48,348 bases of DNA from Candidatus Bathyarchaeota archaeon. GTDB lineage: Archaea; Thermoproteota; Bathyarchaeia; Bathyarchaeales; Bathycorpusculaceae. Position numbers and translations under genes: made by a program. Where the stretch lies: the NCBI GenBank assembly GCA_963806535.1, contig CAWDYC010000002.1, positions 1-48,348 of the forward strand, read 5' to 3'. A model generated the notes under the pieces. The model was not told the DNA's origin and searched no databases. It worked only from the letters and a program-made list of their open reading frames with translations. This document shows, in pieces, positions 1 to 48,348 of the stretch (within the stretch, counting starts at the first letter, position 1; the number at the start of each line of letters is the position of its first letter).

Positions 1-1383
1 ACGGAACAACAACTGCAGTGATTTTGGCAGGCGAATTACTTTCAAAAGCTGAAAGTTTGGTTGACAAAAACGTTCATCCAACCGTTATAATTGAAGGTTT
101 TAAGAAAGCAAGTGAGAAAGCTCAGGAAATTTTAGATAAAATCGCAATTCCCATTTCAATTGATGATGACAAAACTCTAAGGGATATAGCAATCACATCC
201 CTATCTAGCAAAGGCATTAACGTTGCAGAAGATCACTTCGCAAAAATCATCGTTGAAGCAGTCAAACAAGTAACAGAAAAAATAGATGGCAAATACGTAG
301 CAGACATTGACCTAATAAAAGTCGTTAAGAAACATGGAAAAAGCCTAGATGAAACAGAACTTGTCAAAGGCATGGTTATCGACAAAGAAATTGCAAGCTC
401 ACAAATGCCAAAAATCATTGAAGGCGCCAAAATCGTTCTGTTGAATGCAAAGATGGAAATTGAAAAGACAGAGTTTGACGCTAAAATAAACATTGAAAGT
501 CCAAATCAAATGCAACTTTTCCTCGACGAAGAGGAACGCATGCTCAAAGAAATGGTTACTTCAGTTACAAAAGCAGGCGCCAACGTTGTCTTCTGCGAAA
601 AAGGCATAGATGACATGGCACTGCATTTTCTAGGCAAAGCTGGAGTTCTTAGCCGTTAAAAGCGTAAGCAGCAGCGACATAGAAAAACTGTCCAAAGCTA
701 CAGGCGCCCAAATAGTTGCAAACGTAAAAGACATTAGAGCTGACGTTCTTGGCAAAGCTAAACGTGTTGAAGAAGTAAAAATCGGCGACGACAAACTTCT
801 ATATGTTCGAGAAGCCAAAAATCCAAAAGCCGTAACCATCGTCATCAGAGGCGCATCCAACCAAGTTATCGATGAAGCAGAACGCTCACTACACGACGGC
901 TTATGCGTTGTACGCAATGCAATTGAAGACGGCAAAATCGTTGCAGGCGGCGGCGCACCAGAAGCAGAACTAGCCAAAAACCTACGCGCTTATGCAGTTA
1001 AAGTTGGTGGACGAGAGCAACTCGCAGTAGAAGCATATGCAGATGCAATTGAAGCAATCCCACTTACATTAGCCGAGAATGCAGGCTTAGATCCCATAGA
1101 CATCATGGTAGCACTCCGAGCGCAACATGAGAAACCAGACAGCCAATACTTCGGAATAGAAGTCTCAACAGGAAAAATCAAAAACATGAAAGACCTACTA
1201 GTCCTTGAGCCACTGCGCGTGAAGCAACAAGTAATAAAATCAGCCACAGAAGCAGCAAACATGATATTGAAAATCGACGACTTAATCAGCGTCAAAGGCG
1301 GCGGCAAAATGCCCCCAATGCCTCCTGGAGGAATGGGCGGTATGGGTGGAATGGGTGGAATGGGCGGCGGAATGCCCTACTAA
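1..1383 (+). CDS. ths: Thermosome (group II chaperonin) subunit, 5'-partial, one frameshift near 650
   Basis: GTTTAVILAGELL at the window start, HPTVIIEGF, FCEKGIDD, IVAGGGAPE, LAENAGLDP and a C-terminal GGM-repeat tail; the frame changes at about 648-655. Confidence 0.95.
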
Positions 1384-1392
1384 AAACCCAAA

Positions 1393-1415
1393 CTTTTCTT
1401 CTTTTTTCATTTTTT
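1393..1415 (+). terminator. Oligo-T archaeal terminator after the thermosome gene
   Basis: CTTTTCTTCTTTTTTCATTTTTT directly after the stop codon. Confidence 0.55.
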
Positions 1416-1509
1416 AAAAAAGACTTTTGCGTGGCTTTTGTTTTAGTCATTTTTAAGTAAACTTATTATTCAAATGCCTAGACATTATTCGGTATCTTGG
1501 AGACCTGCT

Positions 1510-2235
1510 ATGAAGCATGTTAAGATTAATGCGTTCGATTGCCCTGACGCTTGGTTCAAAACTTTAAACCAAATTTGGAAAGAGGGCGAAAACTTCAATG
1601 TAGGTTACGGTTCTGAAGTAACTGAAACCAAGAAACTCAACTTATCAATCGAAATTACAAGTCCAGAGAATCGACCGCTTGTCGCTGATAAGGCACCTTG
1701 CGACATGAAGTATGTTCAGTGGTATGCATTGACGTACTTGTGGTGCGGAGAAGGAAAACAAGATGAAACTTACACTTATGGTAGCAGGCTAAGGGAACCT
1801 GTGGACCAGGTTGAAGAAGCAATCCAGCGTTACGTAAAAGAGCAAAATGATCGACAAATAACAATGGTGGTAAGACTGCCTGAAGACATCAAACTGTTTC
1901 GTCCAGGCACTACTGAGCGTCATGAACCGCCCTGCCTAAGCCTCATTGACACAGAAATCCTTGACGGCAAAATGCATTTAACATGCTATTTCCGTTCATG
2001 GGATGCTTATGCTGGTTTGCCAGCCAACATTGCAGGTTTGCAGATGTTTAATGAGGCTTTTGTTTCTGAAATTAACGAGCGAGCAAATCTCGGTTTGAAA
2101 ACAGGCAAACTGATTTTTCACTCCAAAAACTGCCACATTTACAAACGCCAATTTAACTTAGTTAATGAACTCTTAGAGCCCAAGGACAAAGCCAGTAGAA
2201 TGGCAATGGGCATGCAAGAAGCCAAAAAAGAGTAA
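1510..2235 (+). CDS. thyA: Archaeal thymidylate synthase (ThyA family)
   Basis: YTYGSRL, catalytic PPC, YFRSWDAYAGLPAN (Asn typical of dUMP specificity), HIY; likely start is ATG 1510. Confidence 0.8.
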   Translation: MKHVKINAFDCPDAWFKTLNQIWKEGENFNVGYGSEVTETKKLNLSIEITSPENRPLVADKAPCDMKYVQWYALTYLWCGEGKQDETYTYGSRLREPVDQVEEAIQRYVKEQNDRQITMVVRLPEDIKLFRPGTTERHEPPCLSLIDTEILDGKMHLTCYFRSWDAYAGLPANIAGLQMFNEAFVSEINERANLGLKTGKLIFHSKNCHIYKRQFNLVNELLEPKDKASRMAMGMQEAKKE

Positions 2236-2285
2236 TCGGCGAGTAATTTTGAGTGACAGACTAGCGACAAATTGCCTGTTTATTC

Positions 2286-3677
2286 CTATTGGATAACCTG
2301 AGACAATTTTTTTGTTGGGTAACCAAGGTTTGTCCAAGCGGTCATGCCGCCAAGAACATTGCTTACATCGGTTAAGCCTTCTCTTTCCAGTATGCTTACG
2401 GCGGTGCTGGAGCGGTTGCCAACCGAGCATGTAACCGCAATCGGCTTGTCCTTTTGGCAAAGAACCAATTTTGTCTGGTAAGTCAGCGAAATGAATACAT
2501 TTTGCACCTTCTACAATCCCGTCTTCTTTCCATTCATTTGGTTCCCGAACATCCAAAAGCAAAACTTCACCTTTCTCGAGTTTGCTTTTGAGCTCAAGAA
2601 CCGACATTGTGCCTACGCTGTTTATGGGTTTGCCTGCTTCTTGCCACTCATTCATGCCGCCGCAGAGGTAGCCGCACATGTTATCAAAACCCAATCGGCG
2701 CAGTCTAGGCGCTACAATGTCGATGTCGCTGGGGCGTTCAAGGACAAAAACGATGTATTGGTTGGTGTCAAGTAGCCAGCCTGGGTAAACGCTGGTTCCG
2801 CCAAGCCACATGCTCAAGGAATTCGGAATATGTGAGCCAGCATATGCATAGGGCAACCGTGTATCCATCACCATAACGATGGGTTCTTGCATTTCCTCTT
2901 CAAACTCTTCAAGAGAAAACGGCTTAGGATAAGACAGCTCGCTAAGCAAAGGCGGACCATTGAGGTTGTACTCTTCCATCTTTCGGAAGTACCGAGGCAC
3001 AACCAACTCTTCACTAACCACTTTTTGAATAAAATCTTCCTTGCTCAATTGCAGGTATGGGTTTGTTTTCTTCTCGTATCCCAATGGTGGTTGGCTCCTG
3101 TCCGCTTATGCCGTGTCCGCAAACGCTTCCAGCACCATGCGCAGGGTAAACAAGAACATGATCGCCAAGAGGCAACAGTTTCTCGTGTAGGCTATTGTAG
3201 AGTTTTTCAGCTTGTGCTGGCTGGGCTGTTTTGCCGTAAAGATCTGTTCTTCCAACTGAACCCGCGAAGAGTGTGTCGCCGCTGAAAACCATCGATGCCA
3301 CTTCGCTTCCAGACGGATAGACAACGTAGCATAATGATTCGTTCGTGTGCCCAGGAGTATAGAAAACTTTGATTTTGGTGTTGCCAACAGTTTAAGATGT
3401 CGCCGTCGGCCAAGTTATGCTCTCCATACTTGAAAGGCAAAGCGTTGCTGTGGCCGATTTCTGCTTCAGTCATGTTTTGCAGTTCAAGCGAGCCGACCAC
3501 ATAGTCTTCGTTTCTGTGGGTTTCAAGAATGTACTTGATTTTTGTGCATTCTTTTTTGGCTAGTTGAGTGTAGATTTCGCAGTCGCGGCGCGGGTCAATG
3601 ACAACTGCTTCTTGCTCGTCTGATAAGTAGTAGCTGTTGTGGGCTAAGCCTTCTGACTTGATGATTTCAAGTTTCAT
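2286..3677 (-). CDS. MBL-fold hydrolase with two rhodanese domains (persulfide dioxygenase-rhodanese type), about 3 frameshifts
   Basis: Pieces in successive frames: LAHNSYY..VIDPRRD..ETHRNEDY; FSGDTLFAGSVGRTDL..YPAHGAGSVCG; DTRLPYAYAGSHIP; LLDVREPNEW; TCSVGNRS..VLGGMTAW. Confidence 0.85.
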
Positions 3678-3694
3678 TTTATTCACCTAAGAGT

Positions 3695-4160
3695 TTATGC
3701 TTGCCAATCTAACAGGCGCTTCTCACCCTGAAGCTTCTGAATATCTGTAATATCTTGCACAACTTCCATTGTTCCCAAATATTTGCCCATTGGATCTCTT
3801 ACGGCAAAGAACCTAATGTGTACCATGCGGTTGCTCATGTTTATCCAGAATTCAGCAAGGTTCTTTTTTCCAGATTTGAAGGATTCCACTATTTTGGTTA
3901 CGGTGTCAAGGCTTTTGGCTGGGTGGCAATTCTGCACTTTTCTGCCAATTATGGCTTTTGTACGTACGAAAATGATTTTTTCAGGTTTGTTGAAATATCT
4001 TACAGTGTCGTTTTCGTCGATAAATGTGATTTCAACGGGCAGCGTGTTTAGTAAGCTGTCAAGTTGTGTTTTTGATTAGGGTTCCGTTTTCAAACTGCAT
4101 AATGCCTGTTGGCGCGGGTACTTCACTCTGGTCTTTTTTATTCTTCAGACAAAAATAGCA
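3695..4160 (-). CDS. PAS-domain protein (PAS_10/DUF438-like), start approximate, frameshift near 4080
   Basis: Manual translation LLNTLPVEITFIDENDTVRYFNKPEKIIFVRTKAIIGRKVQNCHP...YLGTMEVVQDIT. Confidence 0.75.
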
Positions 4161-4255
4161 TCTTCCTACAAAATAACAGCAAAGAATAGTGATTTATTCC
4201 TTTCCAAAACCAAATTTTATAGCCATCAGTTTAACTATATATTCAGGGAAAAAAC

Positions 4256-4767
4256 ATGAGCCACACTGCAACTTGGAAAATCCTTGAAGACCTGATGATA
4301 GAGCTTAAGAAAAAAGGGGTCACAATACCACCGAACGTTATCAATGATTTAAGAAGCGCCAAACTTATGATTAAAATTTCAGAATCAGCCGGCAGCACAG
4401 GCGATATATCCCAGAAAGTAGAAGAGTACCTTGGAAATGTTGAATCATACCTTATCAATGAAGCCCAAAAAACACTTGGCTCCGAAATCGTTGATCAGTG
4501 GCTTAGGCGTTTAGAAGACGCGACAGCCGAAACCAGTGAAGAAAAAACAGAAGAAAACAAATTCATCACAAATGTTCCCAGAGACCAAAAATGGGTTCGA
4601 GTAGAACCAATCAGCAATCTGCCGACAGAGCGAATACAACAAATCGCCAAAGAAAGCAGTCTCTCGGTCAACCCTCAAAAGGACGGTCGACTTAGTAGTT
4701 TACGGTCAACCCGAAGGCTATCAAAGAATTTCTCAAAAAAATGACTGCTGAAGCAAACAAAAAATAG
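4256..4767 (+). CDS. DUF2096-like archaeal hypothetical protein, frameshifted near its 3' end
   Basis: WKILEDLMIELKKKG...VESYLI...WLRRL pattern; an alternative frame ends IKEFLKKMTAEANKK* at 4767. Confidence 0.6.
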
Positions 4768-4914
4768 ATCAATTATCAATCACACTAATTATGCTTGGCT
4801 GAAATTAATTTTGGATCTCTTTTCTCAAAAAAAGTAACATTTAATTAGAAAATCAATTATAAGTATGTTTCATCATAAAATTATGATACTATAAATAGTG
4901 ATAAATTATGAAAT

Positions 4915-5154
4915 TTGCTGAAATTGCTATGCTTACTAAGGGAAATCGTTGACAGGTGCCCAAGCCTAGACGGAGCCACTATCACGTTGATTCCGCAGAA
5001 AGCGATGTATCCACTCTACAAGGGATACCACATTAACATTAAAGCAAACATTACAAAGGAAAGCATGAGTTCCCTACGAAAAATAGTTGAAGGGCACGAC
5101 TTAGTTATGCAGATAAAAGTTGATTCAGTCATAGTTTACGAGACCAGATCATAA
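4915..5154 (+). CDS. Small hypothetical protein
   Basis: 79-aa ORF filling an intergenic gap, followed by a T-run; no recognisable motif. Confidence 0.4.
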   Translation: MLKLLCLLREIVDRCPSLDGATITLIPQKAMYPLYKGYHINIKANITKESMSSLRKIVEGHDLVMQIKVDSVIVYETRS

Positions 5155-5215
5155 GCACTTTTTTTGTTTCGATATGTTTTTTACGATAAGTCGCTAGTGC
5201 AGTACTGGGACCATT

Positions 5216-6458
5216 TTGGTGAAACTAAAGGGATTCCAAAAACTAACTTTAACTGACAAAGCACTGGAAATGTGGCTTAACGCATTGCAAATTGGAGCGC
5301 CAAAAGTTGAAGTGGTTTCTTTGCAGGATGCGTTAGGTCGTGTTTTAGCTGAAGATTTAGTTGCTCAGGAGGCTTTGCCAAGATTTGATAAATCAGCCAT
5401 GGATGGGTATGCCTTAAACTCCGCTGATTCAACTGGTGCTTCACAGTTTAAACCAGCGACTTTTCAATTAACCGAAAACCAAGAATTAACCAGCAAACAA
5501 GCTAAGCAAGTTTGGACTGGAAACCCCATCCCCAAAGGCGCAAACGCTGTGGTCATGATTGAAAACACCAAAATGCAGGAGGGGAAACTGGAAGTTTGGA
5601 GTCAACTTGCGCCAGGCGAAAATGTTTCTAAAATAGGCGAGGATGTAAAAAAAGGCTTCATCGTTGCAAAGGCTGGCATTCGAATTAATCCATACCACAT
5701 TGGATTGGCTGCTGCATTAGGTTATAGCCAATTAAAAGTTGCTGAGAAACCAAAAATCGGCATTTTAGCTACTGGAAATGAGCTTGCAGAAGTGGGCACT
5801 GAACTTTCTGGAAACCTCATTTATGATTCAAACAAAATTATGATTTCAGCTGAGTGCAGAGAACTTGGTGCAGAAATATCAGACTTCGGCATAGCCAAAG
5901 ATAACGTAGATGAAATCGCTGCTAAAATCAAAAAAGCCTTGGAAACTCAGGATGCAGTAATCACCACTGGCGGGACAAGCGTTGGAGGATTAGATTTGGT
6001 GCCTGACGCAGTTAACAAGCTTGGGAAACCCGGCGTAATTGTTCATGGTGTCGCGCTGAGACCAGCAATGCCGACAGGAGTCGCCATCTTGGAAGGCAAA
6101 CCTGTTTTGATTTTATCAGGTAACCCTGTAGCTTCAGTAATTGGTTTTGAAGTGTTCGGCAGACCGATGATTTGCAGAATGCTTGGGATGAGCAAAACAG
6201 AACCAAGACCAATGCTTGAAAGCGGTTTTGGCAAGAAAGGTTGCTAGTGTTCTTGGAAGAAAAACCTATGTCAGAGTCAGAGTAACCCTGAAGGATGGGG
6301 AGTTTTATGCTGAGCCAGTTAGCGCAAAAGGTTCAGGATCAATATCTACCATGACTCAGAGCAACGGGTTTGTGATTGTTCCTGAAAATCGGGAAGGCGT
6401 AACTGAAGGCGAAACGGTGATTGTTCACATGTTTGGCGGTGTGGAGGTTGAATCCTAA
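5216..6458 (+). CDS. moeA: Molybdopterin molybdotransferase MoeA (paralog 1), frameshift near 6215-6230
   Basis: ALGRVLAED, PRFDKSAMDGYA, TGNEL, DSN, TTGGTSVG, LSGNPVA; C-terminal SGSISTMTQSNG in the next frame. Confidence 0.93.
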
Positions 6459-7708
6459 GTGTTTAGGAAGCTTATGACGTTTGATGAAGCACAAAAAGCA
6501 ATTGGAGACCAATTTAAACCTGTATTTTTAGGTGAAGAAGAAACTGTGCTGCTTGAAGCTTACAATCGTGTACTCAACGAAGACATAGTTTCAACGCTTG
6601 ATATTCCGCCGTTTAACCGTTCAACCGTTGATGGCTACGCTGTAAAAGCCGAGGACACCTTTGGAGCAGACGAAAACCAACCTGCAATTTTGAAGGTTTC
6701 TGGAACCGTAAATATCGGCGAGCAACCAAAAGTGGTTTTAGCTAAGGGTGAAGCCGTTGAAATTGTAACTGGCGCGCCGATTCCTGAAGGTGCAGATGCA
6801 GCAGTAATGGTTGAAGACACCGAAAGAGAAGGCGACGAACTACGTGTCTTTAGCGGGGTCAACGTGAATGAAAATGTTATGAAGAAAGGCTCTGACCTGA
6901 AGAAAGGCGCTTTAGTGCTGAAAAAAGGGCAAGTTTTAGGCTCTCCAGAGATCGGTGTTTTAGCGGCTTTAGGCTTAACTAAGGTTAAAGTCCTAAAAAT
7001 CCCGATAATAGCGGTTTTGTCTACAGGCGGTGAAGTAACTGAGCCTGGAAAGCCTTTGCCTGCAGGAAAAATCTATGACATAAACGCCTACAGCCTAAGC
7101 ACAGCCGTAATTGAAAGCGGCGGCAAACCTGTTTACTTCGGCGTTGTTCCTGACGATAAAACGGCTTTATCGAAGGCTATGCAGACTGCTTTGGCTTCAT
7201 CAGATATGGTGATTACTTCCGGAGGCGTCTCCGTTGGTCCACGATGACTACACACCGCAAATTGTTGATTCACTGGGAAAGCCTGGAATAATTGTTTATG
7301 GCATTTCAGTTAAACCTGGCAAACCCACAACCGTTGGGTTTGTTGGAAATAAACCGATTTTTTCGCTACCTGGTCACCCTACATCTGCATTGCTAATATT
7401 TTATTTGCTTGCTAGGCCACTGATTCAGCGGTTAGCTGGCAGACCAGTAGTTCCAATGAAGATGATTAGGGCTTTTGCTGGGTCACGGATGTTTAGTGCT
7501 AAAGGCAGACGAACATTTGTGATGGTTAAATTAGAATTCGATAAAGAATGCCGATTGATTGCTGAACCTGTGGAAACGGGCGCTTCTGGAGCAATCACTA
7601 CTTTAGCTAAGGCTGATGGATTTGTCGAGATACCTGAAAATGAACAATTTGTCGACTGTAAATACAGAGGTTGCAGTGGTGCTTTTCCGGAGTTCTGGTA
7701 AAGTTTAA
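6459..7708 (+). CDS. moeA: Molybdopterin molybdotransferase MoeA (paralog 2), frameshifts near 7243 and 7657
   Basis: PPFNRSTVDGYAV, TGAPIPEGADA, SGGVSVG, VKPGKPT, LPGHPTSA, SGAITTLAKADGF. Confidence 0.93.
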
Positions 7709-8057
7709 GGTCGTTTTTCTTCTCAGCAAGATGTAAACGCCGAACAGCCATGTAAGCACTGCGTAAGCAATCATGCCTGCGCCTAAGAGTGCATTGCTGA
7801 ATCCTGCCACAAATATAGTATAAAGCGAAAAGGCTGAAGCAGCAACAAATAAGACGAATAATAACCACGGAGCCCAACCTCTTTTTGTAAAGAGACCGTA
7901 AGCTACGATTAAACTTAAAATGCCAAGTAAACCTAGTTGAGGTGCAAAATTGGTTAGAGGCAAAAATACAAAAAAGATTATTCCAGTGACTGCATAGAAA
8001 AGTAATGATGCTAATTCTATTCGCTTGAAGCTTTTTAGTCGTAGTTGCTAAGGTCAC
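7704..8057 (-). CDS. Small multi-TM membrane protein, frameshifted, boundaries approximate
   Basis: Hydrophobic helices LGLLGILSLIVAYGLF, WLLFVLFVAASAFSLY, LGAGMIAYAVLTWLFGVY. Confidence 0.55.
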
Positions 8058-8175
8058 TAATGTTCGCCTTTACCCTATGCAGTATAAGATTCACTAATAA
8101 ATTTAATGCATCCGCTTGAGCGAAAGAGTTTAGAGCATCATAAACGAAATACCAGCAAGGGATTGAAAATACCTA

Positions 8176-9081
8176 ATGAGCTACGTTGACTTGTTCACTT
8201 CTCAAACAAACGTTTTCAGCGGCATCCAAAAATCGTTTGAAGAATCAAAATACATTATTTTCGGCGTGCCTTTTGACGGAACAAGCAGTTATCGGACAGG
8301 AGCAAGGTTTGGTCCTAACGCAATTCGGCAAGCATCTCTAAATATTGAAACCTATAGTTTTCGAAGCGGAATTGACATTGAAGATTTAGCAATCTATGAT
8401 GCCGGAGACCTGCATGTCTCACCTGACGCCGCTAAAACAATTGACATGACCCGATTCGTAGTTGAAGATATTTTAGCCGCTGGCAAAATTCCTGTGGTTC
8501 TAGGGGGAGAGCATACCATTACTCTTGGGGTTGCAAAGAGTTTAGGAGCCAAAGCCTCAAAGACTGCGATAGTAAGTTTTGATGCTCATTTAGATTTGCG
8601 ATGTGAATTTTTAGGTTCAACATTGTCTCATACGACATTTATGCAGTTAATAAATGAAGAAGTTAAGCCTGCGAAAATAATTGAAGTTGGTACCCGCTCA
8701 GTTTGCAAAGAAGAATTGGCTTACGCAAAGAAGGCAGGCGTAGAATTTTTTACTTCCCAACAAATTATCAAAAAAGGCTCGGAACAAATTGCTGAACAGC
8801 TAAAAGAGAAGCTTGCATGCTATGACAATTTGTATTTAACTGTGGATATGGATGTGTTGGATCCAGCATATGCTCCTGCAGTCCAAAATCCTGAACCAGA
8901 AGGAATAACCACAACAGCTTTGTTGGATCTCGTTCTAGCTCAATGCCGAGGACGTGTTATCGGCTTTGATGTGTGTGAAATTGCGCCTATTTATGATCAG
9001 GGCGTTTCATCAGTTGTGGCGGCTAAAGTGATATTTGAAATGCTTTGTCAACTGGAAAAATCAGGAATAAAATTAAGATAG
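8176..9081 (+). CDS. speB: Agmatinase (ureohydrolase family)
   Basis: GVPFDGTSSYRTGARFGP, GGEHTIT, DAHLDL, DMDVLDPAYAP. Confidence 0.93.
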   Translation: MSYVDLFTSQTNVFSGIQKSFEESKYIIFGVPFDGTSSYRTGARFGPNAIRQASLNIETYSFRSGIDIEDLAIYDAGDLHVSPDAAKTIDMTRFVVEDILAAGKIPVVLGGEHTITLGVAKSLGAKASKTAIVSFDAHLDLRCEFLGSTLSHTTFMQLINEEVKPAKIIEVGTRSVCKEELAYAKKAGVEFFTSQQIIKKGSEQIAEQLKEKLACYDNLYLTVDMDVLDPAYAPAVQNPEPEGITTTALLDLVLAQCRGRVIGFDVCEIAPIYDQGVSSVVAAKVIFEMLCQLEKSGIKLR

Positions 9082-9338
9082 GCAACTGCGAACATCCATG
9101 TGCGAAGCTATCAGTGAAACTCGAAATTACGTAAAATTTGGTTTCGTCGCGTTTTAAAATGAGGTTCAAACCTGAAAAACCGTTTTGTAAAAGTTTATTT
9201 TTCCTCATTTTTTATTAAAAAAAGTTTTGGCCTGTTAGCCATAAGCACCAAGGGATCTTAGTTCATTTTGGAAAGCCATAAATAAACGTTGAATGTGTAT
9301 AAATTAAGAAAAGTAACTTAGGACATAATTAACTATCT

Positions 9339-11663
9339 GTGAGATGGCTTAAAGTGGGGGAAGGAATTAAAGATAAACTTAGTAACCGTTTCGGGCTTTT
9401 CAGTAGATTACGTATTCAGGTAAGCCACGGTCAAATAATTGCTATGTCTGCTTTGGCGATAATACTTTTAATTGCGTTTGTAATACGCATTTTACCTTTA
9501 CGCTGGGAAAATCTTTCAGCAGGAACAGCTCTCCTTAACGAATTTGACCCATACTATCAATTTGGGATCACCCAACATATGGTTACTAACGGTTTGCTTT
9601 CACCATACCTTGGAAGTGGATGGGTCAACATGCAACTGTGGTATCCTTACGGATACAACATGGCTACTTCTTTGCCGTCAACTCCCATGACAGGCGCGGT
9701 TCTTTATGACATATTCAAGCTGTTTGGTGCAAACATTGATTTGATGACGTTTTGCTCATTGATTCCGCCCTTCATAGGTGTTCTTTCATGTTTAGTAATT
9801 TACTTCTTGGGTAAGGACATTGGGGGAAAAACAGTTGGTTTGTTTGCTGCTTTATTCTTGGCGCTTGAACCGTCAATTGTGCAAAGAACTTCTCTTGGAT
9901 TCTTTGACACCCAAGTTGCAGGAACATTAGGTCTTGTTCTTTTCATCTTTCTGTTTCTAAGAGCAATTGACAACAATAGGTCAATTCGTGCTTCAGTACT
10001 ATACTCATTAAGCGCTGGTGCTGCATTAGCCTATTTCATTGGAGGCTGGGGTGGCGCATACTACATACTTGGCTTAAGCGTATTGTTTACCTTTGTACTG
10101 ATTCTAATGAAAAGATATAGCCAGAGGCTACTGCTCAGTTACAGTATAACTTTTGGTTTAGGGTTGTTTATTGCAACAAAAATCCCCTACATTTCTCTTA
10201 GCTACTTAACTACATACGCGGTACTTCCAATTGCCGCAGGATTCCTGCTGCTACTTGTTTCAGAAGCTTTACGCCAGAACATATCTGCAAAAACCAAAAT
10301 AACACTCGCAGTTTCAGCAATGGCTGTAATTGTTGGAGGAGCAATTGTTCTTTACGCAACTGGATATCTTGGCAGAATCGCAGGAAAATTCGACACAGTT
10401 CTCGACCCGTTCATAAGGGCGACAGCACCCATAATTAGTTCCGTAGCAGAACAGCAAATTTCAGCTTGGGGAAACATCTACATTGAACTCGGGATCGGCA
10501 TATTGTTCTTCCTTGTAGGCTTATACCTAATAATTAGGAACCCAACCAACAAGAATGTTTTCCTCGTTATCTTTGGCATAACATCACTTTACTTCGCGGC
10601 TTCAATGGTGCGTTTACTCGCGATTTTTGCACCTGCCTTCGCTATTGTAGCAGGAATCGGCATTTTAGGCATATTAAAGCCTTTTTACACTTTGCTAAAA
10701 GAAAGTCCTCGTAGCATTGCAAAAACAAAACGTAAACTAGCACGAGTGAGCAAGGAATACAGCGGGGTAGCAATATTCTTGATATTCATGTTATTGGTTT
10801 CAAGCTTAGCATTCTCACCACAAACTGGTGGGTTGCCAAGGGCAGTTAATCAAGCTTTTACACCAACAGCAATTAGCGCATCAAGCCTTCCAATAGGCGG
10901 TGCAAGCTTAACAACAAATGTAGATGCATGGATTAACACGCTTAAGTGGGTACAAACCCATGTTCCCTCAAATAACGTAGTAGTTTCTTGGTGGGACTAT
11001 GGCTTCTGGCTGTCGTACCTTGGAAATTGCACAACATTAAACGATAATACAACGGAAAACACTACTCAAATTGAAAACGTAGGATTCACCTTTATGGCCA
11101 ATGAAACCCAAGCAATGCAGATGCTAAGCACCTACAACAACAAAGACAACCCTGGACGCGTCAATTACCTCTTAGTCTTCACTGTCCTGCAGATAAGTCA
11201 ACAAAGCAGCGGCTCCTACGTCGCAATCCCAGCAGGATACGGCGATGAAGGAAAATTTGTATGGATGGCAAGAATTTCAGGCGAAGCTAAAAATAGACTA
11301 ATAAATGAAGGCTTCATGAACCCCTCAACAGCATGGACCGATGAAAAAACATTTGGCGAAACTAATAATCAAACAGGAAGATGGCAATGGAACGATCAAG
11401 GATTAAACTGTACACTTGAGGAACTAATGAATTTCGCAGAAGTGTCGTATACCAACCATTGGACCAGCCAAGGCGTCACCATAACACCTGATACCACGGC
11501 AACACAGCCAACCTACTTTAAATTAGCTGACCTCGGAGGCTTAGACACATCACCAGGCCAATACGGAGGAATAGTACCCCTAGTAGCTATCTACTCAATT
11601 GACTGGAACGCATACTACGCAGCCACAAACACAACAGGAACAGGACAAACTCCAACTCCATAA
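9339..11663 (+). CDS. aglB: Oligosaccharyltransferase AglB (STT3 family)
   Basis: EFDPYY, multi-TM N-region, SSVAEQ, SWWDYG motif, GYGDEGKFVWM. Confidence 0.95.
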   Translation: MRWLKVGEGIKDKLSNRFGLFSRLRIQVSHGQIIAMSALAIILLIAFVIRILPLRWENLSAGTALLNEFDPYYQFGITQHMVTNGLLSPYLGSGWVNMQLWYPYGYNMATSLPSTPMTGAVLYDIFKLFGANIDLMTFCSLIPPFIGVLSCLVIYFLGKDIGGKTVGLFAALFLALEPSIVQRTSLGFFDTQVAGTLGLVLFIFLFLRAIDNNRSIRASVLYSLSAGAALAYFIGGWGGAYYILGLSVLFTFVLILMKRYSQRLLLSYSITFGLGLFIATKIPYISLSYLTTYAVLPIAAGFLLLLVSEALRQNISAKTKITLAVSAMAVIVGGAIVLYATGYLGRIAGKFDTVLDPFIRATAPIISSVAEQQISAWGNIYIELGIGILFFLVGLYLIIRNPTNKNVFLVIFGITSLYFAASMVRLLAIFAPAFAIVAGIGILGILKPFYTLLKESPRSIAKTKRKLARVSKEYSGVAIFLIFMLLVSSLAFSPQTGGLPRAVNQAFTPTAISASSLPIGGASLTTNVDAWINTLKWVQTHVPSNNVVVSWWDYGFWLSYLGNCTTLNDNTTENTTQIENVGFTFMANETQAMQMLSTYNNKDNPGRVNYLLVFTVLQISQQSSGSYVAIPAGYGDEGKFVWMARISGEAKNRLINEGFMNPSTAWTDEKTFGETNNQTGRWQWNDQGLNCTLEELMNFAEVSYTNHWTSQGVTITPDTTATQPTYFKLADLGGLDTSPGQYGGIVPLVAIYSIDWNAYYAATNTTGTGQTPTP

Positions 11664-11680
11664 AACAAGGAAGCGACCCA

Positions 11681-12530
11681 GTGTTTCCAAAGGTTCCTGA
11701 TCAACACAAAGTTGGTCAACCTTTAATCCCCAACGGTTTAGGCGTACTCTACGTCCTATTCACAACCATCTATCTTTTCATTTCTTTACTTTTTAAAAAT
11801 ACCTAATGCTTCTGCTCCATTCACGCTTGCAGGATGTATTCTTTTTGGCGGTTTCATGGGGTTGCTTGATGATTGGATGGACTTAAAATGGCGATACAAA
11901 GCATTTATGCCTTTAATTGCCGCGTTACCATTAATAGCATTCGCTCAAGAAGCGCATGCAAGAACATCTATAGCTTTTCCGTTCATTGGAACCATACAGT
12001 TCGGTTCAATATACTTCTATGTAATTATTCCTCTGATTGTTATGATAGTTACAAACACTGTTAACATGCTAGGCGGGTTAAACGGCTTAGAAACAATTTG
12101 TCCAGCCATAGTTATAGTGGGGTTAATGGCCGTATCACCACAGTATGTTCTGATGATCGGACCTCTATTATTCTGGCTAGTTCTTGCCTACCTAAATGTT
12201 AATGGCAGAATTTTCGTGGGCAACTCAGGGTCTTTTGCCATAGGTATAACTATCGCCTCATTCGCCGTCATCTCAGACCTGAAATTAAGCCTCCTCGTCA
12301 TGATTTTGCCTTATATCTTCAATTCATCCCTAATACTATTGACAATTTTCTTCACACGCAAAAGAGCCGCCCTACGTTTTGATGGCAAAAAACTGTCTTC
12401 CGACCACAGAAAAAGCTTGGTCACGTTAATTACTTATCATCGACCATTAACAGAGCGCCAAGTAGTCATAATTGTAGCTGGAATAGTTGCACTTTTCACT
12501 TTGCTTGGCGTTCTGATCGAATTTTTATAA
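11681..12530 (+). CDS. aglH: UDP-GlcNAc:dolichyl-phosphate GlcNAc-1-phosphate transferase (AglH/GPT, MraY-like GT4 family), frameshift near 11790
   Basis: VPDQHK near the GTG at 11681, GLLDD, NTVNMLGGLNGLE, IFVGNSGS; directly downstream of aglB. Confidence 0.8.
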
Positions 12531-12535
12531 GCTAA

Positions 12536-15244
12536 CTAAGTAAGAAATCTTTCAAGTTTCGTTAGTCCGATAATTTCGTCGAAACTTAAGCCTAACGCAT
12601 CCAACACTTGATCGAAGGTGGCATGCAAATAAGCAATGTATTTGTCAACATCAACTTCATTTCTTGAAGTCAACTCAACAGGTTTTACGTGTGGCTCCCT
12701 GATTACTTTAACAAAACTAATCAAATCGCCTGAATGAAGCTCTTTTCCGCTTTCCTGCAGAATTCTAGCAGCTTTCACATGTTGAGGCGTAGTTTTTGTG
12801 TAACTAGAAAGTTCATCGCCTAAAGCTACATGGAAAGCAAGCTCGCTAATATCGGCCCATTCGCGTCGTTTTAGTCTAGTGTAACGTTCTTGAATGATTT
12901 TGGCAATTTCCTTTCTTGCATTTTCGAAATCAGATGGAGATTTAACTCTTGCAAGGCTGTCTTTCATTTTGTTAAAGGCTTCTTTTATGAAGATTGGAAT
13001 ATGTTTTTTCTTACCTGTTAAACCTTTCACGTCTACTGTGCCGTCTTCCAGAACGCCAAGGTAATTCTTTTTTCGGGAGCTAAAAACAGCATATCGGTAG
13101 ACTTTGTCAACGTCAATGCCCATATTTAACTCATGTTCAGTGTAGCTGACAACTTCCTCTATTTGTTCTTTAGAGGGGTTTTTGAGGAAAAGGCTGTCCG
13201 TGTCGCCATAGAGAACTTTTATGCCCACTGATTCAGCATGCTTGAGTATTTGGGTAATTGAGTATCTGCCAATTGCTGCTGTTGCTTCAGCTACTGGCGG
13301 ACAATAAAGGTCGAAACTGTCCGCACCGAAGACTCCGTAGCTTGCATTCAAAATTACTTTAAGCGCGCCTTGGGTGGTATTGTACCAGCTTCTAAGTTCT
13401 GGCGGTAACATTTTGTCCTTTGATCGTTGTTTATACCATTTCACACGCAAATCTCGTAATGAACCAATCAGCAAACTCTCTAGTGCACGCTTTTCAGTAC
13501 ACACCCAATGCTGAGTGTCTGGGATTGTGTGGACTCTGCATCCATGATGTTGACAATCAATTGACTGGTAGCCGAGGTTCCAGACTTTGATGATAGATGG
13601 GTATAGGCTCGGGAAGTCCATGACGGCGACGTTGAAATGGACGCCAGGTGTTGGTTCGACTACTATGGCGCCTTTGTATTTTTTGCCTTTTATTACGGCG
13701 GTAGTAGATGTTTTCCCTTTTTTTGTTAAAATGTCTTCAGCGTTTGGTATGAGCATGTTTCTTTTTCGGTGTTCACGATGCATGAAGTTGCGGATCCAGC
13801 GGCTTACGCCTTGGCGACTTACGTCTTCCATGGGCATACTGCTAATTCTTGCTAGCACAAGCATCAGTTTCATTGCTGAATCATTATCAAAACTAGTTAG
13901 TTTGTAAGTAATTTCCGAGTCCCGAAGGCAATAGGCAGCAAGCTCAGAATATGTGAGGTCTCCAAATGCTTTGTCTAAACGAATTTTTTCGACGCCTATA
14001 AGTGCATTGCCTACGTCGTCAAGGCTTACGTCTTTGTAACGACCGCCATAAGCATAGATTTGCACTGACCTGTTGAAGAAAAACTTGTACAAGTCAATGT
14101 GAACGCCGTATTTTAGAAGGCAGACCCGTTTGCCAACCTCTATTGGAATTTCGTTTCTTCTAAAGCCCAGATTCATTGCTCGGTGGGTTAGATAGCGTAG
14201 GTCAAAGTCGTCTCCATTGAAAGTTAAGATAAACGGGTACTCCGAGAGCACAGCAAAAGTTTTCTTAAGTAGGTCTTCTTCCGTTTCGTAGTATTCTACA
14301 TCTATGTCTGCTGCTAGATGCTGATTGCCTTCTCGCAAACCTTCGCGCTTGAGAATTAACACTTTCTTTTCGTCGTCTGAACTGTAAACCGACACTGCAA
14401 TTACTGGGCAAGCTCCTTCTCGAGCGTCAGGCATTCTTGTGGAAAGCGGTGAATAAACCTCTATATCTATGGCAGCTCTGCGAAACTTCGGTGCTGGATA
14501 TTCTAGTAGCTTTGCCCACATTTCGGCGAAATCTCGTTCTTCATTGGTGCAGTCGTTGAAAAGAGTTTTAATTTTGTTCAAGTTTTCTGTGGCTTCTTCA
14601 AGCACTTTTGGAATTAAATTGCCGTCTCTAACCTCGTAAATCATACCAGGCAAAAGTTGGCGGTCATAGATGTATGATTGATAGTATTTTATTTTTGACT
14701 CCCAAACTTTAGTATCGCTATCCTGTATTCTGCATCCGCAAACATTTGGGTAATCCTCAGGGATTATGTCTCTAATAGTGCCAGCTGGCCTTCCGCCGAT
14801 TGCAAGAGGATCTTTTGTGATTATTTTGACTAAGTCAATAACTTTGTTTTCCAAAGGGTCAAACTTTTTTATTTTTTCAAAAGCATAGAAACCTTCATGT
14901 TTTACTATTCGATCAAATTTGCCAAGTTCTTCTATTGTCAAATTGGTTAAGCAGTAGGGTTTGTGACCAGTGTTATCATACCAAAAGTATATTTCGCCTG
15001 ATTCAGGCTCATAAAGTTTGATAATTACTTTCTTTTGACGTCCATCATATGAAGCTGAGACAAAGTATGATGGTGGCAGGTTTTCGGGCGCTACCGGCGG
15101 AAAAGTTCGTAGCTTCTTTGGTTTTTTTTCTTCAACTTTAGCTATAGCAGGGATTGACGGGGATAAAGCTGCCGCTTTAGCTTCTACCTTTACGATAGGT
15201 TTAGCTTGTTCACTGATGCAATAATCTAAGAGAGTGCGACCCAT
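12536..15244 (-). CDS. polB1: Family B DNA polymerase, PolB1 type
   Basis: DIE exonuclease motif, TFNGDDFD, DFPSLYPS, KVILNASYG, YGDTDS, KKNY; N-terminal WYDNTGHKPY typical of PolB1. Confidence 0.95.
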   Translation of the reverse strand: MGRTLLDYCISEQAKPIVKVEAKAAALSPSIPAIAKVEEKKPKKLRTFPPVAPENLPPSYFVSASYDGRQKKVIIKLYEPESGEIYFWYDNTGHKPYCLTNLTIEELGKFDRIVKHEGFYAFEKIKKFDPLENKVIDLVKIITKDPLAIGGRPAGTIRDIIPEDYPNVCGCRIQDSDTKVWESKIKYYQSYIYDRQLLPGMIYEVRDGNLIPKVLEEATENLNKIKTLFNDCTNEERDFAEMWAKLLEYPAPKFRRAAIDIEVYSPLSTRMPDAREGACPVIAVSVYSSDDEKKVLILKREGLREGNQHLAADIDVEYYETEEDLLKKTFAVLSEYPFILTFNGDDFDLRYLTHRAMNLGFRRNEIPIEVGKRVCLLKYGVHIDLYKFFFNRSVQIYAYGGRYKDVSLDDVGNALIGVEKIRLDKAFGDLTYSELAAYCLRDSEITYKLTSFDNDSAMKLMLVLARISSMPMEDVSRQGVSRWIRNFMHREHRKRNMLIPNAEDILTKKGKTSTTAVIKGKKYKGAIVVEPTPGVHFNVAVMDFPSLYPSIIKVWNLGYQSIDCQHHGCRVHTIPDTQHWVCTEKRALESLLIGSLRDLRVKWYKQRSKDKMLPPELRSWYNTTQGALKVILNASYGVFGADSFDLYCPPVAEATAAIGRYSITQILKHAESVGIKVLYGDTDSLFLKNPSKEQIEEVVSYTEHELNMGIDVDKVYRYAVFSSRKKNYLGVLEDGTVDVKGLTGKKKHIPIFIKEAFNKMKDSLARVKSPSDFENARKEIAKIIQERYTRLKRREWADISELAFHVALGDELSSYTKTTPQHVKAARILQESGKELHSGDLISFVKVIREPHVKPVELTSRNEVDVDKYIAYLHATFDQVLDALGLSFDEIIGLTKLERFLT

Positions 15245-15550
15245 CCCCGTTTAACCTTAAGCTTCAGTATGGTACATAGAGACTAAAATCTTTGCTTACT
15301 AAAAACCTAAAAATTACAGATATTATTTTACAGCTGAAAACGTCCTCTATAATCAAAAAAACGATCAAAACCACACCTTATACGTTGTTTCTGGTTTTAA
15401 GAAAATAGAGCATGATTTAAGATTTTCATAAATCGACTAACACGCAAAGATAATTCTTAAAGATATGTTGTTTATCCTATGCAATATTTGATTTTACAAT
15501 TTGAATTCTTATTTACAAGCTTCAGCCTCTTCTCTAATGCGTGAAAAATA

Positions 15551-16905
15551 TTGATCAAAGATGCCTGGACAATCGCCATAGAAACCCTAAGTTGGATGGA
15601 CATGCAAAAACTAAGCGAACGCTTAGCCCTAGCAAGAACTGTCAAGCAGCTAAACGCAAAAGATCCAAACGCCATACGCTACGCCTACGGATTAGTGGTT
15701 GAAACAACAAGACGACAGAAATCTCATAGACAAATTCGTCAACACAATAGTGGCGCCCAAAAAAATTAGCGAGTACAATTTAGGCATCCAATCTTTCCTT
15801 CGGCTGTACGTTTACCAAACCCGCGTTACCAAGAACTGGGCAAAAATTAACATTCAAGAAGCATCTCAAATCGCCAGTTTAGGCAGGGCAATTCTCGGAT
15901 GGGAAAATCTCCGTGAAATTGAGCCGTTTTTGGGTTTTCTGCTGACACGCCAACTGAAGCCGATTTTGAAGGCTGCAACCGAGGTGGAGAAGGTTAGTTT
16001 GCAAACTTTTCATCCCTCTTGGTTCGTAAAATACTGTTACAAGACTTATGGGACGAAATGAAGCTATTGCATTCTTGGAGGGAAGCGTTACTCCGCCACC
16101 AACATATATTCGACTCAATACTTTGGCGGCAAAAGAAGAGGAAATCCTCCAAAAACTCGATGTAGAAGGCGTTAAATTAGAAAAGGCCCAGCCTTTGAAA
16201 TACACCTACAAAATCTTAGAAATGAAACAGCCATTAAACACTTTGCTAAGCTATAAAGAGGGCTTATTCTATATTCAAGATAAGGCAAGTTGCTTCGCTG
16301 CGGAGGCTGCGGATCCAAAGCCGGGCAACACGGTTTTTGATGTTTGTGCTGCACCAGGAGCAAAAACTACGTATTTAGCCCAGTTAATGCAGAATAATGG
16401 CTCAATTTACTCAGTGGATTTCTCGAATAGAAGAATGAAAGTGTGGCAAAAAGAGATAGCTCGCATGGGAGTCAAAATTGCTCAGCCAGTGAACGCTGAT
16501 GCATGTGCTGCTTTGCCATTCAATTTGGAAGCTGATTTGGTAATTTTGGACCCGCCATGCACAAGCACCGGTATCTTTGCCAAACAACCCTCAGCCAAAT
16601 GGCGACTCCGTCCTAAATCAGTTGAGAAAATGGCGGCTATCCAGTGGAAAATGATTGACAGTTGCGCAGAGAAAGTTGCCTCAGGCGGCACTTTGACCTA
16701 TTCTACGTGCAGCATAACGATAGAGGAAAACGAAATGATAATTGAGAGGTTCCTAAAAGTACACCCCGAATTCACCTTAACAGGAATAAATCCTGAAATC
16801 GGTTTGCCTGGACTGCGAGAACTAACCAAATGCCAAAGGCTATACCCACACCTTCACCAATCCAACGGCTTCTTCATAGCAAAGCTCCGAAAAAATGCCG
16901 CATAA
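15551..16905 (+). CDS. RsmB/NOP2/NSUN RNA m5C methyltransferase, two frameshifts
   Basis: YIQDKAS, DVCAAPGAKT, DPPCTSTG, YSTCS, NGFFIAKL; the NusB-like N-terminal part lies in two earlier frames. Confidence 0.9.
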
Positions 16906-16912
16906 ACACCAC

Positions 16913-17098
16913 TTATTCTTCTTCAAATATGAAAACGTCTTCAATATTAGAGCCCAAAGCTTTCGCAACATCATGAGCTAACTTAAGCGAAGGGTTATAC
17001 TTGCCCTTCTCCAAGAAAAGTATCGTTTCTCTCCGCACACCTACCTTTTGCGCCAGTTGCTCTTGTGTAATATGATTTTTTTCTCTCAAGTCTTTCAT
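16913..17098 (-). CDS. XRE-family helix-turn-helix transcriptional regulator
   Basis: [31 protein letters not shown]. Confidence 0.9.
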
Positions 17099-17119
17099 TT
17101 TGGTCTTAAACGGGATGTC

Positions 17120-17467
17120 TCAGTCCCCTCTTAAATCATAGTAAACAAATGACAACGCAAAGCTCAACAAAGCCGCAATAGGTATGGCAAGACAAACCAA
17201 TAGGAAATTATCGTTAGCTCTTAAAAACGCAATATTAAGCAGAGAAGGGATAAGGAAAACATAGAAAGCGTTCCTTGAGGCTTGAGTGACATTTTTGCCC
17301 CATCGCTCATCACTTAAAATTGTGCCTTCGTTGGTTGTTGGTCTAGCGTATGCGAAAAAGAAGAAGAGCATAAAGAGCATATACAAATACTGAAGTCCGG
17401 GCATAAAACCTAAGAACCCTGTGAATCCAAAAAAGCCAAAGCATCTTTGATTAAGAGTAATTTTCAT
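17120..17467 (-). CDS. Small membrane protein (DUF3796/DUF2178-like)
   Basis: FGFFGFTGFLGF repeat and DER...A..NAF motif; adjacent to the XRE regulator. Confidence 0.65.
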   Translation of the reverse strand: MKITLNQRCFGFFGFTGFLGFMPGLQYLYMLFMLFFFFAYARPTTNEGTILSDERWGKNVTQASRNAFYVFLIPSLLNIAFLRANDNFLLVCLAIPIAALLSFALSFVYYDLRGD

Positions 17468-17474
17468 TTGTTTT

Positions 17475-17762
17475 TTACACCCGAATTACGCCGATAATTG
17501 CAAGTGGAGCCGCGATTAAGCCTATTAATCCTAAGAGGCCCAGCCACTTAAGTTCGTCTTTCCATTGTCTGAACTCGGAAAAAATAATGAAAAAACAGAA
17601 TAGAAAAAGGTACCATGGGTTATGGTATTCGAATGCTCGGAAAGCTTCAAACCCGATAAAACCGAAAAAGCCTGGAAAGCCAGATAATGCTTTTCTTATT
17701 CCTTGCTTTCCATATTGGCTTGAATTTTGTAACAAGATCTTAACATGACTGATTCTTAGCAT
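17475..17762 (-). CDS. Small membrane protein (DUF3796-like)
   Basis: GFPGFFGFIGF and LGLLGLIGL glycine-zipper-like helices. Confidence 0.55.
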   Translation of the reverse strand: MLRISHVKILLQNSSQYGKQGIRKALSGFPGFFGFIGFEAFRAFEYHNPWYLFLFCFFIIFSEFRQWKDELKWLGLLGLIGLIAAPLAIIGVIRV

Positions 17763-17777
17763 AAACGACCCTTCAAT

Positions 17778-17825
17778 GTTAAATATTTCTAACGTTATAT
17801 ATTTCTAACTATAAATATAAGCTTT
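17778..17825 (-). promoter_or_regulatory. Tandem palindromic operator plus TATA/BRE for the DUF3796-XRE operon
   Basis: GTTAAATATTTCTAAC-GTTATATATTTCTAAC (17778-17809), abutting minus-strand AAAGC-TTATATTTATA. Confidence 0.65.
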
Positions 17826-17922
17826 ACCCAAAAGACGCAAGATTTCTAAAATTTGCCCAAACATTTTTTTACAAATAAGAACGTCAAGGCATGATAACAG
17901 TATTTGATTTTTTAAGTCGATT

Positions 17923-18501
17923 CTAAGAAGTTCCAAAATCTCCAAGCGTTCTCTGAGGCGTTTCCTTCGAATATAACGGGTAAGTAATTTGATTCCCCTC
18001 CACATGAGCCATCTCATTAAGCTCATGGTTAAGGCAACTGGTTGCACTAATAATATGCTGAACTTTAACATGCCGCACAACGAGCGCGTCAGAAATGAGG
18101 CTTCTATGGCACCTCCACGGCAAGGCTTCAGCACACATTAATGCCAAACAATTTTCCCTTGCAAGCGCGACGATTTTTAGCAGGTTGTCTGTAAACTCTT
18201 GGGTTTGCATGAAATCTGCATAGCCTCGGAAACTGCTGTTTCGCCATGCCAGATTTACAGAGTCACGTTTTGGATGACGTAAGCCGCCGATGTCTGGCAT
18301 GTGAATGTATTTTATTCCATAAGGTTTGAGAGTGTTTGGCAGGGTTTCTTTGTTAAATTGTGGGTTATGTCTGCTTCGGGGGACTGTGCGCACATCCACA
18401 AGCGTGGTGACACCGTAAGTTTTGAGCAACTCAACAAACTCCTCCGGCGTTCTAGTAGAATGCCCAATCGTAAAGATTGTTAATTGTGGTTCCTTAACCA
18501 A
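17923..18501 (-). CDS. DUF488 family protein
   Basis: TIGHSTR, VDVRTVPRSR, GGLR, LMCAEALPWRCHRSLI. Confidence 0.88.
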   Translation of the reverse strand: MVKEPQLTIFTIGHSTRTPEEFVELLKTYGVTTLVDVRTVPRSRHNPQFNKETLPNTLKPYGIKYIHMPDIGGLRHPKRDSVNLAWRNSSFRGYADFMQTQEFTDNLLKIVALARENCLALMCAEALPWRCHRSLISDALVVRHVKVQHIISATSCLNHELNEMAHVEGNQITYPLYSKETPQRTLGDFGTS

Positions 18502-18591
18502 ACAGGTCCTTCAGGAGAGTTAATGCGGATATATAATATAAGATTTCAACACATCTTGTACCGAGGCTCAAGTGCGCTTATCTAAGCATTT

Positions 18592-18722
18592 AGGAAGAGT
18601 CAAAAAGAGTCAATTATAGTCCTATTTAGTCATAAAGAGTCTAAATCCGTCAAATATAGTCGCAACCTGCAAACGCCTCAAATTCTGAAACAAAAAAGCA
18701 ACCTAAAACACAAACAACAAAA
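18592..18722 (+). repeat. Phased 10-bp array (7 units ending GTC) plus conserved 61-bp core, copy A
   Basis: aggaagaGTC aaaaagaGTC aattataGTC ctatttaGTC ataaagaGTC taaatccGTC aaatataGTC, then GCAACCTGCAAAC-N17-AAAAAAGCAACCTAAA. Confidence 0.85.
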
Positions 18723-18797
18723 TTTAACCATACAGTGAATCAGAACAAACTACCCTAACTAAGAGAGTAATTCCCACCTTTTCGAATTGTTTCTTAG

Positions 18798-18971
18798 CTA
18801 TCTACGTTTAGGTAGCGGTATCACTTCAACATCTAAAGGCAACAGCGAAAGTTTTCTGCTACATTTTGGACATTTTCCACCGTTTTGAGAAATAACTTCA
18901 TCCGGCGGCCTAAGTTCAGAGCCTTCATACAAAATGTGATTGCATCCTTGACAAATAACACGTTGCGGCAT
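18798..18971 (-). CDS. Small zinc-ribbon protein, 57 aa (not in the ORF track)
   Basis: MPQRVICQGCNHILYEGSELRPPDEVISQNGGKCPKCSRKLSLLPLDVEVIPLPKRR*, with two CxxC motifs. Confidence 0.8.
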   Translation of the reverse strand: MPQRVICQGCNHILYEGSELRPPDEVISQNGGKCPKCSRKLSLLPLDVEVIPLPKRR

Positions 18972-19098
18972 CCAAATCCCCGTCTAAATACATGATGTGG
19001 GCTATTTATTGGTTGCTAAAATAATTAGTCTTCAAACAGAGCTTGGTTGCCAAGATACAAGATCTGAAAAGCTTATTTTTATAGAACGATAACTTGGA

Positions 19099-21198
19099 AT
19101 GCTTAAGCGTGGTCTAATTGCCTTGGGAAAATACAGGTTAATTATAACTGAAAAACCTGATGCCGCACAAAGAATAGCCATGGCTTTAGACATCGAAGGA
19201 AACGCCAAAAAAACAATCGACAGCGGCGTACCTTACTATCGAGCATATAGAAACGGCGACATAATTGTTGTACCTGCTCTAGGACATCTATACGCTGTTG
19301 CAGGTAAAGAAAAAACAAAGCGAGATTACCCGGTTTTTAATTATCAATGGGTTCCAAGATATTTAGCTGAGCGAGGGGCATCAAAGATTCGTGTTTGGCT
19401 TAAAGTAATCGCTAATTTAGCGAGCAATGCTGACGACTTCGTGGATGCCTGCGACTTTGATATTGAAGGTAGCATCATAGGATACAGCATTCTCAAGTAT
19501 GCGTGCGGTGGCAAAGAAGAAAATGCAAAGCGTATGAGGTATTCTACGCTTACGCAGGAGGAACTCCAAGAATCCTATTCTTACTTACTGCCTCATTTGG
19601 ATTTTTCACTAGTTGAAGCTGGATTAACGCGGCATGAAGTTGATTGGCTTTATGGCATCAACCTGTCCCGAGCTCTAACAACTGCTGTAAAAAACTGCAG
19701 CGGCCAATATGCCACAATAAGCACGGGCAGAGTGCAGGGACCTACCCTAAAATTTCTGGAAGAACGGGAAAAAACCATAAAATGCTTCGTGCCTACTCCC
19801 TACTGGGTTATAACTGCAAAAATAAACATAAACGATACGCCTTACGTAGTGGATTATGAAAGAATCATCAATAACAAACTAGAAGCAAAGCAGATAGTTG
19901 ATGCTTGCAAATCCAAAGAAGGTCAAATAGAAAAAGTAACGGTTGAGGAGTTTGAGCAGAATCCTCCGTTGCCCTTTGACCTAGGCACATTGCAAAGTGA
20001 AGCCTACAAAGTCTTCCATTATACGCCAATGCGTACTTCAAAAGTTGCTCAACACCTTTACTTGAGTGCATTGATTTCTTATCCAAGAACAAACAGCCAA
20101 AAACTTCCGCCAGCAATCGGCTATAAAACCATACTTAAAAAACTGAGCAAGATGCCCGATTTTGCTCAATCTGCGTTAACGCTGCTTTCTAAATCTACAT
20201 TGAAGCCACATGAAGGACAAAAAACTGATTCAGCACACCCAGCGATTTACCCAACTGGAAATTTGCCAGAAAAAACCCTCAAAGAGGAAGAAAGAAACAT
20301 TTTTGATCTTATTGTTCGTAGATTCATGGCTGTATTCGCTGAACCTGCAATCCGTCAAAGTATTAGAGCCTTAATAGGTATTAACGGGCATCTTTTTGAG
20401 TTAACTGGAATTAGAACGTTGAGCGAAGGATGGCTCAGATTTTATAAACCGTATGCTCAGCTGAAAGATATAGTTCTGCCGTCATTAGTTGAACATCAAA
20501 AAATCGATGTAAAGAGAGTTTCTCTTAAGGAAAATCATACAAAACCGCCTGCACGGTATAATCCTAGGACTTTACTATTAAAGATGGAAAAAGAGGAAAT
20601 AGGAACAAAAGCAACAAGAGCCTCAACAATTCAAACATTGTACGACCGAAAATACCTCCATGGAATTGATAGACTTTTTGTTTCTGATCTCGGGTTTGAA
20701 GTCATAGAAATATTATCACAGTATTGTCCAACAGTTGTTTCTCCAGAATTAACTCGAAAATTAGAGGCGAAGATGCAAGAAATCCAGAATGGACAACAAA
20801 CAAAAGCTACTGTGCTGCAAGAAGCTATAGAAATTCTGAAGCCAGTCACATCAGAACTTAAGGAAAAAGAATCAATTATCGGAAAACAATTAAATCAGGC
20901 AATAAGACAGGCATGGCTAGACGAAAAAGCGGTCGGTCGATGCCCAAAATGCTTTGATGGGCAACTAACGATTTTACGTTCTAAAAAAACTGGAAAACGC
21001 TTTGTGGGCTGCACAAACTATTTTGAAAAAAAATGCGATGCTATCTTTCCACTTCCACAATTTGGAACAGTTAAGCCATTGGCTAAAGCTTGTGAAATTT
21101 GCGGTTGCCCGATAGTGTATATTTTAATTAAAGGAAAAAAGCCTTGGAAATTATGCTTGAATCCTAAGTGTTCATCGAAAGGAGCGAGAAAGCAGTGA
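19099..21198 (+). CDS. topA: Type IA DNA topoisomerase with C-terminal Zn ribbons
   Basis: IITEKP TOPRIM motif, DACDFDIEG, GRVQGPTL, ISYPRT active-site Tyr, GTKATR, FVGCTNY. Confidence 0.95.
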   Translation: MLKRGLIALGKYRLIITEKPDAAQRIAMALDIEGNAKKTIDSGVPYYRAYRNGDIIVVPALGHLYAVAGKEKTKRDYPVFNYQWVPRYLAERGASKIRVWLKVIANLASNADDFVDACDFDIEGSIIGYSILKYACGGKEENAKRMRYSTLTQEELQESYSYLLPHLDFSLVEAGLTRHEVDWLYGINLSRALTTAVKNCSGQYATISTGRVQGPTLKFLEEREKTIKCFVPTPYWVITAKININDTPYVVDYERIINNKLEAKQIVDACKSKEGQIEKVTVEEFEQNPPLPFDLGTLQSEAYKVFHYTPMRTSKVAQHLYLSALISYPRTNSQKLPPAIGYKTILKKLSKMPDFAQSALTLLSKSTLKPHEGQKTDSAHPAIYPTGNLPEKTLKEEERNIFDLIVRRFMAVFAEPAIRQSIRALIGINGHLFELTGIRTLSEGWLRFYKPYAQLKDIVLPSLVEHQKIDVKRVSLKENHTKPPARYNPRTLLLKMEKEEIGTKATRASTIQTLYDRKYLHGIDRLFVSDLGFEVIEILSQYCPTVVSPELTRKLEAKMQEIQNGQQTKATVLQEAIEILKPVTSELKEKESIIGKQLNQAIRQAWLDEKAVGRCPKCFDGQLTILRSKKTGKRFVGCTNYFEKKCDAIFPLPQFGTVKPLAKACEICGCPIVYILIKGKKPWKLCLNPKCSSKGARKQ

Positions 21199-21419
21199 AA
21201 TGCAAAATTTGCTGTAGAGATGTTCAGGAAAACGAATTTTGTAATTTGCATCTGGAAGCTTACAAGAACATTGTAGCTAAATTCGATGTATGGACGAGAG
21301 CTTCAGGCATTATTTGGAGCGAATATTTGGTTGTGATTCAGAAAAATTCATTAACAGGAGTATGGGCTAAAGAAGTAGCAAAGCATCTAATTGAGGAAGG
21401 GAATCAAAATGTCAAGTAA
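21195..21419 (+). CDS. Small Cys/His-containing hypothetical protein
   Basis: GTG overlapping the topA stop; MKCKIC...FCNLH...TGVWAKEV. Confidence 0.65.
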   Translation: MKCKICCRDVQENEFCNLHLEAYKNIVAKFDVWTRASGIIWSEYLVVIQKNSLTGVWAKEVAKHLIEEGNQNVK

Positions 21420-21834
21420 AGTTAAGAAAGATTCATCGTCTCTGTCATTTTCGCTGAGCAGGTGGTTCAGAAGAATCTCAACAGGAACACCCACATTGGC
21501 AGTAGCCACTATTGTTGGACTTGCATATTCTGTATTCATCTTTGGCGGTGGCTTGTTTACTCTTATTAATCATCCTTCTCCTTCAGCTTACTATAATGGA
21601 AGATTTTACTTTCTCTATCCAAGTCTAAGTTCACAATTTATTTCAGATACCGCGATCTCAGTAATTTTGTACGCCCTTGGCTTTGTCGGTCTACTTATGG
21701 TCTACCAAAGTTCAAAGAGCGCTTACAAACCAAGGCAAGCATATATGATGTTAGTCATAGGCGTAACATTTCTGCTAATATCATACATATTCTTAGAAGG
21801 CGCAATCTCCTTCAAAGCAAACGGCGGACAATAA
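21409..21834 (+). CDS. Three-TM protein resembling the OSTC/DC2 - OST3/OST6 TM domain
   Basis: FGGGLFTLINHP...FLYPSLSSQFISD...LYALGFVGLLM...MLVIGVTFLLISY follows the OST3/6-DC2 helix and loop pattern as recalled. Confidence 0.6.
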   Translation: MSSKVKKDSSSLSFSLSRWFRRISTGTPTLAVATIVGLAYSVFIFGGGLFTLINHPSPSAYYNGRFYFLYPSLSSQFISDTAISVILYALGFVGLLMVYQSSKSAYKPRQAYMMLVIGVTFLLISYIFLEGAISFKANGGQ

Positions 21835-21872
21835 TCCACTTCTTTTCATTTTTCAAAATTTTGTTGCCAACA

Positions 21873-22370
21873 CTACCAAGGATGTCTCTTTAACTTCAGC
21901 TTGTAAGCTAAGAAATTTGTAAAAAGGTGAATTGGTGGGGTTATCAACAAAACGGTAACTGCCAATTGCCAGTAAACAATCATAAGCGGAATAGCAAACA
22001 CTAATGCGCCTACAACAAAATCAATTTGGTCAACGACTGGAAGTAACCCTCCTGGGGCAATCCCGATTCTTCTTTTCAAAAAAGCACCCGTTAAATCACC
22101 CAAAAGTGCCCCCAAAGGTGTTAAGACGATGAATAATACAGGGAACCCTGGAAAGACCACGTACTCAATTGAGCCAACAATCATTCCGATTGCCAATCCG
22201 AAAAAGAAGCCCCTGAACGTCTTATTGTTTCCAAAAATCCGCTTGCGATCGACAAAATTCTTTCCGAAGTCCATTTTTGCTCCTCCTCCAGCAAGAACTG
22301 GTGTGGCGTTAGCACAATAAGCTGGAAAAATAAACTTCAATGCTTCAATGATTAGAAGAGCTATGTCCAT
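21873..22370 (-). CDS. carS: CDP-archaeol synthase
   Basis: PAYCANATP, DFGK..D.KRIFG.NKTFRG, GDL.GAFLKRR, DQIDF, KRHPW. Confidence 0.92.
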   Translation of the reverse strand: MDIALLIIEALKFIFPAYCANATPVLAGGGAKMDFGKNFVDRKRIFGNNKTFRGFFFGLAIGMIVGSIEYVVFPGFPVLFIVLTPLGALLGDLTGAFLKRRIGIAPGGLLPVVDQIDFVVGALVFAIPLMIVYWQLAVTVLLITPPIHLFTNFLAYKLKLKRHPW

Positions 22371-22383
22371 GCAGCGTCAACCA

Positions 22384-23082
22384 TTAACCTTGGAATTCAG
22401 CGTCTACTATTCCTCTTTCCAGTATTTGTACATAACAGGTGATTTCTTGATCGTTTTCCCGTGATTTTTCTAGAACGGCTTTTATGGATTGAGGGAAATC
22501 TGTTGGTTTGAGAGCGATAATGTTGTCAGACCAAAACTTCAAAACCCTGGTAGCTACAGGTCTAACGCTACCATCTGATTGGTCAAGAACACTTCTAACT
22601 TGACTCGTTATTATTACTGGGATTTTTCTAATTTTAACAGTTTGAGCTAAAATTGCTAATTGTCTATTTAGCTCGCGGTTTACACTAAAGGCCTTCCCTG
22701 AAGTCTCACATACCTTGGCTCCATACAATGAAGTGAACGTATCAATTACTATTAATCCAAAATTCTTCACAGTATACTCTTGAAGGCGATCTATAACTGC
22801 AGTTTGCTCTTTGAAATCTTTTGGCTTAACTAAAATAATTTGTTCAGCAATCTGATCGAATTTTTCTCCAGAAAGCTGTGAAAGTCTTTTAGTTGAAAAT
22901 GTGTTATCGCAGTCAACAAAGAGCGTTTTATAATTCTGTAATCCACAGCTAACTGCGGATTGTATGGCAAGTGTTGTTTTTCCAGTTTCAGGCTCACCAT
23001 AGATTAAACTGACGCTATCTGGTGAAAACCCTCCGCAAAGGTTGTTATCGATGCATCTGCAGCCAGTGCTTATCTTAATCAA
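22384..23082 (-). CDS. radB: RadB-like RecA-family ATPase
   Basis: ISTGC..ID, Walker A GEPETGKT, LIVID, ITSQV; lacks the RadA N-domain. Confidence 0.8.
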   Translation of the reverse strand: MIKISTGCRCIDNNLCGGFSPDSVSLIYGEPETGKTTLAIQSAVSCGLQNYKTLFVDCDNTFSTKRLSQLSGEKFDQIAEQIILVKPKDFKEQTAVIDRLQEYTVKNFGLIVIDTFTSLYGAKVCETSGKAFSVNRELNRQLAILAQTVKIRKIPVIITSQVRSVLDQSDGSVRPVATRVLKFWSDNIIALKPTDFPQSIKAVLEKSRENDQEITCYVQILERGIVDAEFQG

Positions 23083-23159
23083 GGTTCTTCACGTCAACAT
23101 TATAAACCTGAACTAGTAATGTTTTTGCACTTAAACGTATACTATTAAGGTTTGATTTA

Positions 23160-23813
23160 GTGAAAGAAAAAGTTGCAGTGTCAACGGTAGATGGCAAAGC
23201 GTATTTTCTGATTGTTAACCAGCTTCGAGAGCGAAATATCCCCTTTGTGAGTTTGGTTCCAGGCGATTCGGTGCCTGCTAAAGTAAAAGTTGTGATAACC
23301 ACTGAAAAGGAAAAGTCTTTAATCAGCTATGAAAAAATCCTAATTTTTCCAGGCGAGGATGAATTGGATGTTTTAGTTGATGAAGTAGAGAAAACGCTTC
23401 AGGGAAAAGACGCCTACGAAAAAATAATAATTGGGGTCGATCCAGGTGAAGCAATTGGGTTGGCAGCAATCGCCGATGGAAAAGTAATTGAAGAAAGCAA
23501 CTGTTTTAGTCCAAAAGAATTGATTGATGCCATAAACAAAGCGATAAAAAATATTGATTTTTCAGTAACAAGTGTTGCTGTTAAAATCGGGAATGGTGTT
23601 CCAATCTACAAAGATTTACTTGACGCCCTAGACGATGCTCTGCCGCAAAAAGTAGATTTGATTGTAGTTAGTGAAGCAGGAACTAACAAACCATTAAAAG
23701 AGAATAAACGCAGCCGAGGAATCAGACACATTTCTTCGGCTAAAAGGATAGCAGTCAGAACAGGCAATATTTTTCCAAGGAGGAAGGCACTTGCAACAAA
23801 CAGTCGAATCTAA
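23160..23813 (+). CDS. Hypothetical protein with an RNase H-like (YqgF/RuvC-type) domain
   Basis: IIGVDPG..IGLA, KIGNG, VSEAGT, H..SA..IA. Confidence 0.6.
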   Translation: MKEKVAVSTVDGKAYFLIVNQLRERNIPFVSLVPGDSVPAKVKVVITTEKEKSLISYEKILIFPGEDELDVLVDEVEKTLQGKDAYEKIIIGVDPGEAIGLAAIADGKVIEESNCFSPKELIDAINKAIKNIDFSVTSVAVKIGNGVPIYKDLLDALDDALPQKVDLIVVSEAGTNKPLKENKRSRGIRHISSAKRIAVRTGNIFPRRKALATNSRI

Positions 23814-24882
23814 TAATACAATATTAGTTGATGGTCCAGCATCAGTGAGGCTTGTTTCTGGCAAAGTTGAAGTCTTCGGCGCGCAGATAAAGGAAATGAA
23901 AAGAGTCTTGATTCGTGAAGGAAAACGTTTGCCATTCTTTGTACGCGAGAAAGCTGTTTTAGACATTTCGTTAGGAGTTAACGCAACCCTGAATGAAGTT
24001 GCCGGCAGAAGCACGATTCCTCAATCGTGGAATAAGCCCATAGAAGCAATTTTGAGCGCCCAAAAGAAGCCATTGGTTATTTTGATTTTGGGAAGAAATG
24101 ATTCAGGAAAGTCAAGCTATTGTACATACTTAGTAAACAAACTTGTTAGCGGAAATTGTAACGTCGCTGTTTTAGATGGCGATTTAGGTCAATCAGACAT
24201 TGGCCCTTCCGGAACTGTGGGTTATGCTTTTACTTCAAAGCCGCTTACGGAATTGCAAGATTTGAAGTTGGAAAATGCTTTTTTTGTAGGCGTTACATCG
24301 CCCATAAAGGCGATCACTAAAATGATTGAAGGCTTAATTGCGATGAAGGCTCAGATTTTGGAGCGGCCAGTTGATTTTGTATTGGTTAATACTGATGGTT
24401 GGGTTACAGGTGATATTGCGGTAAAATATAAAACTGCATTAATTAAAGAATTGAAACCTGATCTCATAGTTGGCTTGCCGCAGGCTGAAGAACTTGAGAT
24501 GCTAGTCACTAACATCGAAGAAACGCCAATAATCTTGGTTGAGCCCTCTTCCTCACTTAGTCAGCGGAGTCCCGAAAAACGAAAAAGACTGCGAGAAATG
24601 ACTTATGTGAGATATCTAAAAAACGCCACTGTGCAGAATTACCCAATGAGCCATTTGATTATTGAACCAAAGAATGCTATTCCTAAACGTCAAGAGCCAG
24701 AAAAAGGACTGCTGGTTGGGCTTTACGGTTCAAAAAATAAATTCTTAGGAATAGGCATTTTGAGAGAAATTAACTCTTTGAGAAAAGCGCTGAAAGTTCA
24801 AACGTCCGTTTCAGCGACGCCTAAGAGGCTGGTTATTGGAAAAGTTGTCTTAAACACGAAATTGCAGGAAATTCAAGATTGA
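23791..24882 (+). CDS. Clp1/Grc3/Nol9 polynucleotide 5'-kinase
   Basis: GRNDSGKSS, DGDLGQSDIGP, VNTDGWV, lid motif RS.EKRKRLRE. Confidence 0.88.
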   Translation: MQQTVESNNTILVDGPASVRLVSGKVEVFGAQIKEMKRVLIREGKRLPFFVREKAVLDISLGVNATLNEVAGRSTIPQSWNKPIEAILSAQKKPLVILILGRNDSGKSSYCTYLVNKLVSGNCNVAVLDGDLGQSDIGPSGTVGYAFTSKPLTELQDLKLENAFFVGVTSPIKAITKMIEGLIAMKAQILERPVDFVLVNTDGWVTGDIAVKYKTALIKELKPDLIVGLPQAEELEMLVTNIEETPIILVEPSSSLSQRSPEKRKRLREMTYVRYLKNATVQNYPMSHLIIEPKNAIPKRQEPEKGLLVGLYGSKNKFLGIGILREINSLRKALKVQTSVSATPKRLVIGKVVLNTKLQEIQD

Positions 24883-26807
24883 TTTTTGAAGAAATCTCTA
24901 ATTTCATTGCCTAAAACATTTTTTTCGTTCGGCAACGTTTTCATTCCATTGCTTATCCATGATGGCAAGAAGTTTCTGCAGTAGCTTGTGGAGAAACGAT
25001 AGTCTAAGAATACTATGGCGCCTCGATCGTCAAGTGTTCTTATGGGTCTTCCTGCTGCTTGTGACGCCTTTTTCATGGCAGGCAAAATATAGCCGTATTC
25101 TCGTCCAAGCCCTGGAAAACATTTATCATAATATTCAATCTGCGCTTTCACTCTTGGAGTCGGCTCCGCATAAGGAACACCTACCACGATTACAGAGTTC
25201 ATTTGGTTTCCTGGAAAATCCACACCCTCCGAGGTTCTTCCTCCCTGAACGCCCAAAAAAACTGCTCCACCTTTGCCTCCGCATGCTTTAAAATCTGAAA
25301 CCATTTTCTCGTTTGCTTTAGAAGTCATTCCTCTTCTTTCATGAAAAAGCGGTTTCTGCAGAGTATTTTCTAAGCCTTCGTTGAGCAAAGAATTCAGCAC
25401 TTCAAAGGAAGCGGCGAAAATTCCCGTGTTGGTGGGCGTATTCTCTGCTACCTCGCTTATTCGTTCTATCATTGTTTGGTACATTGCTGGTGTTCTTTTT
25501 TCCATCGCTGTGGTGACGCCAAGACAAACTGCTGAAAAAACATGTTCCTTTGGAAATGGCGATGGTACAATACATCTTACAGTGTTTTGCGGCAGTTTTG
25601 TTATTCGTGCGTAAGCTTCCAGTGGCTGAAGAGTGCCAGACATTATAACATTAGCATATGTGGATGAGAAGACTGGCTCTGTGACTTTCGCAGGATCCAA
25701 AGCAACTATCTGAAGTTTTGCTGTTTTATTTTTTTCTTTATTTAGATAGCGGCTTGCAACATTAATGAAGGCGTTGTCTCCCACGGTATCCAGAAATTTG
25801 AGTAAAAACTCGCTCATTGCATGAACGTAGGAGCGCGGATTTTTTCCTTCTGCCAATAAACTTTTCTTGATAGCGCCGCCTGCCTCATGCATACTTTGGA
25901 AAAACTCTCTTGGATGAGATATGTTGCCGTGTTTTTGAATGATTTCAATAATTCGGTCAGCTGAAATTATTTCTTCTCGGTAGACACTGTCGGTTAATTT
26001 TTCAACTTCGACTCTAAAAAATTGTGCAAAAGCCTCAATGTCTTTGTTGCCAAATCTGTTAGCTTCAACTTCTGCCTGCTTCATTACAAAAAGCGATAAG
26101 GTGCTGCCTGAAATGTCAATAGCTGTCTCAGGCAAATTATGCGCTTCATCAACTATCAAAATTATTTTTTGCAGGTCCGTTTCCATGCCTTTTAGAAAAG
26201 CATTTCGAATCTGAGGATCAAAAACGTAGAGGTAGCTTAAAGCAACCACTCGAGCGTCTGATAGAGCCGATTTTACTAGTTCGTATGGGCAAATTTCTTT
26301 TTTCTTGCAGATTGATAAGATTTCAGATGCCATGTATGGGCGAACTGCAACTTGTTGTTGAAGTTGAATGTACTCGTAGGTTCGCTCATCAACATGAGTG
26401 TAGTAAGGGCATCTGCTTTTTGCCTTCAATAACTCGCAAACTTCCATCAAGGATTTTGAGTCAAAAGCGCCTCGAGCCGCAAAAACGTTAAGGCACATTT
26501 CATTGCGTCCGCGAATGGAGACTCCTGTGACTGGCTGCTGCCGATGAATGGCTTTTAACTCTTCTATTACACGGTCATGTTGTCTGTGAGTTCTTGCCAC
26601 GTAAAGTATCTTCAAGTTTTTCTCCATAGCTACAGGTATGCAAGCAGAAAGGGCTGAGATGGTTTTTCCTAAACCATTGCTTCCTTCGATGAGAATTGAA
26701 CGCCTTTCATGTACAGCGTTATAGACTGTGGAGATAAATTCGTCTTGATAGGGGCGCACGTCAGAGTAGGGAAAATACTTTGCAACAGCGGAGGGTAGCT
26801 TAATCAT
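24873..26807 (-). CDS. xpd: XPD/Rad3 Fe-S DNA helicase
   Basis: RPYQ, GLGKT, four Fe-S Cys, DEAHNL, SGTL, SEGVDF, QAAGRPIR. Confidence 0.92.
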   Translation of the reverse strand: MIKLPSAVAKYFPYSDVRPYQDEFISTVYNAVHERRSILIEGSNGLGKTISALSACIPVAMEKNLKILYVARTHRQHDRVIEELKAIHRQQPVTGVSIRGRNEMCLNVFAARGAFDSKSLMEVCELLKAKSRCPYYTHVDERTYEYIQLQQQVAVRPYMASEILSICKKKEICPYELVKSALSDARVVALSYLYVFDPQIRNAFLKGMETDLQKIILIVDEAHNLPETAIDISGSTLSLFVMKQAEVEANRFGNKDIEAFAQFFRVEVEKLTDSVYREEIISADRIIEIIQKHGNISHPREFFQSMHEAGGAIKKSLLAEGKNPRSYVHAMSEFLLKFLDTVGDNAFINVASRYLNKEKNKTAKLQIVALDPAKVTEPVFSSTYANVIMSGTLQPLEAYARITKLPQNTVRCIVPSPFPKEHVFSAVCLGVTTAMEKRTPAMYQTMIERISEVAENTPTNTGIFAASFEVLNSLLNEGLENTLQKPLFHERRGMTSKANEKMVSDFKACGGKGGAVFLGVQGGRTSEGVDFPGNQMNSVIVVGVPYAEPTPRVKAQIEYYDKCFPGLGREYGYILPAMKKASQAAGRPIRTLDDRGAIVFLDYRFSTSYCRNFLPSWISNGMKTLPNEKNVLGNEIRDFFKNQS

Positions 26808-27476
26808 TTTTTATCCCCTAAACTCTTTGATGGACAATAATTATTCACTGGGCACTCAATGCAATGCGGTCTGCCTAGCTTTGCAGTATTTTCTGCCAAG
26901 CGCAATCAAAAACAAATGAACATCCAAGTAATCTTTCTGGTCAAAAAGCTTCTGAAGACTCAAACGTACCTCTTCGTAATCGCCATTTGTAGGTGCGAAA
27001 CCAAGCCGTTTCGCCACACGATTCACGTGAGTATCAACAGGAATGGTGGGCTGGTTTGCTGAGAAAAGCAAGACAACATCTGCGGTTTTCGGGCCAATTC
27101 CAGGCAATTCCATCAACATTTTTCTTGCTTCATCTAAAGGCAAAGATAAAATCGGATCTAGCGAGCCGCCAAATTTTTCGAGAACAATTTTTGATACATT
27201 TTTTATTGTTTTGGCTTTGCTTTTGTAGAGCCCGCCAACGTGAAGACATGCCTCAATCTTGCTTGTTTCTGCACTTGATAGTGTTTGAGGTGTTATTTCG
27301 AATTGCTTCGATAGGTTTTCGAAGGCTCGCTCGGTGTTGGTGTCAGCGGTGTTTTGTGAAATAATTGTTACAATTAAGGTTTCAAATGGGTCATTTTTCG
27401 GTTTAACCAATTTGGGTGTGGCTAGGCTGTTCTTTAAAGTTTGCAAGATTGTTATAGCGTTAGTTTCAACTGTCAC
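26804..27476 (-). CDS. nth: Endonuclease III, frameshift inside the C-terminal Fe-S motif
   Basis: IISQNTAD, LPGIGPKTAD, VDTHVNR; CKARQ/PHCIECPVNNYCP completed in the shifted frame, with its stop overlapping the xpd ATG. Confidence 0.9.
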
Positions 27477-27701
27477 TTTTGCCTTCGCCCCTTTGGAAAA
27501 TATTGACAAAGTATTGATGTGCCAAGCTATAAATATCATCTATGAACAAGAAAGAGGATTTTCACGGTTTACAACGTCAAAATAAACAAAACGTTCCTGT
27601 AGCATTTGGAAATGAAGTTGTATTGGTAAGAGGAAAGGTTTTTAGTGTAGTTATTATATGAGACTGTGAAAAGTGTATAGTGGTAAAGTGAGGTTAACAT
27701 T

Positions 27702-28430
27702 ATGTCAGTGTTTGCAGCCCCAGGAGCTTATGACCGTGCAATAACAGTTTTCTCACCTGATGGAAGGCTTTTCCAAGTCGAATATGCCATGGAGTTAGTG
27801 AACCGTGGAGCCACCATTATAGGTATCCAATCTCCAGAAGGTTTAGTGCTTGGTTCAGAAGAGAACATTGAGGTTCTTGAAGAAGCAGGTTATTCATGGA
27901 AAATCTTCAGGGTAGATGACCATATTGGCGCGGCAATTGTTGGTTTAAGTTCAGACGCCAGAATACTCATTGATCAAGCAAGAATTTACGCTCAAAGTAA
28001 CAAGCTAACTTACGATGAACCCATCGATGTAGAAGTCGTAACAAAACGCATATGCGACATCCAGCAAATGTACACGCAACATGCAGGTGTAAGACCCTTC
28101 GGAGTTTCAATAATTTTCGGAGGAGTCGACAAAACAGGAACAAGAGTTTTCGGCACACATCCAAGCGGAACCTACAGAGGATACAAAGCTACAGCCTTAG
28201 GCGCAGGAAGAGAAACCGTCCTATCAATTCTAAAAGAAGAATACAACGAAAACATGACTTTGGACAAAAGCATAAAGCTCACAGTAAAATGTTTAGTAAA
28301 AGCTCTTGAAGCAAGACAGTTGCCACCGAGAATAAAGATTGCAGTGATACCTGTAGCAACCAAGAAACTGGAAATGTTAAGCGACGAAAGCGTAGAAGGC
28401 TACATTAAAGAGCTGGGTTCAAGCAAGTGA
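27702..28430 (+). CDS. psmA: Proteasome alpha subunit
   Basis: YDRAITVFSPDGRLFQVEYA, RPFGVS. Confidence 0.97.
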   Translation: MSVFAAPGAYDRAITVFSPDGRLFQVEYAMELVNRGATIIGIQSPEGLVLGSEENIEVLEEAGYSWKIFRVDDHIGAAIVGLSSDARILIDQARIYAQSNKLTYDEPIDVEVVTKRICDIQQMYTQHAGVRPFGVSIIFGGVDKTGTRVFGTHPSGTYRGYKATALGAGRETVLSILKEEYNENMTLDKSIKLTVKCLVKALEARQLPPRIKIAVIPVATKKLEMLSDESVEGYIKELGSSK

Positions 28431-28437
28431 AAACTCG

Positions 28438-29127
28438 ATGAGTGAAAAGTTCACCGTCGCACGCTTAACAAAAGAAAACGAGCATTTCGAAATTCTAGTA
28501 AAACCTCAAAAAGCCCTTGATTACCGAAATGGCAAAATCTCGGGAATCACCGAAGTTTTAGCTGCTGAAATAATTTTTTCAGATGCAAATAAAGGCACCA
28601 AAGTTTCCGAGGAAGCAATGCATAAAGCCTTCGGAACAACAGATCCCTTAAAAATTGCTGATTTGATACTGAAAAAAGGTACCCTTCAACTTACCACTGA
28701 ACAAAGACGCAAAATGGTTGAAGACAAAAGACGTCAAGTAATTGACTTTATTTCAAGACAAGCAGTTGACCCAAAAACAAATCTGCCACATCCTCCAATG
28801 CGAATCGAAAATGCAATGGAACAAATCCGCTACCCAATTGATCCTTATAAGCCAGTGGAAGAACAAGCTAAAGACATAGTGAAGTTGCTACGGCCAATTT
28901 TGCCCTTAAAGATCGAGCAAGTAACAGTTGCTGTCAAAATTCCTGCTCAATATTCTGCAAGAGCTTACGGAACAGTTAAAACTTTGGGCACTATTAAACG
29001 TGAAGAATGGCGTGGAGATGGTTCATGGTATGGCGAAATTGAATTGCCAGCTGGATCATACGCCTCGTTGCTAAACAAACTTGGCGACGCAACTAAAGGA
29101 AATGGAGAAGCAAAAATAATCTCTTAA
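28438..29127 (+). CDS. sdo1: Ribosome maturation factor SBDS/Sdo1
   Basis: FEILV, IFSDANKG, AFGTTD, PHPPMRIENAM. Confidence 0.95.
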   Translation: MSEKFTVARLTKENEHFEILVKPQKALDYRNGKISGITEVLAAEIIFSDANKGTKVSEEAMHKAFGTTDPLKIADLILKKGTLQLTTEQRRKMVEDKRRQVIDFISRQAVDPKTNLPHPPMRIENAMEQIRYPIDPYKPVEEQAKDIVKLLRPILPLKIEQVTVAVKIPAQYSARAYGTVKTLGTIKREEWRGDGSWYGEIELPAGSYASLLNKLGDATKGNGEAKIIS

Positions 29128-29151
29128 AAATAAATTTGGATGGTGAAATTT

Positions 29152-29862
29152 ATGCCAATATTCTTTGAAAAGAAACAGCTTGTAACGCCGGGAGAAATGC
29201 TTGCTGAAGGCGAATATTTACCTGGCGAAAATACATACATGGAACAGAACAAGATCTACTCCTCAAGAATTGGGCTTGTAGATACCGATAATAAAAAAGT
29301 TAACGTTGTTGCACTTCGGGCTTTTTATGTGCCAAAAATGGGTGACATCATAATCGGAACGGTCGTGGAAGTTGGATTTAACGGTTGGACCGTTGACATT
29401 AAAGCACCCTACACAGCACTCCTACGTGCATCTGACGTTTTAAGCAGACCCTTCAAGCCTCAAAACGACGAGTTATCTGCAGTTCTTAGTGCTGGCGATT
29501 TAATTGTTGCAAAAATCGCTTCCTACGACAGAGCACATGACCCTCAACTCACTGTTGGAGAGCCAGGGTTAGGAAAAATAACTCGTGGACAAATTCTTCA
29601 TGTAACCCCTACAAAGATTCCTCGCATAATCGGCAGAAAAGGCTCAATGATATCTATGATTAAACAGGAAACAGATTGCCAAATCATTTTGGGGTTAAAC
29701 GGTGTTGTCTTGGTTACTGGGAAAACAGTTGAAGAAGAAGAACTTGCCATAACGGCAATCAAAAAGATTGAGGACGAATCCCACACAAGTGGGTTAACAG
29801 ACCGCATTACACAGTTACTTAAAGAAAGTAAGGTTAAAGTGGAGGAAAATAAGAATGAATGA
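29152..29862 (+). CDS. rrp4: Exosome subunit Rrp4
   Basis: [19 protein letters not shown] domain [10 protein letters not shown]. Confidence 0.95.
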
Positions 29863-30592
29863 AAAACCAGAGAAACTAATTGATAAAAAAGGTATAAGAT
29901 TAGATGGCAGAAAAGCCGATGAACTTCGGCCCGTAAAACTTCAAGTCGGCGTTTTACCAAACGCTGATGGATCAGCCTATATTGAACATGGAAAAAACAA
30001 GATTCTTGCCGCAGCATTCGGTCCAAGAGAAATGCATCCGAAACATTTGTCTCAACCAGACAAAATGGTTCTGCGATGCCGCTATCACATGGCACCCTTT
30101 TCCGTGCAAGAACGCAAGTCACCAGCACCTTCAAGAAGAGAAGTTGAACTTTCCAAAGTCATAAAAGAATGTTTAGAACCAGCATTGTTCCTGGATCTTT
30201 ATCCGCGAACAGGCGTAGACTTATACATTGAAATACTGCAAGCTGACGGCGGAACACGATGTGCAAGCATCACTGCTGCTGCCCTAGCACTTGCTGACGC
30301 TGGAGTTCCAATGCGTGACTTAGTAGTTGGTTGTGCCGCAGGAAAAATTGACGACACCGTTGTCTTAGACCTCTATGATGCTGAAGACAAACTCGGTGCC
30401 GCTGATGTTCCAATAGCTTACATGCCCAGCATGAACGCAGTGACGTTACTTCAAATGGATGGAATACTTACACCTGACGAATTTGAGAAGGCAATGAACA
30501 TGGCAATTGATGGATGCAAAAAAATCTATGAAATGCAGAAAGAAGCATTAAAAACAAAATATATGGTTGTTAAAGAGGAGGGCGAAGAGTAA
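29855..30592 (+). CDS. rrp41: Exosome subunit Rrp41
   Basis: [31 protein letters not shown]. Confidence 0.96.
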
Positions 30593-31383
30593 TGTCATCA
30601 CTTGTAACACGAGTAAAACTAAAACAGATTGAAGAACTTATTGCAAAAGGAAAACGCCTAGATCAAAGAGGCTTACACGATTACAGACCAATAAAAATTG
30701 AGCAAGGATTAATTGAACGCGCTGAAGGTTCTGCAAGAGTTTTACTTGGCAAAACAGATGTTCTTTGCGGAGTAAAAGTTGAAACAGGAGAACCGTTCCC
30801 AGACACACCTAACGATGGAGTAATGACTGTTAACGCTGAACTTGTTCCGTTGGCTTCACCGAATTTTGAGCCAGGACCACCAAACGAAGACTCCGTTGAA
30901 TTAGCAAGAGTTGTTGACCGAGGAATACGTGAATCACATGCAATTGACACTGAAAAACTATGCATTGAACCAGGCAAGAAAGTCTTTGTTGTCTTTGTCG
31001 ATGTCTACGTACTAAATCACGACGGAAACCTAATTGATGCTTCCGCTTTGGCAGCCATGTCTGCTCTAATGAACACAAAGATGCCTAACTACGAAATCAA
31101 AGACGGCGAAATAAAGATGAAACAAGGATACACCCCATTACCGATGAAAAGCCACCCAGTAACAGTTACCATGGGAAAAATTGCAAATACACTAATTGTT
31201 GACCCATGGGCTGAAGAAGAGCAAGTTATGGACTCAAGAATATCAATGGCTATCAACGAAGACAACAACATTTGCGCTATTCAGAAAGGCGGCTCAGGCT
31301 ATTTCACACCACAACAGATTTTAGAGGCATCAAAGATTGCTCAAGAGAAATCTGCGGAAATACGCAAAAAACTTAATTGGTGA
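30592..31383 (+). CDS. rrp42: Exosome subunit Rrp42
   Basis: AEGSARV, PFPDTP, ELARVVDRGIRES, HDGNLIDA. Confidence 0.96.
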   Translation: MSSLVTRVKLKQIEELIAKGKRLDQRGLHDYRPIKIEQGLIERAEGSARVLLGKTDVLCGVKVETGEPFPDTPNDGVMTVNAELVPLASPNFEPGPPNEDSVELARVVDRGIRESHAIDTEKLCIEPGKKVFVVFVDVYVLNHDGNLIDASALAAMSALMNTKMPNYEIKDGEIKMKQGYTPLPMKSHPVTVTMGKIANTLIVDPWAEEEQVMDSRISMAINEDNNICAIQKGGSGYFTPQQILEASKIAQEKSAEIRKKLNW

Positions 31384-31724
31384 AAAAAGTGCCAAAAACA
31401 AAGAAAGTAGGTCCAACTCGAGGCTTCGGACCACGTTACGGTTCAACAGTTAGGAAACGCTACATAAAAGTAATCACTGAACTCAAAAGACCGCATAAAT
31501 GTCCAAACTGCGGCTTCGTACGAGTGAAACGTGAAAGCGTCGGCATCTGGAAATGCAGCAAATGCAGTTACACTTTCGCTGGCGGAGCATACACTCCAAC
31601 AACAAAACTTGGCGTTGTAGCTAGACGCGCAGCTAAAGGTTTGCCGGTAGAGGAAGCAACAAAAGAAGCGGCAAAAGCTGAAACAGAAAATATTGAACCA
31701 GTAACCGAAGAAGAAACCGAATAA
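31377..31724 (+). CDS. rpl37ae: Ribosomal protein L37Ae (eL43) with an acidic C-terminal tail
   Basis: FGPRYG..VRK, CPNC..., GIWKCSKC, AGGAY. Confidence 0.95.
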   Translation: MVKKVPKTKKVGPTRGFGPRYGSTVRKRYIKVITELKRPHKCPNCGFVRVKRESVGIWKCSKCSYTFAGGAYTPTTKLGVVARRAAKGLPVEEATKEAAKAETENIEPVTEEETE

Positions 31725-31806
31725 ACCTCTTTTCTTTAATTTCTTTTTTGTTTATTTTTAGATTTTGTTTATTACTTTGAACTTCGTTTAGCATTTGGAA
31801 TGCTTT

Positions 31807-32063
31807 ATGGCAATAAAGGCAAAGGCTACTGTGCGTTTAAAGTTCAATTCAGAAAAACAATTAACAACACTTCTTGATGCTTTAACGCCGGAAGCAAATG
31901 CGCCAGCAACAAGACGTGCTAATGTAAACTGGAAAAAGACGGTTTATTTCTCTTATTAACCGTTGAAGCTGACGATACGGTTGCTTTGCGTTCGACGTTG
32001 AATGCTTATTTGAGATGGATAAACTCAACAGTTAACATAATAGATGTGGTTGAGCACACTTAA
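31807..32063 (+). CDS. pcc1: KEOPS subunit Pcc1, frameshift near 31928 (not in the ORF track)
   Basis: Manual translation MAIKAKATVRLKF...ALTPE...RRANV/LEKDG..LTVEADDTVALRSTLNAYLRWI; expected position in the exosome superoperon. Confidence 0.85.
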
Positions 32064-32089
32064 CGTGTCGGCTAATTGACAAAGAAGTT

Positions 32090-32344
32090 TTACTTGTATT
32101 TTGCCTTAAACATTAGAATTATGAGTGCTTGAATGAAAGCTAAAGAATTAGCAAGAATTATTGCCAAATCGTTTCGGAAAACTCCATAAACAAACCATAA
32201 CAATACGCCACCGCAGTAAAGCATGAACATTCCAAAGGAGATGTCTTTGGTTGATTTTGTTTTCCAAACCTTAATTAACTGTGGAAGAAGCGCAACTGTG
32301 GTGAAAGCTGCGGCGATTAAGCCAATGATTGTAATGATATCCAT
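32090..32344 (-). CDS. SemiSWEET (PQ-loop) transporter
   Basis: TTVALLPQLIKVWKTKSTKDIS...WFVYG...IILAN. Confidence 0.9.
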   Translation of the reverse strand: MDIITIIGLIAAAFTTVALLPQLIKVWKTKSTKDISFGMFMLYCGGVLLWFVYGVFRNDLAIILANSLAFIQALIILMFKAKYK

Positions 32345-32537
32345 TATGCTCTTGCTTCTAACGTGCTACGCGAATGGTATTTACATTTCGCTAACCTTAA
32401 AGAAAATTGTCCATGTATAAGCCAGCAGTCTCGGTTGCTGATTGACGGTTGATGTTGGCATCTTGTCAAAAAGGTTTAAATAAATACTGACTTATTCCCT
32501 ATATGCTTTAACATAAAAAAACGGATGAAAACTTAGC

Positions 32538-33026
32538 ATGTCACAGGAATATCGTTACATTCTTCGTATTATGGGCACCGACGTTCAAGGTACCCTTAAG
32601 ACTTCTTACGCGGTAGCACAAATAAAAGGTGTAAGCATGAGCCTCTCAAATGCAATTTTGAAAAAGGCAGGAGTAAACCCTGACCTTCGAGTAGGCTTCT
32701 TAACAGAATCAGACATCTCAAAAATAGAAGATGTTATCCGAGATCCAGCAAAGTATAGTCTGCCAATCTGGATGTTTAACAGGCGAAAAGACTCGGAAAC
32801 TGGAAAAGACATGCATCTTTTAAGTGCTGACCTTGCTTTAAAAACAAAACAGGATATTGATGAAGCTAAAAACATTAGGTCTTGGCGAGGATACCGCCAT
32901 GCTTACAGCCTGAAAGTTCGTGGACAACATACAAAAACCACTGGACGCGCAGGCAAAGCCTTAGGAGTAAAGAAGAAGACCCTCCTGCAGAAGCCTGGTG
33001 GAGCACCCGCTGAAGGAGGCAAATAA
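32538..33026 (+). CDS. rps13: 30S ribosomal protein S13
   Basis: [22 protein letters not shown]...[13 protein letters not shown]. Confidence 0.97.
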
Positions 33027-33028
33027 GC

Positions 33029-33619
33029 ATGGGAGATCCAAAGAAGCAACGTAAAAAGTTTGATACGCCACGGTATCGTTGGCGTAAAGATATTCTTCAA
33101 GAAGAACTTAAGCTTCTGGGGCAATACGGCTTAAGAAATAAGCATGAGCTTTGGCATCTTAAAACTACTCTGTCAAAGACCAGAGGCATCGCCCGTTCAC
33201 TTATCAGTAAAACTCCTGAAGAACGAACAAAAATGGAAAATGAGCAACTAGTTAAACTCAAGAAACTTGGGATTTTGCAAGATACTGCAGTGTTAGATAA
33301 CGTTTTAGACTTAACTATCGAAGATATCTTAGAACGCAGATTGCAAACAATTGTTTTCCGCAAAGGTTTAGCGCGAACAGTCTACCAGTCACGTCAACTA
33401 ATCACTCATGGACACATAACCATCGATGGCCGCCGAGTAACCATTCCAGGCTACATTGTGCCCAAAGCTGATGAACCAAATGTTATCTATTCACCAGAAA
33501 GTGCAATTGCAAACCAAGCTCACGCATTACGCGCGGGATTATCAGTGGTTGCTAAACAACCAGAAATTAGGCAGCCTACCAGAGGTCGAAGAGGCGGAAG
33601 AGGAGGCGGCAGATTCTGA
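33029..33619 (+). CDS. rps4: 30S ribosomal protein S4
   Basis: [32 protein letters not shown]. Confidence 0.97.
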
Positions 33620-34020
33620 GCGCCAACAGCAAACGTAACGAGAAATTTGCCATCGTTCACATCTTCAGTTCCTACAACAACACCTTAATCCATATAACGG
33701 ATCTTTCAGGTGCAGAAACAATCGCCCGCACAAGCGGTGGAATGTTCGTCAAAGCAGACCGCATGGAATCATCACCCTACGCTGCTATGCGTGCAGCAAC
33801 AGGCGCAGCTGAAGTTGCCCGAGATAAAGGAATAACAGCCATCCACATTAAAGTACGAGCGCCAGGCGGTTCGGGACCAAGAACTCCGGGACCAGGCGCA
33901 CAAGCAGCTATACGCGCGTTGGCAAGATTCGGCTTCAAAATTGAACGTATTGAAGAAGTTACACCAATTCCCCATGACGGCACCAGACGACCTGGCGGCA
34001 GAAGAGGAAGAAGAGTCTAA
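33616..34020 (+). CDS. rps11: 30S ribosomal protein S11 (apparent CTG start)
   Basis: In-frame upstream [24 protein letters not shown]; [26 protein letters not shown]. Confidence 0.95.
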
Positions 34021-34110
34021 ACTCAATTTCCCTTCTTTATTGACAGAAAAATTGAAATAATGCCCTTATATCTCTATTGAAACGCACGGCAATTATAGTA
34101 ACTTATTGGA

Positions 34111-34938
34111 GTGTCTCAGCAAGTGAAAATTGAAATCCTTGAAAAAAACGATACCAACCTCCGCATAATCGTTAAAGATGCGGATGTTCCGTTAATGAAC
34201 GCTCTGCGTCGAATAGCCCTTGCTGAGGTTCCATGCATGGCAATTGAAGAAGTTGTCATGATAGAAAACTCTTCAATTTTGCAGGACGAAATAATCGCTC
34301 ACCGATTAGGCTTAACCCCTCTGAAAACTGATTTAGACGCTTATAGTCTGCCTGAAGACGTGCAAATGTCAAAGCGAATTCGGTTGTCCAGAATGCCGAG
34401 TAACCCTAACTTTGGATTCAGAAGCTAAAGAGGGAACAAGAACCGTTTATTCAGGCGAAATAGTTTCTGACAACCCAGAAATCATGCCGGTGTCAGACAG
34501 AATCCCAATAATAAAATTGGCTAAAAACCAAAAATTAAAGCTTGAAGCTTACGCACGGCTTGGCAGAGGAAAAGTCCATGCAAAATGGCAGCCAGTTTCA
34601 ATGTGCGCATACAAATATTATCCAAAAATAACCACTCCGACAGAGAAATGTGAAGAATGCACAAAATGTGCAGATATCTGTCCAAAGAAAGTTTACGCGA
34701 TTAAAGACGAAAAAGTTGAGGTCCGCGATCTCTTAGCCTGCAACTTTGCATGGACTGTGTGGAAGCTTGCCCAAAGAAACCTTCACCGTTGACGGTTGAA
34801 TGGGAAAAGAACGCTTTCGTAATGAATATAGAATCAACCGGTGCACTTCCGCCAGAACGCGTGCTTAAAGAAGCCACCAAAATATTAGGTAAAGAACTAA
34901 ACGAACTTGAAGAATTATTAAAGGCTGAACCACAATGA
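34111..34938 (+). CDS. rpoD: RNA polymerase subunit D (Rpo3) with Fe-S/ferredoxin inserts, two frameshifts
   Basis: NALRR..EVP, NSS.LQDE.IAHRLGL, HAKWQP, CEECTKCADICP, ESTGALPP. Confidence 0.94.
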
Positions 34939-35297
34939 AGGAAACGAAAACTACAAACCCAGAATTAATCCATCTTATCGGTCTTTTAAAGAAAGAAAGC
35001 AGAGAAAAACAAGCAGGCATCTGGCTAGACATAGCTGAATACCTCTCAAAAACACGCAGTCAACGTATCTCTGTTAACTTAAGCACAGTAAACAGGAATA
35101 CAAAACGAAGCGAAGTCGTTGTTGTTCCAGGCAAACTTCTCGGATCCGGCAGCATAGACCATGCAGTAACAGTAGCATCGTTTGCTGCTTCCCAGAAAGC
35201 AAAAGATAAGCTTGCTGCTGCAAAATCAAAATACCTTTCAATTCCTGAACTCTTGGAGAAGAACCCTAAGGGCGCAAACGTAAGGATTATTCGGTGA
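34935..35297 (+). CDS. rpl18e: 50S ribosomal protein L18e
   Basis: TTNPEL, VNLS, VVVPGKLLGSG, NPKGANVRII. Confidence 0.95.
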   Translation: MKETKTTNPELIHLIGLLKKESREKQAGIWLDIAEYLSKTRSQRISVNLSTVNRNTKRSEVVVVPGKLLGSGSIDHAVTVASFAASQKAKDKLAAAKSKYLSIPELLEKNPKGANVRIIR

Positions 35298-35304
35298 GAA
35301 AAAA

Positions 35305-35755
35305 ATGGAAACATCAATGAAAAGCCGTGTTACACTGGTAAATGCTGAAGGATTAATAGTTGGTAGAATGTGCAGCAAAGTTGCCAAACGATTACTAAAC
35401 GGAGAAGAAGTTACAATTCTAAACGCTGAAAAAGCAGTTTTCTCAGGCAAAAAGAAAGCCAAAATCTTGGAAGCCCACATATTTCTCGAAGTAGGTGCTC
35501 CAGTGCGTGGTCCATTCCATTATCGAAGACCTGACCGTTTTCTACGAAAAACTGTTAGAGGTATGGTTCCGTTATAAGCAGCCCAAAGGTAAAGAGGCTT
35601 ACACGCGGCTCAGAGTTTTCATGGGTGTACCTTTGGATTTTAAAGGTAAAGAAATGATTACATTCGAAGAAGCTTCATCTGCCAATCTGAAGGGTCCACA
35701 TTTCACTCTTGGCGAATTGGCAAAAGAAATCGGATGGAGAAACAGGATGGAATAA
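35305..35755 (+). CDS. rpl13: 50S ribosomal protein L13, frameshift near 35572
   Basis: GRMCSKVAKRLLNG, RRPD..LRKTVRGMVP/YKQPKGKEA. Confidence 0.95.
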
Positions 35756-35757
35756 TT

Positions 35758-36169
35758 ATGCCAGCAAAAAAAGTTTTAGTTGTTAGCGGAAAAAGAAAAA
35801 CCGCAGTTGCCCGCGCCGTAGTTAAACAAGGTGTTGGTAAAGTGCGGATAAACATGACTCCAATTGAAATTTACGAACCAGACATCGCGAAAGCAAAAAT
35901 CATGGAGCCACTACTGCAAGCAGGCGGAGACATCTGGCAACAATTAGACATGGATGTTCACACCAGCGGCGGAGGCTACATGGGTCAAGCAGAAGCAGCC
36001 CGCATGGCAGTTGCAAACGCATTACTCAAATGGACAAAAAGCACTCATCTTACGCACAGTTTTTAGCGAATATGACAGAACAATGATTGCAGGAGACAGC
36101 CGAGCTAAAGAAACCAAAAAGTTCGGTGGAGCCGGCGCCCGATCAAAAGAACAGAAAAGCTATAGGTAA
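35758..36169 (+). CDS. rps9: 30S ribosomal protein S9, frameshift near 36050
   Basis: [38 protein letters not shown]. Confidence 0.95.
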
Positions 36170-36183
36170 GGAGAAAAAACAAA

Positions 36184-36414
36184 ATGATAATTCCCGTAAG
36201 ATGCTTCACCTGCGGCAAACTGGTTGGAGACCAATGGGAAGAATTCACCCGCCGAATCAAAACAGGCGAAAACGCAAGCGACATATTAGACAGCCTTGGC
36301 TTAAAACGGTACTGTTGCAGACGCATGCTGCTCTCAAACGTCGAAATCATCGATGAAGTTCTGCGCTTCTATGAAGAAGCAGAGAAACGCAAAGAAGCAC
36401 GCAACTTCTACTAA
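36184..36414 (+). CDS. rpoN: RNA polymerase subunit N (Rpo10)
   Basis: [12 protein letters not shown]...RYCCRRMLL. Confidence 0.97.
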
Positions 36415-36594
36415 ACTTCTTTTCCAATTAAACTTGGTTTTGAGTCCAATAGTTTACATTTTAGCTAAACGTGTAGCTGTATGGAGTGAACTTTTTCTCT
36501 ATGAATTTTAGCCAGTTCAGTTTAGTCTTCTATTGGTAAAGCGAAGGCTTATACAGAGGTCGCTTCTATCATCATGGCAAGGAACTGAGAGAAC

Positions 36595-36726
36595 ATGACT
36601 TTTATTTTTAAGGATCATTATTTTAAAAACGGTTGGGATTGTAGTAAATGCGGCAAGATGACGGAGCATCTTAAAGAGGGGAAAGGTGCCAACGCTAAAC
36701 TCGTTTGCACTATCTGCGGGACATAG
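36595..36726 (+). CDS. Putative 43-aa zinc-finger microprotein (not in the ORF track)
   Basis: MTFIFKDHYFKNGWDCSKCGKMTEHLKEGKGANAKLVCTICGT*, with CxxCG twice. Confidence 0.65.
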   Translation: MTFIFKDHYFKNGWDCSKCGKMTEHLKEGKGANAKLVCTICGT

Positions 36727-36881
36727 GCTGCCTATTGAGCGTATAGATTTGCAACTTGCCATAAAGTGATCAATCGATTATCTCTAAACTTTGGAAAAGA
36801 GTTTTCTATAATCGCAAAAGCAAGATACTCCTTCTCCACAAAGCATTAAAGCGTAATCTGCTCAAAAAGCATTAGATACTA

Positions 36882-37481
36882 ATGAGCCCCAAATGGTTTT
36901 CAAATAAGCCAACAGGTCCGCCAAAAACAAAAATTGAGCTGACTGCGCAGAAAACTCAGTACTGCCTAGGCGACCAAATAAGTGGTACTGTAAAAATTTC
37001 TTCGGAAGAAGAATTCCTTGTTAATCAGGCAATTGTTTGTTTGAGTTGTAATGAAAATCTCAAGAAGACTCGGGTTACTGGTACTCAATATGGGACTTTT
37101 CAAAGTGAATATTGGGATGCTGGCGTAATTTATTCTAACTCTTGTAAATTGTTTGGGGCGGCCCTTATTCCTCAAGGTTTCGCCGCGACGTATCCGTACA
37201 CTTTGTCAACCTCAATTGCGGCTAAAGAAACGGTTTATAGCGTTGATCATTATGTCAAGTGGTTTTTGTACGCAACCCTAGAAGCAGCGAATGGTCGTCC
37301 AAACATTCAAACGATCACTTACGAAATACAGATTGGGCGACCACCAGTCAGCCAACAAACTGCAGCTATTGTGAAGGAAGTTGAGCGGGAAGTAGTTTTG
37401 ATACCGTGTCCTTACTGTAGCTCTCTTATGCCTCAGGCAGCCATATTCTGTCCTAATTGTGGCGCAAGACGAAAAACATAA
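36882..37481 (+). CDS. Arrestin/SpoOM-like beta-sandwich protein with a C-terminal zinc ribbon
   Basis: Y..GD.ISGTVKI, YPY, VKWFLYATL; C-terminal CPYC...FCPNCG. Confidence 0.6.
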   Translation: MSPKWFSNKPTGPPKTKIELTAQKTQYCLGDQISGTVKISSEEEFLVNQAIVCLSCNENLKKTRVTGTQYGTFQSEYWDAGVIYSNSCKLFGAALIPQGFAATYPYTLSTSIAAKETVYSVDHYVKWFLYATLEAANGRPNIQTITYEIQIGRPPVSQQTAAIVKEVEREVVLIPCPYCSSLMPQAAIFCPNCGARRKT

Positions 37482-37497
37482 GAGGGCTTTTATAGTG

Positions 37498-37617
37498 TTT
37501 TTGGGACTTTTTGGGACGAATCAAGACGAATCCAGACAAAAGGGACGAATCTAGACGCAACCTGCAAACATTGCAAGCTTTAAACTAAAAAAGCAACTTA
37601 AAGGACAAAGAACAAAA
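37498..37617 (+). repeat. Phased 10-bp array (6 units ending GAC) plus conserved 61-bp core, copy B
   Basis: tttttggGAC tttttggGAC gaatcaaGAC gaatccaGAC aaaaggGAC gaatctaGAC, then GCAACCTGCAAAC-N17-AAAAAAGCAACTTAAA. Confidence 0.85.
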
Positions 37618-37706
37618 ACTGCACAAAAAACCGTCAGTAACCTGGTTTTAGGAACTTCGGATAAAATAGACAAAAAAATAAAGTGTTTAAAAAACAAAAA
37701 TTGGGT

Positions 37707-38510
37707 TTAGTGGGAGTATACTTTTTCGTATGGTCTTTTTGAGATTGGTAGAATTTTCTTGAATTTAGCCGCCATGATTTCTTTTGGGTCAGCGCCGAAG
37801 TGGCTACAGTATTCGTTGACTAAGCTTTCGATGGTTTTTAGGTCGCGTTTGCCAACTTCCATGATTTTTGTTCCGTTCACGGGTGCAAGGATTTCGCCAC
37901 GTTCATAGATTACGCCGCCATGCATGCCTGTGCCGACAAATTTTGCGTTGCATTTTTCGCCTTCTTTGAGGTTTAAGCCAAGGATTACCATAACTCCGCC
38001 TGCCATATACTCTGCTAAGAAGTCGCCTGCTGTGTGTCCGATGACGATTTGCGGGATTTTGGTTTGGTATTCTTTCATGTGGATGCCGACTCTGTAGCCG
38101 ACGTAGTCGCGGACGAAGATTTTTCCGCCTCTCATTGAGTGTCCTGTTACGTCTCCTGCGTGGCCATGGATGATTATTTGGCCTTCGTTCATTGTGTTGC
38201 CGCAGCCGTCTTGAGCGTTGCCGTGTACTATCACTTTTGGTCCATTCATGAAGGCGCCAAGATCATTACCTGGTGTTCCATAGACGTCAATTTGCACATT
38301 TGTATCTAAGTCAGTGCCAATGTAACGTTGCCCGCAGACATTGTGAATTTCTATTTTTTCAAGATCCACTGAACAGATTGCCTGTCTAAGCAGAGTGTTT
38401 AGCTCTCTGTAGTAGAGTCCTTCTGCGTTGATTTTTATGACTTTTTCATCTTTTTTTATGAGTGGAAGGTATTTTGCTTCAATTTCCAATATGGGTTTTT
38501 GTTGCAGCAT
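37707..38510 (-). CDS. gltB3: Glutamate synthase GXGXG domain subunit
   Basis: GQRYIG, GTPGNDLGAFM, GNAQDGCGNTM, AEYMAGG, GMHGG. Confidence 0.9.
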   Translation of the reverse strand: MLQQKPILEIEAKYLPLIKKDEKVIKINAEGLYYRELNTLLRQAICSVDLEKIEIHNVCGQRYIGTDLDTNVQIDVYGTPGNDLGAFMNGPKVIVHGNAQDGCGNTMNEGQIIIHGHAGDVTGHSMRGGKIFVRDYVGYRVGIHMKEYQTKIPQIVIGHTAGDFLAEYMAGGVMVILGLNLKEGEKCNAKFVGTGMHGGVIYERGEILAPVNGTKIMEVGKRDLKTIESLVNEYCSHFGADPKEIMAAKFKKILPISKRPYEKVYSH

Positions 38511-38512
38511 TT

Positions 38513-40024
38513 TTATTCTCCTGCCAATTTTACTCCTAAGATTCTTGATTCAGCTTTTGATAAGCCGACGCCTCTGAGTGCTAATCTGTTGCCTCGTAAG
38601 CTTTCGATTGCGTTTATGCCCATGCCGCCCATCATGTCTTTGATCTCGTTGCTCCAGCTGTTTAGCATGTTAACGAGTCGTTTGGATGCTATGTCGGGGT
38701 TGATGCGTTTACTAATCCACGGGTCACTTGTCGCGATTCCCCACGGGCATTTGCCGGTGTAGCACCGTTGGCAAACCGTGCAGCCTATAGAAATCAAGGC
38801 TGCAGTTGCAATGTACACCGCGTCCGCGCCAAGTGCAATCGCTTTAAACACGTCTGCGCTGCTTCTGATGCCGCCTGCTATAACTACGGAAGCGTTGTTG
38901 CGTATGCCTTCGTCTCTGAGCCGTTGGTCTACTTGTGCAAGGGCTAATTCGATAGGTATGCCTACGTTGTCTCTGATGACTTTGGGTGCTGCGCCAGTTG
39001 CACCTCGTACGCCGTCAAGAGCAATTATGTCTGCTCCAGCTCGCACCATTCCGCTGGCGATTGCTGCTGCATTGTGAACTGCAGCAATTTTCACTGAAAT
39101 TGGTTTGGTGTAGTTTGTAGCTTCTTTTAATGCGTAAATTAGTTGTCGCAGGTCTTCAATTGAATATATGTCGTGTTGGGGGTAAGGTGAAAGTGCATCA
39201 GTGCCTTCTGGAATCATGCGTGTTTTAGCTACGTGCTCTGTTACTTTTTCGCCTGGTAAGTGTCCGCCTATGCCTGGTTTTGCGCCTTGACCTATTTTTA
39301 TTTCTACAGCCGCACCTGCATTCAAGTATTTAGGATGTACACCGAAGCGTCCAGAAGCAACTTGAACAATTGTGTGTTCGCCGTATTTGTAGAGGCTTTT
39401 GTCTAAGCCGCCTTCTCCAGTGTTAAAGTATGTGCCGCACTCGGTTGCTGCCCGTGCCAAGGCTTCGTGCACGTTGAGGCTGATTGCGCCGTAGGACATG
39501 GCTGAGAACATTACTGGAATGTCAAGGCAAAGCTGCGGCGAAAGAGGTGTCTTTAGTACTGTTTCACCATTTTCCACTTTCAATTCTAGCTTGTCTGGTT
39601 TAGCGCCCAGATAAGTTCTAATTTCCATCGGCTCACGCAGTGGGTCGATTGACGGGTTAGTGACTTGACTAGCGTTTAGCAGTAGTCGGTCCCAGTAAGT
39701 GTAGAACGGTTTGTCGCAGCCCATGCCTGTTAAGATGACTCCGCCGGTTTCAGCTTGTTTTTTTACGTCTCGGATGGCTTCCATTGTCCAGTTGGCGTTG
39801 TCTCTACTGGCATTAGTGTTCTTTTTTATCGTGATCGCGTGCGTTGGGCAGAAGGTTACGCATCGTTGGCAGTCTACACAGTTCTCGTCTTTACTGCAAA
39901 TTGTGTCTGTTTCTGCATCGTAGCTGTGGGTTTCGTATGTGCATTGGTTAACGCATACTTTGCAGCGTATGCAACGGTTTTGGTCGCGTTCAACTAAATA
40001 TTCGGGAATTATGTAAGTTTTCAT
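38513..40024 (-). CDS. gltB2: Glutamate synthase FMN-binding subunit with an N-terminal ferredoxin
   Basis: 2x[4Fe-4S] motifs, MSYGAIS, NTGEGG, QVASGRFGV, EIKIGQGAKPGIGGHLPG, C..CQRCYTGKCPWGIA. Confidence 0.95.
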   Translation of the reverse strand: MKTYIIPEYLVERDQNRCIRCKVCVNQCTYETHSYDAETDTICSKDENCVDCQRCVTFCPTHAITIKKNTNASRDNANWTMEAIRDVKKQAETGGVILTGMGCDKPFYTYWDRLLLNASQVTNPSIDPLREPMEIRTYLGAKPDKLELKVENGETVLKTPLSPQLCLDIPVMFSAMSYGAISLNVHEALARAATECGTYFNTGEGGLDKSLYKYGEHTIVQVASGRFGVHPKYLNAGAAVEIKIGQGAKPGIGGHLPGEKVTEHVAKTRMIPEGTDALSPYPQHDIYSIEDLRQLIYALKEATNYTKPISVKIAAVHNAAAIASGMVRAGADIIALDGVRGATGAAPKVIRDNVGIPIELALAQVDQRLRDEGIRNNASVVIAGGIRSSADVFKAIALGADAVYIATAALISIGCTVCQRCYTGKCPWGIATSDPWISKRINPDIASKRLVNMLNSWSNEIKDMMGGMGINAIESLRGNRLALRGVGLSKAESRILGVKLAGE

Positions 40025-41163
40025 TATCTTTGTCCTCCTGCTAAAACCTCAATGGCTTTAGGAGTGTAGTTTTTTAGTCTAGCCACTACTGGTTCTCCGC
40101 CTCTAGGGCACCAGAACTTGTCTATGATTGGTGAGACCAGACGCATCGCTGATTCTTCCGATGACAAGTAGGTGTACTCGCCATGAGTGCCAGCTACCAT
40201 CGGTCGAAGCTTAATTCTGTCAGTTAAACCGATCATTTCGCCGTGGTGAGCAACAATTATGCTGAATGGACCGTTCATTAGTAGGCTGCCGTAGGTTTGG
40301 CGTAGTGTTCTTAGGAGCTGTGCTCTTTTGGGTTCCATTTGATCTATTTCCTCCCAGAGAGGTGCTGCTAAGATTTGAGCTACTAAGTCGATTGATAGGT
40401 TTTCTCTGCGCATAAGCAAGTCAACTGCGTAAGCAAGTACTTCAGTGTCTGTTTGCATAGTGCATTTGTAACCGTACATTTCCAAGAAGCGACGGTTTAT
40501 GCCATAAGATGAGAGTTCACCATTATGTACAACTGTCCAATCAAGAATGTTGAATGGATGTGCTCCGCCCCACCAACCAGGAGTGTTTGTGGGGAATCTG
40601 CTGTGGCAAGACCAAAGGTACCCTTGATAATCTTCTAAGCAGAAGAAATCTGCGACGTCTTCGGGGAAGCCTACACCTTTGAAGACTCCCATGTCTTTGC
40701 CGCTTGAGAAAACAAAGGCCTTTCCAGTTTCAGTGTTAATTCGCATTATTGCTTCTATGACGTAGTCTTCTTCGGTTTGGTTTTCAGGTCGCTGTTTCTT
40801 AGGTGTCACAAAATACCGCCATACAAGTGGAGGATTATGGACTTTGGCTGGTTTCGTCTGCATTTCTTCATCATACATTATATCAAATTTTGAGGCAAGA
40901 ATGTGGTCGGTTTTGTCTTTAGCGTCTTGGCTTAGGTACATCACGTGAAAAGCATAATGGTCTTTGAAGTCTGGATATATGCCATAAACCGCAAAGCCGC
41001 CGCCTAAGCCATTGCCTCGGTCATGCATGTTTGTTATTGCGCGGACAGGATCTTTTGAGCTGAAGCGTTTGCCTTCGGTATTCATCATGCCGAAAAGGGC
41101 GCAGCCTGAGAAATCCTTGTCGTCCCCAAATGGATTTATTATTTTTCTATCGTTTTGATTCAT
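40024..41163 (-). CDS. gltB1: Glutamate synthase class II amidotransferase subunit
   Basis: G-CALFG Ntn Cys after a 20-aa propeptide-like stretch, HDRG, HSRFPTNT, AHPF, HNGE, TDTEV, DRIKLRP. Confidence 0.92.
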   Translation of the reverse strand: MNQNDRKIINPFGDDKDFSGCALFGMMNTEGKRFSSKDPVRAITNMHDRGNGLGGGFAVYGIYPDFKDHYAFHVMYLSQDAKDKTDHILASKFDIMYDEEMQTKPAKVHNPPLVWRYFVTPKKQRPENQTEEDYVIEAIMRINTETGKAFVFSSGKDMGVFKGVGFPEDVADFFCLEDYQGYLWSCHSRFPTNTPGWWGGAHPFNILDWTVVHNGELSSYGINRRFLEMYGYKCTMQTDTEVLAYAVDLLMRRENLSIDLVAQILAAPLWEEIDQMEPKRAQLLRTLRQTYGSLLMNGPFSIIVAHHGEMIGLTDRIKLRPMVAGTHGEYTYLSSEESAMRLVSPIIDKFWCPRGGEPVVARLKNYTPKAIEVLAGGQR

Positions 41164-42443
41164 TATTGTACCACACTCATTTTTTTCTGGAGACCAGTTG
41201 GTAATGTTGCCAAGTTGAAGTCGTCTGCGAGAAGTTGTTCTTTGAATTTTTTCACGTTTATTGTGTTCTTTATTAAATAGAACAAGATTCCTGCTCGTTC
41301 GATGCAGTTTACAAGTGTCATGCCTACGATAACGTTGTTTCTGAGGACCAGCTTCTTGTAGATGTTGTTTTCCAGGTCTTGCTTAACAAGGATTTCCAGT
41401 GTTGGGTCCTCTTTGGGGTTAGCTAATCCAATAGACACGATGGGGACGCCAAAGTACTTGAGGCTACTCATGTTTGTACCGCCGCCATATGTGGTTTTCT
41501 TGCCTGCCATATTATAGCCTGCAACTCGTCCCTCCAGGACCGCTAGAGGCCAAAGGGGCAAGGTGCGGTTCTGGTTAATTATAAAATCATAAGCCTCAGC
41601 AACGTCGCCGCTAGCGTAAACGTTAGGTACATTTGTCTGCATTAGATTATCTACCACGATTCCTCTGTTGAGTTTTACGGCGCTTCCAAGGACTAATTCG
41701 GTGCGTGGAATAACGCCGATTGCCATGAGGACAAGGTCGCAGGGCACTTGGTCGCCTTTGGTTAGGAGTACTCCGCCGACTGTTCCATCATTGTCTGGTT
41801 TACCTAAGATTTTCTGGACAGATTGGCCAGTGACAATGTTAACGCCTGCTTTTCTAACAACAGCTTCCATAATATCGGAGCCTTTCGCGTCTAAAAGCAA
41901 GCTAAGAATTTTATCCTGCAGCTCAACCATCGTAACTTTCAACCCGCGCTTGAGAAGCGCTTCAGTGACACTTATGCCAATAAGTCCCCCGCCTATGACG
42001 ATCGCTGCTTTAGCATTTATTGCGTCGATTTTTGCTGAAATGCGCTGGGCATCACTTATTGTCGTGAATGTGAACACGCCGTCTTTGTCTGAGCCTTCCG
42101 TTTTTGGAACAAACGGTTTGCCACCTGTTGCAAGTAGCAATTTTTCGTAAGAAACTTTTTCGCCGGTTTCAAGTTGAACAGTTTTTTCGGCTAAGTTTAG
42201 AGCTGTTGCTTTTTTGCCCGTGAGTGTTTCTACATTATTGGTTTTCCAGAACTCTTCGTTTCGGCAATCCATTTTTTTTGCATCTGCTTTGCCGCTTACA
42301 AAGTCACTAATCATTGGTCGGCTATAGTGAGTGCATGTTTCGTCAGAAATTATTGCTATGCTCCCGGCTGGGTCTACTTCTCGAATGGCTTCAACCGCGC
42401 CTATGCCTGCTGCTGAAGCTCCAACAATAACATACTTTGCCAT
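41163..42443 (-). CDS. NAD(P)/FAD-dependent pyridine nucleotide-disulfide oxidoreductase (probable electron input to glutamate synthase)
   Basis: IVGASAAG, LLLATGG, IGGGLIG, TNVPNVYASGD. Confidence 0.88.
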   Translation of the reverse strand: MAKYVIVGASAAGIGAVEAIREVDPAGSIAIISDETCTHYSRPMISDFVSGKADAKKMDCRNEEFWKTNNVETLTGKKATALNLAEKTVQLETGEKVSYEKLLLATGGKPFVPKTEGSDKDGVFTFTTISDAQRISAKIDAINAKAAIVIGGGLIGISVTEALLKRGLKVTMVELQDKILSLLLDAKGSDIMEAVVRKAGVNIVTGQSVQKILGKPDNDGTVGGVLLTKGDQVPCDLVLMAIGVIPRTELVLGSAVKLNRGIVVDNLMQTNVPNVYASGDVAEAYDFIINQNRTLPLWPLAVLEGRVAGYNMAGKKTTYGGGTNMSSLKYFGVPIVSIGLANPKEDPTLEILVKQDLENNIYKKLVLRNNVIVGMTLVNCIERAGILFYLIKNTINVKKFKEQLLADDFNLATLPTGLQKKMSVVQ

Positions 42444-42890
42444 TTACTGTTTCACCTCTTTGAATACCAACGCTTCATTTGGGCAGTTGGCAACACATGC
42501 TGGCTCATCAAAACCTTGACATAAGTCGCACTTTGCAACTACATGACCTTCTTTATCCATTTTTATTGCGCCGAATGGGCAAACCATTATACAAGTCCAG
42601 CAACCCATGCATTTCTCTTTGTCGTGTGTTACTTGACCAGTTTTTTCATCTTTCTTCATTGCTCCCGACAAACATGCGACAACGCAGGGTGCATCTTCGC
42701 AGTGTCGACATTGGATGGCGAAGGAAACTGGTTTGTTCCGTTGGACAGTTACTCTACTAATTGGTTTTGGGCGTTCGCTGTTGTAGGCTTTGACTATGTC
42801 TTTTGATTTTGAATGTTGGACTGTACAGTATACTTCACATAGTCCGCAGCCCATGCAGTTTTCTTGTTTTGCAATTATTCTTTTAACCAT
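42444..42890 (-). CDS. 4x[4Fe-4S] ferredoxin-like protein (HycB/CooF-like)
   Basis: CMGCGLCEVYC, CRHCEDAPC, CMGCWTCIMVCP, KCDLC..PACVANCP. Confidence 0.9.
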   Translation of the reverse strand: MVKRIIAKQENCMGCGLCEVYCTVQHSKSKDIVKAYNSERPKPISRVTVQRNKPVSFAIQCRHCEDAPCVVACLSGAMKKDEKTGQVTHDKEKCMGCWTCIMVCPFGAIKMDKEGHVVAKCDLCQGFDEPACVANCPNEALVFKEVKQ

Positions 42891-43166
42891 AGGTTAAACC
42901 TCGTTAACTTTCATGTTTAGCGTGGACAAGTGAGCATTAGAATGTGGAGTTCCACGTCGCTTGTGGATAGAACAGCTTTGGTTTCGGCTGATTGGCTACC
43001 ACAAGTCATGATAACTTTGCGTGTGTTTAATGCCATATTTACCACTTTCATGATGAGAGTTAGCCCACTAAAATAGCATTTATTCTATATAACTTTGTTG
43101 ATAATCATTTATATGTAACTTCATGAAATATGTAAACTAAACGAAACATATATCAGGTGACTGATT

Positions 43167-44270
43167 TTGGCAGAAAAAGACCTAGGCTATAGACGAGTTC
43201 AATGCACAGGAAGAGGCTCGTACATAATATCACTACCAAAAGAATGGGTTCAAGACCTAGAATTGAAACGAGGCAGCGAAATAGCCTTCAACATCCAACC
43301 GGATTCCACACTGACCTTAGTTCCTAGAAAAATCCAGGAAAAAGAAGGCAGAGGCAACGAAGCCAAACCAAAAGAGTACTACATCAACATAGACCCCAAA
43401 GAAAACATACAATCCATACTTCGCATGATTCGAGCGTTATACGCTATAGGAGCCGACATAATAAGAGTCCACTTCAAAAACCCTCAAGACGCTGTGAAAT
43501 ACAAAAACGAAATAAAAAATCTCTCCAGAGACAACTTTTTAGGTTCAGAAATAATCGATGAAACTGCAGACGAAATAACTCTGCAAATCCTCATAAAGCA
43601 CTCAGAGTTTCCCATTGAAAAAGCCGTTAGAAGAATGGCAATCGTAGCATTGTCTGCAAACAGAGACGCCATAGCCGCCCTAAAAGACAAAAACACCGCA
43701 CTCTTTGACAGCGTAATCCACTCCCACAACGATGTAAACCGCTTGGGACTATACATTGTTCGCCAGCTAAAATATGGGATAGAACGAAACCTCTTTCGGG
43801 AACTCGGTTTTAAAACCCCAAAAGAATTCCTTCTCTACCGCATCGCCGTAAATGACATTGAAAGTATTGCCCAAAACGCAATGAACATAATCAATCACTT
43901 GGGCGCTCTCCAAAAACTAATCGATGATGAAACCCTTTTCGTAAAAGATCCTATAGATGAAGAAATATATAATCAACTAGTCAATTTCAGCTCACAGGCA
44001 CACCAACTATACGATGACTCGATAAAAGCCCTGTTCAAGAGAGAATACAAAGACGCTGAAAAATTAATTTCAAAACGAGAATCGCTGCATCCGCTCGAAA
44101 ACGAATTAATCATGCTCATGTCAAGCAAAAAACTTGATCCAAACATTGCTTCAGTACTTCGATTGATTTTTGACAGTTCAAGACGCATAATGGATTACAG
44201 CGGAAACATGGCAGAGCTAACGCTTAACAGAACAGTAGAAGAACTGTGCTCGACTTTAACTTACAAATAA
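43167..44270 (+). CDS. phoU: AbrB-PhoU family regulator
   Basis: RRVQCTGRGSYIISLPKEW AbrB domain, LG.EIIDE, two PhoU helical repeats (NDIESIA, RRIMDY..NMAE). Confidence 0.85.
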   Translation: MAEKDLGYRRVQCTGRGSYIISLPKEWVQDLELKRGSEIAFNIQPDSTLTLVPRKIQEKEGRGNEAKPKEYYINIDPKENIQSILRMIRALYAIGADIIRVHFKNPQDAVKYKNEIKNLSRDNFLGSEIIDETADEITLQILIKHSEFPIEKAVRRMAIVALSANRDAIAALKDKNTALFDSVIHSHNDVNRLGLYIVRQLKYGIERNLFRELGFKTPKEFLLYRIAVNDIESIAQNAMNIINHLGALQKLIDDETLFVKDPIDEEIYNQLVNFSSQAHQLYDDSIKALFKREYKDAEKLISKRESLHPLENELIMLMSSKKLDPNIASVLRLIFDSSRRIMDYSGNMAELTLNRTVEELCSTLTYK

Positions 44271-44431
44271 TCCAACATTTCATATTTATGGATTAAAAAC
44301 CAAACCAGTTAGCAATCAAGACAATGAGGGCTTCAGTACTTGCCGTCAGTGGTTAATTACGGAATATCAAAAAAATAATTTTGCGAGGAAATTGTTGGTA
44401 CTGATAGCTCTCCAACGGGTTGCAGCGTTAC

Positions 44432-45958
44432 TTAGCGTGATTTGTCCACCAGTTGCTTCGCAACCCTGTATCCGCATATAACAGTGCCTGAATGCCCCTC
44501 ACCAGGAAATGCCCAAGCAGAACTCAAATACAGGTTCTTAATAGGGCACTTTAATTCCCTATCCATCGGCGTAAACTGGTCTGTGGTGTTAGCCCAACCA
44601 TACATTGCGCCGTTAGGGTTGCCCGAATATCGTTTGAGCGTTAAAGGCGTCGCAATCTCGATGGTTTCAACATGTTTGGATAACTCAGGGATGATTTTTT
44701 CTGCTCTCTTGATTAATGCCGCTGCCAGCCGGTCTTTTTCTTTGTTGTATTCAGCTTTGTTTCCCAATTTGTAGTCTGCTTCAAACTTCTTCCAATAACT
44801 AAACGGATGAATCTGAACCAGTCCCGCTACAAATTTGCCGTCCTTAGCCAATGACCCGTCAATGTTTGAGAACAAAGTGATCATGAAGCAGGCTTTCTCA
44901 AAATTATTATTCAAAGAATCCGCGTAATCTTGGGTAAGGTCGTAAGTGTCGGAAACGATGATTTCGAAATCCTGTTTGTCAATTTTTTCCTTGAAAGTTT
45001 CGTCTAAGCCAAGGAACACTAAGAAGCCTGAGTCGGACAGCTGCATCTTTCCCAATTTGGCTAAAAATTTAGCGGGAACTTTGTCTCCGCCTATAAGGTT
45101 TTGGAAAGTCAACATTGGGTTAACGTTTGAGATTATATTTTTTGCGAGGTATTTTTGACCCTTTGCAGTTTGAACGCCGACTGCTTTGCCGTTTTCAACG
45201 TTAACTGAGGTAACTTCTGACCCTAAAAGAATACTCCCGTTTTTGCGTTTGATGGCAGCAACAAAGGCATCCGTTAACACTTGATCGCCCCCCTTAGGAT
45301 AGTATGCGCCTTCCAACCAGAAACCCATATTAGCAAACAACGGTAAAAGGTTCATTTTACTCGGTGGCAAAGCAAAATAGCCATAGTTGGCAAAAAGCAG
45401 CGCTTTCAGTTTTTCATCCTTAAGATGCTTGTCGAGAAGCTGTTTGACTGATTTTTTCATGTTTCGAAAGAGAGCGCCATACTTCAGCGGAAACGTTGGT
45501 AGTTGCTGCCACATAGGAGCCGTCTGGGGCATAAATCTGTTAATGTCCTCGTAAATTTTGCCTGCTTCTCTGAAAAAGTTTTGAATTCCCTCTTTTTCTT
45601 CTGGAAAGTTAGCATCAAGAACACGGATAAATTCATCTATGTTTCCGCATGGTAGCCGAAGGTCATGTCCAGGAAAAACCAACCTCATCCAATTCTTTAA
45701 TTTAATGAACTCTACGCCGTCAACGCCACAGGATTCAAAAAGCTTACCCATGCTCTGTCCATGAGCAGCAGCTTCAATCATGTGAAGCCCTGAATCAAAA
45801 GTGAAAGCGCCTCTTTTGAAACTTGTCGCATATCCACCGGGCACATTATTTTTCTCTAAAACCAGTACTTTCCAATTGTTTTTAGCAAGGTAGGCAGCGC
45901 ATGATAGCCCTCCAAGACCCGCACCTACTATTATAGCATCATAATTATTAGCTGACAT
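44432..45958 (-). CDS. Phytoene desaturase/retinol saturase-family FAD oxidoreductase
   Basis: GAGLGGL, EKNNVPGG, FDSG, YPKGG, ATPLTLKRY..GAMYG, NLYLSSAWAFPGEG. Confidence 0.87.
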   Translation of the reverse strand: MSANNYDAIIVGAGLGGLSCAAYLAKNNWKVLVLEKNNVPGGYATSFKRGAFTFDSGLHMIEAAAHGQSMGKLFESCGVDGVEFIKLKNWMRLVFPGHDLRLPCGNIDEFIRVLDANFPEEKEGIQNFFREAGKIYEDINRFMPQTAPMWQQLPTFPLKYGALFRNMKKSVKQLLDKHLKDEKLKALLFANYGYFALPPSKMNLLPLFANMGFWLEGAYYPKGGDQVLTDAFVAAIKRKNGSILLGSEVTSVNVENGKAVGVQTAKGQKYLAKNIISNVNPMLTFQNLIGGDKVPAKFLAKLGKMQLSDSGFLVFLGLDETFKEKIDKQDFEIIVSDTYDLTQDYADSLNNNFEKACFMITLFSNIDGSLAKDGKFVAGLVQIHPFSYWKKFEADYKLGNKAEYNKEKDRLAAALIKRAEKIIPELSKHVETIEIATPLTLKRYSGNPNGAMYGWANTTDQFTPMDRELKCPIKNLYLSSAWAFPGEGHSGTVICGYRVAKQLVDKSR

Positions 45959-46077
45959 ATTACTTCACAATTATGCTGTTACTGAAAATCAGAGATAACT
46001 CCTTCTAAACAGAAACTATGAAATATAATAATCAATTATAAAACACAAGGTATCCTGCATAGAAAGTGACTTGGTAA

Positions 46078-46844
46078 TTGAAGGAACTCTGCAACCTCTT
46101 ATTTGAGCTTTCAAACGAAGACCGACTCAACATACTGCAAGAACTCAAGAGGAATCCAATGAAGCTGTCTCGCATTTCTGAAAAATTCAACTTCACCGTC
46201 CCAGAAACCGCACGAAACGTGACGAGACTAAATGAAGCAGCCCTCATCGCTAAAGATGCCAGACGGGTATTATCACATAACGCCCATAGGAGAAGCAACA
46301 TTACAGTTCATTCCAAGCTTCGAATTCATCTCTAAGAATAAAAAATACTTCAAAACTCACACTATCTCGAACTTACCTCCAGAATACACTGCAAGCATAG
46401 GCGCGTTGCAAAAAAGCAACTTCGTAAACGAAGTCACAGTAACCATGTTTAACTTAGAAAATATGATACGAGACGCCAAAGAGTTCATTTGGATCAGCGT
46501 GGACCAAATTCTTGCAAGCGCACTGCCACTCTTCGCGGAAGCTACCGCACGAGAGGTAGAAATCAAAAAGTTAATGCCCAGAAACGCAGCCATTCCCCAA
46601 AGCATCATGACGCTTGCTAACGACCCCGTTTTTGAACGTGCTGCCAGAGCGAAGTTGCTGGAAAGCCGATACTTGGACAAGCTTGACGTGGTAATTATGC
46701 ATTTCTGAGAAAGAAGTTGCTGCCATTAGCTTTCAAAACTTAGAGGGCACATTTGACTACGAATCGTTTAGAACCAGCAACGAGGCAGCGCTTAACTGGA
46801 CAAAATCTTTATTTCTTCATTACTGGGAAAGAGCAAAACGATAA
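46078..46844 (+). CDS. ArsR-like HTH regulator with a DUF1724/FilR1-type C-terminal region, two frameshifts
   Basis: LFELSNEDRLNIL, ETARNVTRL, YHITPIG, YFKTH...LP; ends WTKSLFLHYWERAKR*. Confidence 0.75.
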
Positions 46845-46876
46845 CTTCAAAGCATTTTTTAGAAATTGACAAGGTT

Positions 46877-48092
46877 TCAGTTTTTCTCATTAATAACCTG
46901 AGATATCAGGAGCGCCGCATTTTTCGCCCCATTAGTTGGGAATGGAGCATAATTAACCTGTTTGCCAAAGTTTGATAGCACAGCCGCTGCCAGCAGTTCA
47001 GGAGTAGTTTTCGAAAAGTCCATTCTGACGCCAGCTCCGTGACGTTCGACACCTAATCGCCACATCCGACTTCCTGTTCGACATGTTGCTTTAGCGGGAA
47101 ATACAGAAAAGGCCGACCTAGCGCCGTTAACTCCAAAGTCACCGTTCCACCTCCAGTAACGATGCAGAGGTCCGCAGCTGCCAAATGTTTGTACAACTCT
47201 GGCACGTACCCTCTAACCTCGACACCTTCAGGCGCTTGAATCGACTCTGGCTTGAGCGAGAGGCCCACAAACCAAGACCATTTTCAGCTCTGGAAGCGCC
47301 TTTTTCAGGATGGGGTATGCCTGTGAGCATAAACTCAAGAGTTCCTTTCCTGCAGAAGTGCCACCGATAGAGCAGACGATTAACGGTTCATTACCATAAC
47401 CTAGAAGATGTCGAACCCTCTCTTTATCGCGGTATTCCTCAGGATTAAAAGAAAGCACATAACCCACAAAATCCACATGCTCAACGGCAAGCTTCCGCCT
47501 GTTCGGAAGCATAAACCCAAACTTTTTATCAGGAATATCCGCAACTTCACCTATGAACAGACTTCGGTCAGCTACTGATTTCCCAGCCTGCAAACCCTTA
47601 GCCCAAAGCCGATTAATCATATAAGCTGCGAAAGCATCAATAGGACTCTAGTCACGCGATCCAGCCCGATGGCAGTCATAAATCATAACGAACCTAAAGT
47701 TTCTAAAGTCAGGATTGCCAACCCTCTCTATCAACACTTCGTAGGCTTCGTCTCCAACCACCAAGTCGAAATGTTCCTTTTCAACAAGCTTAGCCACAAC
47801 CAGAGCATTAGCCTTCCAGTCTTTCCTCATGCTCATTATCCACTTCACCAGGTTAGCTTTGTAGCCTTTAGCAGAGCTATCCAGTTTCTCATTGGCGTGA
47901 GCCCAGAACCTGACCTCAGGAAGAAGCTTCTCTCCAGCCTTGCTCCAGAACCATGCTGGCAGGGTCATCAGCCAACCAACAAATCTCTACGCTGGGCTCA
48001 ATTTTTCGCAAGGCTTTGACAATCTCAAGATCTCTTCCAACATGCCCCAAACCCAGAGAACCGCTGATAAAAAGCACCCTTTTCCTATCCAT
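46877..48092 (-). CDS. GT-B fold glycosyltransferase (GT28-like), about 4 frameshifts
   Basis: FISGSLGLGHVGRD, DLVVGDE, SIGGTSAG, LAAADLCIVTGGGTVTLE, HVEQ. Confidence 0.78.
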
Positions 48093-48197
48093 CTTTCCCC
48101 AAACTCCGCTCTATACCTTCTTTAATAGACATTTTCAGCCATACTTTATATACTAAACCGATTTTCCTTCAACAAACGCCTCGCGTTAATGAAGTTG

Positions 48198-48305
48198 TGG
48201 TGCTCCAGCCGGGATTTGGACCCGGGTCGCGACTGAAGAGGCGGGCTATACTTCATCCCTTAATCAGAAGTCTTAGTAAGGTTTAACCGGTTTATGTACC
48301 GGAGC
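48198..48305 (-). tRNA. tRNA-Glu-like element with encoded CCA; D and anticodon region interrupted or rearranged (pseudo-tRNA or intron-containing)
   Basis: Minus strand GCTCCGGTA...GTATAGCCCG...CGACCCGGGTCCAAATCCCGGCTGGAGCACCA; acceptor stem and T arm intact; TATA-like TATTTAT about 30 nt upstream. Confidence 0.55.
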
Positions 48306-48348
48306 ATTCGCAAGAGGGTAAGTCTCTAACAAATAAATATGTTTTTAT

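Follow-up and report, generated by a model that had tools for sequence, protein, structure and literature searches.

A 10-bp-phased intergenic repeat of Bathyarchaeia and its linkage to genes of a small barrel-protein family

Two elements in the window

The stretch of DNA analysed here, 48,348 nt in length and referred to as the window, contains two elements, copy A and copy B, in which an array of short direct boxes runs into a conserved core (Table 1). Direct reading and counting confirmed the architecture given in the original prediction, with seven GTC units in copy A, six GAC units in copy B (one of 9 bp) and a TAGWC that closes both arrays and is directly abutted by GCAACCTGCAAAC. The box word of copy A is (A)GTC on the plus strand and GAC(T) on the other, and its class, AGTC, is common to four other copies in the genome. 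A period of 10 was reported for both copies by Tandem Repeats Finder, and the lag-10 autocorrelation was 0.62 for the array of copy A and 0.58 for that of copy B.

The ungapped identity of 47/61 between the 61-bp cores (18662-18722 and 37557-37617), first obtained by hand, was reproduced by count. With nhmmer the core of copy A was matched at E 1.2e-12 (3.2e-15 with the R1 model) and that of copy B at E 5.8e-12. Two exact occurrences of the 13-mer were counted in the window; allowing up to two mismatches, five matches were found against 1.92 expected. No inverted repeat spanning copy A was found, and in copy B the only one was a T-run/A-run complementarity of 73-75%. An Rfam family, which had been named as a possible competing explanation, was matched neither at gathering over the window nor at E≤1 over the two copies.

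Table 1. Position of the features of copies A and B in the window.
Feature	Position	Strand	Remarks
Copy A left neighbour ORF, 192 aa	17923..18501	-	
Relic of the array-to-start-codon stretch	18576..18594	-	by-eye alignment to loci L055, L054 and L032
Copy A array	18592..18661	+	seven direct 10-bp boxes, GTC ending each
Copy A core (profile positions 1-64)	18662..18725	+	GCAACCTGCAAAC, N17, AAAAAAGCAACC, A-rich run
Copy B array	37498..37556	+	six direct boxes, one of 9 bp; word GGAC/AGAC, GAC ending the units
Copy B core	37557..37617	+	
Copy B tail (ctgcacaaaaaaccgtcagtaacc)	37618..37641	+	weakly conserved core extension, from the stack of 94 copies and column information

A repeat family across the genome and the genus

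Copies A and B are members of a short-repeat family of about 100 copies, found in a soil and peat group of Bathyarchaeia. A search of the genome (G000; 2.95 Mb in 12 contigs, 92% complete) with the core profile in nhmmer gave 114 matches at E≤1 and 94 at E≤1e-4. The description as a two-copy element thus holds inside the window and not genome-wide. Conservation extends about 24 bp beyond the 61-bp core as a weaker tail, ctgcacaaaaaaccgtcaataac.

The arrays consist of five to nine boxes over 60-80 bp, with A/T-rich spacers between the box words, and the repeated word varies from copy to copy. The best autocorrelation lag was 10 bp in 90 of the 94 arrays. Core-adjoining arrays had a mean lag-10 autocorrelation of 0.58, compared with 0.27 (sd 0.06) for 3000 random intergenic windows of 70 bp, and 79/94 exceeded the 99th percentile of these controls. 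No consensus secondary structure or palindrome of the element was found on either strand. Its identification as an integron attC site or CRISPR, already doubted in the original prediction, was rejected given the lack of consensus pairing and a 10-bp period without spacers.

Nearly all copies (88/94) are intergenic, and the neighbouring genes show all four types of orientation around them (35, 20, 19 and 19). Head-to-tail clusters with a spacing of 106-247 bp hold 42 of the 94 copies, and composite two-element units recur at at least five loci. The barrel gene described in the next section is absent from 85/94 copies. By the look of their N-termini the genes beside these copies have no common theme and do not look like a regulon; those adjoining the copies include what we take, from the N-termini, to be DNA ligase, aIF6, Nop5, TetR and LysW.

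The number of element matches per genome within one genus ranged from 0 to 127, with bursts in some species of about ten copies to one gene. Filled and empty orthologous sites were found, the flanks being too diverged to place the ends of the element or to define a target duplication. G013 has copy B and G056 a decayed form of it; it is lacking in G044, where a 121-bp spacer is found, and at seven other loci. This presence/absence pattern shows copy B to be a lineage-specific gene-less copy inserted between two convergent genes. Another copy, at C8:149118, is absent in G056, G016 and G053. Two loci were compared between species, and at both an orthologous core adjoined an array whose word had switched. 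Array units were also gained and lost between contigs of 96% identity, and with words changing between species the earlier argument that slippage or duplication could be excluded is weakened.

Linkage to a barrel-protein family

The main new result is the linkage, seen at the sequence level, of the array and core module to a family of proteins of about 92 aa. In G000 the element adjoins all nine loci of this family found by tblastn, seven intact and two broken. Measured from the gene start, position 1 of the core is 73-131 bp upstream, with the array in the interval. In every case the core occupies the strand opposite to the one first read, where the order is core, array, start codon. The genes 3' of these nine loci vary by locus. 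Among 70 homologue loci from other Bathyarchaeia MAGs with at least 200 nt of upstream sequence, a core match was present at 57, all 57 in the same orientation as in G000 and none in the opposite one, at a median distance from core to start codon of 83 bp (range 51-128). A periodic array was found at 48 of these 57 loci.

Protein and element also occur together. Of the 40 further congeneric genomes compared, 24 contained both and 13 neither, three had only one to six element matches, and none had the protein without the element. Kindred barrel proteins have kindred words, with clades for GTGTG, GGTC, GTAC, GACT/CGAC and GTCT, and broken barrel genes are numerous in the genus. Co-inheritance of adjoining DNA alone could suffice to give both the linkage and the correlation between protein and word.

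At the locus of copy A, in G056, G044 and G009, a barrel gene lies between the same left neighbour and the array with its core, and the orthologue of the left neighbour is found 3' of the barrel gene on the same strand. At the orthologous loci L055, L054 and L032 the barrel gene is located between the relic point and the left neighbour gene. This barrel ORF is missing in G000. Because three species keep the gene at this locus, copy A is a relic that has lost it, and a loss by deletion is shown by the synteny.

The AF2 model of the protein (pLDDT 90.9) has a strand-strand-helix-strand pattern that is repeated, giving an internal two-fold repeat in a single chain. Its best structural match was 2GLW, PhS018 (Foldseek E 2.8e-4, TM 0.72; VIA Z 11.3, 2.3 A over 84 residues), with an identity of only 17-18% and, for the profile against PDB sequences, E 0.073 for 2glw_A. 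The MraZ-DNA structures 9r4j and 9sz7 were matched at Z 4.9 and 4.3 only. None of 40 members reached a Pfam cut-off; faint matches to MraZ (PF02381) were seen in three of the 40, the best at E 0.0037, and no SpoVT_AbrB Pfam match was found among the members examined. JGI annotates some of the homologues as PrlF/AbrB antitoxin or as MraZ. Judged from the model, the protein folds into a six-stranded swapped-hairpin (RIFT) barrel within a single chain, as in PhS018, and is of the AbrB/MraZ kind.

PhS018 of Pyrococcus horikoshii resembles the Bathyarchaeia protein in its length of 92 aa and in the internal two-fold repeat of strands and helix. In PMC11258233 it is termed a RIFT protein of high two-fold symmetry. 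No DNA target or function of PhS018 was found in the literature passages searched.

For MraZ, PMC12957436 describes octamers that bind three to four GTG(G/T) boxes, spaced by 6 nt, in front of mraZ. The octamers bind cooperatively along one face of the DNA and regulate their own gene, with stepwise repression (PMC12957436). The likeness lies in a gene for a swapped-hairpin-type regulator directly 3' of short direct boxes with a spacing of 10 bp (GTG(G/T) plus 6 nt). As in the MraZ operator, the Bathyarchaeia module has at least three direct boxes (five to nine) at 10-bp spacing upstream of the barrel gene, which was the case at 9/9 loci in G000. The differences are several. MraZ (PF02381) has two tandem domains in about 150 aa, whereas the barrel protein is archaeal, of about 92 aa and below every Pfam cut-off. 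Its family has many paralogues with differing words, a conserved core is joined directly to the boxes, and most of the roughly 100 copies of the module are without the gene. By N-terminal sequence no dcw gene was apparent among the genes 3' of the nine G000 loci, whereas MraZ heads the bacterial dcw (mraZ-rsmH-fts) cluster.

Interpretation of the module

By analogy with MraZ, the barrel family probably reads the 10-bp boxes. The reading that we prefer, with a probability of about 0.5, is that copies A and B belong, as gene-less members, to a modular, lineage-specific repeat whose native site would be the 5' control region of RIFT-barrel genes, the boxes being read by the barrels. On the strand opposite to the one first read, the module runs from the T-rich conserved core through five to nine direct boxes at 10-bp spacing to the start codon. 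Several barrel molecules would bind cooperatively on one face of the helix, with a fixed word of 3-5 nt per box, MraZ on its GTG(G/T)-N6 boxes serving as the model, and this binding would control transcription starting in or beside the module. A separate word would belong to every paralogue. In some species, G000 included, the module has multiplied about ten-fold without the gene. The proposal of a protein aligned along one DNA face on phased boxes is in this way retained, with a candidate protein beside the array and MraZ as its analogue, and the att and partition roles attached to it are not. The 92%-complete genome yielded no paralogue whose array is of the AGTC or GGAC type, which leaves copies A and B without a visible reader, so that each is probably an orphan, decaying or cross-recognised site and not a working operator. 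The 85 copies without a barrel gene, with neighbours unlike a regulon, and the failure of the protein to reach Pfam cut-offs also count against this reading. It leaves the conserved core unexplained as well: a promoter matrix learned from G000 scored above 8 bits in only 18/94 cores for one strand and 8/94 for the other, compared with 6% of control windows.

Modular dispersed intergenic repeats are known from bacteria as BOX, Correia/NEMIS, REP/BIME and MITEs. The Bathyarchaeia element is like BOX, Correia, REP and MITE sequences in its high copy number, intergenic position, lineage-specific bursts, presence or absence between relatives and modular build. It differs from these in its lack of terminal inverted repeats or a palindrome, in having as one module a 10-bp-phased array with a word varying by copy, and in its fixed link to a gene for a putative DNA-binding protein and not for a transposase. 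A selfish, non-autonomous repeat of the MITE/BOX kind, mobile or spread by recombination and with no regulatory reader, is possible but somewhat unlikely; the barrel gene would then be a passenger or the preferred neighbour of a 'long form', and the arrays would result from slippage and gene conversion. The patchy distribution with its bursts, the polymorphism at orthologous sites, the head-to-tail clusters, the recurrent composite units, the heterogeneous neighbour genes, the switching of words beside an orthologous core and the many broken barrel genes all agree with such a repeat. It leaves the fixed orientation to the barrel gene unexplained, however, and slippage alone does not explain the period of 10 bp in 90/94 arrays. 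Terminal inverted repeats were not found in copies A and B, nor was a conserved second end 3' of the barrel gene, the target duplication is not definable in the diverged flanks, and no tyrosine recombinase lies within 5 kb.

This last result, 0/94 copies within 5 kb of the five tyrosine-recombinase loci found in a search of the whole genome, also speaks against the recombination (att) arm suggested by the original prediction. Plasmid centromeres and some att arms typically carry rows of short direct repeats to which small ribbon-helix-helix or AbrB-like proteins bind, but both an att arm carrying accessory-factor sites and a partition site of the centromere type are highly unlikely with about 100 copies per chromosome, a tRNA within 600 bp at only four element loci, and no recurrent recombinase or ParA-like family in an all-against-all BLAST of 138 neighbouring ORFs. 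Moreover, copies A and B bound no recognisable island, and copy A has a gene-linked syntenic counterpart in other species. Architectural DNA, in which phased A/T tracts give the helix an intrinsic curve or place archaeal histones or other chromatin proteins at the borders of genes with no sequence-specific reader, would suit the 10-bp phase and length of the arrays, their A/T-rich spacers and the intergenic location. We give it little credence, as the conserved part of the array is a specific G/C-containing word and not an A/T tract, the words form discrete classes common to gene-linked arrays, and curvature cannot explain a fixed linkage to one protein family. A small transcription unit, with the core as (part of) an ncRNA or an unstructured CA-rich leader and a promoter in the last box or N17, is improbable. 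N17 holds a near-consensus genomic TATA-like motif (CTTAAAT) in 20 copies for each strand, but 54/94 copies have no good TATA-like N17. Other core copies occur in RNA-library contigs, a weak indication since such libraries can contain DNA, and these contigs show neither starts, ends nor strand; the lack of a consensus structure and of an Rfam match argues further against an RNA. A small hydrophobic, lipobox-like peptide (...FVLCVLGCFFDLGFVLFAGC) encoded on the opposite strand of the core is barely credible: the frame is hydrophobic and ends in FAGC in many copies, but such a reading is expected of any T-rich strand, there is no conserved start codon, most copies have stops close by on both sides, 17/94 have TGA in place of the 'Cys' codon, and the conservation has no 3-nt periodicity.

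Beyond the preferred reading of box-reading barrels, an archaeal 'address' system may tentatively be considered, though it is unlikely. Fast-diversifying RIFT-barrel paralogues would each read their own 10-bp-phased word, and copy-and-replace at the invariant GCAACCTGCAAAC junction would write or swap whole arrays beside a shared core at about 100 intergenic sites. If so, the tagged loci and the paralogue that tags them would be re-dealt between sister species. The switching of arrays beside a fixed core raises a separate question, the in-place replacement of a whole repeat array.

The uncultured Bathyarchaeia are abundant in peat and sediment, where they cycle carbon, and to our knowledge almost nothing is known of gene control in them. 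The 92-aa protein and a 70-bp array form a concrete pair that can be built from sequence and tested in vitro without culture. If the pairing is true, it would give the first DNA target for PhS018-type barrels found in the literature searched and an archaeal counterpart to MraZ-type box reading, together with a natural set of paralogues with differing words that would be useful for the study of DNA reading by swapped-hairpin barrels.

A repeat built of phased 10-bp units and a conserved core

Upon re-reading and counting of the two copies in the window, copy A and copy B, the 10-bp units with their fixed trinucleotide and the 47/61 identity between the 61-bp cores agreed with the original prediction. 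Tandem Repeats Finder also found a period of 10 at both copies. Both arrays continue into GCAACCTGCAAAC and the 61-bp core.

Positions of the two arrays in the window
Feature	Position	Description	Basis
Copy A array	18592-18661	seven 10-bp units, GTC at the end of each	direct reading
Copy B array	37498-37556	six units, GAC at the end, one unit of 9 bp	direct reading

The element had been taken for a two-copy one, which did not hold for the genome as a whole. A 13-mer scan of the source genome (2.95 Mb in 12 contigs, of which the window is C2), followed by an nhmmer search with a core profile, yielded 114 matches at E≤1, of which 94 at E≤1e-4. Every copy is built in the same way, with an upstream array, a 13-mer, a variable 17-mer (N17), AAAAAAGCAACC with an A-rich run and a weaker tail ctgcacaaaaaaccgtcaataac. 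The 13 bp at the junction of array and core form the most conserved stretch, and the sense strand of the core consists of 52% A and 25% C.

The mean lag-10 autocorrelation was 0.58 for the arrays versus 0.27 (sd 0.06) for 3000 control windows; 10 bp was the best lag in 90 of 94 arrays and 79 exceeded the 99th percentile of the controls. The word, the fixed 3-5 nt of each unit, varies from copy to copy, with roughly twelve classes distinguished (TGAC, TTAC/TTCC/TTGC, AGTC, AGAC/GGAC, GACC, AACG, CACAC and others). Same-strand head-to-tail clusters, spaced at 106-247 bp and usually mixed in word class, hold 42 of the 94 copies. According to a crude ORF caller made for this analysis, 88/94 copies are intergenic and all four arrangements of the neighbouring genes are present (35, 20, 19 and 19). 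A segment of about 900 bp, containing one element, a gene for a 63-aa zinc-ribbon protein (LysW-like as read by eye) and two further elements, occurs three times in this genome (C4:413387-414074, C5:365231-365929 and C11:6442-7097).

Linkage to the gene of a small barrel protein

When the 138 ORFs adjoining elements were clustered, a single cluster stood out, of small proteins all diverging from the array side. With tblastn, nine loci of this family were located in the source genome (seven intact, two broken), and all nine have an element directly upstream, with core position 1 at 73-131 bp before the gene start, the array in between, and the core on the strand opposite to that of the original prediction. 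Among the barrel genes of this genome, the one at C4:368188-368463 has a GTGTG array and the one at C9:160421-160678 a GGTC array. A second, independent sample was drawn from species-representative MAGs, nearly all labelled Candidatus Bathyarchaeota or Bathyarchaeia, and comprised 70 barrel loci with at least 200 nt upstream. A core match was found at 57 of these, in the orientation of the source genome in all 57 and in the opposite orientation in none, at a median distance to the start codon of 83 bp (range 51-128); 48 of the 57 core-bearing loci have a periodic array. Short 10-bp-periodic arrays are also present at more distant homologues, from further genera of the class, with an upstream ...AAAGCTTAAAT-like motif replacing the full core.

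No Pfam family was found for the protein, and seven paralogues searched at E≤1 gave nothing relevant. A faint match to MraZ was seen in three of 40 aligned members (best E 0.0037). Among 67 homologues of about 92 aa in metagenomes, some are labelled 'PrlF/AbrB antitoxin' and one 'MraZ' by JGI. The two halves of the protein alignment are alike, and the AlphaFold2 model (pLDDT 90.9) has a duplicated strand-strand-helix-strand pattern. Its top structural match was 2GLW, PhS018 of Pyrococcus horikoshii (Foldseek E 2.8e-4, TM 0.72; Z 11.3 and 2.3 Å over 84 residues by VIA), well ahead of the next matches, and MraZ-promoter complexes matched at just Z 4.3-4.9. A four-copy homo-oligomer prediction scored 0.00, a value which, obtained without controls, is informative neither way. 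In its original structure paper, PhS018 is reportedly a single-chain relative of AbrB. It is described as a RIFT barrel of high two-fold symmetry in the available text of PMC11258233.

Barrel genes with internal stops or truncations are common throughout the genus, including two of the nine loci of the source genome, which suggests a fast birth and death of the paralogues. Upstream of some barrel genes stand three elements in succession, each of a different word class, as at C9:160762-161202 of the source genome and at locus L049 (contig C5 of genome G016). Small genes of the classical AbrB/SpoVT type, a family different from the barrel proteins, lie near elements at C4:418821-419461 and on C10 near 13995 of the source genome; one of the two adjoins a PIN-like gene, as read by eye.

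A strict pattern was present in six of 24 other species of the genus and in none of 16 genomes from other families of the order. With a sequence-only model (R1), 0-127 element matches were found per genome in 40 congeners, among at most 129 scored candidates each, and the protein profile gave 0-12 matches. Both were present in 24 genomes and neither in 13, three had 1-6 element matches without the protein, and none had the protein without the element; because these genomes are kin and not independent, the counts are descriptive only. In several species elements and barrel genes are nearly equal in number (8:7 in G042, 3:3 in G001), whereas elements outnumber the genes 5-15 times in G000 (the source genome), G013, G016, G044 and G056, again among at most 129 scored candidates per genome. 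In view of these ratios, the gene-less copies look like lineage-specific bursts.

Switching of array words and the histories of the two window copies

At the orthologous site C4:528250, the core is shared by G000, G013 and G056, with arrays of TTAC/TTCC, GTGAC and TTGAC/TTGCC, respectively. At C8:149118 the core is conserved beside a GTAC/GTAT array in G000 and a GTCA array in G013, and the element is absent from G056, G016 and G053. These orthologous cores with different words indicate that the word changes over the whole array, or that arrays are exchanged, while the adjoining core is inherited.

The locus of copy A in G056, G044 and G009 has the same left neighbour, followed by a barrel gene, the array and core, and the same conserved right flank. 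The barrel ORF is missing from the source genome, where a short remnant resembling the immediate upstream sequence of the gene lies beside the array. The gene at the same site in three genomes, together with this remnant, indicates that copy A is the relic of a gene-linked copy. Arrays with the word of copy A, AGTC (read as GACT along the gene), accompany the 'MPLTEK' clade of barrel proteins in other species; no member of this clade was found in the source genome. Between copy A and the gene of a 699-aa protein (start at 19099), the non-coding stretch 18817-19021 is 70-81% conserved across much of the genus, reaching further than the flanking spacer, and contains a weak C/D-box snoRNA-type Rfam match at 18837-18911 on the minus strand (E 0.35, below gathering).

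Copy B lies between two convergent genes. The sister species G013 has it as well, next to the same gene on the right, and its array there, of seven units, is likewise of the GGAC/AGAC type. In G056 no more than a decayed remnant is left, in G044 the site is a 121-bp spacer without an element, and seven other species have different left neighbours and no element. G013 encodes a barrel paralogue whose array has the word GTCC (= GGAC), and none was found in the 92% complete assembly of the source genome. Both ends of the window are duplicated on other contigs of the assembly. Window positions 37431-48348 are a 96%-identical duplicate of C5:1-10921; core and tail are identical in the two versions, which differ in the array by a single unit and a number of substitutions or other changes. 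Positions 1-2946 duplicate C7:2889-1 at 89-94%. In the MAG, the window contig probably represents a strain variant.

Candidate functions of the element

Several other readings of the element were examined. The elements gave no match in Rfam, and no consensus RNA structure was found for either strand of the core. A hydrophobic peptide on the opposite strand, ending in FAGC like a 'lipobox', was rejected: it has no conserved start, stops lie on both sides, the 'Cys' is TGA in 17/94 copies, and no codon periodicity was found in the conservation of the core. Neither were terminal inverted repeats found on the element. The recombination or att site put forward in the original prediction was not supported, as none of the five tyrosine recombinase loci of the genome lies within 5 kb of an element. 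A link to tRNAs was dismissed, with a tRNA inside 600 bp at four loci only. By eye, the genes downstream of the elements have no functional theme. Of the sequencing runs, the best held 0.14 of the sampled words, and the four examined yielded contigs of relatives only; apparent joints between copies A and B in these runs were other copies mapping there, and the RNA-library contigs contain other core copies and are uninformative on starts, strand or expression.

Hexamers over-represented in the source genome at 20-50 nt before start codons yielded a TATA-like motif, (G/C)TTAAAT(A/C). The N17 (core positions 14-30) occurs in two near-reverse-complement forms, GATTTAAGCTTTGCTTC and AAAACAAAGCCTAAATC (for example C9:160959 versus C5:271431), which give the impression of a TATA-like stretch that was inverted. 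A CAAAGC(T/C)TAAATC-like sequence lies on one strand in 20 copies, on the other in 20 and on neither in 54. This orientation is at most weakly linked to that of the neighbouring genes (13/20 versus 7/20), and upon a hand count the link vanished without the gene-linked copies. Cores above an 8-bit promoter threshold amounted to 18/94 and 8/94 on the two strands versus 6% of the control windows. A promoter was rejected as the reading of the core, with only a minority of copies scoring well; part of it possibly acts as one in a subset of copies, a role that fails to account for a core conserved over its full length. Genes of the 'MPLTEK' clade have a box of their own, of the CTTAAGTA type, between array and gene.

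We regard the following as secure: the element is a modular repeat of about a hundred copies with 10-bp arrays; it is linked in a fixed manner to a family of genes for PhS018-like barrel proteins; gene-less copies occur in bursts; arrays switch; and copies A and B have the histories given above. On the strength of the linkage, the fold and an analogy with MraZ, the barrel paralogues may read the phased words, in which case the module would be their autoregulatory region; we give this a probability of about 0.5. According to PMC12957436, MraZ acts as an octamer on three to four copies of the box GTG(G/T), six nucleotides apart, upstream of mraZ, and binding and repression drop stepwise upon mutation of the boxes. 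The two systems have the same geometry, in which a short word recurs unchanged every 10 bp, in direct orientation, at a place adjoining the regulator's own gene. The likeness lies in how the system works, and the barrel protein is not a member of the MraZ family. The literature searched, as far as its text was available, describes no such repeat in Bathyarchaeia and reports no DNA targets for PhS018-type proteins.

The chief competing explanation is a selfish repeat without any reader, to be weighed with the gene-less bursts on the one side and the fixed orientation of the core at barrel genes on the other. The selfish repeat and the reading of words by barrel proteins may each hold in part. 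Should the arrays be bound, the sets of three words upstream of some barrel genes would permit cross-control among the paralogues.
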